Part shown: in pieces, positions 1 through 64,000 of the stretch | How positions within the stretch are numbered: the first letter of the stretch is position 1 | How the letters are laid out: each line of letters begins with the position of its first letter | From: a virus | Lineage: Duplodnaviria; Caudoviricetes | IMG/VR virus record: IMGVR_UViG_3300049595_005065 | Direction: 5' to 3' (one strand) | DNA length: 64,000 nucleotides | Position numbers and translations under genes: made by a program | Notes under the pieces: model-generated | The model's database searches: none | The model's input: the letters and a program-made list of their open reading frames with translations, nothing else | What the model was told of the DNA's origin: nothing

Positions 1-2
1 TC

Positions 3-1031
3 CTGGTCCGTAGCCCGCTCGTGGGCGGCCCAGAAGACGGCGGCGTTTACGCCAAGGACGTCGGTTACCGCGAAAAGGGCCGCCTGCCGCCGATCGGCGA
101 CTATGTCGGCGTCGCCGCGGCCCAGGCTCTCTCTGAACCGGTAACCCAGGCGCAGATCAGCTCGAAGCACTCCGGCGGCGTCGGCGGCGCGGGCTCAATC
201 TCAGGTTTTAAGGCGATCAACGCCCTGGTCCAGGTCCCCAAGAAATACCCCGGCGGCGCCACCCATGCGCAGCTCGACGGCCGCGTCCAGGAGATCCGCG
301 AAGCGCCCCAGGGCGGCCATTACGTCCAGATCGGAGGCCAAGATCACTACGTCCCGGTCGACCAGGAACTCACGGTCAAGAAGGGGCAGGAGATTGAGGC
401 CGGGGACTCCATCACGAGCGGCATGCCCAACCCATCAGAAATTGTCCGGCACAAGGGCATCGGCGAGGGGCGGCGGTACTTTGTCAACGCCATGCGCCAG
501 GTGCTCCAAAATTCAGGAATCTCGCCCCATCGGCGCAACATCGAGCTGCTCTCGCGGGGCTTGGTAAACCACGTCCGCATGACCGACGAGCACGGGGATT
601 ACAACCCGGACGACGTCGTTCCCTACTCGATGCTCGAACGGAGCTGGCAGCCGCGGCAGGGAAGCGTTACGGGCGCCCCCAAAAGTTTGACGGGGCATTA
701 TCTCGAGCGCCCGGTGCTTCACTATTCCATCGGCACAAAAATCGGCAAGAACGTCGCAGGCACGCTCCAAAAGTACGGTATTAACAACGTCGAAGCGCAC
801 CGCGAGCCGCCGCCGTTCCAGCCCGAGATGGTTCGCGGCATGTCGAACATTTCTAACGACCCGGACTGGATGACTCGCATGCTGGGCTCGTACCAGCAAA
901 AGGGGCTGATGGACAGCGTGCACCGCGGCGCAGTGAGCGACACGGCCGGAAGCAGTTTTGTGCCGTCCCTGGCCCGCGGCGAGACGTTCGGTGTGGCCGG
1001 AGCCACGAGCGGATGGCGCCCACAAACGTGA
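3..1031 (+). CDS. rpoC: DNA-directed RNA polymerase beta' subunit, C-terminal part (5'-truncated by window edge), phage-encoded and divergent
   Basis: Frame is open from base 3. LVRSPL...VGVAAAQALSEPVTQAQISSKHSGG matches the beta' VRS...[25 protein letters not shown] trigger-loop region. VKKGQEIEAGDSITSG..P.EIV...G and RRNIELLSRGL match the beta' jaw and KHIEVIVRQM motifs. Confidence 0.9.
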   Translation: MVRSPLVGGPEDGGVYAKDVGYREKGRLPPIGDYVGVAAAQALSEPVTQAQISSKHSGGVGGAGSISGFKAINALVQVPKKYPGGATHAQLDGRVQEIREAPQGGHYVQIGGQDHYVPVDQELTVKKGQEIEAGDSITSGMPNPSEIVRHKGIGEGRRYFVNAMRQVLQNSGISPHRRNIELLSRGLVNHVRMTDEHGDYNPDDVVPYSMLERSWQPRQGSVTGAPKSLTGHYLERPVLHYSIGTKIGKNVAGTLQKYGINNVEAHREPPPFQPEMVRGMSNISNDPDWMTRMLGSYQQKGLMDSVHRGAVSDTAGSSFVPSLARGETFGVAGATSGWRPQT

Positions 1032-1092
1032 TTCTGTAGGATGTAAGAGCTACGACACGGTAAATTATCGCTTACACGTGTCTTATGATTGC

Positions 1093-1108
1093 GCCGCACG
1101 GAGGTGGC
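1093..1108 (+). promoter_or_regulatory. CsrA-type hairpin on the SD of the 1113 gene (GCCGC-ACGGAG-GTGGC)
   Basis: 5-bp stem (one G-U) with an ANGGAN hexaloop that contains the SD GGAGG 1100-1104; GTG start at 1113. Confidence 0.6.
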
Positions 1109-1112
1109 TACT

Positions 1113-3488
1113 GTGTACAACCGGAAGAAGACTGCGTCGTCGACGGCTCACTGGCTCCAGGTCGTCCGTTCTCACAACCGGACCCAGACCAAGCAGGCCG
1201 ATTTTGGCGGCAAGGGCGACTCGACCTCGTTCGAGCAGGCCTTTAGCAACCTGGCGCACGCCTATCTCCGCGACTCGGCGCCGAAGCTTCTCGACCACGA
1301 GATCGGCTTCCAGCTCCTCGACCGGGACCGCGAGAACACCAAGGCCATCGGGGTGTTCGCCTTCAAGGTCGGCTCGAACTGGCTCTACGCGCCCGTGTTC
1401 TTCCTGAACGGCGACCTCAAGGGCCACGAACTCCTGTACATCAAGAACCAGGACATGTTCGTACCGCTCAAGGAAAACTGGATCAACTACCTCGTCAACC
1501 GCAAGCCCAACATCCTGGGCTCTGGCGTCGAGCGGAACATGACCCAGCTGGGCATCCGTCAGCCCGACTTCACCCAGCTCTCCCGCAGCCCGGCAAAGTT
1601 CGGCTCGGCCCGTCCGACGCTCAAGGAGATGATGACGGCAGTCATGCCAGCCTTGGCCAAGACCGCCACGATGAACACGGCGCTGGCGTTTCAGGAGATC
1701 GGCCGAACGCTCGACCTGCCGAGGTTTCTTAAGGAAGCCCGCCTTACGACGATCGACATGCTCGTGAAGACGTTCCAGGACGCCCCGGCGCTGGCCAAGG
1801 CGTTCGACGAGTTCCACGGCCTGGACGTGATCAAGGAGGCCGCTGCTGCTGCCAAGGTGCGTGAGAACGCCCCGAAGATCGCCAGCGTCCTGTCGGAAGC
1901 GCCGGAAAAGAGCCCGGCTGTCGCCGGGCTCAAGATCATCGCCTACACGAAGACGGTGCAGATGAAGCTGCCGCCGGAGACGACCGAGGAGGATCAAGAG
2001 AAGCTGCTGCGCGACGGTGTGCTCATCCTCGACCAGCGCGACCGGGACAACGTCTCGATCCCCTATCACATCCAGGTCGAGAAGAAGCTCTGGAACCCGA
2101 CCAAGAGCGGCCTGTACGACATCCTCGTCAAGCCGGGCAACATCGAGCGGGTCTACATCGCCATGTTCCCGATGGGCGCCGCAAAGCGCTCGGACTTCGT
2201 GACCGTGGTCCGCACCGAGGGGAAGCCCGAGTGGATCAACACCCGCGCCGACCAGGTCTTCTGCATCGCCTGCCCGACCCAGCAGGAAGAGGAAGAGTGG
2301 TTCAACGGCCTGCCCGACGCCGACAGCCTGCCGTCGAGCGGCCGCTACATGCTCGTCAGCCAGCGCGGTGACGCCACCGTACCGGTCCGCGTGATCCGCG
2401 AGTACGGCGAGAGCGAGTTCGGCACGACGAGCTACGAGGTCCACATGGAGGACCACGCGAAGTTTCCGCCCAAGGGCTCGATCGGCCCGTGCGGCTACAG
2501 CGACCCGCTCAACTACGACAAGTGGCGCGACGGCGTGCGGATTCACCTCAACGGCAAGAAGGGTTCCAGCCTGCGCGCGAGCATGGGCGACATCTTCGTG
2601 CCCGAGGGTTTCAAGCTCCTCAAGTGCGCCCCCGGCGAGGATGACGCCGAGACGGCCGAGGACCAGGGCGCCTGCGGCTGCGGCTCGAGCGAGATGCCGC
2701 CGCTGATGCCGGGCAACCTGGCGGACGCCCAGCTCGAACTGATGAGCAAGACGGCCAGCCTCGAGGTCTACCACAACGGCACCGAGGTCGTGATCAATAA
2801 GGAAGCCGCCCGCAGCCCGATCGCGGCCATCGTGACGCTCGTTGAGCATCACGGCTTGCGCGAGGACGCTGCCCGCGAGATTCTCAAGCAGGCGGCCGCC
2901 AAGCGGAAGTTCGCCTGCCAGGTGAAGTACGCCGCTCCTTACGGTCCGCCGATGATGGTGAACCAGGGCCCGACGGCTCCAAGCGACCCGGGCCCGGTGA
3001 TGGGCGGCGAGACGATCATGGGCGCCGACGTGCCGACCCAGATGGGCATCGACATCGGCATGCCGGTGGCAGACATGTCGGCCAGCCTTACGGACCGCCA
3101 GATCTACAACCCGAACACCCGGCTCGACAAGAAGGACGTCCGCAGCGTGCTGCAGGCGGCCCAGTCTGGCCAGAAGGAAGTGTTCGACACGGCAATGATT
3201 GGCAGCATGCTCCGGGCCGTTCGGGACGACTCGATGGTCGATCGTTACATGGGCGATCTGACCAACGGGCTCGACAAGCTCGGCCGCATTCTGTTCATGT
3301 TCTACTGGCACGGCGACCGGTTCGCCGAGCGCTACGGCAAGGCCGACATGCCAGAGCTGGAGGACTCGCTCCGCAACGCCTTCGAGATGCTCGGCGACGT
3401 TATTCTCTTCCTCAAGCAGAAGACCATCGAGCCGTATCCGGAAGAGTCTGGCGCGGACGCCGATCTCTCCAATGTGGCCAGCGCATAA
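1113..3488 (+). CDS. large head-module/virion protein of unknown function (K-x-A-rich)
   Basis: Long ORF with GC3-rich codons, GGAGG SD 8 nt before GTG 1113, first gene of the head cluster. Confidence 0.75.
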   Translation: MYNRKKTASSTAHWLQVVRSHNRTQTKQADFGGKGDSTSFEQAFSNLAHAYLRDSAPKLLDHEIGFQLLDRDRENTKAIGVFAFKVGSNWLYAPVFFLNGDLKGHELLYIKNQDMFVPLKENWINYLVNRKPNILGSGVERNMTQLGIRQPDFTQLSRSPAKFGSARPTLKEMMTAVMPALAKTATMNTALAFQEIGRTLDLPRFLKEARLTTIDMLVKTFQDAPALAKAFDEFHGLDVIKEAAAAAKVRENAPKIASVLSEAPEKSPAVAGLKIIAYTKTVQMKLPPETTEEDQEKLLRDGVLILDQRDRDNVSIPYHIQVEKKLWNPTKSGLYDILVKPGNIERVYIAMFPMGAAKRSDFVTVVRTEGKPEWINTRADQVFCIACPTQQEEEEWFNGLPDADSLPSSGRYMLVSQRGDATVPVRVIREYGESEFGTTSYEVHMEDHAKFPPKGSIGPCGYSDPLNYDKWRDGVRIHLNGKKGSSLRASMGDIFVPEGFKLLKCAPGEDDAETAEDQGACGCGSSEMPPLMPGNLADAQLELMSKTASLEVYHNGTEVVINKEAARSPIAAIVTLVEHHGLREDAAREILKQAAAKRKFACQVKYAAPYGPPMMVNQGPTAPSDPGPVMGGETIMGADVPTQMGIDIGMPVADMSASLTDRQIYNPNTRLDKKDVRSVLQAAQSGQKEVFDTAMIGSMLRAVRDDSMVDRYMGDLTNGLDKLGRILFMFYWHGDRFAERYGKADMPELEDSLRNAFEMLGDVILFLKQKTIEPYPEESGADADLSNVASA

Positions 3489-3497
3489 GGGTGAAAC

Positions 3498-3893
3498 ATG
3501 GCAAGTACGATTTGGTCGGGCGAAACGACGTTTGAAGCTACGAGCGGCTCGCAGGCCGTGGTCCCGATTCGGGTGCCCCACCGCGGCATCATTCGCGGCT
3601 ACAGTTTGACGCAAACCAGCGGCGCCAACGCCGGTGCGGCCGCGGCGCTGTATACCAGCAAGCAGGACACCGCACCCAACAGCGGGCTGCCCGCCGAGGC
3701 GTTCCACATTCTCGACATCACGCTGCCCGCCGCAGCCAAGGTTGACGACCACAGCGCCGAGGTAGCGTACATCAATCGAGACGGCACCCCTACGAACCCG
3801 CAAAGATATCTTTACCTGAAGATCACCCCGGCGGGCACGGGCGCCAAGAACTTCGTGTTCTCGGTGACGATTGAAGTCCCGAAGATGGGCTGA
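3498..3893 (+). CDS. small beta-rich hypothetical (probable virion) protein
   Basis: 131-aa ORF, AAGGGTG upstream, TGATG coupling to the next gene. Confidence 0.7.
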   Translation: MASTIWSGETTFEATSGSQAVVPIRVPHRGIIRGYSLTQTSGANAGAAAALYTSKQDTAPNSGLPAEAFHILDITLPAAAKVDDHSAEVAYINRDGTPTNPQRYLYLKITPAGTGAKNFVFSVTIEVPKMG

Positions 3894-4822
3894 TGCTCCA
3901 AGCACTTCGTGATAACCCGCGCCGCGCGCCGAACTGGCGCTGGCTGCGGGCTGTTCAGATCGACGGCGGCGGCCCCAAGGCCACCCGCGCTATGGACGGC
4001 GAGGAGGGCTTTGCCTGGATCCGCCGCGCGTCACGCATGAAGCGCCGCTACGAAAAGGCGGGCAACCGCCCCGACGCCCTGTACCGGTTGGTCCAATACG
4101 ACCGGGACATGTTCTGGGCGCACTCGCTGTGGCTGGACGACAAGCAGCCCACGCGCTGGGCCATCGAGGCGTGCATCCTGGCGGGAGAAGCCACCGCCGT
4201 GATCGCTGAGCGCCTGGGAACCAGCTCGACGATCATCGAGGCGTATGAAAAGGTGTTCTTCGACGTCCGGGACCGGCTTGAAGAGAAACTTTACATCGTC
4301 AACGTGGTCATGGCGGACGCCGTGACCCGCGGCGTGTCCGAGCGGCAGTACGACCTGCTCTGGAAGCTCTTTGGCTACCACGGCGGACCCCACGTGCTGG
4401 ACGCGGTGATTTCCAAGGTTTCGCCAATCGCCAAGCCGGAGCGGTCGGACGACGTCGGCCAGTTCTTCCAGGACTTCGCCGTGAACACCGTGAAGCACAA
4501 GGCGGCCATCGCGACCCTGACGGTGCCCATTAACACCCACACCCAGCTGGCAATCATTGACAGCTTTGTGCAGTACTCGCAGATCGAGAAAACCAGCGAG
4601 AACGCCGGGAAGGCCCACGCCACGATCGTCGAGAACATTGGCGCCATGCTGGGCGCTTTGCCCTTCAAAATCGGCACCAAACTGGATTCGGCGACCGACA
4701 AAATGTTACCGTATGACAATGGCGCGGCTGAGCTGCGCAACGACGAACTCATGATCGTGGCTGCGGGTGGTAAACTATCTACCCAGCGAGTCATTGAAGA
4801 CCTGCGGTTTCCGGGAGAATAA
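3893..4822 (+). CDS. hypothetical protein
   Basis: 309-aa ORF, start overlaps the previous stop, typical codon bias. Confidence 0.75.
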   Translation: MLQALRDNPRRAPNWRWLRAVQIDGGGPKATRAMDGEEGFAWIRRASRMKRRYEKAGNRPDALYRLVQYDRDMFWAHSLWLDDKQPTRWAIEACILAGEATAVIAERLGTSSTIIEAYEKVFFDVRDRLEEKLYIVNVVMADAVTRGVSERQYDLLWKLFGYHGGPHVLDAVISKVSPIAKPERSDDVGQFFQDFAVNTVKHKAAIATLTVPINTHTQLAIIDSFVQYSQIEKTSENAGKAHATIVENIGAMLGALPFKIGTKLDSATDKMLPYDNGAAELRNDELMIVAAGGKLSTQRVIEDLRFPGE

Positions 4823-4824
4823 CC

Positions 4825-6159
4825 ATGCAGCCCCTGTCCAAGGCCGCCGAGGCCAAGCTGATCGGCGCCATCGAGCGCGCGGCGGCTTATGTGAACGACG
4901 GCATGGCGCCCAATGACGCCATCGTGAAGAGCGCCTCGGAATCGAACGTCCCGTCGGGGCACATCAACCTCATGGTCCACGCCTACAACACGGGCCGGAC
5001 CACGAAGCAGCGCGAGCAGGGCAACGACACGCTGGAGAAGGCGGCCGACTTCCCCCTGGCCGACGCGCAGAGCGTGCTCGACACGCTCTACCCCAAGGCC
5101 GTGAAAACCTCCGCCGAGATTTCACGCGCTCATGTGGTGTCTGCAGAGTACGCAGTCGACCCCGCTGGGATGCTGGCCCGGCGTAAGACCGCTCAGACCA
5201 AGGCGGCGGCCGCAAAGATATCTTTGCCCGAGAAGACGTGGGTTGCTCCGCCGCGTGACGAAGAGGCCGCCGCCCGCCGGGCTGCCTCTGAGAAGCGCGC
5301 CGCAGAGCTGGCCCAGGAAGAGCTGCGCCGCCAGGCCACAGTCGCCTACAGCAAGGCAGCTGCGGCGATGGAGGAGCTCCACGAGTATTTCCGTCATCCG
5401 GGCAATATGAGTTTTCAAGACGCGATGCGCGAGACCGAGCTGCGCTATGGCGAGGACGGCGTGAGCGTGCTCAACAAGCTCGCCGCTGTCTATCCACATT
5501 TGACGAAGCAAGCCGCCACCCAGGACGTGTTTATGGGCGAGTGCCAGCCCTGCAAGCTGGCCGCCGCCGTGCTCAACGCGCTGGAGGCCTACAACGAGGC
5601 GCAGGCGCGGGTGCCTGTGGCGAAGCAGGCTGCGTCAAAAAAAGCTGAACCGGCCGTGGTCACGGGAAGCATCCTGTACAACCCGGCCGACGAGCCGCTG
5701 ACGCTCAAGAGCGCCGCGCCCACTACTGCGCCTGAGCCTTCGCTCATGGCTGCGCCCGCAGCAATTGGACAGCGTATGGTTGGGACGCTGGATTTTTTGG
5801 ACCCAAGAGACCCGAAAGACTTGTCGCAGGGGGCCTACAAGGATCTGACAGACCCCGCACACGCGACGGAACTACAGAACATCCGGGCGCAGGGGGTGCT
5901 TCACGACTTGCTCCTCAATGACCCTGTAATCTCCGGCCACGATCCCCATGACGTCACCCTGGCTTTCAACGAAATCGCCGAAGTGGCGCCGCAGTCGGTG
6001 AGCTCTCCGGCGACGATGCAGGCTTTGCTGCGCAAGCGCCTCGAGGCGGGCGCGATGGCTGACTTTGATGTTGCGCAGTTGGTCAACATGGAAAAGGCCA
6101 AGGCGGAAACGGAAAAGAGTCGCCTGGACGCGCTGAAAACCGAAATGGGCCTTATCTGA
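4825..6159 (+). CDS. Ala-rich helical head-module protein (K-x-A-rich)
   Basis: 444-aa ORF 2 nt after the previous stop; many KAA/KSA/KQA motifs. Confidence 0.75.
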   Translation: MQPLSKAAEAKLIGAIERAAAYVNDGMAPNDAIVKSASESNVPSGHINLMVHAYNTGRTTKQREQGNDTLEKAADFPLADAQSVLDTLYPKAVKTSAEISRAHVVSAEYAVDPAGMLARRKTAQTKAAAAKISLPEKTWVAPPRDEEAAARRAASEKRAAELAQEELRRQATVAYSKAAAAMEELHEYFRHPGNMSFQDAMRETELRYGEDGVSVLNKLAAVYPHLTKQAATQDVFMGECQPCKLAAAVLNALEAYNEAQARVPVAKQAASKKAEPAVVTGSILYNPADEPLTLKSAAPTTAPEPSLMAAPAAIGQRMVGTLDFLDPRDPKDLSQGAYKDLTDPAHATELQNIRAQGVLHDLLLNDPVISGHDPHDVTLAFNEIAEVAPQSVSSPATMQALLRKRLEAGAMADFDVAQLVNMEKAKAETEKSRLDALKTEMGLI

Positions 6160-6170
6160 AAGGGACCGGC

Positions 6171-7370
6171 ATGGACGTCGATAAGCTGAACCAGTGCGCT
6201 GAAGCGCTTGCGATGTGCGCCGTGAAGGGCGAACGCTCTAGTCTGGAAAAGATCGCCGCTGATTACCAGAAGCAGGCGGTCATCGACATGGAAACCTTGA
6301 AGGGCTACATGTCGAACCCGTACGTGCGAAATTCGCTTATCGGCGCTGGCGCTGGCGGCTTGCTCGGCATGCTGCAGCCCAAACGCAAGGGACGCAACGC
6401 GCTCACGTACGGCCTGATCGGCGGCCTTGGCGGTCTCGGCAGCGCGGCGCTGCTCAACCAGTTTGGCGGCAAGGCCCCCGACCAGGCCGCGCCTGGTGCG
6501 GCTCCCGGCGCAGCGCCCGCCGCGGCTCCAGGCGCTGCGCAGCCGACGCTGGAAGAAGCCAAGAAGAACCTCGACGCGGCTGGCGCCAAGGTTCAGAACG
6601 AACAGGCGAATCCGTACCTCTACTCCGGCGGCGGTGCCGTGGGTGGCGGCGTAGCTGGCGTCGGTCTCGGCCGTATGATGGGCGAGGGCGCGGGTGAACT
6701 GGCGTCGCGGGCGCTGGGCCATTTGCGCGGACGGGGTAACGAAATCGGCGCGCTGACGAATGCCACCAATCTGCCTCGTGGCGACCAGGCCGTGGCGCAG
6801 GGCATTCAGCAGCTCCAGGACCGCTTCCGCCGCGCGCCCGGAAACGCGGGCAATGTTGCGTCGTTCGCCGACGACCTGGCCACCTCCCCGAATCCAGGAG
6901 TGCAGGCGGCTGTACAGCGAAATTTGGGCCCCGCCGCCGCAACCCCGATGCAGCCGCAGCAATCCGCGCAGCAGCTGGCGCGCAACGTGGAACGAATCGT
7001 CAATCGCGGGCGTCTACCGATTTTCGGCCGGGCCCAGGCGGCGCGGCAGCTTTCACAGGCGCAGGACTTGATCGAGGCGCAGCGGCTCGCAGCCAATCCG
7101 CCACGTCGAGGCGGCGTCATTCCGCCCACGGCCACCGCCCTAGGCGAACAGCAGATCCTCGACGCGCTGAACAACGCGCGCACCCGCACGCCGGTCATGC
7201 CGCGCTTCTTGCCGCGCGCTGGCGGCGTGCTCGGTGGTCTTGGACTTGGCGCCGCCGGTGCCTATGGCGGTTATCGCGCGGGTGGCGGGTATGCTGATTA
7301 CATCAATAACCCGCTCTTCAAGGCCTACGACCAGGCAGACGCCGCGTACCGCGCTGCTGGCGGAAAGTGA
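6171..7370 (+). CDS. Gly-rich protein with glycine-zipper-like hydrophobic segments, possible ejected/membrane-interacting virion protein
   Basis: LIGAGAGGLLG, GLIGGLGGLGSAALL, GGAVGGGVAGVGLG and GGVLGGLGLGAAGAYGG segments; AAPG repeats. Confidence 0.6.
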   Translation: MDVDKLNQCAEALAMCAVKGERSSLEKIAADYQKQAVIDMETLKGYMSNPYVRNSLIGAGAGGLLGMLQPKRKGRNALTYGLIGGLGGLGSAALLNQFGGKAPDQAAPGAAPGAAPAAAPGAAQPTLEEAKKNLDAAGAKVQNEQANPYLYSGGGAVGGGVAGVGLGRMMGEGAGELASRALGHLRGRGNEIGALTNATNLPRGDQAVAQGIQQLQDRFRRAPGNAGNVASFADDLATSPNPGVQAAVQRNLGPAAATPMQPQQSAQQLARNVERIVNRGRLPIFGRAQAARQLSQAQDLIEAQRLAANPPRRGGVIPPTATALGEQQILDALNNARTRTPVMPRFLPRAGGVLGGLGLGAAGAYGGYRAGGGYADYINNPLFKAYDQADAAYRAAGGK

Positions 7371-7377
7371 TACACCC

Positions 7378-8832
7378 ATGAGCATGATCAAGGTCATCCA
7401 GCCGAACTCGCAGGATTTCAGCGAGCCAGTTGCCTCGCTGATCAAAATTTCCAGCCGGGGCCTGCTGAGCGCCGACCGAGATGCTTTTGTGAAGCGCGCC
7501 GGACACGAGTTCGTCGAAAAGCTCAACCAGGTCAAGTTTGCTTCCGACGAGATCCCGGTCCATCTGATCGCCATCGGCGCCACCGAGGACTACGGCCCGA
7601 ACCGCAACGCGGACGGGTTCACCCGGGAGTGCTGCCGGAAGCACCACCACACGTTTGAGAAGTTCGCGAAGTTTTATCGCGATCATCTCAACAAGGACCC
7701 GGCCAAAAGCTACGGCGTCGTCAAGATCGCCGCCTACAACGAACCGATGAAGCGGATTGAGCTGGTCTGCGCGCTGAACACCTCCAAGGAGGCGGCTGAG
7801 CGCAACGGCGGCCTGATCGCCGACAAGGAGATGGAGAAGCTGGCCCGGGGCGACGACATCGGCGTCTCGATGGCCTGCAAGATTCCCTTCGATGTCTGCA
7901 GCGGCTGCGGCAACAAGGCGCGCACCCGCGCTGAGTATTGTGACTCCGTCGAGAACGGCGGCATGTGCAAGGCAGGCGGCCTGCGGCATAACCTGGGCCG
8001 GGTGCTCGACGACGGCCACATCCTGCACGCCGACAACCCGAACCCTACGTTCTTCGACATTTCCCACGTGTTTCGCCCGGCCGACCGGATTGCCTACATT
8101 TCGGGGCAGCTCAAGGCGGCTAGCGCGGGCGTGCTCTCCGGCGCCGAGCTGGCCGAGCAGATGGGCGTGAGCGCGCCTCCTGGTTTCGACCGAGCCAAAG
8201 CGGCCGTGAATCTGGCCCAGCAGCTCGACGCCCTGGACAAGCTGGCCGCCGCGGAAATTAACCTGGTCAGCAATCCAGCCGGTTGGCGGCAAATTGCGCT
8301 TTCGTCAGCCGAGACCGTCCAGCCACGTATCAACTTCGAGGCGTGCGCTAACGTCAAGTTTGCCGAGGTTCTTCGGGCTCTGGCCGACGCGGGCGTTGTA
8401 CTCCCGGTTCGGGAGTTTCTGTCCCTGACCGTAAAGGCCGCCAGCGAGGACCTTGTCCGCGCGGTCACTAGCGAAATGGACGGGATGTTCAGTAAACTTG
8501 CAAGTGACCCTGATATCGTTAACGCGCTCGAGAACAATGCGTTTTCACCGGCTTCTGCAGCTTCCGCCAAGACGCGGACCTGGGCGGAGAAGGTGGCGCT
8601 GACGCACAGCGTTCGACCGCAAGCCGTGGAGAAGCGCGCCTACCAGGCCGCTCTTCGTGACGTGCGCAACGTCGAGTTCGTTAGAGAAAAAGGGGCGAGC
8701 TCGACAGCGTCGTCGGGTCTTGCGCGTCAGTACGCTTTGTATAAGATTGCGGCCTACGCGTCCCTCAGCGAGAAATATGGAAACTGCTGGTTGACAGCAA
8801 ACCATTGTGTTCTGCAAAATTATGTCACGTGA
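7378..8832 (+). CDS. prohead (capsid maturation) protease, HK97-like fold with a Cys-rich insert
   Basis: GPNRNADGF, YRDH (candidate catalytic His), GVSMAC (candidate catalytic Ser), CSGCGNKA..EYC, and FFDISHVFRPAD resembling the F/L-x-E/D-x-S-x-V-x-x-P-A motif; lies upstream of scaffold and capsid genes. Confidence 0.75.
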   Translation: MSMIKVIQPNSQDFSEPVASLIKISSRGLLSADRDAFVKRAGHEFVEKLNQVKFASDEIPVHLIAIGATEDYGPNRNADGFTRECCRKHHHTFEKFAKFYRDHLNKDPAKSYGVVKIAAYNEPMKRIELVCALNTSKEAAERNGGLIADKEMEKLARGDDIGVSMACKIPFDVCSGCGNKARTRAEYCDSVENGGMCKAGGLRHNLGRVLDDGHILHADNPNPTFFDISHVFRPADRIAYISGQLKAASAGVLSGAELAEQMGVSAPPGFDRAKAAVNLAQQLDALDKLAAAEINLVSNPAGWRQIALSSAETVQPRINFEACANVKFAEVLRALADAGVVLPVREFLSLTVKAASEDLVRAVTSEMDGMFSKLASDPDIVNALENNAFSPASAASAKTRTWAEKVALTHSVRPQAVEKRAYQAALRDVRNVEFVREKGASSTASSGLARQYALYKIAAYASLSEKYGNCWLTANHCVLQNYVT

Positions 8833-8877
8833 ACGGAATCCGCGCGCTAAAGCGTGTGGGGCCTAAAGGAGAAGATC

Positions 8878-10176
8878 ATGGCACGGATGCAGCGATCGCT
8901 TTTTGCGCAGCTCAACGCACTGGCTGAAGAGATTTCACATAACTCTGTGAAGTCCGCCGCCGAGAAGAAGGCGGAGGGCGGCCCCACCCCGGCTGACCCC
9001 GGCACTTACATGGGTGCTTCCTCGCACCCCACCGCGCACGTTGACAACAACGTGCAGAAGGCAGAGACCGGCGCGCGCGCCTCGGAGTACGAGGCCGACA
9101 TCAAGAAGCAGCAGGGCGCTCTCGCGGTGGACAACACCCCCGAGATGTCTTACGAGGGCCGCCAAGACGAGGTCCAGCAGAACATCGGCACGAACGTCGC
9201 CGCGACTGGCGAAGACCCGGCCGCTGAAAAGGACTTCAAGGGCACGAAGGACGACCCGGGCACCTCGCATCCGGCTAAGGCTAACGACGGCGAGAAGTAC
9301 AGCTCGGTGACGTTCAAGCAGGCTCGCGACGCGGCTGCCGCTCTGGGCAATGACATTCTTGCGGCGCTGGTCAACGCCAGCACCGAGAAGGCGGCTGAGA
9401 TGCCCGCTTTTCTCAAGGACAAGAAGGAAGAGCCCAAGAGCGAGGCCAAAGGCGAGCTGAAGGGCGACCAGCACAAGCTGGATGTCGACAACGACGGCAA
9501 GATTGAGGGCTCTGACCTCAAGGCTCTCCGCGAAGGCAAGGAGGCAGCGTTCAAGGCGGGCTACGAGCTGGCCAAGGAACTTGGCCTCTCGAAGGAAGCC
9601 GCTGAGGCTTCCGTCCGCGAAATCTGCGCCAACACGCTGCGCGAGGCCGATGAGATGGCGGACCTGTTTGTCGGTTTCGTGAGTCAGAAGACCGCCGCCG
9701 CCGATCCGGCTGAAGAGGCCGCCGAGGGCGAGGATCACTCGGCTCCCGGCGACGACGAGTCGGGCGCAAGCCCGGCGGGTGACGCGGCTGGCGCCCCGGC
9801 CGGTCTCGAGGGCATGATGGGCGGCGCGCCCCCGGCCCCGGAAATGGGCGGCGACATGGGTGGCGCTGGCGCTCCGTCGGAAGACGAGGCCGTCCAGGAG
9901 CTGGCCATGGCGCTCGAAGAGCTCGGCATTCCGCCCGAGGCGCTGCTTCAGGCGGTTCAGGGTGGTGCGGGCGCGGCCCCGGCTGGCGCTGGCCCTGAGA
10001 TGCCGCCGGAGATGGCTCCCAAGATGGCTGCCGCAAAGGACTTGAACGCCATTGGCTCCGCCGTGGTCAACTTCAAGCGCGCTGGCAAGTTTCAGGTCAA
10101 GGAAGCCCGCACCAAGCGGTCGCGTCAGCTGCGCGACATCATGAAGCAGCACGTCCTGGAACTCGTCAACCGGTAA
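8878..10176 (+). CDS. scaffold/prohead-core-like protein with an EF-hand-like DxDxDG loop
   Basis: Acidic, Ala/Gly/Pro-rich low complexity, located between protease and capsid; QHKLDVDNDGKIEGSDLKALR; SD AAAGGAG. Confidence 0.6.
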   Translation: MARMQRSLFAQLNALAEEISHNSVKSAAEKKAEGGPTPADPGTYMGASSHPTAHVDNNVQKAETGARASEYEADIKKQQGALAVDNTPEMSYEGRQDEVQQNIGTNVAATGEDPAAEKDFKGTKDDPGTSHPAKANDGEKYSSVTFKQARDAAAALGNDILAALVNASTEKAAEMPAFLKDKKEEPKSEAKGELKGDQHKLDVDNDGKIEGSDLKALREGKEAAFKAGYELAKELGLSKEAAEASVREICANTLREADEMADLFVGFVSQKTAAADPAEEAAEGEDHSAPGDDESGASPAGDAAGAPAGLEGMMGGAPPAPEMGGDMGGAGAPSEDEAVQELAMALEELGIPPEALLQAVQGGAGAAPAGAGPEMPPEMAPKMAAAKDLNAIGSAVVNFKRAGKFQVKEARTKRSRQLRDIMKQHVLELVNR

Positions 10177-10197
10177 ATCACACGGAGGTTTGAAATC

Positions 10198-10629
10198 ATG
10201 TCCAACTGCAGCAACCCGCTTGTCCAGAACATCGTCGACTACATCGGTTACTCCGATGCGGCGATGACCAAGGCCGCGGCGGTTATCCAGGAGCGGGAGG
10301 AGCAGGTTGAGAAGCTTGCCCACCTGATCCCCGAAGCCGTCAAGGTCTGCCTCGAGAACGAGCGGATCGAGCCGCACCAGAAGGAGGCCCTTGCGAAGGC
10401 CCTCGAGAACCCGGTGCGCGCCATGGAACTCGTGATCAAGCTCGCGGCGCATCGCAACGCCGCCGAGATGTCACGCCTGGGCACGCCGGTCGGCGCTTCG
10501 ACGAAGACCGCCGGTTACGACCCGTCGAACAGCCTGACGAGCGGGTATGTGGGCGCTCGTGATGGCAAGCTCAAGGCCTCGGACATCAAGCTGTTCCAGG
10601 GTCTTGGTCTGAACCCGCCCACTGCCTGA
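10198..10629 (+). CDS. small head-module protein
   Basis: 143-aa ORF with GGAGG SD at 10184-10188. Confidence 0.75.
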   Translation: MSNCSNPLVQNIVDYIGYSDAAMTKAAAVIQEREEQVEKLAHLIPEAVKVCLENERIEPHQKEALAKALENPVRAMELVIKLAAHRNAAEMSRLGTPVGASTKTAGYDPSNSLTSGYVGARDGKLKASDIKLFQGLGLNPPTA

Positions 10630-10631
10630 TT

Positions 10632-10674
10632 TCACACGGATCTGTGATTCCTACGAAAAAGACATGGAGGTCTT
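10632..10674 (+). promoter_or_regulatory. tandem CsrA-type hairpins upstream of the 10678 gene (TCACA-CGGATC-TGTGA and AAGAC-ATGGAG-GTCTT)
   Basis: Two 5-bp stems with GGA in the loop; the second carries the SD. Confidence 0.65.
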
Positions 10675-10677
10675 AAC

Positions 10678-11262
10678 ATGGCAACTGCTCCCAATCTGAT
10701 CACCGAGAAGGGGCTTGACGTCAAGAAGGGCTGGTTCCAGATGGCCGCCCTCGACTACGACGCCAAGCTTTCTTCGGCCGTAACTTTTACTGTCCCGCGC
10801 GGTCGCGTGGTGCATGTCGATTCCGCTGGCGACTTCCGTCCTGGTGCTCACAACACCGGTGTTGCGATCTTCCTGCTTAACGGCAGCGGAGAGGCCGACG
10901 TAAGCAACCCTGGCTGGGGTCAGGGTCAGGGCGCTGGCGGCGCGAACGCCACCCAGTCTGCGGCCAACTTCATGCACATTGCCATCGCCCCGACCGGCAA
11001 GATGTCCGGCCTCGTGGCGACGGGTGGATACGAGATTGCGTCGACCGAATTCGACTCGTCTCGCAGCTACGCTCCTGGTGATCTTCTTACCGCGACGGCG
11101 TCGAATTCGAACGCCACGACCGGTGGTCGGATCACGAACGAGTCGGTCGAGCAGTTTGTGACGCCGGTGGTCGGTGTCGTGTCGTCCGGTAAGGCCAAGA
11201 ACCACAACGGGGCCTACGCGCTGTCCTTCTGGACGGTGTGGCTCCCGGGCGAGGCCGCCTGA
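10678..11262 (+). CDS. probable head decoration/capsid cement protein
   Basis: 194-aa beta-rich ORF directly before the major capsid gene, the usual position of lambda gpD-like decoration proteins. Confidence 0.55.
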   Translation: MATAPNLITEKGLDVKKGWFQMAALDYDAKLSSAVTFTVPRGRVVHVDSAGDFRPGAHNTGVAIFLLNGSGEADVSNPGWGQGQGAGGANATQSAANFMHIAIAPTGKMSGLVATGGYEIASTEFDSSRSYAPGDLLTATASNSNATTGGRITNESVEQFVTPVVGVVSSGKAKNHNGAYALSFWTVWLPGEAA

Positions 11263-11282
11263 GTCCATCCCTAGTTACACCC

Positions 11283-11298
11283 GGAACATGGAGGTTCC
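11283..11298 (+). promoter_or_regulatory. CsrA-type hairpin on the SD of the major capsid gene (GGAAC-ATGGAG-GTTCC)
   Basis: Perfect 5-bp stem with ANGGAN hexaloop; exact (A/U)CANGGANG(U/A) match at 11286-11295; ATG at 11303. Confidence 0.7.
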
Positions 11299-11302
11299 TT
11301 AA

Positions 11303-12229
11303 ATGCCCACTCAGCAAGAAATCCAGCTGCTCAACGAGACCCTTTTCGAGCAGCTTGACACTCCCGGCATGCAGAAGCAGGCCGTGGACGCGGTTAACGA
11401 CTTCACGCGCACCAAGATGCGTGAAGACGGGTTCTACCGGCGGATTATGCCGCCGCTCACCATCACCAATGACGAGCTCGACCGCCAGGTCGATACCGAC
11501 AAGCCGGTGAAGGTGGTCGACAAGGAACCCGATTCCCCGGCGGCTGTGTCGCTCCCGTTCGCGACGCTCCCGATCAACTTCTACATCCGTGGCCCGCGCT
11601 ACCGCGTCATGTTTGACCGGATCGTGTCGCCCCGCGCTGTGAAGGACGTCGACGAGCTGCGCACCTACGTGATCGACATCCGTCAGGTCCTTTCCGACAA
11701 CATGATCAAGGACATGCTGGCGGAAGAGGATTCCAAGTTCATCGCCGCGTTCAACGCTGTCCTCCCGACCCCGGGCGTGGAGAACGTTGCGTCGGGCGCT
11801 GTCCAGTACGAGGAGATCCACGGCGGCATCACGCGTGAGACGATCGTCGACGCGCTGAAGGTCATGCCGCGGACGCCCTCGCACTTCGAGGTCGAGACCT
11901 GCCTGGTGAACAACATCACCATCAAGGAGCTGCTGAAGTTCGGCCGCGACGAGATGGGTGGTGATTTCTCCCAGGACATCATCAAGAACGGTTGGGCGGA
12001 GACCAACTTCCTCAACTGCCGCTGGATCGTGACGATCAAGCGCGACCTCGTGCCGGACGACTCGATGTTCATGTTCGCGTCGCCCAAGTTCATTGGCAAG
12101 AATTACGAGCTCGAGCCGACCACGATGTACATTCGTCGCGAGGCTTACATGCTCGAGTACTTCGCCTACAACACGCAGGGCGGTTCGTTCGGTCACACGA
12201 ACGGTCTGGCTCGCGTCGATTTCAAGTGA
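11303..12229 (+). CDS. major capsid protein (HK97-type fold)
   Basis: 308 aa, very strong codon bias, follows protease/scaffold/decoration genes; FYRRIMPP...RYRVMFDRIVSP...KDVDELRTY.ID...DNMIKDMLAEEDSKF pattern; strong hairpin downstream. Confidence 0.8.
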   Translation: MPTQQEIQLLNETLFEQLDTPGMQKQAVDAVNDFTRTKMREDGFYRRIMPPLTITNDELDRQVDTDKPVKVVDKEPDSPAAVSLPFATLPINFYIRGPRYRVMFDRIVSPRAVKDVDELRTYVIDIRQVLSDNMIKDMLAEEDSKFIAAFNAVLPTPGVENVASGAVQYEEIHGGITRETIVDALKVMPRTPSHFEVETCLVNNITIKELLKFGRDEMGGDFSQDIIKNGWAETNFLNCRWIVTIKRDLVPDDSMFMFASPKFIGKNYELEPTTMYIRREAYMLEYFAYNTQGGSFGHTNGLARVDFK

Positions 12230-12240
12230 TGCCGTGAAAT

Positions 12241-12278
12241 TCGGGAGGGTGGGCGCCTCAAAACGCCCACCCTCCTGA
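12241..12278 (+). terminator. strong hairpin after the capsid gene (terminator or mRNA-stabilising stem)
   Basis: GGAGGGTGGGCG (12244-12255) / CGCCCACCCTCC (12264-12275) perfect 12-bp stem, extendable to 15 bp; no U-tract. Confidence 0.5.
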
Positions 12279-12299
12279 CCCATCCCAAGGAGAGCACAA

Positions 12300-12692
12300 A
12301 TGGATCAGGTTAAGGTTGCGGCCCAGCAGGCGTACGAGACGATCGTGTCGGAACTTGCCGCGCCGTATTTTTTCGAGAAGCTCGCTGCCCACGGCATCCA
12401 GCCGCGGTCCGAGAAGGAAGCCGCCGACATGTGGGCCGCTGCAACGAAGCTCCACGTGCTCTACACGGCTGAACAGGAAAAGGCCGCTGCGGCTAGCGCC
12501 ACGAACCTGGAGGCCATCAACGGCCGCCTGGACGAGATGCTCGCTGCCGCTGGTATTGGCACTGCTCCCGTGGCCGAGAAGTCGGCTGCGTTCAAGCAGG
12601 CCGCGGATGTCGCTGCCGAGCAGCCCGAGATCGCCAAGGCCGTTCTGACGCTTCAGGCCGCTGCGGCCGCGGCGATGCAGAACGCCGAGTGA
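12300..12692 (+). CDS. small Ala-rich head-module protein (K-x-A-A-rich)
   Basis: 130-aa ORF, AAGGAG SD. Confidence 0.75.
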   Translation: MDQVKVAAQQAYETIVSELAAPYFFEKLAAHGIQPRSEKEAADMWAAATKLHVLYTAEQEKAAAASATNLEAINGRLDEMLAAAGIGTAPVAEKSAAFKQAADVAAEQPEIAKAVLTLQAAAAAAMQNAE

Positions 12693-12710
12693 ACAGAAAG
12701 AGAGTGAACC

Positions 12711-13076
12711 ATGCCCTATACCCCTGTGACCGCTGGTCTTTATACGACGGTTGAGAACACCTCCGGCGCTGACAAGGTGTTCGGTTTTCTCGGCACGCAC
12801 GGCAAGCGCCTCGAGGCCAACGAGACCTACACGGTCCCTGGCGATCTCGTGAGCAAGCTCGGCGCGCTGCGAAGCCAGCGCAAGTTCAAGGCGCTTGAGA
12901 CGGCGCTGCAGGCGGGCGATCTGAAGATCGTCAGCTCGCCAGCCGTCTACCTCTACGACGCCACGGACGAAGTGACCCGCGAGCTGTCGCTCGACAACGC
13001 CGTGCTCGGCACGGTCGATCCCCAGTGGGATCCGACCGGCACCGGCACGAGCGACTTTGTCGACAACGACGGCTGA
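12711..13076 (+). CDS. small virion-associated hypothetical protein
   Basis: 121-aa ORF with typical codon bias. Confidence 0.7.
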   Translation: MPYTPVTAGLYTTVENTSGADKVFGFLGTHGKRLEANETYTVPGDLVSKLGALRSQRKFKALETALQAGDLKIVSSPAVYLYDATDEVTRELSLDNAVLGTVDPQWDPTGTGTSDFVDNDG

Positions 13077-13105
13077 GCCTGCGTTCAACCGATCGCTGAG
13101 TTCAA

Positions 13106-13141
13106 GAGGAAGGCTGGCTGCGTGAGCGGCCAGCCTTCTTC
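13106..13141 (+). terminator. intrinsic terminator-like hairpin with GNRA loop
   Basis: GAAGGCTGGCTGC-GTGA-GCGGCCAGCCTTC followed by a short pyrimidine tail. Confidence 0.65.
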
Positions 13142-13158
13142 GCTAGGGGGCCACGCTG

Positions 13159-13266
13159 ATGCGCAAAGTCTTAACCGTCCTGACCGCCGTCGCCTGCGTT
13201 CTGTGGCCTGAAGCCGCGGTAGCGGCCGCGTTTACGGTCTGGGTCGTCCGCTGCTGCACGGAGTAA
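13159..13266 (+). CDS. putative 35-aa hydrophobic peptide (MRKVLTVLTAVACVLWPEAAVAAAFTVWVVRCCTE)
   Basis: Fills the gap between the terminator and the 13270 gene; GGGGG upstream; basic N-terminus then hydrophobic core; below the ORF-track cutoff. Confidence 0.35.
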   Translation: MRKVLTVLTAVACVLWPEAAVAAAFTVWVVRCCTE

Positions 13267-13269
13267 ACC

Positions 13270-14286
13270 ATGGTCGTTATTGCCACGCCGAGCCCGTACC
13301 CGCAGGTGCCATATCCGGAGCCCCAGGTCTCAAACGGCCAGCTCAATCCGGTCCCCTGCGCCACCCAGAACGTCATTAGCGCCCCGATCTCCAAGGTCAA
13401 CGGCGTGCCAGTTTATGGCCGGATGCGCGCCGTGGCGCTGACCCAGGGTCAATGCGGCGCCATCGACTGGCAGCTGCACGACCAGGATGGCCACCCGGTC
13501 AACCTGGAGCCCTGCGGCCTCACGGACGGCTCCCAGAGCGTGCCTGCCGCCGATTTCAAGATCGTCCTGCGCCTGAAGGAGCAGCTCGCCCTGGGTAATG
13601 CCAAGCGGCCCCTGGAAGTCGAGGCGGCCGTCGTGGACGCTTCCGAAGGCCGCGTGCGGGCCGAGCTGGCCCAGGGCATGACCGACCTGCCGGGCGTCTA
13701 CTACGGCGAGATGGCCATGGTCAGCACCCAGGCCGAGGCGGCCGGGCAGCCCTGCGTTATCTTCTCGAACACCTTCTCCGTGGTGATTGCCCGGAGCACA
13801 TTCGGCCCCCAGGGCGAGCAGGGCGGCCCGCCGTCGATCGCCGAGATCCGCCTTCACCTCCGCGACAGCGCGCCAGGGGAGAGCTTCCTGCTCGACAACC
13901 TGATGTTCGACGACGCCGAGATCGCCCTGGCCATCGCCCGCCCCGTGATGTACTGGAACGAGATACCGCCGCCCCTGAATGACAACTACACGACCCAGAA
14001 CTTTCCCTTCCGCTACCACTGGCTCGAAGGGATCTGCGCCAACCTGTTCCTGATGGTCGCCGAGCAGTTTCGCCGCAACGACTTCCAGTACGCCGCCGCG
14101 GGCCTGCAGATCAACGACCAGAACAAGTCCCAGGCGTACGAGCAGGCCGGGCAGGCGCGCTGGCAGGCCTACCGTGAATGGGTCCGCGCCACCAAGGCCA
14201 CGATCAACCTTGAGAGCTGCTACGGCGAAGTGACGAGCACCTACAAGTACTCGGCTTACACCAGCGGCGCTCGGATGCGCTACTAA
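13270..14286 (+). CDS. probable head-tail connector/neck adaptor protein
   Basis: IAEIRLHLRDSAP...LLDNLMFDDAEIALAI helical pattern typical of neck adaptors; position after the head genes. Confidence 0.5.
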   Translation: MVVIATPSPYPQVPYPEPQVSNGQLNPVPCATQNVISAPISKVNGVPVYGRMRAVALTQGQCGAIDWQLHDQDGHPVNLEPCGLTDGSQSVPAADFKIVLRLKEQLALGNAKRPLEVEAAVVDASEGRVRAELAQGMTDLPGVYYGEMAMVSTQAEAAGQPCVIFSNTFSVVIARSTFGPQGEQGGPPSIAEIRLHLRDSAPGESFLLDNLMFDDAEIALAIARPVMYWNEIPPPLNDNYTTQNFPFRYHWLEGICANLFLMVAEQFRRNDFQYAAAGLQINDQNKSQAYEQAGQARWQAYREWVRATKATINLESCYGEVTSTYKYSAYTSGARMRY

Positions 14287-14471
14287 AAACGCGCCAAAAC
14301 GCAGGCATATTTAGTGCCCATGGTTTTGCTGCCGGGGCGCATTCCCCCGAGCTAAACGGCGCGGTAGTATCACGCCTATCTGTGAAAAGGGGGAATAGAT
14401 ATCTTTGGGCGCCCGACATTCGGGTTGCCTGCGCGCTGGGCGCCACCCAGTCACCTGTGAAGGAGCCGACC

Positions 14472-14756
14472 ATGCCCATGGCAGTGGTCAACAAAGAAAC
14501 ACGGCTGGCGCTGAAGGCCATCCGCGAGATCGACGAGCGGACCCACGGGCAGCTCGTCGAGAAGGCCCGCAAGCGCAGCCAGGAGGACAGCGCGGAGACT
14601 ATGGGTGAGGCCCTGGCAAATGCCATCAAGATTGCCTACGCCCCGTTCGTCATGTTTGCGCCGCCGCCGACCGTGGCGCTGCTGAACAAGTTCATGGCGA
14701 AGGTCGATTGGGAGTATATCGTGGAACGCCTGCTCATTAACCCGGAGCTGAACTGA
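14472..14756 (+). CDS. small helical hypothetical protein (VDW motif)
   Basis: AGGAG SD then ATG 14472; C-terminal KVDWEYIVERL. Confidence 0.65.
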   Translation: MPMAVVNKETRLALKAIREIDERTHGQLVEKARKRSQEDSAETMGEALANAIKIAYAPFVMFAPPPTVALLNKFMAKVDWEYIVERLLINPELN

Positions 14757-15043
14757 TGAGCCAGACCACCGAGTTGAATGAGATGAGCACCGTCATCCTG
14801 GACTGGATCCGGCAAATGGACTCGGAACCCGGCCCAACGCTTCGCGAGGTCACTGAGGAGAACGGCTACGACGGAAACGTCCAGCCGATTGGCGAGGCGA
14901 TCCGCATGGCGTTCATGAGCATGAACAGCCTGTTCCTGCCAATCGCGCCGAACTTCCTCAAGATGGTGTTCGAGGATTGCGTGAAGCAGATCGACTGGGT
15001 CGGTATTGCCCGCCAGCGGATGGCCGAGACCGAGGACGAATGA
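14756..15043 (+). CDS. small helical hypothetical protein (IDW motif), likely paralog of the previous gene
   Basis: TGATG coupling; C-terminal KQIDWVGIARQR. Confidence 0.65.
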   Translation: MSQTTELNEMSTVILDWIRQMDSEPGPTLREVTEENGYDGNVQPIGEAIRMAFMSMNSLFLPIAPNFLKMVFEDCVKQIDWVGIARQRMAETEDE

Positions 15044-15050
15044 ACTCCAG

Positions 15051-15097
15051 AAAAGCGCCCGCGCACTGCCCTTCGGGGCGGTCGCGGCGTTTTTCTT
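15051..15097 (+). terminator. intrinsic terminator with cUUCGg tetraloop
   Basis: ACTGCCC-TTCG-GGGCGGT core, extended stem, followed by TTTTTCTT. Confidence 0.85.
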
Positions 15098-15129
15098 AGC
15101 TATCAGCGCTCGCCAGTTACAATAACGCT

Positions 15130-16437
15130 ATGTCGAGCTTCAAACGCCTATTTCCGTTCCGCCAGGTGGCCGTGGATCACATGGTCCGCGGCGTCACCCG
15201 GGTCTGGTGGCAGCTGGAGCGCAACTTTAACGACCCTGGCCCGTACGTCTTTCAGCTCCAGTACGGCAATACGCCGCTGAACGACGCGGCCGACTGGCGC
15301 AACGTCGGCAGCCCGGTCACCGACGGCTACGTGGCCTACGACGACGTCTGGCGCGCCGCTGGCACAGACATCGTCACCCATTACCGGGTGACCCTGACCA
15401 CGCCCAAAGATATCTATGTCAGCGCCCCGGTGAACTGCTTCGGCGAGCTGGCCGAGCGCGACTGGAACATCGCCCGGGAGATCATCCGCAAGGAACAGCT
15501 CCGCCACAAGTACGTCTCGGTCTCGGGCTACCTGATCAAGCCGTTCCGCTTCGGGCGGCCCTGCGCCCGCTGTCGCGACCAGCTCACCGGAGAAGTGCTG
15601 GACAGCAACTGCCCGGTCTGCTCGGGAACGGGCTTCGAGGTTGGTTACCACCCGGCGCTGCCGCTGCAGTGCTGGGACGTCGAGCCGTACACGATCGAGG
15701 AAGACCAGAATCCCAACGCGTTAGGCACGACCCGCTCCAAGCACATGACCAAGGCGCGGGTGGTCGGCTTCCCCACGCTGAACACCAACGACATCTGGGT
15801 CAACGGAACCTCCGACGAGCGCTGGATCATCCACAGCATCAAGGTAGCCGCAGCCATCCGGGGCGTGCCGCTCGTCTACGAAGTCGAGATGGGCCTGGTG
15901 CCCCTGACCAACGCGATCTACGCCCTGGAAGTCGGCGGCGAGCCTCCGGAGCGCCCAGGGCCGACATTGCCGATCCTGGGCTGCGGCTCTGTGGTGGTCG
16001 ACCACAACTACGGCGGCGTGGACAACCTCGTCTACCGGGACGCGACGCATTACAGCATTGTCGGCGCCAACGTCTACGTGTTCCCCAAAGATATCTTTGA
16101 CGCCGCCTACCCGGATCTGCCTAACCGCAATCTGGCCGTCGCCGGGACCACAACCCGGGTGAACGGCCGCTGGACGGAGTCGCTGCGCCTTAACCCGGGC
16201 GACTACGCGCTGATTTTCGAAAAGCCCGGCGAATGGGGGCCGGACACCGACTTTATCACCGTGGTCCCCTCCGACGCCGAAAGCTCGTTTACCTGGGTGC
16301 CCGTGGTGACCCTGGCGGCCGAAACGAGCGACCCAATTCCCGAGGCCGACCTGGCGACCGAGTCGAGCGAGGCTGTTACCACTGAGACCGAGGATAAGGT
16401 ACGCGCGCCGTTGGGCGACGATTTCTGGAACTTCTAG
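15130..16437 (+). CDS. probable neck/head-closure protein with CxxC...CxxC zinc finger
   Basis: CARCRDQLTGEVLDSNCPVCSGTGF; located between the neck adaptor and tail completion genes. Confidence 0.5.
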   Translation: MSSFKRLFPFRQVAVDHMVRGVTRVWWQLERNFNDPGPYVFQLQYGNTPLNDAADWRNVGSPVTDGYVAYDDVWRAAGTDIVTHYRVTLTTPKDIYVSAPVNCFGELAERDWNIAREIIRKEQLRHKYVSVSGYLIKPFRFGRPCARCRDQLTGEVLDSNCPVCSGTGFEVGYHPALPLQCWDVEPYTIEEDQNPNALGTTRSKHMTKARVVGFPTLNTNDIWVNGTSDERWIIHSIKVAAAIRGVPLVYEVEMGLVPLTNAIYALEVGGEPPERPGPTLPILGCGSVVVDHNYGGVDNLVYRDATHYSIVGANVYVFPKDIFDAAYPDLPNRNLAVAGTTTRVNGRWTESLRLNPGDYALIFEKPGEWGPDTDFITVVPSDAESSFTWVPVVTLAAETSDPIPEADLATESSEAVTTETEDKVRAPLGDDFWNF

Positions 16438-16463
16438 CGCCGCGCGGCGAAACCAGGTATCGT

Positions 16464-16622
16464 ATGAATAACGCTAAAAAGCTGAAACTCGCGCCGCCCA
16501 AAATCAAGCTTTGGGGCGCGAAACTCCGCATGATGCCGGAGATTAAGCTGACCGGCGACAGCGCAGCAAAGGACGGCTTGCGTGACCGACTGCAACAACT
16601 CCCCAAATTCACCGGACGTTGA
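16464..16622 (+). CDS. putative 52-aa basic protein (MNNAKKLKLAPPKIKLWGAKLR...)
   Basis: Fills the 16437-16582 gap, Lys-rich, below the ORF-track cutoff; overlaps the next gene's start. Confidence 0.35.
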   Translation: MNNAKKLKLAPPKIKLWGAKLRMMPEIKLTGDSAAKDGLRDRLQQLPKFTGR

Positions 16623-17295
16623 GGCGCTGTACCCCGAGGGGAGCGCTCCGGAACCGCGCCTGGACAAGGTGAGCGCGCTCTGCTCGTACGGCATGCGGCC
16701 GCACGTAATGACGGGGCTTCTGCGGCAGCTGCTGCTGGCGCATTTCTCCGACCCCGACAACATCGAGGAGCCGCGGATTCGACGGCAACTCCAGGACATC
16801 GGAATGTGGCGCCCGAGCGATAACGGTTTGAACGCCGGGGGCATTTTGATAGAAAGTATTACGCGTTGGCAACCCGCCACCGCGGATAAACGTCCGGCCA
16901 TTTTGATCCGCCGCAACGCCTGGAATTGGCAAAAGCAAGCGATCGGCAATCGAAGCGGCACGGACGTTTACGAAGGCTCGGTCAGTTACGCTGGACTCTG
17001 GGAGGGTAGCCACACGCTCTTCTGCCTGTGTCCCAGCGGGGCAGAAACCGAGTTCTTGGCCACGGAAGTTGTCAAGTTTTTGCACCAATTCGCCCCCTGG
17101 ATTCGCCAGCAGATGAACCTGTTTCGGTTCGGTGTCAGCGAAGTTGGCGGGGTCAGCGAAGTTCAAGAAGCGCTACAGGGTTACGCCGTGCCTGTAACGA
17201 TTGCATATGTTGCCGAGGAAGCCTGGACGCTCCAGCCGTATGCGCCGCGCCTCAAGCGGATTGTCTTTAAGGCGACTGACCTGTTGTCGTATTAA
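16582..17295 (+). CDS. probable tail completion/terminator protein
   Basis: 237 aa immediately before the sheath gene; alpha/beta pattern (DKRPAILIRR, HTLFC, ETEFLATEV). Confidence 0.45.
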   Translation: MTDCNNSPNSPDVEALYPEGSAPEPRLDKVSALCSYGMRPHVMTGLLRQLLLAHFSDPDNIEEPRIRRQLQDIGMWRPSDNGLNAGGILIESITRWQPATADKRPAILIRRNAWNWQKQAIGNRSGTDVYEGSVSYAGLWEGSHTLFCLCPSGAETEFLATEVVKFLHQFAPWIRQQMNLFRFGVSEVGGVSEVQEALQGYAVPVTIAYVAEEAWTLQPYAPRLKRIVFKATDLLSY

Positions 17296-17330
17296 GGAAA
17301 TTCACACACCGTCGTGAGCGGTATTTTTTG

Positions 17331-17353
17331 TTGACGCAGGGGTTCGTTATACT
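17331..17353 (+). promoter_or_regulatory. possible promoter of the sheath operon (TTGACG ... TATACT, only 11-nt spacer)
   Basis: Near-consensus -35 and -10 hexamers in an AT-rich gap, but with non-canonical spacing. Confidence 0.3.
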
Positions 17354-17378
17354 GACCCCATCGCACCGTCCACGACAC

Positions 17379-17396
17379 TTAGGCATGGAGGCCTGA
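17379..17396 (+). promoter_or_regulatory. CsrA-type hairpin on the SD of the tail sheath gene (TTAGGC-ATGGAG-GCCTGA)
   Basis: 6-bp stem (one wobble), ANGGAN hexaloop, ATG at 17400. Confidence 0.65.
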
Positions 17397-17399
17397 CGC

Positions 17400-20225
17400 A
17401 TGTCGAGCTACGTCAAACCACAAGTTCTCGTTTTCCAGGAATTCACGATCGTCCCGACGGAGATCACGGAGCCGCTGCGCGCTCACGTCTCCGGCCCGCA
17501 TGCCGTCCTCCATCGCTACAGCGATGTTGACGAGAAGCCGCTGTGTCGGCTCGGCGCGTACGACTACCTGAACGACGTTTGCTACCCGTGGCCGGGCCGC
17601 CTGGCCGGTTCGCGCGTCGATCAGGGCTATACGAAGCTCCACATCGACAACGCGCTGCTCCTTTATTACACCCACACGATCGGCCAGGTTTCCACGACGG
17701 TCACGGCCGTCGAGGGCCGCTCGAACTGGATTTACGCCAGCAACCTCAAGTTCAAGAGCAACGGCGCGACCTATGCTCGCAGCGATGTGTTCGGCGACCG
17801 CGACGTCCAGCTGGGCGACGTGGTGCAGCTCCGCACCGTAAGCCAGGACAACGACTGCGAGGAAGTCACTCTCGAGACGATCGTCACCGGCTTCGCCAGC
17901 GAGATGGTCGCTTCGGATGTCGATGCCGCGCGCTCTGACGACGACAACCAGGACACCGTCGCCTCGACGACCGCCAGCATCTCGAAGACCGCGGGCCCGG
18001 ACAACTGCATCGTGGCTACCGTGAGCGCGAGCGGCTACACCGGCCTCGTCGACGGTGACGTCGAGGAGGAGTACACGATCGAGGTCATCAAGAGCTCGGT
18101 CCCCGGCTGCACCGCCGCGCGCCTGCGCGTCACGTCGGCCAGCGGCAACGACGATGTGGCCGAGGTCACTCCCGCCGAGCTGTGGGGCGACCCGACCGAG
18201 ATCGGCACGCGCGGCCTCACCGTGGCGTTTGACTACGACCCCGGCCTGAGCTGCTCTTCGGCCGCGGACGATGACGACGTTGAGCCGGACGCGCTCGTGG
18301 TCGGCCAGAAGTGGGTGGTGACCGTGAGCCAGGCCTTCACGAAGGTCGAGGCGACATCGGGCGGCACCTACACCGGCGCCAAGAACGACGTCTACGTTGT
18401 GGAGTGCACCAAGGGCGGCCTGTGGGCTGATCTCCCCGAGATCACCGTGCGCACCGTGAAGGGCCTCGACTTCTCGGGTCCGACCGAGGTGACCGACGAC
18501 AACGTCACGGTCGACATCGGCTCGAGCGGCGTGAACATCGAGTTCCACGGCGCCACCAACGGCAGCTCGATCCCCGGGCTTCGCAAGGGCGACAAGTGGT
18601 ACATCACGGTCACCTCGAGCCAGGCCGGTCCGGTCCGCAAGCTCATCCTCCGGGATGACCTTCCGGTCGCGATGCGCTCGGCCGAGGACATGGACCTGCG
18701 GCTTTACATCAAGGACGACATCGAGGTTTCGCTCAATCGCGTCGGCTTTGCGCCGATGACGAATTACGAGCAGGAAGCCACGCAGATCTGCGTCCATGAG
18801 GGCATCGTTGCCTACCATCCCGAGTGGACGGACGGCGGCGTCGAGCAGCCGCTGGAAGTGCGCGCGGGCGATCTGTACGTGACCTACCGCGAGTGGCTCA
18901 GCGAGCTGGCCGACGAGGTCAACTCGATCAGCACCGTGGCGGACCTCGACCAGATCAAGGGCCAGACGCACCCGGACAACCCGCTGAAGTACGGCGTCTA
19001 CAAGGCGCTGTCCAACAGCAACGGCACTGTGGTGAAGTACACCGCCGTGGCCGAGCCGGAAGACCTCGACAGCTGGGTTCAGGTGCTCGAGCGGATCAAG
19101 GGCCGGGACGACATCTACAACCTCGTCCCGATGACCTTCGACCGACGGGTGCACAACCTGTACGCGGCGCACATCAACGGCGAGTCAAACGAGATCAGCA
19201 ACAACTGGAAGGGTGGTTTCTTCGGCCTGCAGGCCGTGACCACCAAGAAGCTTGTCGGCGAGGGCGCCGCGATCGCGGGCGTCTCGGGCAACACGATCAC
19301 CGATCCGGTGCTCGCGACGCTCTCGGACGATCCGAACGCCACGGGCGCCGACCAGTTCACGCTGCTCCAGGTGACCGAGGGCTCGGGCTACTTCATCACC
19401 AACGGCGTGCAGCCGGGTGACGTGGTGCGCTACCTCTACACCGTGGACGGCTTCGGCGAAGAGCAGTACCAGGAGTTTGTCGTGGATCAGGTGATCTCCG
19501 AGAACTCGCTGCTTCTCTACTCCGGCGCCGCCGCGGCCGTGACGGAGCCGCAGCGCTTCGAGATCTACCACACCCTCAACCGCAACGAGGTCGCGGACGA
19601 CCTGGCCGAGCAGGCCGGTTCGCTCTCGAACCGTCGCGTGTGCGCGGTGTGGCCGGATCAGGTGGGCGAGGCGGGCACGCTGGTGGCGGGTTACTACCTC
19701 GCCGCCGCGCTGGCCGGTCTGGCGTCGGGCGTTGTCCCGCACCAGGGCCTCACGAACGTGGAAGTTGCGGGCTTCGACGACTTCACCCGCAGCTACAAGT
19801 ACTTCAACGAGACCCAGCTGAATCGGATGGCCGAGGCAGGAGTGTGGATCGTGACGGAAGACCGTGACGGTACGCCGCACTCGCGGCACGCGCTGACGAC
19901 GGATAACCTCGACCTGAACCGTCGGGAAGAGATGATCCGCCGCAACGTGGACTCGATGTCGTACCTGTTCCTGCGTCGTCTGCGTCCGTACATCGGCCGC
20001 GCCAACGCCACGCCGACCATGGTCAGCGTGCTTGGGGACGAAGTCACGGCCCTGATCGACTTCTTCAAGACCAACGGAGCTACGGCCGAACTGGGTTCGC
20101 AGCTCATCGACGGCGAGATCCGCATCCTGCGCATCCACCCGTTGCTTCGCGATCGGATCGAGATTGTGCTCGATCTGACGGTCCCGGCCCCGCTCAACAA
20201 CATCGAACTCCACCTTGTTGTCTGA
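17400..20225 (+). CDS. tail sheath protein (large, 941 aa)
   Basis: Typical sheath C-terminus (RRNVDSMSYLFLRRLRPYIGRAN...DRIEIVLDLTVPAPLNNIELHLVV); followed by a 157-aa tube-sized gene. Confidence 0.85.
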   Translation: MSSYVKPQVLVFQEFTIVPTEITEPLRAHVSGPHAVLHRYSDVDEKPLCRLGAYDYLNDVCYPWPGRLAGSRVDQGYTKLHIDNALLLYYTHTIGQVSTTVTAVEGRSNWIYASNLKFKSNGATYARSDVFGDRDVQLGDVVQLRTVSQDNDCEEVTLETIVTGFASEMVASDVDAARSDDDNQDTVASTTASISKTAGPDNCIVATVSASGYTGLVDGDVEEEYTIEVIKSSVPGCTAARLRVTSASGNDDVAEVTPAELWGDPTEIGTRGLTVAFDYDPGLSCSSAADDDDVEPDALVVGQKWVVTVSQAFTKVEATSGGTYTGAKNDVYVVECTKGGLWADLPEITVRTVKGLDFSGPTEVTDDNVTVDIGSSGVNIEFHGATNGSSIPGLRKGDKWYITVTSSQAGPVRKLILRDDLPVAMRSAEDMDLRLYIKDDIEVSLNRVGFAPMTNYEQEATQICVHEGIVAYHPEWTDGGVEQPLEVRAGDLYVTYREWLSELADEVNSISTVADLDQIKGQTHPDNPLKYGVYKALSNSNGTVVKYTAVAEPEDLDSWVQVLERIKGRDDIYNLVPMTFDRRVHNLYAAHINGESNEISNNWKGGFFGLQAVTTKKLVGEGAAIAGVSGNTITDPVLATLSDDPNATGADQFTLLQVTEGSGYFITNGVQPGDVVRYLYTVDGFGEEQYQEFVVDQVISENSLLLYSGAAAAVTEPQRFEIYHTLNRNEVADDLAEQAGSLSNRRVCAVWPDQVGEAGTLVAGYYLAAALAGLASGVVPHQGLTNVEVAGFDDFTRSYKYFNETQLNRMAEAGVWIVTEDRDGTPHSRHALTTDNLDLNRREEMIRRNVDSMSYLFLRRLRPYIGRANATPTMVSVLGDEVTALIDFFKTNGATAELGSQLIDGEIRILRIHPLLRDRIEIVLDLTVPAPLNNIELHLVV

Positions 20226-20247
20226 GAATTTCTAGGAGAACAAACAC

Positions 20248-20721
20248 ATGGCTTTGAGTGCATTTGCGGCAGGCGGCGGCAAGGACCAGTTTTTCAACGG
20301 GGCCTTCCGCGCCGACGACGTGAAGCTGAACTGGACCGGTGGTGGGGCCAAGGAGGGCGCTCTGGTGCAGAGCGCGCAGTGGCAGTGCCAGCGGACGGTC
20401 AACTTCCTGTACGAGATCGGCTCGACGGCGGTGTATTACGTCGGCAATCGGCGTCAGGGCAACGCGACCTTCACGCGCGTTGTGGCTGGCAGCCAGACGT
20501 TCAAGACGATGGTGAAGACGTTTGGCAACCTCTGCAAGCCGGAGAACCTGACGATCGACGCCACGCAGGCGGCGTGCAAGAACGGAGCGACGACCGGCGG
20601 CGGCGTGAAGTACACGCTCGTCAGCGCGACGTTGACCCAGGTCGGCGGCAACGTCACGGCGAACGACATCGTTATCAACGAGCAGCTTGGCTTCATGTTT
20701 GTCGACCTCTACTACGTCTGA
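20248..20721 (+). CDS. tail tube protein
   Basis: 157 aa directly after the sheath; LVQSAQWQCQRTVNFLYEIGS..YYVG.R.QG..TFTRVV pattern. Confidence 0.75.
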   Translation: MALSAFAAGGGKDQFFNGAFRADDVKLNWTGGGAKEGALVQSAQWQCQRTVNFLYEIGSTAVYYVGNRRQGNATFTRVVAGSQTFKTMVKTFGNLCKPENLTIDATQAACKNGATTGGGVKYTLVSATLTQVGGNVTANDIVINEQLGFMFVDLYYV

Positions 20722-20757
20722 CGCAGTAGATTCGGCAAGCTGAACAACCAGACCAAG

Positions 20758-20789
20758 AGCGGCGGTTGCGCTTTGCGCAGCCGCCGCTT
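20758..20789 (+). terminator. long GC-rich hairpin after the tube gene
   Basis: AGCGGCGGTTGCGC-TTT-GCGCAGCCGCCGCT, about 14 bp with one G-U pair. Confidence 0.55.
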
Positions 20790-20848
20790 ACGGTATTAGG
20801 CGTCTCAACCGCGCCTGGGGCCTTCGGGCCCGCAACCACACCGAACAG

Positions 20849-23734
20849 GTGGACAACATGAGCCCGACACCGGCCCCCAAGCCTGTGGGACAAACTCCAC
20901 AGACCAGCCAGGCGACCGTACAAGATCCGTCGGCCGCCGCCCGCCGCATCCAGGCGGCCCTCTCCGGCAGCCGCAGCGCCACCGCGGCGCTGGGCGCCCA
21001 GCTTGCCGCCGTCGCCGACCCCAATTGCAAGCAGGTCGGTTACAAGCTCGGATTCCAAGACACCGGTCGGCTCGTTCTGGGCTGGGTCGTCGACGGCACG
21101 GCGATCGCCAACTGTTACCGCGTCCAGGTCGAGAAGGGCCGGGCGCCGCTGATGGCGGCCACCGTGTCCGGCACGACGCAGGCCTGCTTCGGCGCCTCGG
21201 AAATTAACACCTACACCCCGGGCACGCCCGTGGTGTTAATGATCCACGACAAGGTCGACCTGGCTTACATTCTCGGCGCCGCGCCGAGCGTGCTCGACGT
21301 GGCGTACCGCGGCTACCACGACTACATCTCCCAGATGTCGCGGAAGCGGGTCGACGACTGCCACAAGAAATACCTCAAGATGCCGATGGGCGGCGAGGTG
21401 AGCGACCTCAGCGCGTGGCGGCCGATTGACGCCACCCTGGCCAGCGAGTGGGGCGCCGTAAGCACGACCGGGATGCGCGTCACCCTGGACGACTTCCTGG
21501 TGCAGATGTCCGTCAACGAGTTCACGGGCGTCTTCGGCTTCTACCACGACGCCATGCTGCGGGTAAGCGGCTACAACCTCCAGACCTGGACCGGCGGACA
21601 CGAGCGCGACGCCTACGTCGATCAGGGCGAATACAACGACTACCAGGGCTATTCGCCGTATCCATGGGAGGCGATCGGCCTGCTCCAGCCCGGCACGCCT
21701 AACATCGCGGAGTACACGCCCAAAACCTACCTCTGCCCGACGGGCAAGCCGTACTACGCCCACTTTGAGAACAAGCACGAATACCAGCAGCCGTTCCACC
21801 GGACGCAGGTGTTTCAGGGCTACCTGGGCCAGGGCATGCGAACCGTGGTCCAGGCGCCGCCCGAAGGCGTCGACCGCTGGACGTACGAACCGGGCCAGGC
21901 TGGTTCCGCGGGATCGGTGTACGACTCAAATATCGAGGCCGAGAACGCCACGCCGCCCCAGTGCACGCCCGGCGAGGACAAGCTCCGCGACTTTCCCAAC
22001 GAGAACACGCCCGCGATTGGCCTCCACGAGGACAACATCGCCGCCGACGGCCGCCGCTTCATGGCCAGCGCCAAGGGCATCATCATCGCCAAGCGGATGC
22101 TCATCCCCGTTCCGGCGCGCTGGAAGCGCCCCGAGGCGGGAGACGGCGACGACGCCGAGCGGAACTACAAGGCGGCCAGCAAGCTCGGCTCTGGCCCGGA
22201 CCACAAGATCACCGGCGACATCAAGGCCGAGGATGATTTCCCCAGCCTGCAGCGGGCCAGCGGCGTGCTCGACCTCCACGCGTACCTGTTCAACTACGCG
22301 GGGATTCATCCGTTCTTCTGGCACACCAAGGACTACAAGACCTGGGAGCACGACGAGCTGGATTACGCGGAGGCCAACCAGCGCGTCCCGGACTTCACAA
22401 TGCTCAAGGGCTCGATGTACCTCGACTCGCCGCAGCCCAAGAAAATCTACATCGACCACCGCTACAAGCAGCAGGACTTCTACGAGACCACCGCGCACCT
22501 CTCCCTCCTGGACGACGGCAGCGTGGTCATTGGTGACGGCTACGGCGCCGAGATCCGCATGAGCGCGGGCGTGCTGACGCTCTCGGCCCCGGGCGACGTC
22601 TGGATCAAGAGCGGGCGCCACTCACAGATCTGGTCCGGCGGCGACGCCATCGTCCGCTCCAACGGAAACGTCGACATTTCGACCACCGAGAAGAGCGTCC
22701 GCATCAAGAGCGAGAAGGACGTGCTCGTGCTCGCCGGGAACACGGGCGGCCCCGGCGGCGTGCTCATCGAGAGCCGCTCCAAGCTTCAGCAGTACGACTT
22801 CGAGAAGGCGGGCGACGAGATCCAGTTTGGCGGTGTGGTGCTCCGCGCGCCGGATTCCAACGTCGTCAGCCTGGCCCACCAGATCTACCTGCGTACCGGT
22901 GGCGGCGGCAGCTCAATCCGGCCAGGCAACATCACCATCGACGCCGGGAAGGGCGAGGCGGACCTGGTGACCAAGAGCGACCAGCTCTTCCATTACATCG
23001 GTCAGAACGGCCAGATCTGCCACTTCTTCCGGTCCAGCGCCGACGACGACACGCAGAAGGCGAATTACTTCTCGAAGGACTTTACGCTCCTGGCGGGCCC
23101 GCTCGCTGTCGATCAGGAAGTGCTCGCCAACGGCACCATCATCGCCAAGGGGAACGTGATTGCCGCGCAGGGCGCCATGGTCGCTGAGCAGGGCTACCCC
23201 TTCGTGGCGCCCTGTATCAACGAGTGCAAATCCAAGTGCGAGGAGGCGCTCGAGAAGTGCCGCCAGTATGCCGAAGAAATCATTCCCGACATCGGCGACA
23301 ACATCGACGAAACTTATCTCGAAGGCCTGTGGTACGGCGATAAACAGCCTGGCAACAACCGCGTCATGGACATCATGCAGTTCTCGTTCCGCACCGACGA
23401 GCAGTACAAGATCCCCGACTTCCTGCTGTACGAGGACCGCTGGCAGCAGATGGCCCGGCTTGCCGACCGAATTCCAGAACGCTGGACGGAGAAACCGGTG
23501 AAGTCCGAGGTCGCCGGAGAGACGTATCCGTTCCCCGGCAAGAAGTGGTTGCAGGACGAGGACGCCTACGCCACGCAGGACTTCAACCTCGTGGAGAACC
23601 AGGGCGACGGCCTGCTCGACAAGCGCCGCGGCGACGAGGGCGCATTAGCCGGAGAGTACGCCGATCCGAGCTTCAAGAGCGCCGAAAAGAAGAAGATCAA
23701 CGGGGAGTACCCGATCGTCGGTGTCATTAAATAA
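20849..23734 (+). CDS. baseplate central spike/hub-associated protein (gp5/VgrG-like)
   Basis: N-terminal OB-fold-like GWVVD...CYRVQV...YTPGTPVVL; later beta-helix-like repeats (EIRMSAGVLTLSAPGDVWIKSG..IVRSNGNVDISTTEKSVRIKS). The start may be ATG 20858. Confidence 0.55.
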   Translation: MDNMSPTPAPKPVGQTPQTSQATVQDPSAAARRIQAALSGSRSATAALGAQLAAVADPNCKQVGYKLGFQDTGRLVLGWVVDGTAIANCYRVQVEKGRAPLMAATVSGTTQACFGASEINTYTPGTPVVLMIHDKVDLAYILGAAPSVLDVAYRGYHDYISQMSRKRVDDCHKKYLKMPMGGEVSDLSAWRPIDATLASEWGAVSTTGMRVTLDDFLVQMSVNEFTGVFGFYHDAMLRVSGYNLQTWTGGHERDAYVDQGEYNDYQGYSPYPWEAIGLLQPGTPNIAEYTPKTYLCPTGKPYYAHFENKHEYQQPFHRTQVFQGYLGQGMRTVVQAPPEGVDRWTYEPGQAGSAGSVYDSNIEAENATPPQCTPGEDKLRDFPNENTPAIGLHEDNIAADGRRFMASAKGIIIAKRMLIPVPARWKRPEAGDGDDAERNYKAASKLGSGPDHKITGDIKAEDDFPSLQRASGVLDLHAYLFNYAGIHPFFWHTKDYKTWEHDELDYAEANQRVPDFTMLKGSMYLDSPQPKKIYIDHRYKQQDFYETTAHLSLLDDGSVVIGDGYGAEIRMSAGVLTLSAPGDVWIKSGRHSQIWSGGDAIVRSNGNVDISTTEKSVRIKSEKDVLVLAGNTGGPGGVLIESRSKLQQYDFEKAGDEIQFGGVVLRAPDSNVVSLAHQIYLRTGGGGSSIRPGNITIDAGKGEADLVTKSDQLFHYIGQNGQICHFFRSSADDDTQKANYFSKDFTLLAGPLAVDQEVLANGTIIAKGNVIAAQGAMVAEQGYPFVAPCINECKSKCEEALEKCRQYAEEIIPDIGDNIDETYLEGLWYGDKQPGNNRVMDIMQFSFRTDEQYKIPDFLLYEDRWQQMARLADRIPERWTEKPVKSEVAGETYPFPGKKWLQDEDAYATQDFNLVENQGDGLLDKRRGDEGALAGEYADPSFKSAEKKKINGEYPIVGVIK

Positions 23735-23744
23735 GGAGGCGACT

Positions 23745-24737
23745 GTGGAACTGGTGGAGAATCCGTTCGTTTCTGATTTCACCAAGCGAACGCTGGAGCA
23801 GTTCGGTTGGAAGACCGGCGACGCCATTCCGGCGGAGCTAGGCGCTGCGCTGTTACGTTACAAAGAGACCGCGCCGCGATCCGCCAGGACAGACGTACTG
23901 GTCGACGCCGCGGTGTTGAGCCCCGAGATCGTCGAAGAAGTGAAGGGCATGCTGGCGACGGCCAAGAAGGTCGCCGCGAACCGCGCCCGGGCGGAAGAGG
24001 TCGACCAGGTCGCGCAAGAAATGAACCCGGACGTGGCGGCGCTCTACAAGTCGCTGGAAGCCGCGGCACATGGCCCGGAGATCGTTGATGACCGGGCTGC
24101 AGAAACTGAGCCTACTCCTGCGGCAACCCCTGCGCCAGCACCGGCACCCCAGCCAGTTGATCCGGCGGACATCCCGGTGACGTCGGCGCCGATGGTCATT
24201 CTGCCGTTCTGCCCCCGCTGCGGCTGGGACATGCGGCAGAAGTTCGAGGTCACGGTTACCGAGGCCGACAAGCAGGACTTCCTGGTGGCGACGCTGGGCA
24301 GCCAGAGGTTCCAGCGCCGGTTTGATATCTTTGGCGGCAAGATGGTCCTCGTCTTCCGCACGCTCCTGGCGGAAGAGAACCGCCTGATCATGCGGCAGCT
24401 GGTGCTCGACCAGCAGACGAAGGACGTCGCCACCGAGGACGAGTGGTTCCTTCGGCTTATGGAATACCGCCTGGCGTGCTCCCTGGAGGCTGTGCTTGAC
24501 GGCAAGGACAAGCCGCTTCACGTGATTCCCACGCTGGCGGAGTACCCGCACACGCCGCCGCCCGAGCGGCCGCTCGAGACGGCGCTGGTGAGCCTGCGGA
24601 CGCACGTCAACGACAAGGTTCTGGCGCAGGAGGTCACGCGCCGCATTGCCGGGCAGCACCTCCGGCAGTTTCAGCGGCTCGTCGAAGCGCTCGAGGCCAT
24701 GGCGCTTGAACCAAGTTTTTGGGAAGGGATCGGGTAG
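23745..24737 (+). CDS. probable tail assembly chaperone (gpG-like)
   Basis: AGGAGG SD plus GTG; CPRC motif; VFRTL..EE pattern; two genes upstream of the tape measure. Confidence 0.5.
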   Translation: MELVENPFVSDFTKRTLEQFGWKTGDAIPAELGAALLRYKETAPRSARTDVLVDAAVLSPEIVEEVKGMLATAKKVAANRARAEEVDQVAQEMNPDVAALYKSLEAAAHGPEIVDDRAAETEPTPAATPAPAPAPQPVDPADIPVTSAPMVILPFCPRCGWDMRQKFEVTVTEADKQDFLVATLGSQRFQRRFDIFGGKMVLVFRTLLAEENRLIMRQLVLDQQTKDVATEDEWFLRLMEYRLACSLEAVLDGKDKPLHVIPTLAEYPHTPPPERPLETALVSLRTHVNDKVLAQEVTRRIAGQHLRQFQRLVEALEAMALEPSFWEGIG

Positions 24738-24745
24738 CGGCCCTG

Positions 24746-25108
24746 ATGGTGCGGGCTGCTGCAGGGGGAGTGATCGATTACTCCCGCGCCGATCCCCGAA
24801 ACGGACAGTGGAGACTGAAGCACCGTTTGCTGCTCTCGGAAATTGAGCGGCAGGATAACTACCGCTTGCTGGACGCCGTGCACCGGCAGTGGCTCAGCCA
24901 CGTGTCGCACGGCAGCCTGACAGAAGAGAGCTACCGAAACGTCAAAGAACGGGCAAACGAGACGCTGGAAGCCCTGCAACGGGCGCTTTTTCCCTGGTGG
25001 GCGCAACCGAAAACTGAGGGGCAAACAGATACAATAAAGCCCGAAGACCACGACATGATTGAGCGTTACAAGCGCTACCAGGAAAGCCTGCAGAACGGCG
25101 AAGAATAA
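24746..25108 (+). CDS. probable tail assembly chaperone second part (gpT-like)
   Basis: Lies in the -1 frame of the upstream gene, open from 24716, ends 2 nt before the tape measure. Confidence 0.5.
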   Translation: MVRAAAGGVIDYSRADPRNGQWRLKHRLLLSEIERQDNYRLLDAVHRQWLSHVSHGSLTEESYRNVKERANETLEALQRALFPWWAQPKTEGQTDTIKPEDHDMIERYKRYQESLQNGEE

Positions 25109-25110
25109 CG

Positions 25111-28100
25111 ATGGACCCACTCAATCCGTTTTCTGGGGGGATGTTCCGGACGCCGCATTATGGCCCGGGGCAGTCAGCGGCGCTCCTGCAGGACCCCATG
25201 TCGATGATGCTGATGATGTTCGGCATGCCCATGGTCCAGCAGCACCTCGTGGGCCGGGACAAGTTTCTGCCGCATTTAACGCCGAACCAGTCGATCATGG
25301 ACCAGTTCATGGCGTCTCAGTACCAGCGCGCCAGCATGTCGGCTCTCCTGACCACGTCAGAGTCGGGCCAGCAATCTGTTAGCAACCGAATCGCCGGAAT
25401 TATGTCGATGATGACCGGCGAACCGGTGACGCAGTTGAACCGGGAGCAGGCCGACAACATTGCTGGCGTTGTTAACAACCCGATTATGAAAATGATGCTG
25501 GGCCAGATGATCGGCCCGGACAATCTCGAGGCCGTCATGTTCGGCCGCCGGGGCGACCCGGGTGCGCTGGCCAGCGCCGTCGGCCGCGTTGGCTATTTTC
25601 GACAAGACCCAATGGGCCGAGAGCGGATGTCGGCCAAGTCGCTCGAGGAATTCACTAAGTCGATCTACGCCAACATGTATGGCGAGGGGGCAAACGTCGA
25701 CGAGATGCGCGGCTTCATGGCCGGGCAGACCGGGCAGATGTTCGAGAACCTGTTCCAGCGCGGCATGCTTCCCCAGAGCATCGGCGCGCTGACGCCCGCC
25801 GAGCGGGTGCGCGCCATCAGCCAAGAAGGGCGGCGCGACGACGCGACGATGAACCGCCTGGCCGAGGAGATGGCCCGCAACGAGCTGATGCAGAGCCAGG
25901 ACCTGTTTGACGGCCGCCGCTTCGACGAGGTCACCGACGAAGAACAGAAGCGGATCATTCAGGATCGGCTCCCGCAATATCGTGGTCGACTCGATGACAC
26001 GATGCAGAAGATCGACGACTTCCGCAACGCAGATCCGCGAGCGGCGTCGCCCGAGGACATCGAGAAGAGCGCCGGGTTCGATTCGCTGGCCCGCAACGTG
26101 GACGGCGTGAAGGTCGCCAACCGTGTCAAAGAGTTTGCCGGAGCCGTCTCCGCAGTGCGCGAGATCTTCGGCGACAACGGCAACCCGAACGCGCCGATGC
26201 CCGCCCTGCTGGCCGCCCTGGACCAGCTCACGCAGGGCTCCATGGCGCAGATGAGCACCAGCAAGGTCGAGAACACGCTGCGCCAGATGCGGCTGGCTGC
26301 CAAGGATGCCGGGATCGGCATGGAGCAGCTCATGGGCATGTCGGGCGAGATGAGCGCCTATGGCGACACGCTGGGCATCGCGCGGCCGGTCTCGCTCCAG
26401 AACACGGTCAACGCGGCCCTGATGACGCAAGCCATGCGGCAGGCCGGGAGCTTCGACAAGCCGGTCTTCGGCCGCATGGACCAGGCCACGGCATCCCGTG
26501 AGGCTGGCATGCGCATCCAGCAGGGTGACGCGTCCGGCGTAGGCAAGACGCTGGCGTCGATGGCCCGGGCGGTCGCAGAGAACCCAGAGCAGTACAAGGG
26601 GACCGAGGTCGAGGCTCTGGTGAACGCCTACAACAGCGGCCAGGAGACGTACAACTTCCAGGGGAAGCAGGTCAACCTGGCGCAGCTCGCTGGAACGGGC
26701 GGCGCTCCCGCCCTCGCCGAGCTGTTCACGCGGCCCGAGAACAAGGGCAACATGGCGACGCTGGAGATGTTCTCCTACGACCAGTCCACTCAGTATTACA
26801 TGAAGCCCGGCTACGCCGTGCTGGCGCAGCGCTACCAGCTCCAGCGCGACATGGCCAACTCGAACCTGGGCGGGTCGATCATGGACGTGGTCGACGGGGA
26901 CTCGTTTGCCCGAATGGCGGCGGGATTCGGCATCGGCGCCGACCAGGCCGAGGAAGAACAGTTCAAGTTCAGCAAGATGTTTGCGGCCGGGCTGGCGGAT
27001 GTGGTGCTCGGCGAAACCGGCAGCATGAATCCGGACGAGCGGCTCAACTACCTGATGAAGGACAACCGCGTCGGTCGGATGCTCGAGCAGCAGTTCGAAG
27101 CGCGTGGTTACTCGAAAGAAGAGTCGAAGAAGCGCGCCGCCGCGGCCCTGCCGCTGGTCATCGGTACAACGCCCGAGGAGCAGCGCGACCGGCTGGGTCG
27201 CTTTCTGTCGGCCGCCGATGTGGACGCCCAGGCCATCACCGGGCGCTCGCTGGCCGCCAACGCGCAGATGCAGAGCCCGGCAGCCCAAGCAAACTACGTG
27301 CGCAATCAGCAGCGCTCTGCCGCGCGTGCCGAGCGTTACAAGGCCATGGCGATGGGGAACGAGTCGAGCCTGCTGCAGCGCGTGTTCGAAGAAGCGGAAA
27401 AGGTCTCCCAGGGCGAGACGTTCAGCCTGGAGCGGGTAGCCAACGTGCTCACCGTCGCGGGCATGGAGAAAGCGTTTGCCGCCGACATCGCCTCTGGTTT
27501 GGAGGTCGCCTACGCCGAACGCGACAAGCTGTTTGTGCAGAAGGAAGACATCGACGGGCTCAAGGCCAGGGCTGCCGAAGGTGATGCCGACGCCATCAAG
27601 CAGCTCAAGTTCATCACCGGAACCAAGGATGACACGTCAGTCGTCACCAGCGATGAGGTCGCCAAGCGACTGGGCAGCAAGTCCAAGGAAGAGATCGAAA
27701 CTCTCTACAAGCGCCTGGTGGATGCTGGAGAGACGGACACCGACAAGCAAATTGCCGCGCTGTCCAACGCCGCGGGCATCGAGGGCGTTGAAGGCGTTCT
27801 CGACCCGAACAAGAACGAGATCACCCAGTCGCAGCTTTTCAACCTTGCCGACGGCGCGGCCCGCACGGTGTTCAAGGGCAAAACGGTCGAGGAGCAGCGT
27901 GCCAACAAGGACCGCGCACGGCAGATCGATCAATATGCGGACTCGCTCTACAACGCGACCGATTACAAGGGCAACGTCAGCGACATCGCCAGCGATCCTG
28001 AAAAAGCCAAGAAGCTCGCCGACGCGCAGAAGGCAGCCAAAGACGCGGCCCAGAAACAGGGCATCGTCATGGCCGACGAGGGCTTCAATCGGCGCGTGGA

Positions 28101-28521
28101 CGCAGCCGATGACGCGCTCAAGCAGCGGGAGGCCCAGGCCCGCGCCGACAAGGTACTCGAAGAGAACAACGCGATTAAAGCGCGCGCCGCGGGCGAAGAC
28201 CCCAGCGCTGCCGCCGCGCGACCGGGCGCGACGGACACCGCGCAGCAACTGAACTCGGCGACCTTCCAGGCCACCGAGGTCGACCTGGTCGCGCAGGCGG
28301 TGACCCTGACGGACGCAGCGCAGGCAGCAAGAACAGCTTCCACGGAAGGCCGCTCGGTCACGCCGCTCTCGCCAGTTGGTGCCGACGGCAGCGCGCTGAC
28401 GGTGAACGGTACGCTTTCGCTGGATGGCATGCACCGCGCGGTGCTGGAAGTCGTCGGGCAGAAACCCGTCAACACGCCAGACGGCGCGCCGATCATGTTG
28501 CCCGAAACCTACGTCGCTTGA
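25111..28521 (+). CDS. tail tape measure protein
   Basis: 1136 aa, helical Ala/Met/Gln-rich, located after the tube and chaperone genes. Confidence 0.75.
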   Translation: MDPLNPFSGGMFRTPHYGPGQSAALLQDPMSMMLMMFGMPMVQQHLVGRDKFLPHLTPNQSIMDQFMASQYQRASMSALLTTSESGQQSVSNRIAGIMSMMTGEPVTQLNREQADNIAGVVNNPIMKMMLGQMIGPDNLEAVMFGRRGDPGALASAVGRVGYFRQDPMGRERMSAKSLEEFTKSIYANMYGEGANVDEMRGFMAGQTGQMFENLFQRGMLPQSIGALTPAERVRAISQEGRRDDATMNRLAEEMARNELMQSQDLFDGRRFDEVTDEEQKRIIQDRLPQYRGRLDDTMQKIDDFRNADPRAASPEDIEKSAGFDSLARNVDGVKVANRVKEFAGAVSAVREIFGDNGNPNAPMPALLAALDQLTQGSMAQMSTSKVENTLRQMRLAAKDAGIGMEQLMGMSGEMSAYGDTLGIARPVSLQNTVNAALMTQAMRQAGSFDKPVFGRMDQATASREAGMRIQQGDASGVGKTLASMARAVAENPEQYKGTEVEALVNAYNSGQETYNFQGKQVNLAQLAGTGGAPALAELFTRPENKGNMATLEMFSYDQSTQYYMKPGYAVLAQRYQLQRDMANSNLGGSIMDVVDGDSFARMAAGFGIGADQAEEEQFKFSKMFAAGLADVVLGETGSMNPDERLNYLMKDNRVGRMLEQQFEARGYSKEESKKRAAAALPLVIGTTPEEQRDRLGRFLSAADVDAQAITGRSLAANAQMQSPAAQANYVRNQQRSAARAERYKAMAMGNESSLLQRVFEEAEKVSQGETFSLERVANVLTVAGMEKAFAADIASGLEVAYAERDKLFVQKEDIDGLKARAAEGDADAIKQLKFITGTKDDTSVVTSDEVAKRLGSKSKEEIETLYKRLVDAGETDTDKQIAALSNAAGIEGVEGVLDPNKNEITQSQLFNLADGAARTVFKGKTVEEQRANKDRARQIDQYADSLYNATDYKGNVSDIASDPEKAKKLADAQKAAKDAAQKQGIVMADEGFNRRVDAADDALKQREAQARADKVLEENNAIKARAAGEDPSAAAARPGATDTAQQLNSATFQATEVDLVAQAVTLTDAAQAARTASTEGRSVTPLSPVGADGSALTVNGTLSLDGMHRAVLEVVGQKPVNTPDGAPIMLPETYVA

Positions 28522-28538
28522 CGCCACAGGAGAAGTAC

Positions 28539-29054
28539 ATGTCCACCAGCGTATTTTCTCCCCGCGGCGGCGCGGTCGTCAAAGTTGTGACAGACGCGCG
28601 CACGTCAGGCGTGTTTTCGATCAAGATCGCGAACGCGCCGATTACCTTGCCAGTGACGGGGTTTGCCCTCGACATGGCCACGAACCAGCAGTTTCTTCAC
28701 ACGCTGAATGACTTCATTTACGTTCACGTGTTTGGCGACCGGATCGGCGAGTTGACTGTCTCGGGCCTGTGCTTCATGGGCGAGACGTGCGGAAGCCCGG
28801 AGCTCTCCGTGCGCCGCGCCGTGCAGCTATACAACCGGTACCGGCTTTCCAGAGAGAAAAAAGGCTATCAGGTTGCGCTTTCCGACGCCGGAACGTTCTG
28901 GGGTTTTCTGACCGGCGCCCGCATCGACTCTGTCCGGCCCGACCTGATGATGGCCCAGTGGTCGCTTCGACTCAATGTCATCCAGCAAAGCGGCGGCTCA
29001 CCTGCGGCGTTCGGCAACGAATTCCGCGGCGGCGGCATAGATAGGAATCCGTAA
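28539..29054 (+). CDS. probable tail tube initiator/baseplate protein
   Basis: After the tape measure; VFGDRIGELTVSG motif typical of tube-fold baseplate proteins; AGGAG SD. Confidence 0.45.
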   Translation: MSTSVFSPRGGAVVKVVTDARTSGVFSIKIANAPITLPVTGFALDMATNQQFLHTLNDFIYVHVFGDRIGELTVSGLCFMGETCGSPELSVRRAVQLYNRYRLSREKKGYQVALSDAGTFWGFLTGARIDSVRPDLMMAQWSLRLNVIQQSGGSPAAFGNEFRGGGIDRNP

Positions 29055-29055
29055 A

Positions 29056-29862
29056 GTGATTAATCATGCACGCACGCTCTTGTTAAACGTGGCTGGCGCC
29101 ACAAGCAGCCGCGAAGACACCGGCGAGGAGTACATCCCCGCGACGTACGCGCCGGTGCGGGAGACGTCCTACACCCTTGCCGTTCGGCGGACGCTGCTTG
29201 GGGCGGCGCCCGACCGTTTCTTTTTGAACTTCCGCGCCCGGGAGCTGATGCACCAGCTGCACGCCACCGAGCTGGCCGAGTATGTCTACGCCCTGGATCC
29301 CCGGGTAACCTACTGGCCGGAAACCTCGGCGCCGTTCTTCGCGACGGGTTCAAAGATATCTATTCAGCCGGTCGCCGTTCCGGAGACCAGCAAGCTGCTC
29401 GTCACGGGCCGCCCGACTGCCGACAACGGCCTCGGACGCTCGCTGCGCGAATACGAAGTCACGGCGGACGCCGACACGGTGACCGTCGCGACCGTGCCGC
29501 GCCGAGGCGAGATGCGGGGCGAAGAAACTGCGAGCTTTGATCCGCTGAGCGGCGCCTCGGTCGCCGTCAGGGTGCCGCGCAGCCCGCTCTCGGTTAGAGT
29601 GGTCCGGCCGGAAAGCGGATCGCGGTGGCGGTTCACCACGCTGGCGCAGCCGGAACCCGCCGTGACGACTTTGATCCCGATTCTGGAGATGCTGGGCGAG
29701 CCGGTGTTTCTCGAGCTGTTCGGCCTGGGCAACTCCACGGAGCCGTACCGCACGTTCAAGAACCTGTGGTTCGACCACCCCGATCCCGTGTACCGCCTGG
29801 GCGGCCTGACGCTGGCACTGATCTATCGCACCCACGACATCCGGAGCGGCGTCAATGTCTAA
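29056..29862 (+). CDS. baseplate-region hypothetical protein
   Basis: 268-aa ORF tightly packed in the tail operon. Confidence 0.65.
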   Translation: MINHARTLLLNVAGATSSREDTGEEYIPATYAPVRETSYTLAVRRTLLGAAPDRFFLNFRARELMHQLHATELAEYVYALDPRVTYWPETSAPFFATGSKISIQPVAVPETSKLLVTGRPTADNGLGRSLREYEVTADADTVTVATVPRRGEMRGEETASFDPLSGASVAVRVPRSPLSVRVVRPESGSRWRFTTLAQPEPAVTTLIPILEMLGEPVFLELFGLGNSTEPYRTFKNLWFDHPDPVYRLGGLTLALIYRTHDIRSGVNV

Positions 29863-31522
29863 TGCGGCCCACTACGTCACAACGAGTTTTGGGATTACGG
29901 CCGAGTTCACCACCGACAGCGGCACGGTGGTGTTCAAGGACATCATCTCGATCTCGGCGTCGTTCGGGCTCAACACGGTGCCGATGGCCTCGCTCGTGGT
30001 CGCAACCGGCCGCGAAGCCAAGGAAAGCGGGAACCTGGCCACGATCCACACGGCCCGGCAGAAGCTGCGGCCCGGCGACGAGGTCAAGGTCACGTTGACG
30101 GTCACCGCGCACGACGGCCAGATCAACAAGATCGAGCCCGGAACCTACGTGATCTTCGTTGGCAAGTACGCCGGACAGGGCTACCAGCGCAGCTACAACC
30201 ACGCGAACTACGTCCTGCACCTGATGCACTGGCTGGACGACCTTAACCAGGGCTCAATGCTCAACGGCAACTGGTTTCCGGGCGCGCCGTACGACATGGG
30301 TCAAAACGGGCTGTACGTGGCGCTAGGCCCGACCCAGGAAGGGCAGGCGGGCGGCGACCGCGGCCATCCGGTTCCCAAGATCGACGCCGAGGGTCGGTTC
30401 ATCAACCTCACCACGATCCAGCGCGACCTGTGGGGCGCGGCGATCAAGCCGATTTTCAACAAAATCGCCAAGTGGCCCGTACCTCGTTATCAAGACGGCA
30501 ACCGCAACCAGAACGAAAAAGACAACAAGTTTGTGCTTGACGCCCTGCAACGGATGCCGGGCCGCGGCGCGCCGTATTACACGCCGCTCCAGCTTGACAT
30601 GAGCGGGCTCAAGTCGTTGAACGTGGCAAACGCCGTGAGGTCGGCGCTGACTAAGGACGCGCTCGACTCGTTTGCGTACACCACGTTCTGGAACAAGCTC
30701 GTCGGTGAATATGCGCCGCAGTTCTACTTTGCCATTTCTCCGGCAGCAGAGTTTGCGCTGCCGGTTCCGTTTTTTGCAGGCCTGAGCACGCCTTACAAGA
30801 CCATCACGGCCGACGAGTACAACTATTCGAACTTCAACGCCAGCCAGGTGAGCGTGTTAGAGTCCGTGGACATTTTCTACAACGCCCAATCGGATTCGGG
30901 CCTGCAGCAGGGCACCACGCTGCCGGGCGTACCCAAGCCATCCTACAAACTTGTGCCCGGCTTTTACCCGCCGCGCAATCAACAAAAAAACAAGCGCCGC
31001 GGATTGAAACTCATTAAAGAGCCGCCCAGTTGGATGACCAACATCTTTCCGGGTCCGGCTTACTCCACCCGCAGCACAGGCATCGGCGCCGACGGGAAAG
31101 ACACGTGCTCGCCCAAAGAAGGCGACCAGCAAATGCCGTCCGGTTTTGTCGGCGCAGACGAGGCCAACCTGGAAATCAAGACCAGCGACGCGTTAACGCG
31201 CTTTGCCGAGCACTGGTACAAGACCGAGGTCCTGTATCAGCGGCACGGCGAGATGTCGGGCAAGCTGCGGTTTGACATCGCGCCGGGCAGCATCGTTGGC
31301 ATTGAGACCGCGGACTACGACCTCGGCATGCGCGATACGCTCGTCGCCACGGTGACGCAGGTCTCGTACGTGATCAACGCCGAGCAGGCCACTGCGGGAA
31401 CCAGTTTCACGCTGGCGCACATTCGCTCCAGCGCGGAAAACCAGGAAGAGACACTCGTAAGCACACGCCCGCCGCTGTACCTCAGCCCGTGGAAGGGCGC
31501 GCCCCTTGCCATCAAGACTTAA
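29855..31522 (+). CDS. baseplate hub protein (gp27/gpD-like)
   Basis: C-terminal GKLRFDIAPGSIVGI...VATVTQVSYVI...TSFTL matches the hub-protein end pattern. Confidence 0.55.
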   Translation: MSNAAHYVTTSFGITAEFTTDSGTVVFKDIISISASFGLNTVPMASLVVATGREAKESGNLATIHTARQKLRPGDEVKVTLTVTAHDGQINKIEPGTYVIFVGKYAGQGYQRSYNHANYVLHLMHWLDDLNQGSMLNGNWFPGAPYDMGQNGLYVALGPTQEGQAGGDRGHPVPKIDAEGRFINLTTIQRDLWGAAIKPIFNKIAKWPVPRYQDGNRNQNEKDNKFVLDALQRMPGRGAPYYTPLQLDMSGLKSLNVANAVRSALTKDALDSFAYTTFWNKLVGEYAPQFYFAISPAAEFALPVPFFAGLSTPYKTITADEYNYSNFNASQVSVLESVDIFYNAQSDSGLQQGTTLPGVPKPSYKLVPGFYPPRNQQKNKRRGLKLIKEPPSWMTNIFPGPAYSTRSTGIGADGKDTCSPKEGDQQMPSGFVGADEANLEIKTSDALTRFAEHWYKTEVLYQRHGEMSGKLRFDIAPGSIVGIETADYDLGMRDTLVATVTQVSYVINAEQATAGTSFTLAHIRSSAENQEETLVSTRPPLYLSPWKGAPLAIKT

Positions 31523-31526
31523 AGCC

Positions 31527-32339
31527 ATGCCCAACGAAAAAGCACCCGGAATGCCCTCGATCCTGGACGACATTGCGCCGCCTTTCTCGGCCCCCCGCAA
31601 ACCGCAGGGCGTCGGTGAGGACTTCGACGCCACGTTCACCCAGTGGCAGAAGCAGCGCACGCCGGAGAACAACACGCGACTGCTCCAGAGCGTGCAGCCG
31701 GTGATCGACACGGCGCTGACCAGCTACGCCGGGGGCAACACGAGCCCCACGATGCGCAGCCGGGCGCGGCTCATGGCGCTCAGGGCCATGGAGAGCTTCG
31801 ACCCGCAGAAGGGGAACGTCCGCACGCACCTCCTGAGCCAGCTGCAGAGCCTGCGCCGCGCGTCGGCCCAGGCGCAGAACATCATCTCGATTCCCGAGCA
31901 GGTCGGCCTGGACTACCAGCGGCTCACCGAGAGCGAGAACGAGCTGCGTGACCAGCTGGGCCGCGACCCGACCGACGACGAGCTGGCCGACCACACGATG
32001 CTCTCCCCGCGGCGCATCCGGAAGATCCGCTCGTTCTCCCAGCCGGTGGCCGAGGGCTCGACCATCATCGAGACCGGCGATGAGCTGAACGACGGCGGCG
32101 TGGCCAGCACGATCCCCGGCAGCACCCGCGCCGCCGACGCCTGGCTCGATTTCGTGTACGACGATCTGGGCGCGACTGACAAGCTCATCATGGACATGAC
32201 CCTGGGCCGGAACGGGCGGCGGCGAACCAGCACGCAAGAGATCGCCAGGCGTCTTAATATCACGCCCGGCGCCGTGAGTCAGCGCGCCGCCAAGATTCAG
32301 GCCATGCTCGACAAGCGATACACCCAGGGAGGCTTCTGA
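31527..32339 (+). CDS. phage sigma70-family RNA polymerase sigma factor (FliA/SigF-like group 3 layout)
   Basis: Region 2 RAMESFDPQKG, region 3 LRDQLGRDPTDDELA, region 4 HTH STQEIARRLNITPGAVSQ. Confidence 0.85.
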   Translation: MPNEKAPGMPSILDDIAPPFSAPRKPQGVGEDFDATFTQWQKQRTPENNTRLLQSVQPVIDTALTSYAGGNTSPTMRSRARLMALRAMESFDPQKGNVRTHLLSQLQSLRRASAQAQNIISIPEQVGLDYQRLTESENELRDQLGRDPTDDELADHTMLSPRRIRKIRSFSQPVAEGSTIIETGDELNDGGVASTIPGSTRAADAWLDFVYDDLGATDKLIMDMTLGRNGRRRTSTQEIARRLNITPGAVSQRAAKIQAMLDKRYTQGGF

Positions 32340-32830
32340 TGGCCCACGGAACACCCAAAGGCGTCGTTGACGACAAGTTCAAGGACCGGATCAAGGACCT
32401 GGAGGATTACGCCCGGAGCTGCGCCGAGCAGATCAAGACTTGGAGCGAGCCGCGAAAGTGGGCCACTCCGGAGAAGATGAAGGACCGCGATCTGCTGGAC
32501 GTCCCGAGCCTGCACGATCCTTGCTGGGACCGCAACAACATCAACCGGATCTACTCCGAGCAGATCCTCAACGACTACGGCGACAAAGGCGGCACGGTCG
32601 GCGACCTGATCGCCATGAAGTGGCAAGCCGATTTCATGGCCGTCGAGGAGCGCGCCTTCCGGCTCCGGCACGCCTCGATGGCGCGCTGCATGGCGGTGGC
32701 CCACGGGCGGCTGGACGGGCACGGCATCACCGAGCACGGGATCTTCTCGTACCTTCGGCGCACGGTACAGGCCTACATCGACACCGGGCGCGCCAACACA
32801 GCACCCGACCCCAAAGACGATTACGCGTGA
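32339..32830 (+). CDS. hypothetical protein
   Basis: 163 aa, TGATG-coupled to the sigma gene. Confidence 0.7.
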   Translation: MAHGTPKGVVDDKFKDRIKDLEDYARSCAEQIKTWSEPRKWATPEKMKDRDLLDVPSLHDPCWDRNNINRIYSEQILNDYGDKGGTVGDLIAMKWQADFMAVEERAFRLRHASMARCMAVAHGRLDGHGITEHGIFSYLRRTVQAYIDTGRANTAPDPKDDYA

Positions 32831-32838
32831 GGTAAACC

Positions 32839-33306
32839 ATGAGCGTCGCAGACTACGCAAACCGCAAGTACGACTACCTGGCTTTCCGCGGCGTCAAGCC
32901 GCTGGGCGACCAGCAGCTGCGGCTGGAGCTGTACGACCAGACTACCAGCGGTCAGATCGCCACGGGCATCCAGAAGCTCGCTCAGCGCTGGGCCCTGGAG
33001 TTTCTCACGGAGCTGGGCTCGATGCCGGGACTGCCCGCGCGTGGTTCGGATTTCATGACCGAGGTCCGGCTGGGCTACCTGCGCACGCAACTGGACGCAA
33101 TCATCGCTTTCAACACGGCTAACTTGTACATCACCCGCACGCTTCGCAACGAAGAGTACGAGGGAATGCCCGACGACGAGCGCTTCGAGTCGGCCACGCT
33201 GGAGGCCGTGGAATTCCTGCCCGGCTACATGAACCTAACTGTTAAGATCAACAGCGTCGCAGGCGACTCGCGCGCCGCGATTCTCCCCATTGAGACACTG
33301 GTGTAG
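32839..33306 (+). CDS. baseplate wedge protein, gp25/gpW-like
   Basis: TGIQKLAQRWALEFLTELGS pattern, 155 aa, directly before the baseplate J-like gene. Confidence 0.65.
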   Translation: MSVADYANRKYDYLAFRGVKPLGDQQLRLELYDQTTSGQIATGIQKLAQRWALEFLTELGSMPGLPARGSDFMTEVRLGYLRTQLDAIIAFNTANLYITRTLRNEEYEGMPDDERFESATLEAVEFLPGYMNLTVKINSVAGDSRAAILPIETLV

Positions 33307-33314
33307 GTGCTGTT

Positions 33315-34958
33315 ATGGCTCTGGAAATTGGCAGCCTGTCGGAACTCGATAGCGGCAAGATCGACGCGATGTTCGCGACGTTTACGCAACTTATGCAGGA
33401 GCGCCACCCCGAGGTCGAGCTGACCCGCGGCGTCTTTCATGACCTGGTCGTCTATTTCAACGCGGCCCTGAACGCCTCGGTTCGGGAAAACATCGACCGG
33501 GTGCTCGCCAGCAACAGCCTGCTCTCCATCTCGACCAACCCCGAGCTGGCCAACGACACCCTGGTCGACAAAGTCCTCGCGAACTACAACCTGACCCGCG
33601 ACACGGGCAAGCAGGCCGTGGGCGAAGCGACGCTGGTGTTCAATTCGGACACCCAGACCACCATCCTGGAAAGCATCGTCTTCTCGGCCGACGGCATCCA
33701 GTTTCAGCCGACGCAGACGTTCACGGCGCTGCCCACCGGCTCGATTCCCGCCGACGACAGCCAGCGGGTCATGATCGCCGCGGGCGACGGCTCGTACGTC
33801 GTGAACATCCTGCTGCGCGCCGTTGCGGTCGGTGTTGCCGGTAACATCCGCCGGGGCACCAAGCTCGTTCCCGACAACATCATCAACAACACGGCCCAGG
33901 CGTTTGCCGCCGTGGATTTCATCAGCGGCGCCGAGCCGCTCACCAACGCCGAGTACCTCAGCAAGCTCTCGGCGGGGCTGGCTTCCAAGGCGATTGGCGG
34001 GCGGCAGAACTACATCGCTCAGATCCGCAACCAGGCGGCCTTCACGAATATCCCCCATTTGTCGATCCTGGGCTGCGGCGACGTCGAGCAGCAGCGGGAC
34101 CAGCACAGCCTGTTCCCCATCTCCGGCGGCGGCAAGATTGATATCTATGCCCAGACAAACCACGACGCCCAGGAGCAGGAGCACACGCTGGAGGCCGTCT
34201 ACGTCGGCCCGGGTCAGTCCGGGACGAGCTGGCAGGTCGTGCTGGACCGCAACACGGCGCCGGGCTTCTACGAGGTTGTCCGCATCGCCAAGCCGCTTGC
34301 TCCCAACGAGACCGGCTACGCGATCACACAGGACATCCGAAACTTCGACCTCTCGGACCTCGATTTCATCCCGGACGTCGTCAGCGTGCCCGAGGCGGCC
34401 TACACCCGCTACCAGACGGCCGTGATCCGCTTCGAGGACACCGACACCCAGCCGGGCACCCTGGTCCCCCAGACGAGCCGGGCAATCTACTCGGTCACGA
34501 CGACCGGCCTGCCGCTGATCGACGAGCTGCAGGATTACATGTCCGACCGGGACGTCCGCAGCCGCGCCGCCGACGTGCTCGTGAAGGCCGCCGTCCCCTG
34601 TTTCACAAAGATATCTTTCGAGATCCGCAAGGGCGCCAACGACCCGGCGATCGACACGGCGCCGGTCAAGACCGCACTGGTGGCCGCCATTCGGGAGATT
34701 GGCTTCACCGGGCAGCTCCACGCCTCGACAATCTCCGGCGTCGTCCACCAGTTTCTCTCGGGCCGCGCGGCGCTGGGGGCGATTGACATGTTCGGCCGCA
34801 TCCGCCGTCCGGACGGTTCGATCCAGTACGTTCGCGACAACACGCTCCTTCAGATCCCCAACGACCCGACGCGCCTGGTCACCGGGCGCACCACGGCGTT
34901 CCTGATCGGCGAAGAGGACATCGAGATCTCCTTTGTCGCCGCGGGCTTCACGAACTAG
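33315..34958 (+). CDS. baseplate J-like wedge protein (gp6/gpJ)
   Basis: AVGEATLVF...GIQFQPT...VAVGVAGNI..GT...FISGAEPLTNAEYL pattern of Baseplate_J. Confidence 0.75.
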   Translation: MALEIGSLSELDSGKIDAMFATFTQLMQERHPEVELTRGVFHDLVVYFNAALNASVRENIDRVLASNSLLSISTNPELANDTLVDKVLANYNLTRDTGKQAVGEATLVFNSDTQTTILESIVFSADGIQFQPTQTFTALPTGSIPADDSQRVMIAAGDGSYVVNILLRAVAVGVAGNIRRGTKLVPDNIINNTAQAFAAVDFISGAEPLTNAEYLSKLSAGLASKAIGGRQNYIAQIRNQAAFTNIPHLSILGCGDVEQQRDQHSLFPISGGGKIDIYAQTNHDAQEQEHTLEAVYVGPGQSGTSWQVVLDRNTAPGFYEVVRIAKPLAPNETGYAITQDIRNFDLSDLDFIPDVVSVPEAAYTRYQTAVIRFEDTDTQPGTLVPQTSRAIYSVTTTGLPLIDELQDYMSDRDVRSRAADVLVKAAVPCFTKISFEIRKGANDPAIDTAPVKTALVAAIREIGFTGQLHASTISGVVHQFLSGRAALGAIDMFGRIRRPDGSIQYVRDNTLLQIPNDPTRLVTGRTTAFLIGEEDIEISFVAAGFTN

Positions 34959-34968
34959 CAGGTAAGCG

Positions 34969-36549
34969 ATGGCCTCCTTCCTCTATCCTGGATCGGATCT
35001 CGACCGCGGTCGCGTGCTGCTGTCCGTCCTGGGCAGCTTCTGGGCGCGGACCTACACCGCCGTCGACCAGGTGCGCTCCTACACCGCGGCCACGGCGCAG
35101 TCGGTGGCGCAGTCTCAGCGCAACTTGCTCGAGACGGCGGCCGCGCTAAGCCGCTTCGAGGTGCCGCTCTACCACACCGAGAACTGGGTGCCGATCCCGC
35201 TGCGCAAGAGCGAGATGAACACGGGCCTGGTGGGCGTGGCCCGGTTCGACGACGGGCTGGTCACCTTCAATGATTACCGGAACTCGTTCGACCGCCCCAC
35301 GGCCCGGAACACCTACGCGTTCCCGCGCCCGGAGAAGATGGCGGGCGCTGCGCAGATTTTCAACAAGCTGCTGTTTCCCACGGTGGGCCTGGCTGAGGGC
35401 GTCGATTACCTGTTCGACCAGCAGCGCGATGCCATCATCTTCGCCGCCGACCCGTTTGAGCGGCCGGACTTTCACAGACGCATCATCTACGAGAACGCGC
35501 AGCCCGTGGACGAGGAAATCACCGTCTGGGCGTTCCAGGGCCGCTTTGACTACGAGTACGTCTTCACGCAGTTTGCCTACGCCCTGGGCATGCGCCTAAA
35601 AACCAGCCAGGGCTTCAAGGACTTGATGAACGCCGTGATCGACGGCCTGGTGAACGGCGGCGCCACGGCGCTCGACCTGGACCTGGCGCTGTCGGCGATC
35701 ACCGGCGTTCCAGTGGTCGTGGAGCCCGAGGAGACCGTGGAGGTCGTGCAGCTCGACGCCCGCGGACTGTTCATCGCCACGGACAAGAACGTCTACCGCT
35801 TCCCCGAGGCCGCCACCCCGGTCGTGGCCGTAGGCGACCGTGTCCGAGCGGGCCAGTCGCTTGTCGACGCGCTGCAGATCGTGTCCCTGGGCGGCCGAGT
35901 TCCCGAGGAGGTTGCCGCACTGGCGCTGGACGAGGGCTACCTGTCGGCCTGCTTCTACGGCGACCTGGTGTTCGAGAACAAGGCACTGCCGCTCATCGTC
36001 GATACGAACCACCCGAGCGGGTACACCTACGTGTCATTTCCGGTGGGCGGGTTCCCGGCCGACGTCAAGCAGTTTTTCGACGAGATCCACGAGCGCGGTA
36101 TCTGCGCCGCCGAGTGCGACCTGGGCGACTGCAATCCGGCGCTGCGGGCCAAGATGGGGACGCTGGCGCAGGTGCTGGATCGACGGGCGCAGCCCAGCGG
36201 TGAACCCAACGCCAGCCATTTGCCCGCAACGATCAACCCGTTGCAGTTTATTGCGGCGAATATCTTGCGAAACAACGTCTTTTTGGTGCGTATCAAGTCG
36301 CCCTCGTTGGGACAAAATAGGCTCGGTTTATACAATATCAGACACCTGCGTCAGCTCCTGCCGCCCCAGTCCGCCATGATCGTGCTTTACGAAATTGGCG
36401 GCATTCGGGACGCGGTCAGCGGCGCGGACAATGTAACGACCAGCGCGAGCACGTTTACGGGAGCCGAACCGCTCGCCGACGCGGTGACCGAAAACATGTT
36501 GCGGGACGCCGGAGCGACCGCGCGGACGCTATCTGGGACGTGCCAATAA
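34969..36549 (+). CDS. baseplate wedge protein (gp7/gpI-like)
   Basis: Follows baseplate J; LGSFW start and LSAITGVP...VGDRVRAGQSL segments typical of this position. Confidence 0.5.
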   Translation: MASFLYPGSDLDRGRVLLSVLGSFWARTYTAVDQVRSYTAATAQSVAQSQRNLLETAAALSRFEVPLYHTENWVPIPLRKSEMNTGLVGVARFDDGLVTFNDYRNSFDRPTARNTYAFPRPEKMAGAAQIFNKLLFPTVGLAEGVDYLFDQQRDAIIFAADPFERPDFHRRIIYENAQPVDEEITVWAFQGRFDYEYVFTQFAYALGMRLKTSQGFKDLMNAVIDGLVNGGATALDLDLALSAITGVPVVVEPEETVEVVQLDARGLFIATDKNVYRFPEAATPVVAVGDRVRAGQSLVDALQIVSLGGRVPEEVAALALDEGYLSACFYGDLVFENKALPLIVDTNHPSGYTYVSFPVGGFPADVKQFFDEIHERGICAAECDLGDCNPALRAKMGTLAQVLDRRAQPSGEPNASHLPATINPLQFIAANILRNNVFLVRIKSPSLGQNRLGLYNIRHLRQLLPPQSAMIVLYEIGGIRDAVSGADNVTTSASTFTGAEPLADAVTENMLRDAGATARTLSGTCQ

Positions 36550-36558
36550 GGGAGTATC

Positions 36559-37203
36559 ATGGCCACGGACAAGATTGGAGCAAACGGTTCGGGTGTCCGG
36601 GGGCACGTCACGCTCTGGAGCGTCGACGAAGCCAGCGGCCTGCTCACGCCCCTGCACAGCCAGAAGAACCAGATCGTCCTCTCCTGGGGGCACATCGCGG
36701 CCCGGCAGCTCGGCTTTCGCCCCGGCGCCGGACGCCCCAGCTACCACATCTCGGCGATGTACATCGAGTACGAGAACGTGGGCGACCCGGAGGACCCGGC
36801 GACCGTGGCTTCACTGGGTCGGGACCTCGACCCGGATTACTACTACGGCGAGTTGCTCAGCAGCTCGACCCAGGGCTTCATCCGAGTGCCGCTGCGGACC
36901 GAGCCGGTTCTGGGCGTCTCCACGGTGACCGAGGGCGACTACCCCGGCTACTTCACCGAAGGGACCAACGGCAACCAGCTCACATTCTTCGCCCAGACGT
37001 CGAACGCCGAGGTACAGAACGCTGTGCCGTTTGGCGCCGCCTACAACAGCAAGGTGTACGCCGCAGCGCTGGTGGCCACGCCCGAGTTCTCCGACCACAC
37101 CCAGGACATCGTCTTTGCGCGCACGACCTTCTCGGCCCCCAACCAGGTCACCAAGGAAGCGTCCTCGCAGATCGGCATCACCTGGGACATCGCCTTTGAA
37201 TAG
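36559..37203 (+). CDS. tail collar/fibre-attachment-like protein
   Basis: C-terminal VFARTTF...KEASSQIGITWDIAF pattern. Confidence 0.5.
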   Translation: MATDKIGANGSGVRGHVTLWSVDEASGLLTPLHSQKNQIVLSWGHIAARQLGFRPGAGRPSYHISAMYIEYENVGDPEDPATVASLGRDLDPDYYYGELLSSSTQGFIRVPLRTEPVLGVSTVTEGDYPGYFTEGTNGNQLTFFAQTSNAEVQNAVPFGAAYNSKVYAAALVATPEFSDHTQDIVFARTTFSAPNQVTKEASSQIGITWDIAFE

Positions 37204-37210
37204 TCGTTAA

Positions 37211-37251
37211 TTCACACGGATGTGTGAAAGCCTGGGAGGACACGGATGTCC
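37211..37251 (+). promoter_or_regulatory. tandem CsrA-type hairpins at the 37246 gene (TTCACAC-GGAT-GTGTGAA and GGAC-ACGGAT-GTCC)
   Basis: Both contain ACACGGATGT, an exact consensus match; the second hairpin includes the ATG and part of the SD. Confidence 0.7.
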
Positions 37252-39141
37252 AACAGCAACTGGTTCAACAACATCAAGCATGTCACGCCGGGCGAGCCGG
37301 TCAACGCGGGCGTCGTCTCGCGGCCAGACCAGGCGCTCGTCAGCCGCACGAACTATCTCAAGGAACGGCTCGATGCTGCCGCCCTGAATAGCGCGCTGTT
37401 CGACACCGACGCCACGGTGGCCTCCGACGTCCTGCCCGGCCAGCCGGTCTTCTGGAACGCCCAGACCCAGCAGTACGAGAAGGCGCTGGCCGGTGCTGAG
37501 ATCGAGCCCAACACGCAAGTCCCGGTGACGATCCCGTCGAGCGACGTCCTGGGCATCTGTTATCGCAAGAAGTCCGCCACGCTGGCGGATATCGTGCTCC
37601 GCGGCATCGTGCAGCTGCCCGAGATCACCAACGCCGTTGCGGGCACGGTCACGCCGGGCCGCTACTACCTCTCCGCCACGGAGCCGGGCAAGCTCGTCAA
37701 GCAGAAGCCGCCCGTGTCGGTCAACGTCTGCTTTGTGCAGGGCGTCAAGGAAAACTGCGCCGAAGCGCCCTGGGTCGTCGTGATGCCGCAGGTCCGGGAC
37801 TTCCTCGAGGATCACATCCACTACCGCTTTGAGCTGACGGCCCTGCCTGCGGGCGAGCACGACGGCACGACGGCCGCCGAGGACGGCTTCCACACGATCA
37901 CCGACGCCGACGCGGAGCTGCCGGGCTGGCTTCCCGCCGACCACGCGGTTTTCGAGGGCCGCGCGCCGACCGGCGCTAAGTTTGGCTACAACTTCTCCCA
38001 GCACGAGGCGCTTTCGCTTGTCTGGCCGCCGCAGCCGCTGCAGGCGGTGGCCATGCTCTGGGACAAGGGCATTAACCGCGTTGGCGCCACGGAGATCCCG
38101 CTAGGCGCCGAGGGCCTGTGCGTCGTCAACAAGGACGGCATCTGGTGGATGAGCGACTGCTACGCCAACGTGCCGTGGCCTGCGGATCTCGACACGGCAG
38201 ATCCAGGTTCGGAAAGCTCGCTGCCCGAATGCCCGCTGCCCGAGAGCATGCGGGTCGTCATCGTCTACCTGCGGATGCTCTACGGCAATGACCGCAGCGT
38301 AGTGACCAGCCTCAAGCCCGCAGAGGGCAGCCCGATCACGGTGGTCAACTGCGACGGCCTCCCGGCGAACGCGGACAACGCGCTCACCGGCGACCTGGAG
38401 CTGGGACTGAACCTTGAGCTGCTGGACGATCCCACCGAGGTTAACGGCGGCCGGGTCTACAAGCAGATCACCGAGGACTTCAAGTTTCGCAAGGGCTGGA
38501 TCACCGAGGGCGTGCGCCTGGGCGGCGGCCCGCTGGTGATCAGCGGCACGCGCAGCCGTGTGCTCACTGCCGCCGAAAAGACCGCGCTGGAGCTGCCGTC
38601 CAACGACACGTCGCTGCTCCACCAGGGCCTGGTCACCATCGCCTACGAGGACCAGCTCGTTGAGCGCGAGATCTCCCCGCAAATCATTCGCCTGGCCGAC
38701 ACGGTCGAGCGGCTTTACAAGGACATCCCGTACCTGGGGTTCCCCGAGAACTACAACTCGCTGCTCCGCGTCCGGCTCAACGTGCCCAGTTCAAACCTGG
38801 GCGCGCAGCTGGAGATGAAAGTCCGGGTGCAGCTGTTCGGTCGCACGACCGGCCTACTGCCCGCCATGTCGATGACCTACCGGCGGATCACGCGGCCCAC
38901 GACCGCCGCAGTGCCGCTTCCAACGGCCGACGACGAGTACGAACTGGCGTTCAACGTTCCCGGCACATCGCTTGCCGTGGACACAGTGGTTGAGGTCGAG
39001 AGCGAGGCGTTCTGCGTCAAGGAGGGCGACACGATCCTTGTCACGCTGGCGCGCAGCGGCACCGCGGACAGCTACAACGCTGAAGTCGGCATGCTGCGCA
39101 TGACCGGAGTGGTGACTGTATCGTCCACATGCACGGAATAA
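37246..39141 (+). CDS. proximal tail fibre/baseplate protein
   Basis: 631 aa; RPDQALVSRTNYLKERL N-terminal motif typical of tail-fibre attachment; PGRYYLSATEPGKL. Confidence 0.55.
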   Translation: MSNSNWFNNIKHVTPGEPVNAGVVSRPDQALVSRTNYLKERLDAAALNSALFDTDATVASDVLPGQPVFWNAQTQQYEKALAGAEIEPNTQVPVTIPSSDVLGICYRKKSATLADIVLRGIVQLPEITNAVAGTVTPGRYYLSATEPGKLVKQKPPVSVNVCFVQGVKENCAEAPWVVVMPQVRDFLEDHIHYRFELTALPAGEHDGTTAAEDGFHTITDADAELPGWLPADHAVFEGRAPTGAKFGYNFSQHEALSLVWPPQPLQAVAMLWDKGINRVGATEIPLGAEGLCVVNKDGIWWMSDCYANVPWPADLDTADPGSESSLPECPLPESMRVVIVYLRMLYGNDRSVVTSLKPAEGSPITVVNCDGLPANADNALTGDLELGLNLELLDDPTEVNGGRVYKQITEDFKFRKGWITEGVRLGGGPLVISGTRSRVLTAAEKTALELPSNDTSLLHQGLVTIAYEDQLVEREISPQIIRLADTVERLYKDIPYLGFPENYNSLLRVRLNVPSSNLGAQLEMKVRVQLFGRTTGLLPAMSMTYRRITRPTTAAVPLPTADDEYELAFNVPGTSLAVDTVVEVESEAFCVKEGDTILVTLARSGTADSYNAEVGMLRMTGVVTVSSTCTE

Positions 39142-39144
39142 GCC

Positions 39145-40092
39145 ATGCCGATCGGGAACTGGAATCTACAGTGGCTTAACCACAACTCGCAGCGCTCCTA
39201 CCCGCTGACCGAGCGCGCTACCAAAACAGACGAACAGGGCACGATCCGGCTGCCCGACAGCTTCATCGTTGCACTCTACCTGCCGGTGCATGCGGGTCTG
39301 GGCCTGGAGCCCGGCAAGTTCTTCGTCAAGAGCGTGCTCATCGCGCCCACCGGGTACAACGTCACCATCGGCTACGACGACGGCGACGAGTACCCTGACG
39401 TCGCCGCGGCGAACATCGCCCGCAGCGCCTTCGCCCCGAACCGCTCTTTTGCGCTGCCCGGCGTCGACCAGTTCGTGGACTCACTGGGCGAAATCGTCAT
39501 TGGGCGCCTCGACGAGATCGACGCCCTGCCGCCTGGGCTGTACGCGTTCACGCCCGCCGCCGGAGAGCTGGAGACGGACGCCATCCGCCCGATGATCCGC
39601 GGCATTCCCCGGCTGCGGGTCGCCAACGGCTTCGAAATCAGCGAGGACATCTACGGTGACGTGACGCTGGTGGCGGGCGCCAACATGCGCATCACGGTGG
39701 AGAGCAGCGGGGGCTCCGACCCGCGGATCACCTTCAGCGCAATCAACGGCGAGAACCTGAACAAGAATTGCGAGTGCCAGACGCCGCGTACCGGAGAGTG
39801 CATCCGCTGCATCAACAACGTCTGCTCGGACGACGGCAACTTCACGTTCGACCCGGGCGACTGCGTTGAAATCGTGGGCACGCCCGGCGGCCTGCGCTTC
39901 AACGACCTCTGTGCCCAGCCCTGCTGCGGCTGCTCCGAGCTGGAGGCGCTGGCCACGGAAGTTGACCGCTTCAGCGACGGCGTGAACACACTTCAAAACT
40001 TCGTGACCCGGTTGAGTTCCGAGGTCACCCAGATGTCCCTGGTCGTACTGGGAAGCCGCCTTGGCGACACCGGTTGCAGCACCTGTAACTGA
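39145..40092 (+). CDS. fibre/baseplate paralog 1 (R.YP[LF] family)
   Basis: WLNHNSQRSYPL...LPDSFIV; Cys-rich C-terminus. Confidence 0.65.
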   Translation: MPIGNWNLQWLNHNSQRSYPLTERATKTDEQGTIRLPDSFIVALYLPVHAGLGLEPGKFFVKSVLIAPTGYNVTIGYDDGDEYPDVAAANIARSAFAPNRSFALPGVDQFVDSLGEIVIGRLDEIDALPPGLYAFTPAAGELETDAIRPMIRGIPRLRVANGFEISEDIYGDVTLVAGANMRITVESSGGSDPRITFSAINGENLNKNCECQTPRTGECIRCINNVCSDDGNFTFDPGDCVEIVGTPGGLRFNDLCAQPCCGCSELEALATEVDRFSDGVNTLQNFVTRLSSEVTQMSLVVLGSRLGDTGCSTCN

Positions 40093-40100
40093 GGGACGCC

Positions 40101-41657
40101 ATGAGCTGCGAAGACTTCACCATTACGCCATCAGGCCGAGCGGGCATCGGCGTCGTTCAGCCCCAGAGCGGCCTTGACTATCCGCTGGTCGCCCCGTCGG
40201 ATGACATTAGATATCTAATCGCCGACTTCTACCTGGCCTACGACGATCCGGGGTTTTACCAGCCCGCCACGCCGCTGCGGCAACACCCGCTTCGCATCAA
40301 GTGGCTGTACGGCGTGGGCTGCGAGGCGGCCGTCAAACCAGTCTGGGCGCCGACGCCTGTGCATGCCGCGGACATCCTGGTCGTCGACGCCAATAACGTG
40401 ACCGTCTTCAATTCGACGCAGCTGGTGTCTCCCGGCGGCGACCCGAACTACTTCGAGTTTTCACAGCGCTCCTGGGGCAACGACTACGAGATTTACCAGT
40501 GGATCGGCTCCAACGTTGTCTGCCGCCTGGTCGTTTACAAGACCTGGCCGCCCTCGGCGATCGCCGCGGCCGATGCGGCGGACTTCTCAGTTGACGAACT
40601 GGTCAAGAAGAACTGGCCCAGCCACCTGTCGCCGACCAGCGCCGTGCTCGACGAGCGGGCCGTCTACAAGATGCCGCGCCGCGTGCGCTCGCTCCGTGTT
40701 GCGCCCACAGCGAGCCAGGGCGCCATTCGGCGGGCTGGGGCGGTTCTGGCCGCCGGGAACAACATGGTCATCGCCGCTGCGGCCCCTGAACTGAGCGGCC
40801 TGCGACGCAACACCGAGATCACCTTCAGCGTCGAGCCGGGCGCTGGGACAGGCAAGTACGAGGACTGCCCGGAGGATCCGACCACCCCCATCTACCAGAT
40901 CAACGGCGTCACGCCGAACCAGTACGGTGACCTAGTGATCGCCGGGCCGAGCTGTCTCTTCGTGCGGCAGCCCACGGCCATCGAGGGCGACGGCGTCCGC
41001 CCGGTGCGCACCTCCGGCGCCGCGACGCTGGCGATCAATACCGACTGTCCGCCCTGCTGCGACTGTTCAGACTACGTCGCCGTGGCGGAGTACATGACGC
41101 GCGTGGGCAATCAGTACGTGCGCATCGGCGAGCGAAGTCACGAAACCAAGCTGCTCCACGAAAGCAACATCGACCGCTGGGCGGAGCAGCGCGAGTGCCG
41201 CCTTTCGCGACCGCTGCGCGTCCTGATGACGCCGCAGAACTGTCCCTTTATGGACGTCGTGATCATGTTCTGCAACCAGTGCCAGACATGCGCCGAAGAC
41301 GTCAAACTGACCGTCCAGCTCAGCAGCTTTCCGGCGGTTAGCTCCGCCGAGATTGTGTGCGGGTACACGTTCCTCTACGCGCCAGGCTACCCCGGCGTGG
41401 AGTTCACGCTCCAGGGGACGTATCCGACCTTTGAAGCCCAGCTGCCCAAAGTCGACGTGGGCAACTCAGCGTACGTCAAGTTTCGCCTGCGCTTCTTACC
41501 AAAGACGTTCCCGTACACCATTACGGCAACGTTAACTGGTACAAACGAAGATCTTCCCATCCGCGCCGGGTGCGAGGTCGATAAACCTGTTGCCAGCGCA
41601 ACGACTGCGGCTTCGTTAAACTGCGACGCAAGCGGCGGCACGATCCAGAGCTGTTAA
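40101..41657 (+). CDS. fibre/baseplate paralog 2
   Basis: SGLDYPL...YLIADFYL; IYQINGVTPNQYGDL. Confidence 0.65.
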   Translation: MSCEDFTITPSGRAGIGVVQPQSGLDYPLVAPSDDIRYLIADFYLAYDDPGFYQPATPLRQHPLRIKWLYGVGCEAAVKPVWAPTPVHAADILVVDANNVTVFNSTQLVSPGGDPNYFEFSQRSWGNDYEIYQWIGSNVVCRLVVYKTWPPSAIAAADAADFSVDELVKKNWPSHLSPTSAVLDERAVYKMPRRVRSLRVAPTASQGAIRRAGAVLAAGNNMVIAAAAPELSGLRRNTEITFSVEPGAGTGKYEDCPEDPTTPIYQINGVTPNQYGDLVIAGPSCLFVRQPTAIEGDGVRPVRTSGAATLAINTDCPPCCDCSDYVAVAEYMTRVGNQYVRIGERSHETKLLHESNIDRWAEQRECRLSRPLRVLMTPQNCPFMDVVIMFCNQCQTCAEDVKLTVQLSSFPAVSSAEIVCGYTFLYAPGYPGVEFTLQGTYPTFEAQLPKVDVGNSAYVKFRLRFLPKTFPYTITATLTGTNEDLPIRAGCEVDKPVASATTAASLNCDASGGTIQSC

Positions 41658-41660
41658 ATC

Positions 41661-43232
41661 ATGGCTGTTCGTAATCAAAACTGGTACGACCTGCAGGCTA
41701 CCCGGCGCTACCCGCTGGATGAGCGCAGCACCGGTCTGGACGACAACGGCCAGGTGATTCTCGACAGCATCCTGGTCGACTGCCACATCCGCTTTCCGGC
41801 GACGCTCGGCACCTACCTGTACGTGCAAGGGATCACTGTGGCCCCCGCGCTGGTGTCGCTTGTCTTCGGCGTCGCCAGCGCGCTGGATGACTCGAGCGGC
41901 ACGACCATTGCCGCCGTGACGCTGCCTCGCACAGCGCCGCAGAACGTGAATCACGAGATCACGCCGCTGCAGCCGGGCGTCGCGGGCTGGGTGGCGCTCG
42001 GTCCCGGGCTAGCCGAGGAGTTCGTGGGGCGGTACACCGCGCCGCTGCAGACGGTCATCTCGCAGCGGTGCGCCCGACCCTACCGGCCGCTGCCTGTTCC
42101 GAGCATGGGCAAGATCGGCTTGGCTGCCAGCCTGGAGGGCATCGTCAACATCACCGCCGCGGCCCCTGTGACGGCGCGGCACGAGAAGCTGACGATCAAC
42201 GACGAACAGGTCGACGCGATCGTCCTGCGCCTGGACGGCGAGCTGCCGGGCACAAACAACCCGCTGCAGTTCTTTCTTGGTCCGTGCGCTGAGCGGCCCG
42301 AGAGCGGCACCTGCCCGCGGCCACCCATCGAGACAATTAACGGCATGAGCCCCGACTGCGACGGCAACATCACGTTCATTGTCGAGGGTTTCGACGCGCT
42401 TTCCTACAACAACTGCGGGGGCGTGGACATTATCTCGAACACGGGCCTGGCGGAAACGTGCGACGCGCTGCGCGATCCGCGACGACGGCGGCCCGTCGAC
42501 GAATGCAACAGCAGCGAAAGCCTCGATGAAGATTACTGGTACAACCCGCTCGACCAGATTCCGCCGGACGTCGTGATCGACGAGGACCTGGAAGAGACCG
42601 CGTTCACCAACACGTGCGTCACCACGCCACTGTGCGTCGATTTCAGCGGCGGCACCGCGTCAAACTTCGTCGTGCGCGACGGTTTGTTCGTCTTTCAGTC
42701 GTTGCTTGCGCCGCCCATCTGCGGCAGCTCCGAAGAATTGTTTGACGAGCACTACGTCTACACCGCCGCTGATTTCGTGGGGCGGAACATCGCGCTGTTC
42801 CGAAACTGCTCCTCAAACTGGATCTTTAACAAAACCATTCGAACGCAGCTTGCGTTCACCAGCAGCGGACTGCGTCGCAATGGCGGCCTGCTGCTGAACT
42901 ATGTGCGCGGCAGCACGACGACATATCTGCTGGCCATGATCGACAACAATCTAAACAAGTTGCGGCTGCTGCGGTTCAACGGCACCGCGTTCATCGAGGA
43001 GTACAGCGCTAACTTTCAAACTTTTCCGGGCACCTGGTATGAGCTTGCTGTGTCGCCAACGCAGTCAGGCAGCAACCTTGTGCTCGCCGTCACGGCCAGC
43101 GCGCCCAACGGCGCCGTGTCGCCGGTCTCCTTCACGGTCACCCTTTCCAACTACGGAAACCCGCTCGGACTGGCAGGGCTGTACAGCGACCGCTCGTACA
43201 CCTACTTCAACAAGTTTTTGATCGAGGGCTGA
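41661..43232 (+). CDS. fibre/baseplate paralog 3 with a C-terminal beta-sandwich-like domain
   Basis: WYDLQATRRYPL...ILVDCHI; IETINGMSPDCDGNI. Confidence 0.65.
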   Translation: MAVRNQNWYDLQATRRYPLDERSTGLDDNGQVILDSILVDCHIRFPATLGTYLYVQGITVAPALVSLVFGVASALDDSSGTTIAAVTLPRTAPQNVNHEITPLQPGVAGWVALGPGLAEEFVGRYTAPLQTVISQRCARPYRPLPVPSMGKIGLAASLEGIVNITAAAPVTARHEKLTINDEQVDAIVLRLDGELPGTNNPLQFFLGPCAERPESGTCPRPPIETINGMSPDCDGNITFIVEGFDALSYNNCGGVDIISNTGLAETCDALRDPRRRRPVDECNSSESLDEDYWYNPLDQIPPDVVIDEDLEETAFTNTCVTTPLCVDFSGGTASNFVVRDGLFVFQSLLAPPICGSSEELFDEHYVYTAADFVGRNIALFRNCSSNWIFNKTIRTQLAFTSSGLRRNGGLLLNYVRGSTTTYLLAMIDNNLNKLRLLRFNGTAFIEEYSANFQTFPGTWYELAVSPTQSGSNLVLAVTASAPNGAVSPVSFTVTLSNYGNPLGLAGLYSDRSYTYFNKFLIEG

Positions 43233-43235
43233 GCG

Positions 43236-44018
43236 ATGTCCGACGCGCGTATTCTTTATCCGCAGTTTCGCGACGAGCAAGCTGACTCGCGCTACCCCTT
43301 CGCGGACCGGGCGACGCTTGCATCGTCAACGGCGGGCCTGGAGATTGGCCGGGACACCTTCATCGACGCCAGCATCTACACGATCAATGGCGACCGGCAG
43401 GCTTACATCTCGGCCATCGTCGTGACGCCACAGTTGATCACAATCTACCTCGGTGACGTGGGCGACCCGCGCCGCGCCAGCGCGGAGTTTAACCCGTTGG
43501 CCGCCCCGGCCGACGGCGTGCTCAACGTGTTTGATATCTATGGCCGCCCCGCGGGCATGCTCCTGTCGACGCCGCTGGCTCTGGCTCGATTTTCCGGCTG
43601 GCCCACAGGGACGCACACGTTTCTACCAGCGGCCGCGGAATTCGTCTCTTCCGTGGTCATTCCCGCGCGCGAACCGGGCGTCCGCGGCCTGGTGGCCGAC
43701 GACGCGGCGCTCCTCACGGGAGACGTCTGGATCGTAGGTGGCCGCGGCGTCGTTGTGCGAAAAGAAGACGAGGAAATCATTCGCGTCGACATCATCGGCG
43801 AACCGCTGTTCAACCGCTATCTCTGCGACCCTGTGCAGCGTTTTGCGCCCAAGACGTTCCTGCAATCGATCACCGTAAACCGGGTCACGTGCGGCCCCAA
43901 CGAATACGGCGGCTTTAACATCACCGCGACCGATCACGGCGCAAGCGATTCCGTCCTGCGAATCTACCCGCAAGACGGAAACATTAAAATAGACACGATC
44001 GGCCGAAAGGTGGTGTGA
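43236..44018 (+). CDS. fibre/baseplate paralog 4
   Basis: DEQADSRYPF...FIDASI; LQSITVN..CGPNEYGGF. Confidence 0.65.
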   Translation: MSDARILYPQFRDEQADSRYPFADRATLASSTAGLEIGRDTFIDASIYTINGDRQAYISAIVVTPQLITIYLGDVGDPRRASAEFNPLAAPADGVLNVFDIYGRPAGMLLSTPLALARFSGWPTGTHTFLPAAAEFVSSVVIPAREPGVRGLVADDAALLTGDVWIVGGRGVVVRKEDEEIIRVDIIGEPLFNRYLCDPVQRFAPKTFLQSITVNRVTCGPNEYGGFNITATDHGASDSVLRIYPQDGNIKIDTIGRKVV

Positions 44019-44019
44019 G

Positions 44020-44973
44020 ATGCCCCGTCCAGGTTTCTACAACGACAACGAATACCGCGCCTACCCTTTCGTTTTTCGGACGAGCTATCCGGGGCCTGCG
44101 CTGCCGGACGCCGCGATCGTAGACGCCGGGCTGATCATGGGCCTGGACAGCGGCTACAACCCCGCCGAGCACAGCGTCTGGCTGTCCTCGATCTCCAGGG
44201 CGGGCGGCGTGCTGACGTTCACCTTTGCGTCCGACGCGCCCGGCGCAGCGACTCAAAACCTCTCGTTCGTGTGCAGCACCGCCGCGGAGGAGTGGCTGTC
44301 TGTGTTCGGCGAATCGGGCGTGATCGCCGGTGTTCCCAGCGCGTGCGACCCGGCGCCCATTTGGGAAGGTTTTCTCGTGGTCGGCGCGCTGGCGACGCTG
44401 CTGGAGCAGATCGCAGACAACTCAACGGTCACGTACCCCAGCCAGGCGCGCGTCCTCGAGCCGGGTCGCGTGCAGAGCCTGCTGAAGGGCTACCTGCGCA
44501 GCGTCAACGTGGGAAACTTCACGCGCGTCCGTGCGCTGCCCGCGCCAGAGTGCGACGACAGCTCGACCGCGGTCGACGAAAATGAAGTCGTCGTGAATGC
44601 CACGTGCATGCAGGGAAACATCCGTGTCAAGGAAGGCTACCACTGCCGCATTCGGCAGATCGAGCGAACCAACGAGATCAACATCTCCGCGGATCGCACC
44701 GCGGGTGACACCGAATTTAGCCCGCTGTGCGAGCACGGTGGAGACCTGCCCCTTTACGATGACGAACCGTTTGACGCAGCCACTGGTTTCTATGGCGGCG
44801 GCCCGGCGTGCAACCAGGTAATTTCTGCCATCAACGGCATCGGCGGCCCCAACGTTTCGCTGATTGCGGGGACGGGCGTAACAATCACCACCAACCCCAC
44901 GGATAAGACCATTACCATCGCGCTTGCGCAGAACAACCTCGTGGGTGGTTGCGGGACGGAGGCTGGGACGTGA
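44020..44973 (+). CDS. fibre/baseplate paralog 5
   Basis: [11 protein letters not shown]...AIVDAGL; [12 protein letters not shown]. Confidence 0.65.
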
Positions 44974-47534
44974 TGACCGGACCTGTCGATCCCATTTTCG
45001 ATCCGAACAAGTGCGGTTTGGGCCCGGTCCCCAAGCCTCCGGTGCAGTTCGTCATCGATTGCAACATCGATGAGCCGCCGCCGCCGATCTTCGACTGCGA
45101 ACCGCCGAGCATTCCGCGCGAGCCGCCACCGCCGCCGTGCCCCGAGTTCACCGGCGAGGTCACGGTCACCGCCGCGCCGCAAACCTGCTCCGGACCCAGC
45201 GAGCCTTCCGGCGCTCTGCTGATCACCAAGGTAGACAACGACCCGTGCCGCTTTTCGATTGACCTAGACCTGGACATTCCAATTCCGCCCGCGCCGTGCC
45301 CTGAAATCAAAGAGGGCGAGGTTACGGTCAACGTTGGTTACGCCGGAACAGGTGCTGGGTGCGTTTCTGAGGCTACCGGCGCCATTATTATCACGCCGCT
45401 TCCCGAAACTGATCCGTGCAGCGACAGCGATGAACCAAGGTGCCAATTCCAGATCGATCTGAACCTGGACATTCCGATCCCCCAGCCGGTGTGCCCCGAG
45501 ATTAACGAAGGCACGGTCAGCGTCAACGTTGGCTACAGCGACTGCGTGTCCGGCGCCAGCGGCGGGTTCACGATCACCAAGAACGAGATTGAAGGAGACT
45601 GCAACACTCCGCCGACCTGCTCGTTCACGATCGACCTGGATTTGGACATCCCAATCCCCAAGCCGGTGTGCCCCGAGATTAACGAAGGCACGGTCAGCGT
45701 CAACGTTGGCTACAGCGACTGCGTGTCCGGCGCCAGCGGCGGTTTCACAATTACCAAGAATGAGACCCCCGGAGATTGCGACACTCCACCGACCTGCTCG
45801 TTCACGATCGACCTGGATTTGGACATCCCAATCCCCAAGCCGGTGTGTCCAGAAATCAACGAAGGAACGGTCAGCGTCAACGTTGGCTACAGCGATTGCA
45901 TCTCGGGCGCTAGCGGCGGGTTCACGATTACCAAGAATGAAACCCCTGGAGATTGCGACACCCCGCCAACCTGCGATTTCACAATCGACCTAAACCTGGA
46001 CATCCCGATCCCCAAACCGGTGTGTCCGGAGATTAACGAAGGCGCGGTTAACGTTAACGTCGGCTACAGCGATTGCGTGTCGCAGGCAAGCGGTGGTTTC
46101 ACGATCACCAAGACGGAAACGCCGGGTGACTGCGATACGCCGCCGACCTGCTCGTTCACGATCGACCTCAACCTGGACATCCCGATTCCCAAGCCGGTTT
46201 GTCCCACGTTCAAGGAAGGTGCCGTCAGCGTAAACGTCGGCTACGACGACTGCGTGCCGCAGGCAAGCGGTGCGTTTACGATCAGTAAAACCGAAACAAG
46301 CGGCGACTGCGACACTCCACCCACGTGCGAGTTCACGATCGACCTTGACCTGGACATCCCGATTCCCAAGCCGGTTTGCCCGACATTTTCCGCATCGGGC
46401 ACCATTGCTTTTGGCGCGCCATCCATCTCCGTCAACGGAAACGTCAACTCAACGCCTGGCGACTGCGACACGCCGCCGACGTGCGACATCACGCTGGGCG
46501 TGGATGTTGTTGTTCCCAACCCCGCGTGCCCCGTCATCAGCGGCGCGATCAGCGTTTACGAAGCAGAAGAACCTACCGGCACGGTTACCGTTACCAAGAA
46601 CGAAGGTCCCAGCGGCGCGTGCGAATTCAACATTGAAATTGATATTGGGGTGCCCAAACCAAAGTGTCCCGAGATCAGCGGTTCAATCAGCGTTTATGAA
46701 ACGGAAGAAGAGCCAACTGGCACTTTTTCTGTTACTAGCGGTGAAACAGCGAGCGGCATTTGCGAATTCAACATTGAGATCGCCATCGGGGTACCCAAGC
46801 CGTCGGGCGTCACGGGCCCCACCGGCCCCAGTGGCCCGAGCGGGCCTAGCGGTCCTTCTGGACCTAGCGGCGCAAGCGGGCCGAGCGGCCCTTCCGGACC
46901 CAGCGGCCCTAGCGGTGTCGGTGGTGCTACAGGTCCAAGTGGACCTAGCGGACCCAGTGGTCCGAGCGGCCCTCAAGGTCCGAGCGGCGTGGATGGCATC
47001 CCAGGCGCTACAGGTCCAAGTGGACCTAGCGGCCCTCAAGGTCCGAGTGGCGTGGATGGCATCCCAGGCGCTACAGGTCCAAGTGGACCTAGCGGCCCTC
47101 AAGGTCCAAGCGGCCCAGAAGGCCCTAGCGGCCCCAAGGGCGACCCCGGCGAACCAGGACCGTCTGGCCCTGGCGGCCCCAGTGGCCCGCAAGGCCCCAG
47201 CGGCCCAGCAGGTCCAAGTGGACCAAAGGGCGACAAGGGAGACACAGGCGACCCCGGGCTGCCCGGACCTAGCGGTCCCAAGGGCGACAAGGGAGACACC
47301 GGCCCCAGCGGCCCGAAGGGCGACAAGGGCGACCAGGGCGACCCAGGCGCGCCTGGTTCGTCTATTGTGGGCCCACCCGGGCCGCCAGGGCCGCCTGGGC
47401 CGAGCGGGCCGAAGGGCGACAAGGGCGACCCGGGCGACGACTGCGTCAAGGTCCCGGTGACCGTGCTGACTGGCATGTCGTGTTCCGGCGGAAACTTGAT
47501 TGCAGACACGACGACCATCGAGGTGTGCGAGTAA
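44973..47534 (+). CDS. fibre protein with 59-aa Cys-containing tandem repeats and a collagen-like (Gly-Pro-Ser) domain
   Basis: TGATG-coupled; repeat [22 protein letters not shown]...[10 protein letters not shown]; G-X-Y run from about 46806 to 47433. Confidence 0.8.
45479..46380 (+). repeat. 177-bp (59-aa) coding tandem repeat, five full copies plus degenerate flanking units
   Basis: Equivalent anchor positions at 45485, 45662, 45839, 46016, 46193 and 46370. Confidence 0.9.
46965..47107 (+). repeat. 63-bp near-identical direct repeat within the collagen domain
   Basis: AGCGGCCCTCAAGGTCC starts at 46965, 47028 and 47091. Confidence 0.85.
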
Positions 47535-47535
47535 C

Positions 47536-48231
47536 ATGCCTACGATCGATCTGGGCCCGTGCGGCTGCTGTTCGTCGTCGAGTAGTGCGCAGCAAGGCTG
47601 GGCGTGCATACTGGGCTGGGTTTGCGAGTCCTCGAGTAGCAGTAGTAGTAGCGCCAGCGGGTGTACAACTGACGCTGATTGTAAGTTTTGCCCGGCAAGC
47701 TACACCTATATTGAAGAGGCAAACACATGCTGCCCGCCAGGAACAGAGTGGGGCCCCTGGCCGCCAGACAATCCGAGCAATCCGCCCGCGTGCTACGGGC
47801 CCGGCGCGGTTACCTTCGGCGTTTCGCCGACAAATGGTTATTGCTGCAACGGTATTTGCAAAAATCCAGCGACTGATCTTGTTGGTTGCCAACCTGACAC
47901 AAGTCAACCGTGTTACGAGGCAACGTACGAAGATTGCGAGAGATCTGGAAACTCACCAACCATTTACCCGTGCGGTTGTCCCATTCCGTGTATTGATGGC
48001 GTCCTAGAGTGCCCAGAGGGTAATTGTCCGTGCGAAAATTATGTTTGCTGCCCGGACGGCTTTAACTGCGCAGCAACACTTGCCGAGTGCCCAGGTGTTG
48101 CGCCATTTACGGCACAAGTTGAGCAACAGCAACAGCTCACACATACACAAAATCCTCGTGTGCTCCCACTGCGCAAGGCGCCAGTGGTAAACTTGCCGAC
48201 AGACCGAACCGTCTACATTTGCAACGATTGA
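47536..48231 (+). CDS. Cys-rich, Ser-linker protein (probable fibre tip component)
   Basis: [17 protein letters not shown]...; many Cys; lower GC than flanking genes. Confidence 0.65.
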
Positions 48232-48234
48232 TTT

Positions 48235-51200
48235 ATGGGCTGCAGACAAGTCAACTGCGACGAATACCCGGACCAGCCGTGTTTCGACACCGAGCAGCAG
48301 TGCCGGTGCAACTGCCCGGGTAGCGGTGTCGACCCGGAAAGCCCAGAGTGCCAGAGCTCTACCTCTAGCGGTTCCAGTGACTCCAGCGGCTCCAGCGATC
48401 CTTGCGGCGATCCGCCAAAAAAGTGCGTCGGCGGCACGCTTGACCGAACAGCCACGACTTGCGTGTGCGTTTGCCCCGATGGTTCAACCGACCCGGCGGG
48501 CGGTAATTGCCCATGCGATAATCCAAATCATAAGCGCAACGCGAACGGGGAATGCGTCTGTGACCCAAACCCACCTTGTCTGGGCGGTTCTGTAAATCAA
48601 CTCGACTGCTCGTGTCAATGCCCTGACGGCGGAGAAGTAGCAAATGGTGCGTGTCCGTGCCCAGAAGATCTTTATGGCCCTGGTCACGTACGCGACGCAG
48701 ACGGCGAATGCGTTTGCGAACCACCACTTGTCTGCCTGCCGCCGTATAAACAGGCGACAGAAATAGGCGTTGACGGAGACGGCAACCCGATTAGCAAGTC
48801 CTTGTGCCGCTGCGATTGCAACACCAACGCTGTTACATGTGTGGGCGGCACCGTCGATCCCGCTCTTTGCGAATGTCGCTGTCCGTTTGGCACTACCCTT
48901 AAACCAACACAAAACGTCAACGGCCTTGGCGGCGAGTGCGTGCCGTGGACTTTCAATTGTGTTAACGGCGGTTGTTACGCCGTGGCAGAAGGAGGCGCGT
49001 ATCCCGACCTTGGTGCCTGCGGCGCCGCCTGCGGTGGCGGTGGCGGTGGAGGCGGCGGTGGAGGCGACCCACCTCCGCCGCCGTGCGTGAACTGCTGCGA
49101 CCCGATACCACTTCCGCCGCAGCCTGAGCCGCTGACCTGCCCAGACGGCACGGTATACGGCGCCATTGTTTACGAGACGTTTGACAAAGACGACTGCTCC
49201 TGGATCCCGACAACGCAGGAGTGGGGCACTTGCAATGGCAGCAGCAGTTCTACGTCGTCGTGCGATTGCAGCGCCGCCAATCCCGGACCGACCGAGTATG
49301 GAACAGCCTGCGGGCGCGCGGTTCCAATCAAACAGGGTGGCAGCACCGGCTGCTTTGGCGCTTACGCAAATTTGACGTGGTGTGATACTTGCGGCAACAA
49401 CGGTGTGCCGCAACTGAAGCGCGCTGATTGGTTCTATTTCAACAAAAACACCTGCGAGTTTGAACCGTCTCCAGGAAACGGCAACGGCGAGTTGCCCTGC
49501 CCCGGCGAGTCGTCATCCTCTTCGAGTAGCGGTGTTTCTTTATCGTCCACGAGCAGCGTCCAGTCCTCGTCCTCTGAGAGCAGCTACTCCAAGAGCAGCG
49601 AATCGTCCGACAGCAGCGCCTCTTCGTTGAGCAGCGCGTCTGACAACAGCGGCTCCTCGTTGAGCAGCACGTCTGACAACAGCGCCTCTTCATTGAGCAG
49701 CGCGTCCGACAACGGCGGCTCCTCACTGAGCAGCGCGTCTAACAGCAGCAGCTCCTCACTGAGTAGTACCGTATCTTCCAGCAGCGCCGTATCCTCCAGC
49801 AGTTCTTCCAGCAGCTCCTCCTGCGCGCTTGCCGAGCCGGTGGCCGTGTCGTTCGCCGGTTCAAGCGTTGGCGGCGTGCCGCTCAACTCGTTGATCGCTG
49901 GCAGCAAATATCGCGTCCTGGTGGCGACCACAAACGCCACGGCCATCGCCCAGGCTCAGGGCGAGTGGCAGCTGTATTCCAGCGCGGTGCCTGGCACCCC
50001 GATCAAGTCAGGCGATTTCACGCCCGGGCAGAATTCATTCACGTTTGAAGTGACGGCCGAGGAGATGCTCGCCACGCTGGGGTTGACGTTTGCGACGGCT
50101 TCGCCGGGGTCGTACTATTTTCCGCTCTGCGCCCGCTTGAACATTTGCGGCGCGGAGTACACAACCAAATGTCCTGAAGGGCAAAGCGTCACGGTCGTTG
50201 TTGGCAGTAACGTTGTTGCACCTAGCAGCTCTAGCAGCTCCAGCAGCGCAAGTGGCGCGTCGAGCAGCTCGGGCAGCAGTGTCGTCGCGATCAACTACGA
50301 GGCGGCGCAGCAGCAGTGGCTGGAGTACGGCACGGTGATCACGGGCGTGGTTAAACTCAGCACCGGGGAACTGTCTGCCGTTAACACCTATAACCGCAAC
50401 GCGTCTTTTTGCTCAGGCGCCGGGGCTCCCACGGTGTGCCGTTTGTGGGATGAAAACCTCAGCACCTCATTCACGCTCATGGCTTCGCTGCAGGCAGGAT
50501 ACGGATACTTTATCGAGCTGCGTCCCAACGCATCCGCGGGCGCGCCGGTTCGGGGCGTTCGCTGGTCCCCGGTGGGCCTCAGCAGTTTCTACAACGTGAA
50601 ACTGGAGTACCAATACCGTGCTTACGGAACCACCGGGCCGTGGCAAACCGCTTCCACAACGTTGACCGATAGCGGCGCGACCTACTACACCTACGCGTTT
50701 CCAGCCAACGTGGAAATTCTCAGCGTCCGTTTCATTGCCAGCGAATCGTACAGCGGCGGCGCGGTCCAGATCGGACTGCGCGAAATGGACCTGCAGTTCT
50801 TTATTTCAGGCGGTTCCAGTTCGTCCAGCAGCGCGACGCTGCCAACGATCGACTGGACCGCGGCCAAGCAGACGTGGCTGGGTTCCGGTCTCGTGCTTGC
50901 AGGCACGTGCCAGGTGAAGCACAACGGCACGTTTGTTACGGAAGAGGCCAGCACCAACTTTACAGGCCCAGTTTACAACTACCAGAACTGGCGCCGTTCG
51001 CTTTGCCCCGTCGCGGGCCCAACCTACTGTGTTTTGTTTGACGGAAATGAAAACACTGGCTGGTCGATGAACGCAAGCATGTTGAACACGGCAACTGAAT
51101 TGCAAGGTTACGGCGTCGAGGTGCGCCCCGCGGACGACAACGGCGAGCTTGGCGTGCCAGCGCTCGGTTTGGCATATCGCTTCGATGATCTGCCTGCGGG

Positions 51201-51483
51201 CGGAGAGAATGTGTCCAACCCGCCGCGCATTTATGTTTCGTATCAGTACCGCGCATACGGCAGCAATAACAGCTGGCAGTCGCAGTTTTTTGCGGTAGCC
51301 AGCCGCTCTACAAACGAAAGGTACAGGTACATCTACTTCCAACCCAACTCCGAGGTGCGCAAGATTCGAATCATGCAGATGTCCCCCGTTAAAAACATGA
51401 GCAACGTGGCGATCACCTATCACACCCAGCTGTTTTATCTGAACTCGCTTGACCTGTATTTCTTCTGGAATGAAATACCGTGA
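48235..51483 (+). CDS. large Cys-rich/Ser-rich adhesin-like protein with two duplicated C-terminal domains
   Basis: CxCxC-type repeats, Gly10-Pro5 hinge, poly-Ser tracts, and two ~190-aa copies sharing YQYRAYG and L[WF]DxN motifs. Confidence 0.75.
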   Translation: MGCRQVNCDEYPDQPCFDTEQQCRCNCPGSGVDPESPECQSSTSSGSSDSSGSSDPCGDPPKKCVGGTLDRTATTCVCVCPDGSTDPAGGNCPCDNPNHKRNANGECVCDPNPPCLGGSVNQLDCSCQCPDGGEVANGACPCPEDLYGPGHVRDADGECVCEPPLVCLPPYKQATEIGVDGDGNPISKSLCRCDCNTNAVTCVGGTVDPALCECRCPFGTTLKPTQNVNGLGGECVPWTFNCVNGGCYAVAEGGAYPDLGACGAACGGGGGGGGGGGDPPPPPCVNCCDPIPLPPQPEPLTCPDGTVYGAIVYETFDKDDCSWIPTTQEWGTCNGSSSSTSSCDCSAANPGPTEYGTACGRAVPIKQGGSTGCFGAYANLTWCDTCGNNGVPQLKRADWFYFNKNTCEFEPSPGNGNGELPCPGESSSSSSSGVSLSSTSSVQSSSSESSYSKSSESSDSSASSLSSASDNSGSSLSSTSDNSASSLSSASDNGGSSLSSASNSSSSSLSSTVSSSSAVSSSSSSSSSSCALAEPVAVSFAGSSVGGVPLNSLIAGSKYRVLVATTNATAIAQAQGEWQLYSSAVPGTPIKSGDFTPGQNSFTFEVTAEEMLATLGLTFATASPGSYYFPLCARLNICGAEYTTKCPEGQSVTVVVGSNVVAPSSSSSSSSASGASSSSGSSVVAINYEAAQQQWLEYGTVITGVVKLSTGELSAVNTYNRNASFCSGAGAPTVCRLWDENLSTSFTLMASLQAGYGYFIELRPNASAGAPVRGVRWSPVGLSSFYNVKLEYQYRAYGTTGPWQTASTTLTDSGATYYTYAFPANVEILSVRFIASESYSGGAVQIGLREMDLQFFISGGSSSSSSATLPTIDWTAAKQTWLGSGLVLAGTCQVKHNGTFVTEEASTNFTGPVYNYQNWRRSLCPVAGPTYCVLFDGNENTGWSMNASMLNTATELQGYGVEVRPADDNGELGVPALGLAYRFDDLPAGGENVSNPPRIYVSYQYRAYGSNNSWQSQFFAVASRSTNERYRYIYFQPNSEVRKIRIMQMSPVKNMSNVAITYHTQLFYLNSLDLYFFWNEIP
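49609..49770 (+). repeat. 33-bp (11-aa, SSLSSASDNSG-like) tandem repeat, 4-5 copies
   Basis: TTGAGCAGC(G/A)CGTC(T/C)GACAAC recurs at 33-bp intervals. Confidence 0.8.
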
Positions 51484-51512
51484 TTGACGCTACAGGCGCG
51501 CTGCGCTACGGT
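51484..51512 (+). promoter_or_regulatory. sigma70-like promoter TTGACG-17-TACGGT
   Basis: Canonical 17-nt spacing upstream of the GAGGAGG SD and ATG 51543; the same TACGGTAT occurs at 20789 with TTGCGC 17 nt upstream. Confidence 0.5.
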
Positions 51513-51542
51513 ATAGCCGTCGCGGTTTGAAGAGGAGGCACC

Positions 51543-52073
51543 ATGAACTGCGCGTTTGAACCGGCTGACTGCCCGCAGCTGTTGAAGACCTACAAATGCT
51601 ACCGCTGCCAGCACTGCGGCAAGACCGTGTCGCTCGCGGCCGACGCGCAGGTCGACGTGTCGGTGCTGTTCAGCAAGTTTGAGTGTCCCACGCTCAAGGC
51701 GCAGGCCGCCCCAGTCCCGGAGCCCGCGCCCAACACGAGCCACGTCATGCTGGAAGCCCCGGCGCCGTACGTCTGGGACCCGTCCGGTCCCGGCACCCAG
51801 CTGAAGAAGCTGCTGTCAAAGGTGGGCATCAAGGCAACGGAAAACTGCAGCTGCAACGCCCGCGCCAAGCTCATGAACGCGCACGGCGTCGAGTGGTGCG
51901 AACAGCACGTCGACGAGATCGTCGGGTGGCTCAAGGAAGAAGCTGGAAAGCGGAAGCTGCCGTTCCTGGCCTGGCCCACGAAAATCCTCGTCCAGCGCGC
52001 CATCAAGATTGCCAAACGGAATCGCGATCGCAGCGCCCCTGAAGCCGAGGCGGCGGACGACGCGGCGGATTAG
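51543..52073 (+). CDS. Cys-rich hypothetical protein
   Basis: CYRCQHC and CSCNARAKLMN..G.EWC; strong SD. Confidence 0.7.
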   Translation: MNCAFEPADCPQLLKTYKCYRCQHCGKTVSLAADAQVDVSVLFSKFECPTLKAQAAPVPEPAPNTSHVMLEAPAPYVWDPSGPGTQLKKLLSKVGIKATENCSCNARAKLMNAHGVEWCEQHVDEIVGWLKEEAGKRKLPFLAWPTKILVQRAIKIAKRNRDRSAPEAEAADDAAD

Positions 52074-52081
52074 GGGGCACC

Positions 52082-53992
52082 GTGGCGCAGCCCCGACGGT
52101 TCGTGCTCAGCCACAAGCGTGCGCCCGGCGACACGATCGTCATGACGGCGCTCGTTCGGGACCTGGCGCTGGCCTACCCCGGCCAGTTCGAGATCGCCGT
52201 GGACACCAACGCCGCGGCCTTCTGGGAGAACAACCCCTACATCGTCCCCATGCGGGACATGAAGGCGCACTCGGGCGTGCGCAACGTCCGGCTCACCTAC
52301 GGCCAGGGGCTGCGGGACCAGCGCCAGGAGACTGTTCATTTCCTTGCCTATTTTCACAGGGACTTCAAAGCCCAAACCGGCATCCAGGTCCCGCTGACTC
52401 TTCCATACCCGGACATCCATCTGAGCCCCGAGGAACGCGCCCAGAGCCCCGTGGAGGGCCGCTACTGGGTGTTTCTCTCCGGGGGCAAGTCGGACTTCAC
52501 CACCAAGGTCTGGGGCGCCCAGGCGTGGCGCCAGACGGTCCAGGCGCTGACCGGCCTGGGGATCCCCCTGGTCCAGATCGGGGCGGCCAGCCAGGGGCAC
52601 TGGCACCCCGAGATCCCCGGCGCGCTGAACCTGGTCGGACGCACCGACCTGCGCGACTGGGTGCGGCTGGTTTACCACGCCGACGGGGTGATCTGCGGTG
52701 TTACCGGCGCCATGCACCTGGCGGCTGCCCTGCAGCGCCCCTGCGTCGTTCTGGCGGGCGGCAGGGAAGCCTGGTGGTGGGAGGCCTATGTCCGGGAGAA
52801 CGCCGGTCTGGGAGGCCTCCAGACGGCGCAGCAGCTCGCCATGCCCCACCGATTCCTCCACACGATCGGCCAGCTGGACTGCTGCCTGGCGCACGGCTGC
52901 TGGAAGAACAAGGTCCTGCCCATGAACAGCGACCCGTCCATCTGCAAATACCCGGTCGTCCAGCCGGGCCAGGCGGTGGCAAAATGCCTGGACATGATCA
53001 CCCCGGAACACGTCGTCGAGGCCGTCATGAGCTATTACGAGGACCGCAGCCTACCGCCCCTGAAGCCCCTGGATGAGGTTGTACGCTACCGTTCACCGGC
53101 CGTGAACGATCCCGTTCATCCGGCCGTGTATCCGAAACTCGCCGCCGATGCCCGCCTGGCCGTAGAAGCGCCGCCCGCGCAGGCCGCTAGCCGCCCGGGG
53201 ACGGCCGAGGACAAAGATATCTTTGACCACCCGATCATCGGCGGGAAGTTCACGGTCTTCGTCCTGTTCTACGGCCCCAAGGAGTTTCACCCGCTCCACA
53301 TGCGGTGCCTGAACTCGATCATCTCGACCTGCCCGCCCAACCGGATCGACCTGCGCGTCGGCTCGAACGAGCTGTGCGAGGAGACCTGCGCCGTGCTGGA
53401 CCGCCTGGCCGAGCACGGGATCATCACCAACCACTACTGTCACCCAGAGAACGCCCTGAAGTACCCCGTGATGCGCGAGATGTTCCACGACCCGGAGCTG
53501 CCGATCACCACGAACTACCTGCTCTGGTTCGACGACGACTCGATCGCCGACCGGAACCCGCAGTGGCTCACGCTGCTCACCCAGGCGATCCTGGCCAATC
53601 CGGAGGCCGGGCTGTTCGGCGCCGACATGACGATCCGGCTGGCGGGCGCGCAGCAGCAGCTGTTTCGCGCGCGGCCCTGGTATCGGGGCAAGCCGTTCCG
53701 TCTGAAGAACAAGACCCCCGCGCCCAACGGCGACCACGCGGTGTTCGTGGCGGGCGGCTTCTGGTGCATGAAGACCGAGGCGATGCGCGCCGCCGATGTA
53801 CCGGACCCGGAGATCACGCACAACGGCGGGGACTACACGATCGGCGAGCAGCTCTATCAGGCCGGGTATGACGTTGTCGGTTGGAACCGCCAGAAGCAGT
53901 ACATTTACACGTCGAGCGTGCCGCGGCGGGGAGCGTCGCAGCCGCACTTCGGAACGACCAACTGGCAAACCCAGATACGAGGCCAACGATGA
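52082..53992 (+). CDS. two-domain glycosyltransferase: GT9 (heptosyltransferase-like) N-terminus plus GT-A/GT2-like C-terminus
   Basis: PGDTIVMTALVRDL, LVGRTDLRD..RLVYHADGVICGVTGAMHLAAALQRPCVVL (GT9 motifs); YLLWFDDDS (DxD motif). Confidence 0.8.
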   Translation: MAQPRRFVLSHKRAPGDTIVMTALVRDLALAYPGQFEIAVDTNAAAFWENNPYIVPMRDMKAHSGVRNVRLTYGQGLRDQRQETVHFLAYFHRDFKAQTGIQVPLTLPYPDIHLSPEERAQSPVEGRYWVFLSGGKSDFTTKVWGAQAWRQTVQALTGLGIPLVQIGAASQGHWHPEIPGALNLVGRTDLRDWVRLVYHADGVICGVTGAMHLAAALQRPCVVLAGGREAWWWEAYVRENAGLGGLQTAQQLAMPHRFLHTIGQLDCCLAHGCWKNKVLPMNSDPSICKYPVVQPGQAVAKCLDMITPEHVVEAVMSYYEDRSLPPLKPLDEVVRYRSPAVNDPVHPAVYPKLAADARLAVEAPPAQAASRPGTAEDKDIFDHPIIGGKFTVFVLFYGPKEFHPLHMRCLNSIISTCPPNRIDLRVGSNELCEETCAVLDRLAEHGIITNHYCHPENALKYPVMREMFHDPELPITTNYLLWFDDDSIADRNPQWLTLLTQAILANPEAGLFGADMTIRLAGAQQQLFRARPWYRGKPFRLKNKTPAPNGDHAVFVAGGFWCMKTEAMRAADVPDPEITHNGGDYTIGEQLYQAGYDVVGWNRQKQYIYTSSVPRRGASQPHFGTTNWQTQIRGQR

Positions 53993-54345
53993 GCTGGATC
54001 ACGCTGAGCCGCGATGACTTCTTCAAAATCGTCGCGGCGCCGGATTTCATTGAGCACAATCCGGCCTTTGCGCCGGTGCAGGAAAACCTGGCGCAGTGCA
54101 AGGCGGCCTACGACGAAAGCGCCAAGAAAAAAAGCTGCAGCTGCGGCGGATCTCCGCAGCTGATCTTCGGCTGCCTTGACGCCACCGTTGAGTTGCTGGA
54201 GCGCTTTCGGGAAGAGAACCCCGCGGCCGTTGCGGCGCTGCTGGCGTACGTGCAGCAGAAACGGAACGACCCGAGAATTAACGGGTTTACGTTATACTAT
54301 CGCAAGACGGCGCAGGAACCGTTGCGTAAGGTCAAGATCCCATGA
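53989..54345 (+). CDS. small hypothetical protein with a CSC motif
   Basis: ATGA overlap with the GT gene; 118 aa. Confidence 0.65.
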   Translation: MSWITLSRDDFFKIVAAPDFIEHNPAFAPVQENLAQCKAAYDESAKKKSCSCGGSPQLIFGCLDATVELLERFREENPAAVAALLAYVQQKRNDPRINGFTLYYRKTAQEPLRKVKIP

Positions 54346-54647
54346 GCCAACCAGATCCGGCGCAGTCCAAGCTGTATTTCGGCAACCGGCATCAGGCCCT
54401 GGCCGACGGCGAGGCGGCGATCGCCATCAAGGTGCGGCTGCGGGATTTCAAGGGTCGCCCGGTGCCCGGTCGCCTGGTCGAGCTGGCCGCCGATCGCGCA
54501 GGCGTCGAGATCGAGCAGCCGCAGCCGACCGACAACACGGGCCTGGCGCTGGGCTACGTCCGCGCGACAACGCCTGGGCCAGTCAACATCAGCGGCACCG
54601 TGCTGCCAGAGGACGAAGCAGGAAGCTCGTCCATGGCGTTTATTTAA
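54342..54647 (+). CDS. stand-alone bacterial Ig-like domain (Big_1, invasin/intimin type)
   Basis: ALADG...IKVRLRDFKGRPVPGRLVEL...TDNTGLA...TTPGPVNISGTV. Confidence 0.7.
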   Translation: MSQPDPAQSKLYFGNRHQALADGEAAIAIKVRLRDFKGRPVPGRLVELAADRAGVEIEQPQPTDNTGLALGYVRATTPGPVNISGTVLPEDEAGSSSMAFI

Positions 54648-54678
54648 CGCGCTTGTGTGAAATGCCAGGGAGGGCAGT

Positions 54679-55218
54679 ATGAGTTGCGACCAGTCTTCGT
54701 CCTACGGCGGCGCGATCGATCTGAACGAGACGATCGGGATCAACTTCTACGCCCCCGATCCGCCGGTCACGCCGCCCAACGGCAGCGGACGGCGCATCCA
54801 GCTCACCTGGAGCGTGAGCCGTTACTACTTCCACGGCACTGACGGCGTGCGGGTGCGCATCGAGGCGGCCGAGGCCGCGCTGATGCCCGACAAGGTCTTC
54901 GCGTATTTGCTGCTCCCCATGAAGCCCGCGGCCGGTGAGCGGGAGGGCGCGTTCAGCCACATCTGTTCGCCCACCGACCTGGCCGAGTATCCCGAGGACG
55001 ATCCGCTTCCAGGCGTCCGCCCGGAGTTCTTCCGGCTCAACTACGTCGACGTGCAGCTCCGCTCGCGCTCCGAGGCCAAGGCGTTCATCCAGGATGTCTG
55101 CGACGACGTGCAGCGCCTCAAGAACACACTCGACCTCATGGACACGCTGCAGACCGGCGGCTCGCTTTGGATCGGCGGCGCACCTGCCCCCGACGTTTCC
55201 TCCTCGGAGAGCCTGTGA
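54679..55218 (+). CDS. hypothetical protein
   Basis: 179 aa, GGAGGG SD. Confidence 0.7.
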   Translation: MSCDQSSSYGGAIDLNETIGINFYAPDPPVTPPNGSGRRIQLTWSVSRYYFHGTDGVRVRIEAAEAALMPDKVFAYLLLPMKPAAGEREGAFSHICSPTDLAEYPEDDPLPGVRPEFFRLNYVDVQLRSRSEAKAFIQDVCDDVQRLKNTLDLMDTLQTGGSLWIGGAPAPDVSSSESL

Positions 55219-55520
55219 TGACGGAGCTCGCAATCATCGAAGATAGCACGATCCTGACCATGATCCGCAACCCGCAGTTCACCGAGACGGTGCCGTGCCT
55301 CTACAACAAGGCCGGGCTGTTCCAGTCGACCGGCGCCGGGTGCGGCAGCTGCGCGCGCAAGCGCCAGGCGAAGCAGCGCGCGGAGCTGGCGCGGATCAAG
55401 ACGTGCCTCGCGAGCATGAGCTCCGAAAAGAAGATCGCGCTCAAGCAGCTGCTCAACGCGAAGAAGGTGCGAGTCAGCTACGTGAACGCGTCCGGCAACG
55501 TGGTGCAGCACACGTTCTAA
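55218..55520 (+). CDS. small basic hypothetical protein with a CGSC motif
   Basis: TGATG-coupled; 100 aa. Confidence 0.65.
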   Translation: MTELAIIEDSTILTMIRNPQFTETVPCLYNKAGLFQSTGAGCGSCARKRQAKQRAELARIKTCLASMSSEKKIALKQLLNAKKVRVSYVNASGNVVQHTF

Positions 55521-55610
55521 GCCGCAGCTAAATTTTGACACAAATCACGGCATATAAGGTGTACCACCAATATTGGTTTTGGCGGTACTTCCTTCATGGA
55601 GGTTTTTGCC

Positions 55611-55982
55611 GTGACCACTGTCACCTGGACTGAGCTGGAAACGATCGAAGGGATTATCAACGGGGCCATCATGCCCGAAGCCCTGCCGTTTGCGGCACTC
55701 TCAATCGACGAGCAGGCGGCCGTGATTTCTCAGATCGACGACGCCTGCGACGACATCGCCGCCGCGGTCGTCGAGGCCTATCCGGATCTCGACGATCCGG
55801 CGCAGCGGAATGAACGCCTCCGCCGCTACAAGGCCGAGGTCGTCCGGCGCCAGGACCCAGCGGTCCGGGCCATGTACGCGGAGTACTTCGACACCATCAT
55901 GGGTGTCTGTCTCCGGAACGCTTCTGGGCCGCGCGCTTTTGTCTCTGACGAGAGCGGCTGCCTGGATCCTGTCGCGGCCTGA
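55611..55982 (+). CDS. hypothetical protein
   Basis: GGAGG 55598-55602 then GTG 55611; AT-rich promoter-like gap upstream (TTGACA 55535). Confidence 0.6.
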   Translation: MTTVTWTELETIEGIINGAIMPEALPFAALSIDEQAAVISQIDDACDDIAAAVVEAYPDLDDPAQRNERLRRYKAEVVRRQDPAVRAMYAEYFDTIMGVCLRNASGPRAFVSDESGCLDPVAA

Positions 55983-56126
55983 GCTGCGACAAAACTCCTC
56001 ACCACCCGTTCGTGGCGCGGCTGCGTAGCCGGGCACGAGCATATCTTTCTCTGATATGTTCGTGCTCCGGTTACGCAGCCCCCACGCTAGTTACCTTGTC
56101 GCTTTTTCCTTTGCTATCAGCGATTC

Positions 56127-56636
56127 ATGAAGAAACACACGCTTCCCAAAGGGCCGCCTGTCAAACGCCTGCCCTTCAAGATGAAAGCGCCGAACGACAA
56201 TCTCGAGGCGTACGGTTGGTCGCTGCAGTGGCTGCGCTACCCGGCGGCCGACGACCCGCAAATCGCCGGTCGCCCGGTGTTTCATCTGGCCACGGATCTC
56301 AGAACGATCAAGAAATACGGCGTCGACCTGTCGTTCATCGACCCGAAGTACATCCAGTACATGCTCGACCAGCGCCCCGAGATCAAGAAGGGCGTAGAAA
56401 AAGTCAGGGCCGCGGGTTACACGCCCGAGGCCCTGGAGAAGTTTCGCGATACGGTCGTCAAGACGTTCGAGAACCACGTCCTGATCGACATCTGCCAGCA
56501 GTTCTTCAAGGTTGCTCCGCTCGTCGCCGAGTTCTACGCCGCCAAGCTTGCCTACGAGGGCGTGCATGGCGCGGAAAAGGACGAGGAGGAAGACGAGCCT
56601 CAAAGAGAGGCCAAGACCACGAAGTCCCGGCGGTAG
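56127..56636 (+). CDS. hypothetical protein
   Basis: 169 aa with typical codon bias. Confidence 0.65.
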   Translation: MKKHTLPKGPPVKRLPFKMKAPNDNLEAYGWSLQWLRYPAADDPQIAGRPVFHLATDLRTIKKYGVDLSFIDPKYIQYMLDQRPEIKKGVEKVRAAGYTPEALEKFRDTVVKTFENHVLIDICQQFFKVAPLVAEFYAAKLAYEGVHGAEKDEEEDEPQREAKTTKSRR

Positions 56637-56878
56637 CCAACAACCGGGCCGCGCTTGCCCAGAAGCAGCTCGTCGTCGGTCTTGCCGTCGGCGTCGACAG
56701 GGTACGGACCGCTGGCGTTTGAGACACCCGGGCGATTCAGCCCAGCCTCGGCGGCCTTCTGCAGTACCATGTTTGCGGTGCTTGCGGCGAGCAGCGGCTC
56801 GATGCTTTTGCTCGTCACCACGTAGTCGGCCCGACCGTTCGTGACCTTCGACAACTCATCCAGAATGGAAACACTCAT
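56600..56878 (-). CDS. 92-aa hypothetical protein on the minus strand
   Basis: On the minus strand GGAGGTTTCC precedes the ATG (CAT 56876-56878); C/G-ending codons. Confidence 0.6.
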   Translation of the reverse strand: MSVSILDELSKVTNGRADYVVTSKSIEPLLAASTANMVLQKAAEAGLNRPGVSNASGPYPVDADGKTDDELLLGKRGPVVGYRRDFVVLASL

Positions 56879-57353
56879 GGAAACCTCCGAGAACCAGGAA
56901 CTAACCGTAACGCTGGCCAGTCTAGCGCCGATTCTGAAGCTCGACAAGTTGCAACTGCGCTCGGCGGCCCGCGTTTACAACTACGCCGACGAAAGCGCCG
57001 CCCTGCCCAGATTCGTCACCCTGCGGTTGCTTCTGACCGACCTCTTGGAGCGGCTGGCATTTTTGAAACCCAGCCAGCGCCAGGCGATTCTGGAACGATA
57101 CGATCAGGACATCGACGACAACCAAGACCAGTGGGAGACCCTGGCTTTCGCAGACGGCAACTGGGTCACCTGGACCGGCCATTACGGCTGGCTGGACTTA
57201 ACAACCGGCGACGTCGTGACCGCTCTCCCCGACGCTCCGGTGGAGACCATTGGGTACAATCTGGTGACACTGCATCACCGGGCGATCGCCCAGCTCAGGA
57301 AAAGGATTTCCGATGGCCAAGAACATTCTGCAGGAAGCGTGGACCAGCCGTGA
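56877..57353 (+). CDS. hypothetical protein
   Basis: Start at ATG 56877 or 56865; overlaps the next gene. Confidence 0.6.
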   Translation: METSENQELTVTLASLAPILKLDKLQLRSAARVYNYADESAALPRFVTLRLLLTDLLERLAFLKPSQRQAILERYDQDIDDNQDQWETLAFADGNWVTWTGHYGWLDLTTGDVVTALPDAPVETIGYNLVTLHHRAIAQLRKRISDGQEHSAGSVDQP

Positions 57354-57987
57354 AACTTTTGCGACGGTCCTCCTGACTCTCTTCCTGGACCGCTTCGGCA
57401 TGGAGGCCCTCGACTGGGACCCGGCCACCGTCACGCTGGAGATAGAGGAAGAGTTCGACGTCGATCTGCCGCGGCTGAGCCTCGACAAGCTCATGGTGGC
57501 AATTCAAATCCTGACCACAGACCGTTTTCACAAGTCGCTCCCCGACTTCGTGGAATTCTGCAATGTACTAGGCGGCGACACCTACAGCCCCCAGACGTTT
57601 GACCCGGCCGACGCCGAGGAGGTCGCCTGGGGGATCACCGAGAGCATGCTCATCGCCCCACCGGACGACGCGGACACCGAGCCGTTCAGCGACGAGATCC
57701 GGGCCTACATCGGCGCCGTGCTCGACCAGGAAGGGATTATCAACGCCCCTGACGTCCTGCGGATCGCCCTGCGCCGCGCGCGCATCTCGCCGTCAATCGA
57801 GGACTTCTCGGACGACCCGGAGATGTTCAGCGCAGTTTACGGGCTCGAGTCCGCGAAGACCGACGAGATAAATCAAACTATCGTCACGAAGACGCAGATT
57901 CTGGCCGCTCAGCTAGCGGCGCTGCAGCTTCAGAACGGAAACACTCAATCAGTCGCCAAGATGCTGCATGACTCTGTGCAGCGCTAG
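57313..57987 (+). CDS. acidic helical hypothetical protein
   Basis: 224 aa; SD AGGA sits in a GGAAA/TTTCC hairpin. Confidence 0.7.
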   Translation: MAKNILQEAWTSRETFATVLLTLFLDRFGMEALDWDPATVTLEIEEEFDVDLPRLSLDKLMVAIQILTTDRFHKSLPDFVEFCNVLGGDTYSPQTFDPADAEEVAWGITESMLIAPPDDADTEPFSDEIRAYIGAVLDQEGIINAPDVLRIALRRARISPSIEDFSDDPEMFSAVYGLESAKTDEINQTIVTKTQILAAQLAALQLQNGNTQSVAKMLHDSVQR

Positions 57988-58002
57988 GCAGAAGGGAACA
58001 TT

Positions 58003-58206
58003 ATGCTCGTCCTTTCTCGCAAGAGGAACGAGAAACTACTCATTGGCCACGACGTGAAGATTACGGTCGTCGAGATATTGCCCGATCGGGTTCGCTTAGG
58101 AATCGAAGCGCCAGAGCAGGTGAGCGTGGTGCGCGCCGAACTGGCCAAGAACTGGCACGGCCGCAAGAAGGCCGGAGAAAATGGGGTGGAACGACCGCCT
58201 GCCTGA
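58003..58206 (+). CDS. csrA: carbon storage regulator CsrA/RsmA homolog
   Basis: MLVLSRKRNEKLLIGHDVKITVVEILPDRVRLGIEAPEQVSVVRAEL matches the CsrA pattern ML(I/V)L(T/S)R..E...IG..V.I.V......VR(I/L)G(I/V).AP..V.V.R.E, including the RNA-binding Arg44. Confidence 0.93.
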   Translation: MLVLSRKRNEKLLIGHDVKITVVEILPDRVRLGIEAPEQVSVVRAELAKNWHGRKKAGENGVERPPA

Positions 58207-58495
58207 CTGTGAAGCAGGCTGGCCCACAGAAGAAGAGCGCCAGTCATTCTTCGACTGGCAGGAATATCAGCATTATTGCGCGATGCTCGACGCGGAAATC
58301 GAGCGCGAGTCTGCGCCGCCTGTCCCCGAACGGATGGGCATCTCTTCGCAGACCATTGACCCCGACAGCTTCGAGGGCCTGTCCAAAGATATCTATTCAG
58401 ACCGCCCCCTCACACCAAAGGAGTTTGCCCATGCCCGCAACCAAGACCAAGGCCAAGACCAAGACCAACACCAAGATCAAGGCCAAGAAGAATAG
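58181..58495 (+). CDS. hypothetical protein with a QD-repeat tail
   Basis: 104 aa overlapping csrA and the next gene. Confidence 0.5.
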   Translation: MGWNDRLPDCEAGWPTEEERQSFFDWQEYQHYCAMLDAEIERESAPPVPERMGISSQTIDPDSFEGLSKDIYSDRPLTPKEFAHARNQDQGQDQDQHQDQGQEE

Positions 58496-58784
58496 GGTCG
58501 TCGCCCAGATCACGCCTGAGACCCTGCTCAAGGACGGCGGCCTGTTCGACGCCGTGGCGCTTTTGTGCGTCATCTTCAACCGCAAGCCCCGCCGCCCGTG
58601 CGTGCGTCAGGCCACGATATTCGCCATCAGGAACATCGCGACCATGCTGCTCGCGCAGGACAAGGACGTGCCGGATCTGATGCAGCTGCTGGATCAAGAC
58701 GCGCTGCAGGAAGGCACCGGACGCTCAACCACCAGCGAGTTCGTACAGACGTTCGAGGGGAAGAAGGTCGGACGTCGCCGCTGA
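58431..58784 (+). CDS. hypothetical protein with a Lys/Thr-rich N-terminus
   Basis: AAAGGAG SD then ATG 58431. Confidence 0.6.
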   Translation: MPATKTKAKTKTNTKIKAKKNRVVAQITPETLLKDGGLFDAVALLCVIFNRKPRRPCVRQATIFAIRNIATMLLAQDKDVPDLMQLLDQDALQEGTGRSTTSEFVQTFEGKKVGRRR

Positions 58785-59897
58785 CTTCACAGCGGGCGCC
58801 AGCCCCTTCTCGGCCGCCAGGCGGTCGAGCGTCGAGGCCATGCCCCGGTCCAGGGTGGGCACGATCGCCGCGAGCTTGTCGCGGTCGAGGTACACGCCAC
58901 CGGCCGTGACGGCGTCCGCGAACTCGTCGCCCATCCAAGACCGGACATCGTCCTCGGCGAGCTTCTCGAGATCCTCGAGGTTGTAGACGTTGCCCGTGGT
59001 CGTCTCGACGTGCGCCTTCATGAAGTCCGCGGCCACCTTCTCGGTGATCGCGAACAGAACCTCTTCGGGCCGCTCCAGGCCGCCCTCGTCGTAGTAACGG
59101 TGCAGGCCGGTCGCCCGGTCGTACTCATCGACCGCGGCGGCCAGCTTGAGCCGCAGCTCCTCGCCCCGGGCTTCCTCGGGGTTGGATTCAACCACGGCGG
59201 CCAGCTTTGTCATCTCCGCGGCCAGTTCCTTCTGGCTGTGGGCGACGAGGTTGGCCCGGCCGCGCAGCATCTGGGCGGCCACCTTAGCTGCGCACGCGCC
59301 CCGGCCAGCGGCCAGCTCCAGGGTGTCGTCGGCCTCGCTCGTGTCGGCGCCGTACTCGGCCGCCTTCTCGAGGATTTTCGTGGCGATCGTGTGCCGGTCG
59401 GCGAAGGTGAACTGGTCGCGGTGCGCCTTAAAGTGGGCCGCCGCGAACTTCACCTCGGTGGCATTGCGCAGGGGCCAGTGGCGATCCTTGTTACCGGCCT
59501 CATCGGCCCACACGATGGCGAACTCGCTGTCCGGCAGACTGTTGAGGTCCGCTCCGGCAGCAGCAGCCACCTTGCCGCGGAGTTCCTTCACGAGGCCTGC
59601 GATGCCAAAATAGTTGGCAGCGGCGTCAAGCCGCTCCTCGATTTCGGCGGCCTGCTTCTCGGTGAAGGAGGCGCGCTTGTCTTCGAAGAAAAGCGCGCTG
59701 AGCCACGTTGCGGGGCCAGTGTGGCACGGATAGAGTTTGTTGAGCGGATCGGCGTACATGTGGCGCTGGAGGTTTTCACCCCCGGCAAGCCGGTCCTGGC
59801 TGGCGGACTTCACGAATTCCGGCGGCGGATAGAGAGAGGTCAGCCGATGAGTTTCCCGACCACTGATGTCTTGCGTCTGATCGAGCGGATTTAACAT
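58725..59897 (-). CDS. K-x-A-rich protein on the minus strand, probable head-packaged protein
   Basis: 390 aa from CAT 59895-59897; strong codon bias; KSAS, KQAA, KVAA, KFAA, KLAA and KSAA motifs. Confidence 0.75.
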   Translation of the reverse strand: MLNPLDQTQDISGRETHRLTSLYPPPEFVKSASQDRLAGGENLQRHMYADPLNKLYPCHTGPATWLSALFFEDKRASFTEKQAAEIEERLDAAANYFGIAGLVKELRGKVAAAAGADLNSLPDSEFAIVWADEAGNKDRHWPLRNATEVKFAAAHFKAHRDQFTFADRHTIATKILEKAAEYGADTSEADDTLELAAGRGACAAKVAAQMLRGRANLVAHSQKELAAEMTKLAAVVESNPEEARGEELRLKLAAAVDEYDRATGLHRYYDEGGLERPEEVLFAITEKVAADFMKAHVETTTGNVYNLEDLEKLAEDDVRSWMGDEFADAVTAGGVYLDRDKLAAIVPTLDRGMASTLDRLAAEKGLAPAVKSAATSDLLPLERLYELAGG

Positions 59898-62532
59898 GGC
59901 GTCGTTACCTGTTTCCCTGGTCCGCCGACACAATCATCTCAGCGCCCTGTCGGCATTGGGCGTCCTGCCGGAAAAGCCCGCTTTCCCAGCCGTGGTCGAT
60001 TGTCCTTTCTGCCAGCAGCCCCAGCTCTATCTGTTCGATGACGTGGTGACGGATGGCATCTGGGCGCACTGCGAATCCTGCCGTGCGCATGGAGATATCA
60101 TAACCTTTGGCTCGTTAATCTGGAACAATAGCCGCGCCGAGGCGCTGGCCCGGCTGGTGGACCTTGGCGCAGCCAGCCAGGGCGAGGCCGACCGTTTGTC
60201 AGGGGAGTACTTCCGCGCCATCAACCGCCTGGAAGCCACCGAAGCTTTCTGGGCGCAGGCCAGCTCGCAGGTCTGGAACCACCACGACGACGTGATCGCC
60301 TGCCGCCAGCGCGAGCTGGGGCTGGACAGCACGATTGACGCCTGCAGCGGCGTGGTCGGCGTGGCGCACGCGGACCAGGTTGCCGAGTTCTGCCGCGCTG
60401 TAGGCCGCGCCCCGCCGCCCCGGATGCGCGAGCACGGGCCGACCCTGGTGTTGCCCTATTACGACCTGCCGGGGCGGTTCACGGGCGTGCTGCTCATCCA
60501 GTACAACGATGAGTTCATGTCGCGGCGGACGTTTATCGCGCTGCAGGGCTGCCCGAAGCGCCGCGCCGACGCCGGGTACTTCATGCTTGACACGGTCCTG
60601 CGGCCCTGCAACCCGTCGCTGCGCAACTCGTACTTTGTTTCAGACGATCCGTTCTGGGTCATCAAGGCGCAGATGGCGCAGCGCAAGGCAGGCCTGGAAA
60701 CACTGCCCCTGGCGGCGAGCTACTCGGGCCCCGAGGCGGTCAGCACCGGATTGAACTGGCAGTCGTTTGCCCCCACGCCGCGGTTGTTTCACAGCGCCGT
60801 GTTAACGCCCGACGTGATCTCCCAGGCCTGCACCGCCAAGGGTTACGTCTGCGTCCTGCCCCACAAGAACGTCGAGCAGAGCGCCACGCCGATGCGCTCG
60901 CTGCAGCGCCTGGCCGTCATTCGGCGCCAGGCGCAGACCTGGCAGGCCGCGCTGGAGTCGGCCCTGGAGCGCACCAACGAGACGGCGGCGCAGTCGTTCG
61001 TGACCAAGCTCACCATCGAGCTGCCGCGTCTGCAGAACTTCTTCCAGCAACGCAAACACAACCTGCCGCCGGAGTTCTGCGCCCGGCTGCTCACGCAGAT
61101 CGAGGCCGCGCCGGGCATTCCAACGAAGGTCTACAAGAAGGCGACCATCATCGAGCGGGACGGCTGCTGGTGGACGCACACCAACCACCAGGTCTGCAAC
61201 GCCCGCCCGCAGATCCACAAGATCGTCCATTCCGAACAGGGCGAGCGGATGTACGTCGGCACGATCGCAATCAACGGCCAGGAGCTGGAGTTCGCCGACA
61301 GCGCCGCACGCATCGAGCGAATCGGGTTGCTGGCGTACGCCGCGCAGCACGCGGCAGCGCACGGCCAACTGCTCCTTTTTGACCGGCACTGGAACGCCAA
61401 GAGCCACTTGGCGGCGCTCCGGCTGCATGAGCCAGAGATTGTTCACGTCTCCGGCGAGGCGGGCTGGAACGAACAGGCCAGTCAGTTTTGCTTTCGGCGG
61501 TACGCGCTTAACAACGACGGCAGCGTCACGCCTTGCCCCTATCCGCAAATCCAGGCGACGTTACCGGACTTCCCTGAGCCGATCGAGGTGGCACCGGTGA
61601 CGGTGCATCACCTGCTGACGCCCTCATACGAACACGCCACCCTGTGGACCAGCTTTGCGGCGATCGTCGCTGACCTGCTGGCGCCCGTGCTTGGACAGAC
61701 ACCCGTGGCCAACGGGGTGGTCGGCAGCACGTTCGACACGGCCTTGTCGGTCGGCCTTGGTCTCGACTGCGGAGAGTACCGCTGCTCCAGCTCGCAGCGG
61801 CAGAACGCCTCAACCAGCGTGATCGCGCACCTGCGTGATGTGCGCTGGCCCCTGTTTGCGTTCCACGCTTTCGACGACCTGATGCTCTGCCGAACGGTGC
61901 TCCGGGTGCCCAGCGGGCCGCTCTTCGCCCGGCTCGCGGAACTGACGGCCCACCTGGCGCCTGGCTACGGCTGGCAGGTGATCCGCGGACCAAGCCTGGA
62001 CGTTCGCCCCGACCTGTCGGCGCTGCGGTACATTCTGCCGACCTACGTCCAAAGGGCGCTTACCCAGCGGATGCACCTGGCGACGCAGCGGACCAATCTC
62101 ACAACGGCGGTGCTGCAGGACCTGGCAGGGTGGCTCAAAGATATCTATGGCGCGACGTTCAACGTGGCCTACGCAACCAACAAGCTGGTCACCCCCGACC
62201 GGGCCCACGAGGCCCTGATGGCGGCGATCAACCTGGGAATTACCTCCGGCGCGCTCGACGTCCTTCCCCGGCCGCGGCGAAAGGACCAGAACGGCAACTA
62301 CCTGCTCCGGCAAAAAACAAGCTGGTGGTTGAATCAGAAGGCCATAGATCGTTACTGTATTTCTGCCGGTGGAGTGATTCCTAACTGGGCGGCAGTTACC
62401 GAGTTGCTGGCGCACCAGGGCTTGCTGAACGACGAACAGGTCGTCCACGGCATGCCGGGACTGCTGGTGAACCGAGACTGGTGTGATTCGTTCTGGAGCG
62501 ACTACACAGCAGATGCGCGCGAACTTGGATAG
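59896..62532 (+). CDS. primase-related replication protein with an N-terminal CHC2-like zinc finger
   Basis: CPFC...WAHCESCRAHGDIITF resembles the DnaG zinc-binding domain; no clear TOPRIM or Walker A seen by eye. Confidence 0.5.
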   Translation: MASLPVSLVRRHNHLSALSALGVLPEKPAFPAVVDCPFCQQPQLYLFDDVVTDGIWAHCESCRAHGDIITFGSLIWNNSRAEALARLVDLGAASQGEADRLSGEYFRAINRLEATEAFWAQASSQVWNHHDDVIACRQRELGLDSTIDACSGVVGVAHADQVAEFCRAVGRAPPPRMREHGPTLVLPYYDLPGRFTGVLLIQYNDEFMSRRTFIALQGCPKRRADAGYFMLDTVLRPCNPSLRNSYFVSDDPFWVIKAQMAQRKAGLETLPLAASYSGPEAVSTGLNWQSFAPTPRLFHSAVLTPDVISQACTAKGYVCVLPHKNVEQSATPMRSLQRLAVIRRQAQTWQAALESALERTNETAAQSFVTKLTIELPRLQNFFQQRKHNLPPEFCARLLTQIEAAPGIPTKVYKKATIIERDGCWWTHTNHQVCNARPQIHKIVHSEQGERMYVGTIAINGQELEFADSAARIERIGLLAYAAQHAAAHGQLLLFDRHWNAKSHLAALRLHEPEIVHVSGEAGWNEQASQFCFRRYALNNDGSVTPCPYPQIQATLPDFPEPIEVAPVTVHHLLTPSYEHATLWTSFAAIVADLLAPVLGQTPVANGVVGSTFDTALSVGLGLDCGEYRCSSSQRQNASTSVIAHLRDVRWPLFAFHAFDDLMLCRTVLRVPSGPLFARLAELTAHLAPGYGWQVIRGPSLDVRPDLSALRYILPTYVQRALTQRMHLATQRTNLTTAVLQDLAGWLKDIYGATFNVAYATNKLVTPDRAHEALMAAINLGITSGALDVLPRPRRKDQNGNYLLRQKTSWWLNQKAIDRYCISAGGVIPNWAAVTELLAHQGLLNDEQVVHGMPGLLVNRDWCDSFWSDYTADARELG

Positions 62533-62542
62533 CGACCCGCGG

Positions 62543-62860
62543 ATGTCCTTCGAGCAGTACAACGAGCTTGCCAAGCTCTACGCTCGGTACGACGACGGCC
62601 TCGACGACGACTTCGTTGAAGAGGAGTGGCAGTTCGTTCACGAGGACGAAGACGACGAGGACGAAGACGAGGATTACACCCCAACCTCGACGCCGAGCTG
62701 GTTTGTCGACGACGAAGAGGACGAGGACGACGAGGATTACGAGGACGAAGACGACGAGGAAGACGACGACCAGGACTGGGACGCCGGAACCGAGGATTAC
62801 GAGGACGAGGACGACGAAGACGATGACGACTGGTATGAAGCCGACGACCCCGAGGAGTAA
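62543..62860 (+). CDS. extremely acidic D/E-rich protein
   Basis: 105 aa, mostly Asp/Glu with spaced aromatic residues. Confidence 0.65.
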   Translation: MSFEQYNELAKLYARYDDGLDDDFVEEEWQFVHEDEDDEDEDEDYTPTSTPSWFVDDEEDEDDEDYEDEDDEEDDDQDWDAGTEDYEDEDDEDDDDWYEADDPEE

Positions 62861-62862
62861 AC

Positions 62863-63315
62863 ATTCAGACCTTTCTTCCGTACGCCCGCTTTAACAAGTG
62901 CGCGTACGTCTTGGACAACAAGCGGTTGTTCAAGCAATCTGTAGAATGCAAACAGATACTTCTGGCGCTCGGCGTATCGGTCGGCGCCCATAAGCCAACG
63001 GGCAGCAAGGCCTGGCAGAATCACCCGGCGGTCCGCATGTGGCGCGGACATGAGCTGGCCCTGGCGATCTACTCGGCACACATCGCGCTGGAATGTCGTC
63101 GGCGTGGCTACAAGGACAAGCTGCTCGAGGAGTTTCTTGAGGTTGTCCGGCGGCTGCGCAAACCCGACGAGCCCGCGCGTTATCCGCCATGGATGCGCGA
63201 CTGGGGTATCATGACCAGCCACCGGTCCAACCTCCTGCGCAAGGACAAGGACTACTACACCCGGTTTGGTTGGTTGGTAAAGCCGGACCTTCCCTACAAG
63301 TGGCCTGTACCATGA
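62863..63315 (+). CDS. pyrimidine-dimer DNA glycosylase/endonuclease V-like protein (MQTFLP-type), ATT start
   Basis: (I/M)QTFLPY..F...A..LDNKRLFKQ..E..QIL, HPAVRMWRGHE.AL..Y and HRSNLLRKD..YY; GAGGAG SD 5 nt before ATT 62863. Confidence 0.75.
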   Translation: MQTFLPYARFNKCAYVLDNKRLFKQSVECKQILLALGVSVGAHKPTGSKAWQNHPAVRMWRGHELALAIYSAHIALECRRRGYKDKLLEEFLEVVRRLRKPDEPARYPPWMRDWGIMTSHRSNLLRKDKDYYTRFGWLVKPDLPYKWPVP

Positions 63316-63512
63316 AAGAATTCCTGAAGGGCATGGCGCGTTGCCTTGACCTTTTCGGCCTGCTCGACGATCCAATTGATCTGCCGGAAACCGATGAAGA
63401 AGCGTTTGAACGCGATCGCCAGGCGCTGCAGCAAGATTGGCTAACTGTAATGCGCGATATCCACGGACCAGGCTGGACACCGGAGAATACTGATGAGCTG
63501 GATCGTAGTTGA
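63312..63512 (+). CDS. 66-aa hypothetical protein
   Basis: ATGA overlap; MKEFLKGMARCLDLFG...DRQALQQDW. Confidence 0.55.
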   Translation: MKEFLKGMARCLDLFGLLDDPIDLPETDEEAFERDRQALQQDWLTVMRDIHGPGWTPENTDELDRS

Positions 63513-64000
63513 CGTAGAGGCCGACGGGCCGATTCCGCCGGAGTTCTCGATGATCTGCTTCGGTGCGGTCGTCGTGGACGAGAACCTGGACAAGACGTTC
63601 TACGGCGAGACGGCGCCGATCTCGGAGCGCACGAACCTGGCAGCCGCTGCGATTAGCGGGATCTGCCGGGCGCAGCACGAAACGTTCGAGGATCCGGCGG
63701 CTGTTATGGCTCGGTTTGCCGAATGGATTCGCGCCAGCTCTAAGGGCCGCCCGATCTTCGTGTCGGACAACCCGGCTTTTGACTGGCAGTGGATTAACTA
63801 TTACTTCCACAAGTACCTGGGCGAAAACCCGTTTGGCTATTCGGCCAGGCGAATTGGCGATCTGTACTGCGGCTTGGTGAAAGACCCGTACGCGCGGTGG
63901 AAGCACCTGCGCAAGACTAACCACGACCACAACCCAGTGAACGACGCCAAGGGCAACGCCGAGGCGCTGCTGGCGATGCGCAACCTGGGCCTACCACTAA
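63493..64000 (+). CDS. DEDDh 3'-5' exo(ribo)nuclease, 3'-truncated by the window end
   Basis: VVDVEADGP (Exo I), SDNPAFDWQWI (Exo II), HNPVNDAKGNA (Exo III); no stop before base 64000. Confidence 0.85.
   Translation, partial: MSWIVVDVEADGPIPPEFSMICFGAVVVDENLDKTFYGETAPISERTNLAAAAISGICRAQHETFEDPAAVMARFAEWIRASSKGRPIFVSDNPAFDWQWINYYFHKYLGENPFGYSARRIGDLYCGLVKDPYARWKHLRKTNHDHNPVNDAKGNAEALLAMRNLGLPL

Follow-up and report, generated by a model that had tools for sequence, protein, structure and literature searches.

Many phages and plasmids carry csrA genes, which are usually assumed to act on the host. Among bacterial systems, the repression of hcnA by RsmE in Pseudomonas and of glgC by CsrA in E. 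coli combines a CsrA-family protein with a C:G-closed ANGGAN hexaloop over the Shine-Dalgarno (SD) sequence, and the published SELEX consensus for CsrA, RUACARGGAUGU, has ACA and GGA fixed, with GGA in a hairpin loop (PMC4347634). In the CsrA-FliW-flagellin (hag) system of Bacillus subtilis, the regulated hairpin lies on the ribosome site of the most abundant subunit of a self-assembling machine. Mobile-element csrA has been described for the plasmid gene product RsmQ (PMC9928087), gp28 of phage PTXU04 (PMC11879866), and F116-like Pseudomonas phages. [quoted passage not shown] Phage proteins that shut off translation by acting on an RNA element of the initiation region, as proposed here, include the MS2/Qbeta coat protein, which acts on the operator hairpin of the replicase gene, along with T4 RegA and T4 gp32.

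The window, meaning the whole stretch of 64,000 nucleotides analyzed here (IMG/VR record IMGVR_UViG_3300049595_005065), covers the structural-gene region of an uncultured jumbo phage from freshwater, ~200 kb in size, that carries its own csrA. At least 65 related contigs were present in IMG/VR, and a search for RNA runs holding the phage found none. The locus shares with RsmE-hcnA and CsrA-glgC the regulator family, the closed hexaloop over the SD, and the ACA...GGA arrangement of the SELEX consensus (PMC4347634), but differs from them in that both regulator and targets are viral, virion proteins are among the targets, most leaders have a single site, and a CsrB/RsmZ-type decoy was not found. 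Its likeness to hag lies in the placement of the hairpin, with binding in the phage being putative; however, FliW (PF02623), which was matched in control genomes, was found in 0 of 28 related contigs, and no sign of feedback from assembly was seen. Unlike RsmQ, PTXU04 gp28, and F116, the locus has conserved cis-elements on the phage's own genes. In contrast to the MS2/Qbeta, RegA, and gp32 systems, whose protein folds are unrelated, it would employ a borrowed bacterial global regulator with 6-40 sites per genome. Because these ribosome-site hairpins resemble textbook CsrA docking sites, the phage probably tunes its own translation, and we regard it as roughly an even prospect that phage CsrA itself binds them and represses or tunes the translation of phage genes. 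The features are as follows.

58003-58206, + strand: phage csrA, 67 aa, Pfam PF02599 match
11283-11298, + strand: SD hairpin GGAAC[AUGGAG]GUUCC of the major capsid gene (11303-12229), minimum-free-energy (MFE) fold, -6.2 kcal/mol
10659-10674, + strand: SD hairpin AAGAC[AUGGAG]GUCUU of gene 10678-11262 (decoration-like protein), MFE fold
10632-10647, + strand: upstream hairpin UCACA[CGGAUC]UGUGA in the leader of gene 10678-11262, from folding
17379-17396, + strand: SD hairpin UUAGGC[AUGGAG]GCCUGA of gene 17400-20225 (sheath-like virion protein), MFE -12.3 kcal/mol
1093-1108, + strand: SD hairpin GCCGC[ACGGAG]GUGGC of gene 1113-3488 (791 aa), from folding
54663-54676, + strand: SD hairpin UGCC[AGGGAG]GGCA of gene 54679-55218, from folding, missed by the first-pass annotation
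57298-57311, + strand: SD hairpin GGAA[AAGGAU]UUCC of gene 57313-57987, from the hexaloop scan, likewise missed
37211-37228, + strand: leader hairpin UUCACAC[GGAU]GUGUGAA of gene 37246-39141, MFE fold
37238-37251, + strand: hairpin GGAC[ACGGAU]GUCC containing the start codon of gene 37246-39141, from folding
6167-6180, + strand: hairpin CGGC[AUGGAC]GUCG, start codon of gene 6171-7370 in the loop, from folding
10180-10189, + strand: ACACGGAGGU ribosome site of gene 10198-10629 (scaffold-like, helical), motif without a stable hairpin
55575-55616, + strand: strong hairpin pairing the UCAUGGAGGU ribosome site of gene 55611-55982, from folding

The placement of csrA at 58003-58206 in the first-pass annotation was borne out by the CsrA profile PF02599, which was matched over its positions 1-49 (of 53) with E=6e-21 and a score of 74.6 bits, the cut-off being 27. 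Over residues 1-55, the product aligned without gaps to the CsrA of E. coli (1Y00), and it resembled solved CsrA dimers in sequence. Mutagenesis of E. coli CsrA has placed its RNA-contact residues on strands beta1 and beta5 (L2, L4, R6, R7, V40, V42, R44, and I47); the corresponding phage residues are L2, L4, R6, K7, V40, V42, R44, and L47, two of these positions being conservative substitutions. Judged from its sequence, the gene is a genuine member of the CsrA family. Orthologues occurred in 19 of 28 related contigs and in 17 of the 20 near-complete relatives, and the csrA ribosome site itself lay inside such a hairpin in relative G019, with 3-bp versions in G021 and G023.

Our motif search returned 13 exact matches to WCANGGANGW on both strands of the window, compared with 6.3 ± 2.2 in shuffled sequences (1 of 100 shuffles reached 13), and 11 of the 13 were on the coding (+) strand. 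All six exact sites reported by the first-pass annotation (10180, 10662, 11286, 37214, 37240, and 55594) were recovered, each at a translation start, and its one-mismatch sites at 1096, 6169, 10634, and 17383 were as it had given them; absent from its list were the intragenic + strand matches at 2443, 18709, 26879, 51931, and 58660 and two matches on the - strand. The five hairpins that it quoted were all real, each being the MFE fold, and of the sites that it listed, 10180 (no stable hairpin) and 55594 (GGAGG paired) do not present GGA in a hairpin loop. ANGGAN hexaloop hairpins with stems of 4 bp or more numbered 10 on the + and 2 on the - strand, against 3.0 ± 1.7 in shuffles, and such stems accompanied ANGGAN at 7 of 45 SD-like places and at 5 of the 259 other places (Fisher p=4e-4). 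The same class reached 28 on + versus 3 on - in the complete relative G001 (shuffles 7.7 ± 2.4) and 68 versus 7 in G019; in complete relatives, the sites were scattered genome-wide. At six gene starts in the window, the SD GGA lay within an A-N-G-G-A-N loop with C:G closing that ended 3-16 nt 5' of the start codon, and two further hairpins contained the start codon. Overall, 8-9 sites in the window had GGA in a short hairpin loop, three of them backed by covariation. Folding energies of the short leaders were ordinary per se (z about 0), and the signal resided in register, position, and conservation rather than in leader folding energy. Of the three computational tests suggested by the first-pass annotation (enrichment, stem covariation, and co-occurrence with csrA), all turned out in its favor; hairpin enrichment at ribosome sites was found in hexaloop counts against shuffles, in SD-like places against others, and in register. 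The flanking consensus ACA-N-GGA-N-G(U) was satisfied by ACAYGGAGGU at 10180, 10662, and 11286 and by ACACGGAUGU at 37214 and 37240, and the predicted hairpins match the known high-affinity CsrA/RsmE architecture, namely an ANGGAN hexaloop closed by C:G and then A:U. The closing G and the sixth base of the loop are the part of the motif that GGAGG alone explains.

Comparison of orthologous leaders revealed covariation of 0.37-0.41 for the capsid, decoration-like, and sheath-like genes, against 0.13-0.16 in shuffles (0 of 500); the individual values were 0.406 versus 0.161 for gene 10678-11262 and 0.368 versus 0.156 for gene 17400-20225, and the same three leaders gave at most 0.21 in slid registers. 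Compensatory stem pairs included GGAAC/GUUCC, AGAAC/GUUCU, AAGAC/GUCUU, GCAC/GUGC, and GAUC/GAUC, and the loop of these three leaders was invariant despite the stem changes, with 37 distinct orthologous leaders displaying this pattern for the major capsid gene; ACA was nearly invariant. The earlier observation that stems differ while the loop is kept was extended from the window to relatives for these three genes.

Across the family, SD-hexaloop density per 100 kb was 1.9-14.3 in csrA-bearing genomes versus 0-1.6 in the csrA-less clade (Mann-Whitney p=0.004), an association in the anticipated direction that amounts to about one evolutionary contrast because the three genomes without csrA and without hairpins form one outgroup clade. 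In csrA-bearing genomes, six-base loops with GGA at positions 3-5 numbered 156 against 86 for the next class, with A as first base in 110 of the 156 and a closing C:G in 104, compared with 58 against 51 in csrA-less genomes, where A came first in 18 of 58. Overall hairpin density did not differ between the two groups, and the excess is specific to the loop-6 register. Among the csrA-bearing genomes, G014 and G015 had few sites.

The hairpins could also be docking sites for host CsrA, so that host physiology controls the phage mRNAs or these soak up the host protein, with phage CsrA acting mainly on host mRNAs. This is in keeping with the literature, which sees mobile CsrA as manipulating the host (PMC11879866, PMC9928087), and with the genome of phage F116, in which csrA is present and SD-hexaloop hairpins were not found, so that csrA need not serve a self-regulon. 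Moreover, relative G022 (84% complete) nests among csrA-bearing contigs and lacks a detectable csrA at the syntenic place and throughout that 84%, yet keeps 4.9 sites per 100 kb, and two metagenome bins with relatives of the phage, hence candidate hosts, also encode cellular-type CsrA, although binning of phage contigs is unreliable. We consider a host-centered role unlikely, however, given that hairpin density tracks phage csrA across the family and that some lineages bear the hairpin on the leader of csrA itself.

A protein-free role, in which the hairpins keep the SD single-stranded in GC-rich mRNA or stabilize short-leader 5' ends, appears rather improbable. The loop does expose GGAG at the canonical 6-8 nt from the start codon, and promoter-like -10 elements 35-50 nt 5' of several such starts indicate that the hairpins sit near mRNA 5' ends; the absence of second-site enrichment also fits this role. 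Nevertheless, relatives without csrA but matched in GC (G027 and G022, both 0.66) had as many hairpins overall with no preference for this register or for A as first base, the final G of GGAGG is always paired and does not help presentation, and the ACA 5' of GGA is conserved despite being unable to pair with the 3' tail of 16S rRNA, whose anti-SD sequence is established. Recognition of the C[AYGGAG]G hairpin by another phage factor, either an RNA-binding protein or a GGAG endoribonuclease in the manner of T4 RegA/RegB, could hide among the majority of phage genes that have no Pfam or PHROG match, but is very unlikely considering that the motif coincides with the consensus for CsrA, for which the phage has a gene. 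An S21 homologue was not found, and RegA (PF01818) and RegB (PF10715) had no match in 15 relatives, in searches whose control genomes gave no match either.

With phage CsrA as the preferred binder, a subset of phage mRNAs, including those for the major capsid, decoration-like, sheath-like, and 791-aa proteins, would display the SD GGA or the start codon in a short hairpin, and the CsrA dimer most likely occupies the hexaloops in competition with the 30S subunit. Translation of abundant phage proteins would then be held down or metered, repression being presumed over activation, and the hold might end, with a possible role in timing, once accumulating target mRNAs outnumber CsrA. If true, this would add a post-transcriptional layer to the timing or dosage of jumbo-phage genes through a bacterial global regulator re-used by a virus. 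Cis-elements on the phage's most abundant genes that are backed by covariation and track the regulator set this case apart from the assumed host action, and the role of phage CsrA becomes directly testable without the host, using a 67-aa protein and 25-nt RNAs. A broader and tentative possibility, which we rate as doubtful, is that this freshwater jumbo-phage family runs a self-contained viral Csr circuit, with CsrA on dozens of its own ribosome sites (capsid, decoration, sheath, and csrA) and the target mRNAs serving as titrating sponge. With neither a decoy RNA nor FliW, such a circuit would set a threshold for virion production, or control its stoichiometry, at the protein level, and it would be the first CsrA-type global translational regulon owned by a virus.

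Typical CsrA targets have two or more GGA sites, which allows dimer bridging. Second-site enrichment was not found here (extra upstream GGA averaging 0.89 at hairpin sites versus 0.90 at other ribosome sites), and only the leaders of genes 10678 and 37246 had a clear second hairpin. In the search for a decoy sRNA of the CsrB/RsmZ type, the window matched no Rfam family, and no non-coding GGA cluster occurred in the window, G001, G019, or G020, the single peak being a Lys-rich coding stretch.

Regarding the products, the label of major capsid protein was supported by 28% identity to the protein annotated as MCP in Salmonella phage Arash, the earlier fibre and head-protein labels are tentative, and the decoration and sheath labels were weakly backed: the product of gene 10678-11262 had weak fold matches, all to capsid decoration or cement proteins, and gene 17400-20225 had a Phage_sheath_1 match in Pfam under the cut-off and an Arash homologue annotated as a structural protein. 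The sites were not restricted to virion genes. The helix at 17379-17396 extends and pairs the AUG. The hairpin at 10632-10647 lies 12 nt 5' of the SD hairpin, with 11 unpaired bases between them; relatives keep a hairpin at this position, with GGA in the loop only sometimes. The hairpin at 1093-1108 was kept in G001, G013, and five more relatives, and a site similar to 54663-54676 was present in G001 and G018. The MFE register at 57298-57311 was GGAAA[AGGA]UUUCC, and the gene that follows ends 15 nt 5' of csrA. Few orthologues of gene 6171-7370 were found, and the model of the gene 10198-10629 product was mostly alpha-helical. The hairpin at 55575-55616 reached -20.9 kcal/mol (z -4.16), a stability that none of 200 shuffles attained, with GGAGG in the stem and not in the loop. 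The leader hairpin at 37211-37228 was conserved in G001, and GGA-AUG hairpins were present at the start orthologous to 37246 in G001, G013, G015, G018, G019, and G021.

Our mechanical scan of the window for ANGGAN hexaloops on stems of at least 4 bp recovered 10 hairpins on the + strand and 2 on the - strand, against 3.0 +/- 1.7 in shuffles, which bears out the enrichment anticipated in the first-pass annotation. Exact matches to WCANGGANGW numbered 13 (6.3 expected), of which 11 were on the coding strand and 6 of these 11 at starts. The motif positions listed in that annotation were all correct, and the hairpins it quoted were the minimum-free-energy folds. Most of its sites were indeed loop hairpins; the exceptions were 10180, which has no stable hairpin, and 55594, whose ribosome site lies base-paired within a strong stem. 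The hexaloop hairpins at gene starts were as follows.

1093-1108, + strand, at the ribosome site of gene 1113-3488
6167-6180, + strand, at the start codon of gene 6171-7370
10659-10674, + strand, at the ribosome site of gene 10678-11262
11283-11298, + strand, at the ribosome site of capsid gene 11303-12229
17379-17396, + strand, at the ribosome site of sheath-like gene 17400-20225
37238-37251, + strand, at the start codon of gene 37246-39141
54663-54676, + strand, at the ribosome site of gene 54679-55218
57298-57311, + strand, at the ribosome site of gene 57313-57987

Short leaders folded no better than shuffles (z -1.2 to +1.2), and stability alone is therefore no evidence. Hairpins with GGA in a loop of any size were rejected as a signal, since 173 on the + strand versus 160 on the - strand made that count uninformative. 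The hairpin at 55575-55616 was unusually stable (-20.9 kcal/mol, z -4.16, 0/200 shuffles as stable); its upstream CUUCC pairs with the GGAGG ribosome site of gene 55611-55982, making it a start-occluding structure, unlike the loop-display sites.

All long GC3-rich reading frames of the window, whose GC content is ~63%, lie on the + strand. Over 96% of its length, the 308-aa product of 11303-12229 is 28% identical to the major capsid protein annotated in Salmonella phage Arash, which by capsid sequence is the nearest cultured relative. At least 65 capsid relatives were found in IMG/VR (56-99% identity); the contigs carrying them mostly measure 150-235 kb, and several have terminal repeats. We therefore place the window within the structural region of an uncultured jumbo phage. 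No near-identical or close match to it was found among GenBank phages, and most of its proteins had no match in Pfam and PHROG searches. The related contig G001 was rejected as a twin of the window, because its DNA identity was only 73-82% over most aligned blocks. A sequencing-run search located window DNA in lake and freshwater metagenomes, and none of the RNA runs searched for the phage contained its sequence. The genes near the capsid gene and the hairpins were labelled as follows.

10198-10629, + strand, scaffold-like gene, predicted to form predominantly long helices, as in scaffolding proteins
10678-11262, + strand, decoration-like gene, with a confidently predicted fold (pLDDT 82) and weak fold matches, all to capsid decoration or cement proteins
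17400-20225, + strand, sheath-like gene, with a sub-threshold sheath match and an Arash homologue annotated as a structural protein
37246-39141, + strand, putative fibre gene, a label taken from the first-pass annotation

The structural region also contains a collagen-repeat protein (44970-47534, E=2.9e-28) and a heptosyltransferase-like family-9 glycosyltransferase (52082-53992, E=9.5e-13), and the GC3 of 44970-51483 is below that of its surroundings. In Arash, an RNA polymerase beta-subunit-like protein is encoded near the structural genes (2731-4551), and the wider group may transcribe with its own polymerase.

When leaders of orthologous capsid, decoration-like, and sheath-like genes were compared, the loop was invariant and the stems differed by compensatory pairs (GGAAC/GUUCC, AGAAC/GUUCU, AAGAC/GUCUU, GCAC/GUGC, UAAC/GUUA, GAUC/GAUC, CAGC/GCUG). 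Covariation reached 0.380 in 37 distinct capsid leaders (shuffled 0.134), 0.406 in 32 decoration-like leaders (0.161), and 0.368 in 25 sheath-like leaders (0.156); the observed value was attained by 0/500 shuffles in each of the three, and slid registers gave at most 0.21. These leader hairpins are real, selected RNA structures, as the first reading of the varied stems had suggested. In several relatives (loci L013-L015), the capsid-gene hairpin is immediately preceded, ~10-40 nt upstream, by TAACTAA runs, which place stops in every frame.

The common site took the form A-C-[A-Y-G-G-A-G]-G-U, in which C:G closes a six-base loop and A:U follows, and ACA was nearly invariant among orthologous leaders. 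Because the complement of the 16S rRNA tail upstream of GGAGG is UAA, this ACA is not explicable by pairing with the tail. In the CsrA SELEX consensus RUACARGGAUGU, ACA and GGA are fully conserved, with GGA preferably in a hairpin loop (PMC4347634). The phage sites agreed with CsrA leader sites in sequence, structure, and position but not in multiplicity, and second GGA sites were not enriched near them.

The proposed csrA gene (58003-58206) proved genuine (PF02599, E=6e-21); its product aligned without gaps to residues 1-55 of E. coli CsrA, retained L2, L4, R6, K7, V40, V42, R44, and L47, and belongs to the CsrA family. Across 28 related contigs csrA was present in 19, including 17 of the 20 that were at least 90% complete. 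The csrA of relative G019 itself carries a Shine-Dalgarno (SD)-hexaloop hairpin, and versions with 3-bp stems occur at csrA in G021 and G023. Unusual variants of this very compact fold, with ~25 residues inserted between strands one and two, were encoded in G019 (L071/L086, C1:11307-11513), which also has a normal copy, and in G018 (L084, C1:88892-89107), where the variant is the only copy.

In a comparison set of 15 related genomes, filter-free counts of SD-hexaloop hairpins per 100 kb were 6.4, 14.3, 5.2, 9.4, 5.9, 5.5, 1.9, 3.3, and 7.2 in csrA-bearing genomes and 10.9 in the window, versus 0, 1.0, and 1.6 in the csrA-less G026, G025, and G027 (Mann-Whitney p=0.004). The expected co-occurrence with csrA was thus observed, although these three csrA-less genomes form one outgroup clade in the capsid tree and the association is therefore close to a single evolutionary contrast. 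Total hairpin density was not higher in csrA-bearing than in csrA-less genomes; the excess was specific to one register. In csrA-bearing genomes, the loop-6 class with GGA at positions 3-5 had 156 members versus 86 in the next class, with A as first loop base in 110/156 and a C:G closing pair in 104/156, whereas in csrA-less genomes the corresponding class had 58 versus 51, with A first in 18/58. CAYGGAGG in csrA-bearing records likewise showed a strong coding-strand bias (strand counts 0/16, 37/2, 32/3, and 25/3). G014 and G015 carry csrA and few sites. The capsid, decoration-like, and sheath-like genes have sites, but in complete relatives sites were found genome-wide before genes of all sizes, so that the regulon extends beyond virion genes.

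Taken together, the original observation was confirmed and its interpretation partly supported. In the best-supported reading, to which we give about an even chance, phage CsrA would bind the hexaloops on phage mRNAs, compete with the 30S subunit, and thereby repress or meter translation of abundant phage proteins. Control would probably be repressive, by analogy with known systems, since the ribosome site itself forms the loop and the sheath-like helix also pairs the AUG. Such a system would work like RsmE-hcnA and CsrA-glgC repression, with a logic similar to that of CsrA on flagellin mRNA and of the classical phage repressors MS2 coat protein and T4 RegA. Our literature search found no paper on a phage CsrA controlling the phage's own genes; plasmid RsmQ acts on host mRNAs (PMC9928087). 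Pseudomonas phage F116 (L243) has two CsrA-like genes (16229-16600 and 33363-33569), one of which, F116p47, is inside the virion structural module, and no SD-hexaloop hairpins were found in its genome; the hairpin measure is therefore not trivially positive.

That host CsrA is instead the binder appears rather unlikely. G022 is nested among csrA-bearing genomes and has 4.9 sites per 100 kb. ORF-wise tblastn for synteny detected no csrA at the position corresponding to that in G020, and none was found elsewhere in the 84% of the genome covered; either the missing part contains csrA, or host CsrA can use the hairpins. A relative with 69% MCP identity sits in a Nannocystaceae bin and fragments sit in an unclassified bin; both bins contain CsrA genes, one of phage type, and the cellular-type CsrA genes also present in both hint that a host CsrA exists. 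A protein-free role for the hairpins, either ribosome-site presentation or 5'-end stabilization, appears unlikely; the specificity for register and first base counts against it, as do csrA-less controls with the same GC. Recognition by another phage factor seems very unlikely. No homologue of ribosomal protein S21 was found, and searches for T4 RegA and RegB, run without a positive control, gave no match in 15 relatives. FliW was absent from the 28 related contigs. An Rfam scan of the window for decoy RNA gave no match, and the sole ANGGA cluster considered as a decoy, in G020, was a Lys-rich coding stretch.

In the window and its relatives, conserved elements resembling a -10 box (TATACT, TAAATT, TATAAG, TACAAT) precede several of the starts with hairpins by 35-50 nt; in the window, examples are TATACT at 17348-17353 and TAAATTAT at 1061-1068, with others ~45 nt before 55611 and 57313. 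These genes may be transcribed from promoters of their own as mRNAs with short leaders and a hairpin close to the 5' end.

Follow-up and report, generated by a model that had tools for sequence, protein, structure and literature searches.

A dispersed AT-rich palindrome in the genes of a GC-rich lake phage and its relatives, a putative site array for a dimeric DNA-binding protein

Why should a GC-rich phage carry the same short AT-rich palindrome throughout its genome, mostly inside genes, and what might read it? The question is raised by an uncultured freshwater (lake) phage of ~208 kb (GC content, 63%), nearly all of whose ~210 genes lie on one strand. The window, that is, the whole stretch of 64,000 nucleotides analyzed (IMG/VR record IMGVR_UViG_3300049595_005065), holds the virion module of this phage. 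The only sequence source was assembled contigs of lake DNA metagenomes; relatives include a complete genome (G001, 204 kb) and a sister genome (G004).

The original prediction described 11 palindromes and three near-copies. All 11 copies of WWAGATATCTWW were recovered (3802, 5214, 14395, 15406, 16087, 29352, 34607, 40207, 53213, 58385, and 62137), and the near-copies at 24321, 34137, and 43530 proved to be hybrid WWWGATATCWWW sites with one T-GATATC half each. Out of 18 GATATC occurrences in the window, 14 have A/T at all six flanking positions, and AGATATCT is the top over-represented 8-mer. Since C precedes every copy of AAAGATATCT in the window (9/9), the motif is a 14-mer, C-A-W-A-GATATC-T-W-T-G. 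Motif logos contained zero information outside ±7, which, with the unique flanks, rules out that the sites belong to a mobile element or to some longer repeat. A TTTAGATATCA motif in G009 was set aside as a different element, that lineage's form of a terminator-linked TTAGCTATCAG box. Across all three frames, the peptide readings are K-D-I-[FY], K-I-S, or [QNI]-R-Y-L. The sites, in window coordinates and with their orthologous places in relatives, are as follows.

3802..3813, unstranded: site AAAGATATCTTT in gene 3498-3893, read Q-R-Y-L; kept in G002 and G001, with CAGCGTTTTCTT at the orthologous place in G004.
5212..5227, unstranded: 16-bp palindrome GCAAAGATATCTTTGC in gene 4825-6159, read K-I-S; kept in G002 and G001, with GC-rich codons at the orthologous place in G004, G006, and G009.
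14395..14406, unstranded: site ATAGATATCTTT, probably non-coding, ~77 nt ahead of the probable ATG (14472) of a 94-aa gene specific to the clade; kept, as TTAGATATCTTT in G002 and ATAGATATCTAT in G001.
15406..15417, unstranded: site AAAGATATCTAT in gene 15130-16437, read K-D-I-Y; kept in G002 and G001, with AAGGACACCTAC (K-D-T-Y) in G004.
16087..16098, unstranded: site AAAGATATCTTT in gene 15130-16437, read K-D-I-F; kept in G002, lost in G001 (AAAGATGTTTTT).
24321..24332, unstranded: hybrid site TTTGATATCTTT in gene 23721-24737, read F-D-I-F; kept only in G002.
29352..29363, unstranded: site AAAGATATCTAT in gene 29056-29862, read K-I-S; AAAGATATCTAA in G002.
34137..34148, unstranded: hybrid site ATTGATATCTAT in baseplate-wedge-like gene 33315-34958, read I-D-I-Y; ATAGATATCTAT in G001, GTCGACATCTAC-type codons in G002 and more distant relatives.
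34607..34618, unstranded: site AAAGATATCTTT in gene 33315-34958, read K-I-S; kept in G002, lost in G001.
40206..40219, unstranded: 14-bp palindrome ATTAGATATCTAAT in gene 40101-41657, read R-Y-L; kept in G002 and G001.
43530..43541, unstranded: hybrid site TTTGATATCTAT in gene 43236-44018, read F-D-I-Y; window only.
53213..53224, unstranded: site AAAGATATCTTT in GT9-like gene 52082-53992, read K-D-I-F; kept in G002 and G001, with AATGATATCTTT in G004.
58385..58396, unstranded: site AAAGATATCTAT in small conserved ORF 58181-58495 (not called by public annotation), read K-D-I-Y, 35 nt before the start of a Lys-rich 117-aa gene (58431-58784); kept in G002 and G001, with ATTGATATCTTT in G003.
62137..62148, unstranded: site AAAGATATCTAT in gene 59896-62532, read K-D-I-Y; kept in G002 and G001, with AAAGATATCTAT in G003 within an 878-aa ORF taken as the orthologue.

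The palindromes are strongly enriched. No strict copy arose in 100 dinucleotide shuffles of the window. Codon-preserving shuffles (n = 1,000), in which all proteins and overall codon usage were held constant, yielded on average 0.023 strict copies (maximum, 2) where the window has 11, and 0.059 copies of the loose class where it has 14. By the same procedure, the coding DNA of G001 held 26 sites (0.27 expected), and G004 held 20 (0.34 expected). The earlier rough figure of 0.003 expected copies was right in order of magnitude. Chance, base composition, and codon bias are ruled out by the dinucleotide, Markov, and codon-preserving shuffles.

The sites are also under purifying selection at the DNA level. 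Among close relatives, identity was 0.92 to 0.98 inside sites versus 0.76 to 0.78 in the ±60-nt flanks, and the motif was kept at 11/11 orthologous places in G002 and 8/10 in G001. Relatives without the motif, more distant ones included, use GC-rich synonymous codons at these places (e.g., AAGGACACCTAC where the window has AAAGATATCTAT). This supports the earlier proposal that it is the DNA, not the protein, that is under selection.

Across whole records, strict sites numbered 41 in 204 kb (G001), 30 in 154 kb (G002), 18 in 119 kb (G003), and 15 in 107 kb (G005). They are evenly spaced, with a coefficient of variation (CV) of 0.56 in G001 versus 0.97 for random placement (0/5,000 simulations this low), 0.68 in G002 (P = 0.02), and 0.73 in G004 (P = 0.05). 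Density in G001 is alike in the virion, replication, and early modules, and variable tail-fibre DNA is among the largest inter-site gaps. The dispersed 12- to 14-bp palindrome is tolerated in coding DNA, where 63% of G001 sites lie, 91 to 1,632 nt from the next start and at no fixed distance; the 15/41 non-coding sites represent an ~3-fold enrichment over the 11% of the genome that is non-coding. With about one site per 5 kb everywhere, placed where tolerated, density and spread would be what is required, not a fixed position relative to genes. The related G006 and G007 have only 2 to 4 sites in ~205 kb and are thus without an array, so this phage body plan can do without its function. Array density follows genome GC content (dense at 58 to 63%, intermediate at ~55%, and none at ~54%).

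G004 carries ~30 copies of a variant, CATTGATATCAATG, in place of the window motif; TTGATATCAA occurs there 21 times versus 0.19 expected. Site positions mostly differ between the two variant lineages, and sites have also switched in place at shared intergenic positions: upstream of the p158 orthologue, with flanks conserved, both half-sites changed from AAAGATATCTTT to TTTGATATCAAA, and upstream of the thymidylate-kinase orthologue, again with conserved flanks, ATAGATATCTAT became AATGATATCAAT.

From these sequence patterns, we favor, with moderate confidence, a genome-wide array of sites for a co-evolving homodimeric, sequence-specific DNA-binding protein as the putative reader. Dyad symmetry, independent half-sites, and the concerted symmetric switch in the sister lineage all support the dimeric reader of double-stranded DNA put forward in the original prediction. 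Some 40 high-affinity sites per ~200-kb chromosome would be bound as double-stranded DNA by the homodimer, with (C)AWA-GAT as the half-site contacted by each monomer in this lineage and (C)ATT-GAT in its sister. Selection would hold about one site per 5 kb throughout the genome, and sites would be fitted into non-coding DNA or into tolerant peptides (K-D-I-F/Y, K-I-S, and Q-R-Y-L) by means of AT-rich synonymous codons, which are rare in this genome. Because its specificity appears to have co-evolved with the sites, the reader is probably phage encoded. A chromosome-wide role would fit, such as compaction, looping, recruitment of a replication factory or of packaging, or discrimination of self from host DNA.

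Symmetry and orientation bear on what kind of molecule reads the sites. Symmetric sites made up 20/41 in G001 versus roughly 17 to 18 if half-sites were independent (hand calculation); counts this near the expectation indicate that half-sites vary independently. A bias toward AAA..TAT (16:3) is restricted to coding sites in G001, with non-coding sites at 3:2. A hairpin in RNA or single-stranded DNA (5-bp stem, AUAU loop), or a promoter for the phage RNA polymerase, is very improbable on these grounds. The motif is self-complementary, its stem bases change between lineages while the ATAT loop stays constant, and the phage has its own RNA polymerase; nevertheless, folding would leave an A.A or T.T mismatch inside 19/41 G001 sites (AAA..TAT or ATA..TTT), the arms vary independently and do not pair in compensation within each copy, and Rfam gave zero matches in the window. 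Phage RNA polymerase promoters are strand specific, lie upstream of genes, and have conserved asymmetric flanks, whereas non-coding palindromes have no strand asymmetry and flanks beyond ±7 are not conserved; a separate promoter-like module, CTAAAT-N17-CATAT, is strictly strand specific and intergenic. Nor do the sites resemble Chi, which is short, asymmetric, and orientation dependent, as they are 12- to 14-bp palindromes whose halves change together between lineages. Independent half-sites and unoriented non-coding copies together argue against the hairpin, promoter, and Chi-like readings.

Some palindromes do lie immediately 5′ of CTAAAT-N17-CATAT promoters (3/4 in G004 and 1/7 in G001), a few of them 2 to 23 nt upstream of early-type promoters, and promoter-proximal copies probably double as operators. 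They would suit an array for transcription control, in which a regulator impedes or helps RNA polymerase during elongation or initiation on the 200-kb one-strand genome, the sites acting as stoperator-like roadblocks against late-gene read-through or else serving phage RNA polymerase and sigma as enhancers or loading sites. The single-strand gene layout, a phage-encoded fused beta-beta′ RNA polymerase and sigma-70-family factor, and the non-coding enrichment of sites point the same way. We nonetheless regard transcription control as an unlikely explanation of the array as a whole, because the majority of sites are deep in genes, density is equal in early, replication, and late modules, and positions are mostly not common to both variant lineages. 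Stoperators are, moreover, asymmetric and oriented with transcription, whereas these sites are dyad symmetric, functionally as well as in sequence, with non-coding copies near parity.

The invariant core is an EcoRV site, and the phage encodes RecA-like, SbcCD-like, and RuvC-like recombination proteins and PD-(D/E)XK-type nucleases, so that the sites might instead be cut, nicked, or modified, for instance to start recombination-dependent replication or to mark DNA. This enzyme-target reading is improbable: a search for Dam/EcoRV-class (D12, PF02086) methyltransferases gave zero matches, PDDEXK_5 and DUF1016 nucleases do not follow array presence, and restriction or modification leaves the over-representation, even spacing, and six A/T flanks unexplained. 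GATATC is enriched, not avoided as under restriction-modification, and the bare core is near shuffle expectation in G001 and G004 and low in the window (3 versus ~10 expected). The modification target offered in the original prediction thus found no support.

Searches covered protein families, single candidates, and the literature. ParB_N (PF02195) was not detected in G001, G004, G006, G007, and G009, with control genomes positive, which argues against a ParB-family reader of the ParB-parS, Noc-NBS, or KorB-OB kind. HU and RHH_1 searches of these phages were negative, and HTH_3 and Sigma70_r4 searches returned only helix-turn-helix (HTH) candidates rejected below and one sigma factor. A literature search on the motif string returned primer noise only; the RNAP-phage paper of Weinheimer and Aylward contains neither "promoter" nor "strand" and uses "motif" for protein motifs.

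Several proteins were considered and rejected, the first four below because of their phyletic pattern or poor conservation of the recognition helix. A 114-aa protein (G001 107361-107705) fits the pattern in five genomes, yet it is present in array-poor contigs G013, G016, and G022. A Cro/CI-type HTH protein (G002 ~137180-138313) occurs in all lineages, but G001 and G002 have different recognition helices in it despite their common motif. The helix of a small HTH protein behind a class-1 promoter (G001 176317-176832, G004 95870-96422, and G005) does not follow the variant, with 26% identity between G001 and G005 although their motif is identical. Genomes with the window motif conserve the Lys-rich 117-aa protein (window 58431-58784), and G004 has a diverged version, but G003 lacks it despite a dense array. 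The 131-aa protein of window 3498-3893 is 95% conserved in the clade and by sequence resembles a beta-rich virion protein. A GcrA-like 255-aa protein was found in G001 only and an HTH-HNH protein in G004 only.

Because candidate and family searches were negative and the lineages have different GC contents and probably different hosts, the reader could instead be host encoded, a nucleoid-associated protein or global regulator recruited or titrated by the phage, with the variants reflecting different hosts; the link between array density and GC content would agree. We give this host-factor reading little credence, since a concerted half-site switch between very close relatives with nearly identical flanks is more easily explained by a phage gene. 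The motif is also not known to match any host-factor consensus, those of FNR, Fur, IHF, Lrp, and MetJ differing in spacing or core.

The closest precedent for the array is in Cluster O mycobacteriophages (Corndog), which carry >30 copies of a 17-bp dyad repeat, TGTTCGG-N3-CCGAACA, in intergenic and coding DNA, with orientation not meaningful, most copies off promoters, and a higher density at one genome end; a dimeric binding protein was predicted and its function left open (Cresawn et al. 2015, PMC4351075). The likeness (at least 30 copies of one short dyad repeat, coding and intergenic, mostly off promoters, in a phage not obviously temperate) defines a descriptive class only, as sequence, phage, and host are unrelated. 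The sites of the present GC-rich jumbo phage differ in their even spacing, in lying mostly in coding DNA, in being written in rare codons, and in having lineage-specific variants.

Other dispersed operators compare less closely. In plasmid RK2, KorB operators (OB) are 13-bp palindromes at ~1 per 5 kb, some promoter adjacent and others far, and KorB is a ParB-family dimer with regulatory and DNA-handling roles; spacing and the presence of some copies at promoters are similar, while sequence and replicon type differ and no ParB_N domain was detected here. Cluster A mycobacteriophage stoperators and P1 C1 operators comprise dozens of scattered repressor sites, some intragenic, but they are asymmetric sites of temperate phages, the stoperators oriented with transcription, whereas ours are palindromic and orientation free. 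The analogies first drawn to parS, matS, SlmA SBS, and Noc NBS held as a functional likeness only, to palindromic protein-binding sites that are tolerated in genes and serve whole-chromosome processes; those systems are cellular, with sites restricted to chromosome domains, and no ParB/Noc homologue was detected here.

Dispersed palindromes in lytic phages had thus been reported (Cluster O mycobacteriophages) but never explained, and this clade provides a better handle, with dozens of natural genomes bearing a dense, intermediate, or no array, two clean specificity variants, in-place orthologous switching, a measurable spacing constraint, and sites of synonymous recoding. Variants, spacing, and recoded sites together define a searchable reader protein and a testable function. 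One possible but rather doubtful elaboration is a self-marking lattice, in which a phage protein would read the evenly spaced tags to tell its own 200-kb chromosome from host DNA and to organize, protect, or replicate it, with lineage-specific tag-reader variants (AAAGAT, ATTGAT, and mixed); such variant pairs could also make relatives incompatible on co-infection. If the array is a regulator's, it would show how control of a 200-kb one-strand genome works. Should the lattice mark or organize the viral chromosome, it would represent a new principle for handling large phage genomes and, if self-marking is true, a new kind of cis-acting viral genome architecture.

The window corresponds to bases 114958-178957 (reversed) of a 208,236-bp lake-metagenome contig and encodes a myovirus virion module (PHROG and Pfam matches), with every real gene on the plus strand. 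The sequence was present in freshwater DNA metagenomes only. INPHARED held no close relative of the window, and the nearest isolates shared 26% identity in the sheath; related contigs in IMG/VR numbered 26, several complete at 197 to 205 kb. All the whole genomes that were analysed had about 97% of their ~210 genes on one strand; for jumbo phages, here with ~200-kb genomes, so strict a one-direction layout is unusual.

Features of the window and of G001, a complete relative
17400-20225, plus strand, tail sheath (PHROG/Pfam)
31506-32339, plus strand, sigma-70-family factor gene (Sigma70_r3 38.9 bits, weak region 4, phrog_351)
33315-34958, plus strand, baseplate wedge (PHROG/Pfam)
44949-47534, plus strand, collagen-like (G-X-Y) tail-fibre gene (PHROG/Pfam), source of the repeated k-mers GGTCCAAGTGGACC and TGGACCTAGCGG
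58003-58206, plus strand, CsrA gene
G001 contig 167101-171471 (L035:7101-11471), minus strand, 1456-aa fused beta-beta' RNA polymerase (Rpb2 domains 3 and 6; Rpb1 domains 1 and 2)

The sigma-70-family gene sits within the tail/baseplate module and was kept in all relatives. After the CsrA gene come a small, overlapping open reading frame that is conserved (58181-58495, MGWNDRL...) and the gene of a 117-aa protein (58431-58784); short hairpins of the type CACACGGATSTGTG, whose loops contain GGA, directly precede ribosome-binding sites (10630-10677 and 37204-37245) and may be CsrA sites. G001 encodes a PolA-UDG fusion, DnaB-, RecA-, SbcCD-, RuvC- and SNF2-like proteins, and thymidine and thymidylate kinases. 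The gene of its RNA polymerase, a compact two-barrel enzyme joining beta and beta' parts in a single polypeptide, lies immediately upstream of the stretch that corresponds to the start of the window. A GT9 heptosyltransferase-like gene (52082-53992) in the window, together with an HldE-like kinase/adenylyltransferase, sugar epimerases, a cupin and TylF-like O-methyltransferases in the clade with dense palindrome arrays (G001 loci L030 and L036), suggests that virion proteins, or less probably DNA, may be modified with glycans.

Pattern searching of the window recovered all 11 predicted copies of WWAGATATCTWW and none besides, compared with 0 in 100 dinucleotide-preserving shuffles. GATATC occurred 18 times in total (4.9 expected), and 14 of these 18 had A or T at all three positions on each side, including the near-copies that the original prediction had placed at 24321, 34137 and 43530. 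An unbiased k-mer scan ranked AGATATCT first among 8-mers and found C preceding 9/9 copies of AAAGATATCT. The sequence logo was symmetric (C-A-W-A-GATATC-T-W-T-G, a 14-mer), and the flanks beyond it carried no information. Different reading frames had been claimed, and all three were used in plus-strand genes, giving K-D-I-F/Y, K-I-S or Q/N/I-R-Y-L. The proposed codon-preserving shuffle, in which every protein sequence and overall codon usage are held constant, was run 1000 times; strict copies averaged 0.023 per shuffle and never exceeded 2, whereas the window has 11. For the loose class, which also admits hybrid copies, the mean was 0.059 against 14. Enrichment of the palindrome in the window is confirmed.

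Synonymous-site conservation, another check that had been proposed, was assessed by aligning ±400 nt around each window site with relatives. The strict motif was retained at 11/11 places in G002 and at 8/10 alignable places in G001 (overall nucleotide identity to the window, 0.78 and 0.75), and identity was 0.92 to 0.98 within sites versus 0.76 to 0.78 in the ±60-nt flanks. In relatives without this motif (G004, G006, G007 and G009), the same codons usually gave a similar peptide from GC-rich codons; for example, CCC AAA GAT ATC TAT GTC in the window is CCC AAG GAC ACC TAC GTC in G004. Motif retention in the first pair and recoding in the second group bear out the prediction that the DNA, not the protein, is conserved. 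Sites 16087 and 34607 were lost in G001 and one was gained at the orthologue of 34137; such occasional losses and gains indicate slow turnover of an array whose density is maintained.

Strict sites in related genomes (whole-record search)
G001 (complete, terminal repeats): 41 in 203,910 bp
G002: 30 in 154 kb
G003: 18 in 119 kb
G005: 15 in 107 kb

Mean spacing of the G001 sites was 4.9 kb. The coefficient of variation was 0.56 (0.97 for random placement), with 0/5000 simulations as even; it was 0.68 in G002 (P=0.02) and 0.73 in G004 (P=0.05). By a hand count on spacings, short and long gaps were both under-represented relative to random scatter. Density was about equal across virion, replication and early-gene regions. 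The largest gaps take in variable tail-fibre DNA without homologues in relatives or with lower GC, a pattern to be expected where recently acquired DNA is still to evolve sites. In the window, GC is lower at 44-52 kb, and no strict site falls there. Non-coding DNA makes up 11% of G001 but holds 15/41 sites, indicating that sites form most easily without coding constraint.

Half-sites in G001 combined as AAA..TAT (16), AAA..TTT (11), ATA..TAT (9) and ATA..TTT (3). Symmetric copies (20/41) were no commoner than independent halves predict (~17-18, hand calculation). The two arms of a copy therefore do not compensate for each other, which is evidence against a hairpin of RNA or single-stranded DNA; that the palindromes serve as hairpins or promoters is highly improbable. 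The 16:3 excess of AAA..TAT was restricted to coding copies. Among the 15 non-coding copies the ratio was 3:2 and ATA..TAT was commonest (7), so an orientation signal was rejected; the excess reflects codon constraint, ATA and TTT being costly as codons.

In the sister genome G004 (197 kb; sheath 77% identical to that of the window), the window's motif occurs just 2 times. In its place are TGATATCA (31 copies, 2.2 expected) and TTGATATCAA (21 copies, 0.19 expected); the consensus is CATTGATATCAATG, and coding copies number 20, versus 0.34 in codon-preserving shuffles. The majority of these sites are placed elsewhere than those of the window. At least two intergenic positions are common to both lineages, with flanks conserved and both half-sites changed together: ...gctgcggAAAGATATCTTTtcgcgcttaacg... 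becomes ...gctgcggTTTGATATCAAAtcgcgcttaacg... upstream of a 158-aa gene (p158), and ATAGATATCTAT becomes AATGATATCAAT upstream of thymidylate kinase. As read from sequence, a symmetric 12- to 14-bp site with concerted half changes is the signature of a putative homodimer reading double-stranded DNA, and the palindromes are very likely protein-binding sites on such DNA. The ~140 nt of non-coding DNA after the p158-associated palindrome (G002 17427-17570) are nearly identical in G001, G002 and G004, lineages whose proteins share just 50 to 85% identity, and may be a leader or small RNA.

Copies of the loose motif WWWGATATCWWW
G009: 21 (~0.5 expected by Markov-3)
G010: 15
G008: 13
G007: 4 (background level)
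G006: 2 (background level)
Several partial contigs: 1-2 each (background level)

Intermediate lineages also exist: in G003, A- and T-type halves occur together, and there are 18 strict and 30 loose copies. Dense arrays accompany genomes of 58 to 63% GC.

Two strand-specific elements were found in addition to the palindromes.
55528-55555, CTAAAT(W)-N16/17-(GG)CATAT, single copy in the window
15097-15106 and 56111-56120, T[TA]GCTATCAG(CGC), conserved in all relatives

The first, an intergenic, strictly strand-specific promoter-like module, is conserved clade-wide (7-12 copies each in G001, G006, G007 and G009), and either the phage sigma factor or the host holoenzyme may read it. The second follows directly after a GC hairpin and T-run, 6-23 nt before start codons, and could function as a terminator-promoter or in processing; TTTAGATATCA, abundant in G009, is the G009 version of it and was rejected as a member of the palindrome array. 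With this separate CTAAAT module, and with 91-1632 nt separating most palindromes from the following gene start, the palindrome was rejected as a promoter. Palindromes did lie 2-23 nt upstream of CTAAAT promoters in 3/4 cases in G004 and 1/7 in G001, far above our estimated chance level of ~1% per promoter, and their reader is probably also an operator-binding protein at some early promoters. A transcription roadblock or enhancer array is unlikely.

Candidate readers were drawn from phyletic profiling, promoter-proximal genes and pattern matching; none of four serious candidates, or of several single-genome or structural proteins, survived. A 114-aa protein also occurred in array-poor contigs, and a Cro/CI-type helix-turn-helix (HTH) protein and a small promoter-proximal HTH protein each had recognition helices differing between genomes of the same motif. 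The 117-aa protein beside site 58385, with Lys-rich N- and C-terminal tails, was found in the window, G001, G002 and G004 only; it is absent from dense-array G003, where its slot holds an unrelated basic 97-aa protein. Six-frame family searches gave no match to the ParB N-terminal domain, Dam/EcoRV-class methyltransferases, HU or RHH_1. Most clade proteins lacked a Pfam or PHROG match, and the reader may have a novel fold or be host-encoded. The failure of all four phage candidates favours host-factor sites, which we still consider improbable; an enzyme target, for which the Dam/EcoRV-class search came back empty, is equally so.

We lean, by a modest degree, towards a genome-wide array of sites for a dimeric protein that binds DNA and co-evolves with them. 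It would require density rather than position; the density requirement points to a chromosome-scale role, with a few operators besides. The bound array would mark, organise, recruit to, or protect phage DNA, and at a few promoters the reader would double as an operator-binding protein. RK2 KorB operators are laid out in a similar way, roughly one palindrome every 5 kb with some of them at promoters; a ParB-family reader, however, was not found in these phages. Stoperators and P1 C1 operators belong to temperate phages and are asymmetric, unlike the dyad-symmetric sites of this clade. The parS, matS, SBS and NBS systems named in the original prediction hold as analogies only. The nearest described phenomenon is in Cluster O mycobacteriophages, where a 17-bp dyad repeat is present in >30 copies, likewise dispersed, partly coding and orientation-free (PMC4351075); dispersed phage palindromes are thus already known as a kind, though unexplained. 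New relative to known systems are the even spacing, the synonymous-recoding sites in a GC-rich jumbo phage, and the lineage variants switching in place.

Follow-up and report, generated by a model that had tools for sequence, protein, structure and literature searches.

The leader of the gene that starts at position 37246 in the phage sequence analysed here raises the question of whether a virus that encodes its own CsrA protein uses it on its own late genes, and whether this would need both faces of the CsrA dimer. An earlier note on this DNA had read the leader as a pair of CsrA sites spaced for dimer bridging, with the downstream site hiding the start codon, and had pointed to a second such pair before the gene at 10678. 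We followed up this reading across the whole stretch of 64,000 nt (hereafter the window) and in related phages. The window is a 63% G+C block in which nearly every gene lies on the + strand, and it derives from an uncultured ~200-kb phage family of lake-water metagenomes, the longest contig of which is 208 kb. A megablast search against 50,697 phage records gave no match to the window, and PHROGs and Pfam searches with the flanking virion genes returned nothing except a weak sheath hit and a sigma factor. A sigma-70 family gene (31527-32339; Sigma70_r3, E = 8.5e-10) is found among the tail/baseplate-region genes.

At the first leader (site A), two exact copies of ACACGGATGT were found at 37214-37223 and 37240-37249, with 26 nt from GGA to GGA, and both lie inside the intergenic spacer of ~42-46 nt which separates the TAG stop (37201-37203) of the preceding gene from the ATG at 37246. 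This preceding gene (36559-37203, + strand, taken from the ORF list) encodes a 214-aa product with 371 homologues, none of which carries a Pfam family. The first copy of ACACGGATGT belongs to hairpin 1 (TTCACAC-GGAT-GTGTGAA, 37211-37228, + strand), which begins 8 nt after the stop and has 7 perfect pairs with the GGA in its loop; this GGA lies 28 nt before the ATG and is therefore too far away for a Shine-Dalgarno (SD) role. The SD read from the sequence is GGGAGG (37234-37239, + strand), 6 nt before the ATG. The second copy belongs to hairpin 2 (GGACA-CGGA-TGTCC, 37238-37251, + strand), which has a 5-bp stem and contains the start codon (37246-37248). In the ViennaRNA fold its stem takes in two bases of the start codon (UG) together with the final two G of the SD, and an alternative with a 4-bp stem and a 6-nt loop is equally possible. 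The layout described in the earlier note, with two motif copies 26 nt apart, the first in a perfect 7-bp stem and not an SD and the second in a hairpin containing the ATG, was borne out by both the sequence and the fold. The leader was identical in contigs from four lake runs, which are therefore uninformative on microdiversity, and no RNA run was among those that contain the stretch. In two independent lake-water runs, Logan contigs stop within hairpin 1 (37219 and 37230); this could be an assembly break at a loop which is variable or inverted in the population, or coincidence.

The leader of the gene at 10678 (site B) also carries two hairpins, within a spacer of 48 nt. The upstream, non-SD hairpin (TCACA-CGGATC-TGTGA, 10632-10647, + strand) starts 3 nt after the TGA stop (10627-10629) of the gene at 10198-10629, and the second hairpin (AAGAC-ATGGAG-GTCTT, 10659-10674, + strand) holds the SD GGAGG (10666-10670) in its loop and 3' arm. 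The distance from GGA to GGA is 28 nt, as had been proposed for this pair, and the upstream member is indeed not an SD. Small hairpins that enclose the SD and have GGA or GGAG in the loop were also seen in the leaders at 11283-11298 (GGAAC-ATGGAG-GTTCC), 17383-17398 (AGGC-ATGGAG-GCCT), 54661-54676 (TGCC-AGGGAG-GGCA) and 57300-57313 (GGAAA-AGGA-TTTCC). These four leaders are a wider "regulon" pattern, and a second upstream hairpin is absent from all of them. In the complete relative G006, a genome-wide search for further non-SD consensus sites in leaders gave only the site A orthologue and one doubtful, probably coding, case, so that the paired layout is confined to two leaders.

We compared these hairpins with the known CsrA consensus. 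In all four hairpins of sites A and B the GGA is single-stranded in the loop of a short hairpin, as judged from minimum-free-energy folds and the sequence. Both site A 10-mers are an exact fit to (A/U)CANGGANG(U/A) and to ACA-N-GGA-U-GU. Against the flanks of ACA-N-GGA-N-GU, the SD hairpin of site B (B2) reads ACATGGAGGT and the upstream hairpin of site B (B1) reads ACACGGATCT, with one mismatch. The consensus obtained by SELEX is RUACARGGAUGU, with ACA and GGA invariant in the ligands (PMC7652899). On the + strand of the window ACACGGATGT was seen 2 times against 0.07 expected, a count of 2 being reached in 1 of 300 dinucleotide shuffles, and TCACACGGA was seen 3 times against 0.4 expected, with every copy in a leader. 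The 10-nt consensus had 13 matches in the window against 6.7 in shuffles; 11 of these were on the + strand, including 6 in leaders. GGA-loop hairpins with a stem of ≥ 5 bp showed no window-wide enrichment (47 on the + strand vs 48 on the - strand), and the stability of the folded leaders was unremarkable (z = -1.1 and +0.9). The signal is one of exact motif, position and conservation, not of folding energy.

Other classes of element were also searched for. We found no terminator-like site or U-tract at site A or site B, the real terminator-like hairpins of the window having long G+C stems, no sigma-70-like promoter pattern at either site, and no Rfam family reaching threshold in the window. 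Upstream of gene 17400, a TTGACG...TATACT candidate promoter was dropped, as its spacer is only 11 nt. A sponge RNA of the CsrB/RsmZ type was rejected, there being no Rfam match and only two hairpins, inside an mRNA leader. A CRP/FNR-type DNA operator was likewise rejected: the CRP consensus has the half-site order TGTGA-N6-TCACA, whereas the upstream sites read TCACA-N6-TGTGA on both strands, the opposite order.

The candidate regulated genes lie in the virion regions of the genome. The gene behind site A (37246-39141, + strand) encodes a 631-aa protein of the tail/virion region with no Pfam or PHROG match. This protein is conserved over its full length, with 52-75% identity in > 100 relatives, and is not a hypervariable fibre tip. 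In its structural model (pLDDT 70.8) the C-terminus forms a beta-sandwich similar to CBM6 carbohydrate-binding modules, the TM score on the target being 0.6-0.7. The protein is one of the tail region, and the label "fibre" is not established. The gene behind site B (10678-11262, + strand) encodes a 194-aa protein with no direct Pfam match; its neighbours in the ESM Atlas score 0.97 and carry Phage_cement families, so that it is probably a capsid cement or decoration protein, an assignment to be taken as a lead only.

The candidate trans-acting factor is a phage csrA gene (58003-58206, + strand) encoding 67 aa (Pfam CsrA, E = 6e-21). Its product aligns without gaps to E. coli CsrA (1y00) and keeps L2, L4, R6, K7, V40, V42 and R44; with these RNA-binding residues kept, the protein looks competent. 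We found csrA in 9 of 10 related phage records, including 7 of the 7 which are ≥ 90% complete, and it is therefore a core gene of the ~200-kb phage family. In the leader of csrA itself (57986-58020), base pairing is predicted between the SD AGAAGGGA and codons 4-6 (UCCUUUCU), as it is in the relative L031; in the distant relative L033 the SD and start codon of csrA lie in an AUGAUGG-AG-CCAUCAU hairpin with GGA at the loop. These structures may reflect autoregulation.

To follow the sites through the family, the leader was read in ~35 relatives, which were reached via the neighbouring gene, exact protein look-ups and a DNA pattern. A metagenome scan contributed only 2 new loci. When viral contigs were scanned for exact patterns, site A gained a single new lineage and site B gained none. 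The start-proximal site A, GGAGGACA-N-GGATGTCC, was kept down to 48% identity of the neighbouring protein, with no losses in the ~35 sequences. Its sole variable position is N, which is C, A, G or absent; it is precisely here that A(N)GGA itself is degenerate. Every 37246 orthologue read has TCC as its second codon. At site B, AGACA(U/C)GGAGGUCU was invariant in 13 relatives except for the U/C at N. Such constancy is unusual for the nucleotides that separate an SD from its AUG. Because these letters are held, and because they match the consensus known from SELEX and from the loop of the hcnA leader, the start-proximal hairpins appear to be good candidate CsrA operators, with strong indirect support.

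For the upstream hairpins, conservation in homologous leaders had been proposed as the check on the CsrA reading, and the outcome was mixed. When gain and loss were mapped on a tree of the neighbouring protein, the upstream GGA of site A was ancestral to a well-supported near clade of 14 tips and was kept in 9 of these; the more distant clades have a short spacer without the upstream hairpin. In 7 lineages the two GGA motifs are exactly 26 nt apart; in 2 basal lineages the distance is 18 nt. Where the GGA was kept, the TTCAC stem carried the loops GGAU, GGAC, UGGAUU or AUGGAC, and the two basal tips had ACGGA(C/A) on a GGC stem that is weak. With GGC-ACGGAC-GCU, site A thus adds a fourth type of stem with an upstream GGA to the three described below for site B. 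Among the 14 lineages the upstream GGA was lost at least 4 times, with two of the losses occurring by inversion of the loop: in L044/L045 (two independent assemblies) the loop is reverse-complemented to UUCC, and in L049/L050 to CUUCCC/UUCCUG, the stem being intact in each case. The stem is also intact in L046, which has the loop AGAC, while L047 has a different G+C hairpin in this place. The flipped loop is complementary to the SD 9-10 nt downstream, so these lineages can be regarded as having a candidate cis alternative that would act via SD pairing.

At site B the upstream GGA was kept in ~7 of 9 lineages and was absent in the distant clade. It lies 28-29 nt upstream on three types of stem, TCACA-CGGAUC-UGUGA, GAGGAAC-AGGAU-GUUCCUC and CGGAGAAC-AGGAC-GUUCUCCG; the GAGGAAC and CGGAGAAC stems resemble each other and may be homologous. 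A GGAU at 26-27 nt, but with no clear stem, was seen in two further lineages. As for losses, the GAGGAAC stem is retained in L070 but its loop is AAAAC, the motif in L002 is GGU, and no upstream element is present in two lineages. Taking the lineages together, the upstream GGA is on the sense (transcribed) strand in ~13 against 3, which argues for reading of the loop at the RNA level. With different stems, the same distance and this strand bias, a GGA in the upstream loop is clearly favoured. It is nevertheless dispensable, and the stem is under stronger constraint than the GGA, because stems persist after the GGA has been flipped or lost (L044/L045, L049/L050, L046, L070 and L002). We therefore take the paired layout to be real and partly conserved, in that the upstream site is ancestral in the near clade but was lost repeatedly there and is missing from the distant one. 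Bridging by a dimer is plausible on this comparison of leaders but would be dispensable and not required.

What, then, holds the stems constant? The arms TCAC...GTG.AA were invariant in 11 aligned leaders, and covariation in the first helix was limited to one pair with double changes (A-U, G.U, G-C), a level reached in 68 of 500 shuffles and not significant. In the window TCACA-N6-TGTGA occurs in 3 copies against 0.03 expected, a count reached in 0 of 300 shuffles, and the complete genome of G006 contains 5 copies, where a reversed control pattern gave none. The third copy in the window (TTTCACA-TAACTC-TGTGAAG, 8933-8952, + strand) lies inside a CDS (8878-10176) and contains no GGA; it is built from synonymous TCA/GTG codons found only in near-clade relatives. 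Since the arms recur with unrelated centres, including inside this CDS without GGA, the upstream hairpins fall into a palindrome family, and their arms read as a clade-specific repeat which is independent of the CsrA motif. In loci L072-L082, an intercistronic TCACACGGTTGTGTGA (G006:C1:35765-35780) is present on the non-transcribed strand, with the mRNA carrying the flipped centre; this is another copy of the cassette, flipped and mutated.

The main rival to the CsrA reading of the upstream hairpins, possible though on balance rather unlikely, is that they are primarily such TTTCACA-N6-TGTGAA(A) palindromes, which do not need CsrA, with the GGA secondary or inherited and with only the start-proximal hairpin of CsrA type. 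As intercistronic RNA hairpins they could set the stability or processing of mRNA segments, or they could be DNA sites for a dimeric protein. The excess of copies in the window and in G006, the copy inside a CDS, and arms which stay invariant while the loops vary, flip or lose the GGA all fit this explanation, as does an extra GUCACAC-GCCA-GUGUGAC hairpin upstream of GAGGAAC-AAAAC-GUUCCUC in the site B leader of a 78% relative (L070:215-300), which has TCACAC/GTGTGA arms and no GGA. It accounts poorly for the bias of the leader copies towards a sense-strand GGA, which is beyond what chance or a strand-blind DNA site would give, and for the basal relatives and site B relatives, in which GGA loops sit on quite different stems at equal distance. 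It should also be noted that no known operator fits, the CRP half-site order being opposite, and that the hairpins lack a U-tract and so are not intrinsic terminators. Whatever their function, the membership of the non-SD hairpin stems in an independent repeat family means that these hairpins are not a clean internal control, and the earlier claim that the non-SD GGAT sites are the best internal control for the regulon did not hold.

The reading which we prefer, and which falls just short of what we would call probable, is that the leaders are translational operators of the CsrA family, each with a start-proximal core site and an accessory upstream GGA hairpin clamped by one dimer, and that the actor is probably the phage CsrA. 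At site A the core hairpin would bury the start codon together with part of the SD, and at site B it would bury the SD; in both, A(N)GGA is displayed in the loop, and the 30S subunit would be blocked once CsrA is bound there. The accessory hairpin, also with a GGA loop, lies just behind the preceding stop codon and 26-28 nt upstream; it would allow both faces of the dimer to clamp the leader and would raise occupancy in the manner described for glgC and hcnA. The stem of the accessory hairpin probably serves another function, independent of CsrA. We infer the binding, the bridging, the direction of repression and the identity of the CsrA that acts (phage or host) from sequence comparison. The earlier reading of paired CsrA sites is partly supported in this way: the csrA gene, the fit to the consensus and the conservation of the core sites speak for it, and the restriction of the upstream hairpin to the near clade, the losses of GGA and the wide range of permitted spacings speak against it.

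Control purely in cis would dispense with a protein that reads the GGA. Here the start-proximal hairpins would throttle initiation and the upstream hairpin would insulate the leader from ribosomes that terminate on the gene before it, which agrees with the pairing of part of the SD or the AUG in both start-proximal hairpins, with upstream hairpins that start 3-8 nt after the stop codon, and with stems that outlive the loss of GGA. We consider this improbable, because structure alone cannot explain an invariant ACA-N-GGA-UGU which varies only at N across 48-85% protein identity: the stems could covary freely and yet are fixed in sequence. It also leaves unexplained the GGA on independent stems and the presence of csrA as a core gene of the family.

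In a further alternative, host CsrA/RsmA reads the sites, and the phage CsrA acts on host mRNAs or titrates host Csr sRNAs, in line with the literature on CsrA of mobile elements. Published accounts have phage CsrA manipulating processes of the host (PMC11879866, PMC7366521), and the motifs in our leaders match the consensus of both E. coli and Pseudomonas (PMC7652899, PMC4005645). However, a chromosomal csrA is lacking in some hosts of phages that carry the gene (PMC7366521), and csrA and the hairpins co-occur throughout the family; we judge this alternative to be quite unlikely. That two GGA hairpins fell into one short spacer by chance is so improbable that it can be set aside, since, common as GGA-loop hairpins are on both strands and even with ~1.4 in 1000 random 46-mers holding some 10-mer direct repeat, what is repeated here is the CsrA consensus itself, relatives conserve it, and a second leader shows the same arrangement.

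Returning to the preferred reading of a CsrA-type operator with an optional upstream site, the leader at 37204-37265 is a short defined RNA with one invariant and one optional consensus site, in a phage whose csrA is a core gene, and it offers a direct and cheap test of whether a viral CsrA acts on the virus's own late proteins as well as a test of dual-site clamping. The natural variants with GGA, a flipped UCC, AGAC or no hairpin are a ready-made mutant series. A more speculative extension, to which we give little credence at present, is that the upstream hairpin is an evolvable toggle. The palindromic cassette TTTCACA-N6-TGTGAA would flip its loop by small inversion between a CsrA-consensus GGA and an SD-pairing UCC, and sister phages would thereby switch one virion-gene leader between repression in trans, by a clamp of their own CsrA dimer, and repression in cis, by anti-SD pairing, within what would be the first self-contained viral Csr regulon on late genes.

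Inversions of this type have a known counterpart. In chloroplast non-coding DNA, hairpin loops that lie between short inverted repeats are well known to undergo small inversions. As in chloroplasts, the phage loop is turned into its reverse complement on an unaltered stem, so that GGA(U/A) gives UUCC, CUUCCC or UUCCUG; unlike in chloroplasts, the flip in the phage removes a candidate protein-binding motif and creates a complement to the SD just downstream.

Among characterised CsrA targets, the leaders may be compared with glgC of E. coli and hcnA of Pseudomonas. Dual-site bridging on glgC allows 10-63 nt between sites with an optimum of > 18 nt, and full repression needs both faces of the dimer (Mercante et al. 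2009, as summarised in PMC7652899). The phage leaders resemble glgC in having an upstream hairpin site and a site which overlaps the SD or start, 26-28 nt apart and within this range. They differ in that the phage family repeatedly loses or inverts the upstream site while the core site stays, which implies that dual-site binding is not essential in this family. The claim that the sites are spaced for dimer bridging fits as to the distance, but this is weak evidence, since the range discriminates little and nearly any GGA close by would fall within it, and the upstream site is dispensable. In the 5' leader of hcnA (Pseudomonas fluorescens/protegens; PDB 2jpp), RsmE binds an SD-proximal ACGGAU loop, and a single RsmE dimer begins by occupying GGA sites #3 and #5 of the leader and represses translation (PMC4005645). 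The phage sites read C-ACGGAU-G, with identical loop letters. Unlike in hcnA, the candidate regulator is encoded by the virus and its targets would be the virus's own virion-region genes; phage site A covers the AUG itself, and hairpin 1 has a longer stem of 7 bp and can close to a 4-nt loop. SELEX ligands typically have ≤ 4 contiguous pairs and mostly 6-nt loops (PMC7652899), and hairpin 1 is more stable than a typical ligand of this kind, a point against the CsrA reading.

The present family may also be set beside other phages that carry csrA, all of which have a small CsrA-family gene in the phage genome. Such genes are known in ~1% of phages, and the literature assumes that they act on the host. 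A published list contains 30 phages with CsrA homologues (PMC7366521). Knock-down of the CsrA homologue gp28 of phage PTXU04 leads to smaller plaques (PMC11879866), and in Burkholderia phage CSP3 the csrA gene orf23 lies next to head genes and the capsid gene (PMC10269572). In the literature we found no report of a phage CsrA acting on, or with named targets among, the phage's own genes. Unlike PTXU04, CSP3 and the listed phages, for which the publications suggest a host-directed action without naming targets in the phage, the phage family described here has conserved candidate cis sites on its own late genes.
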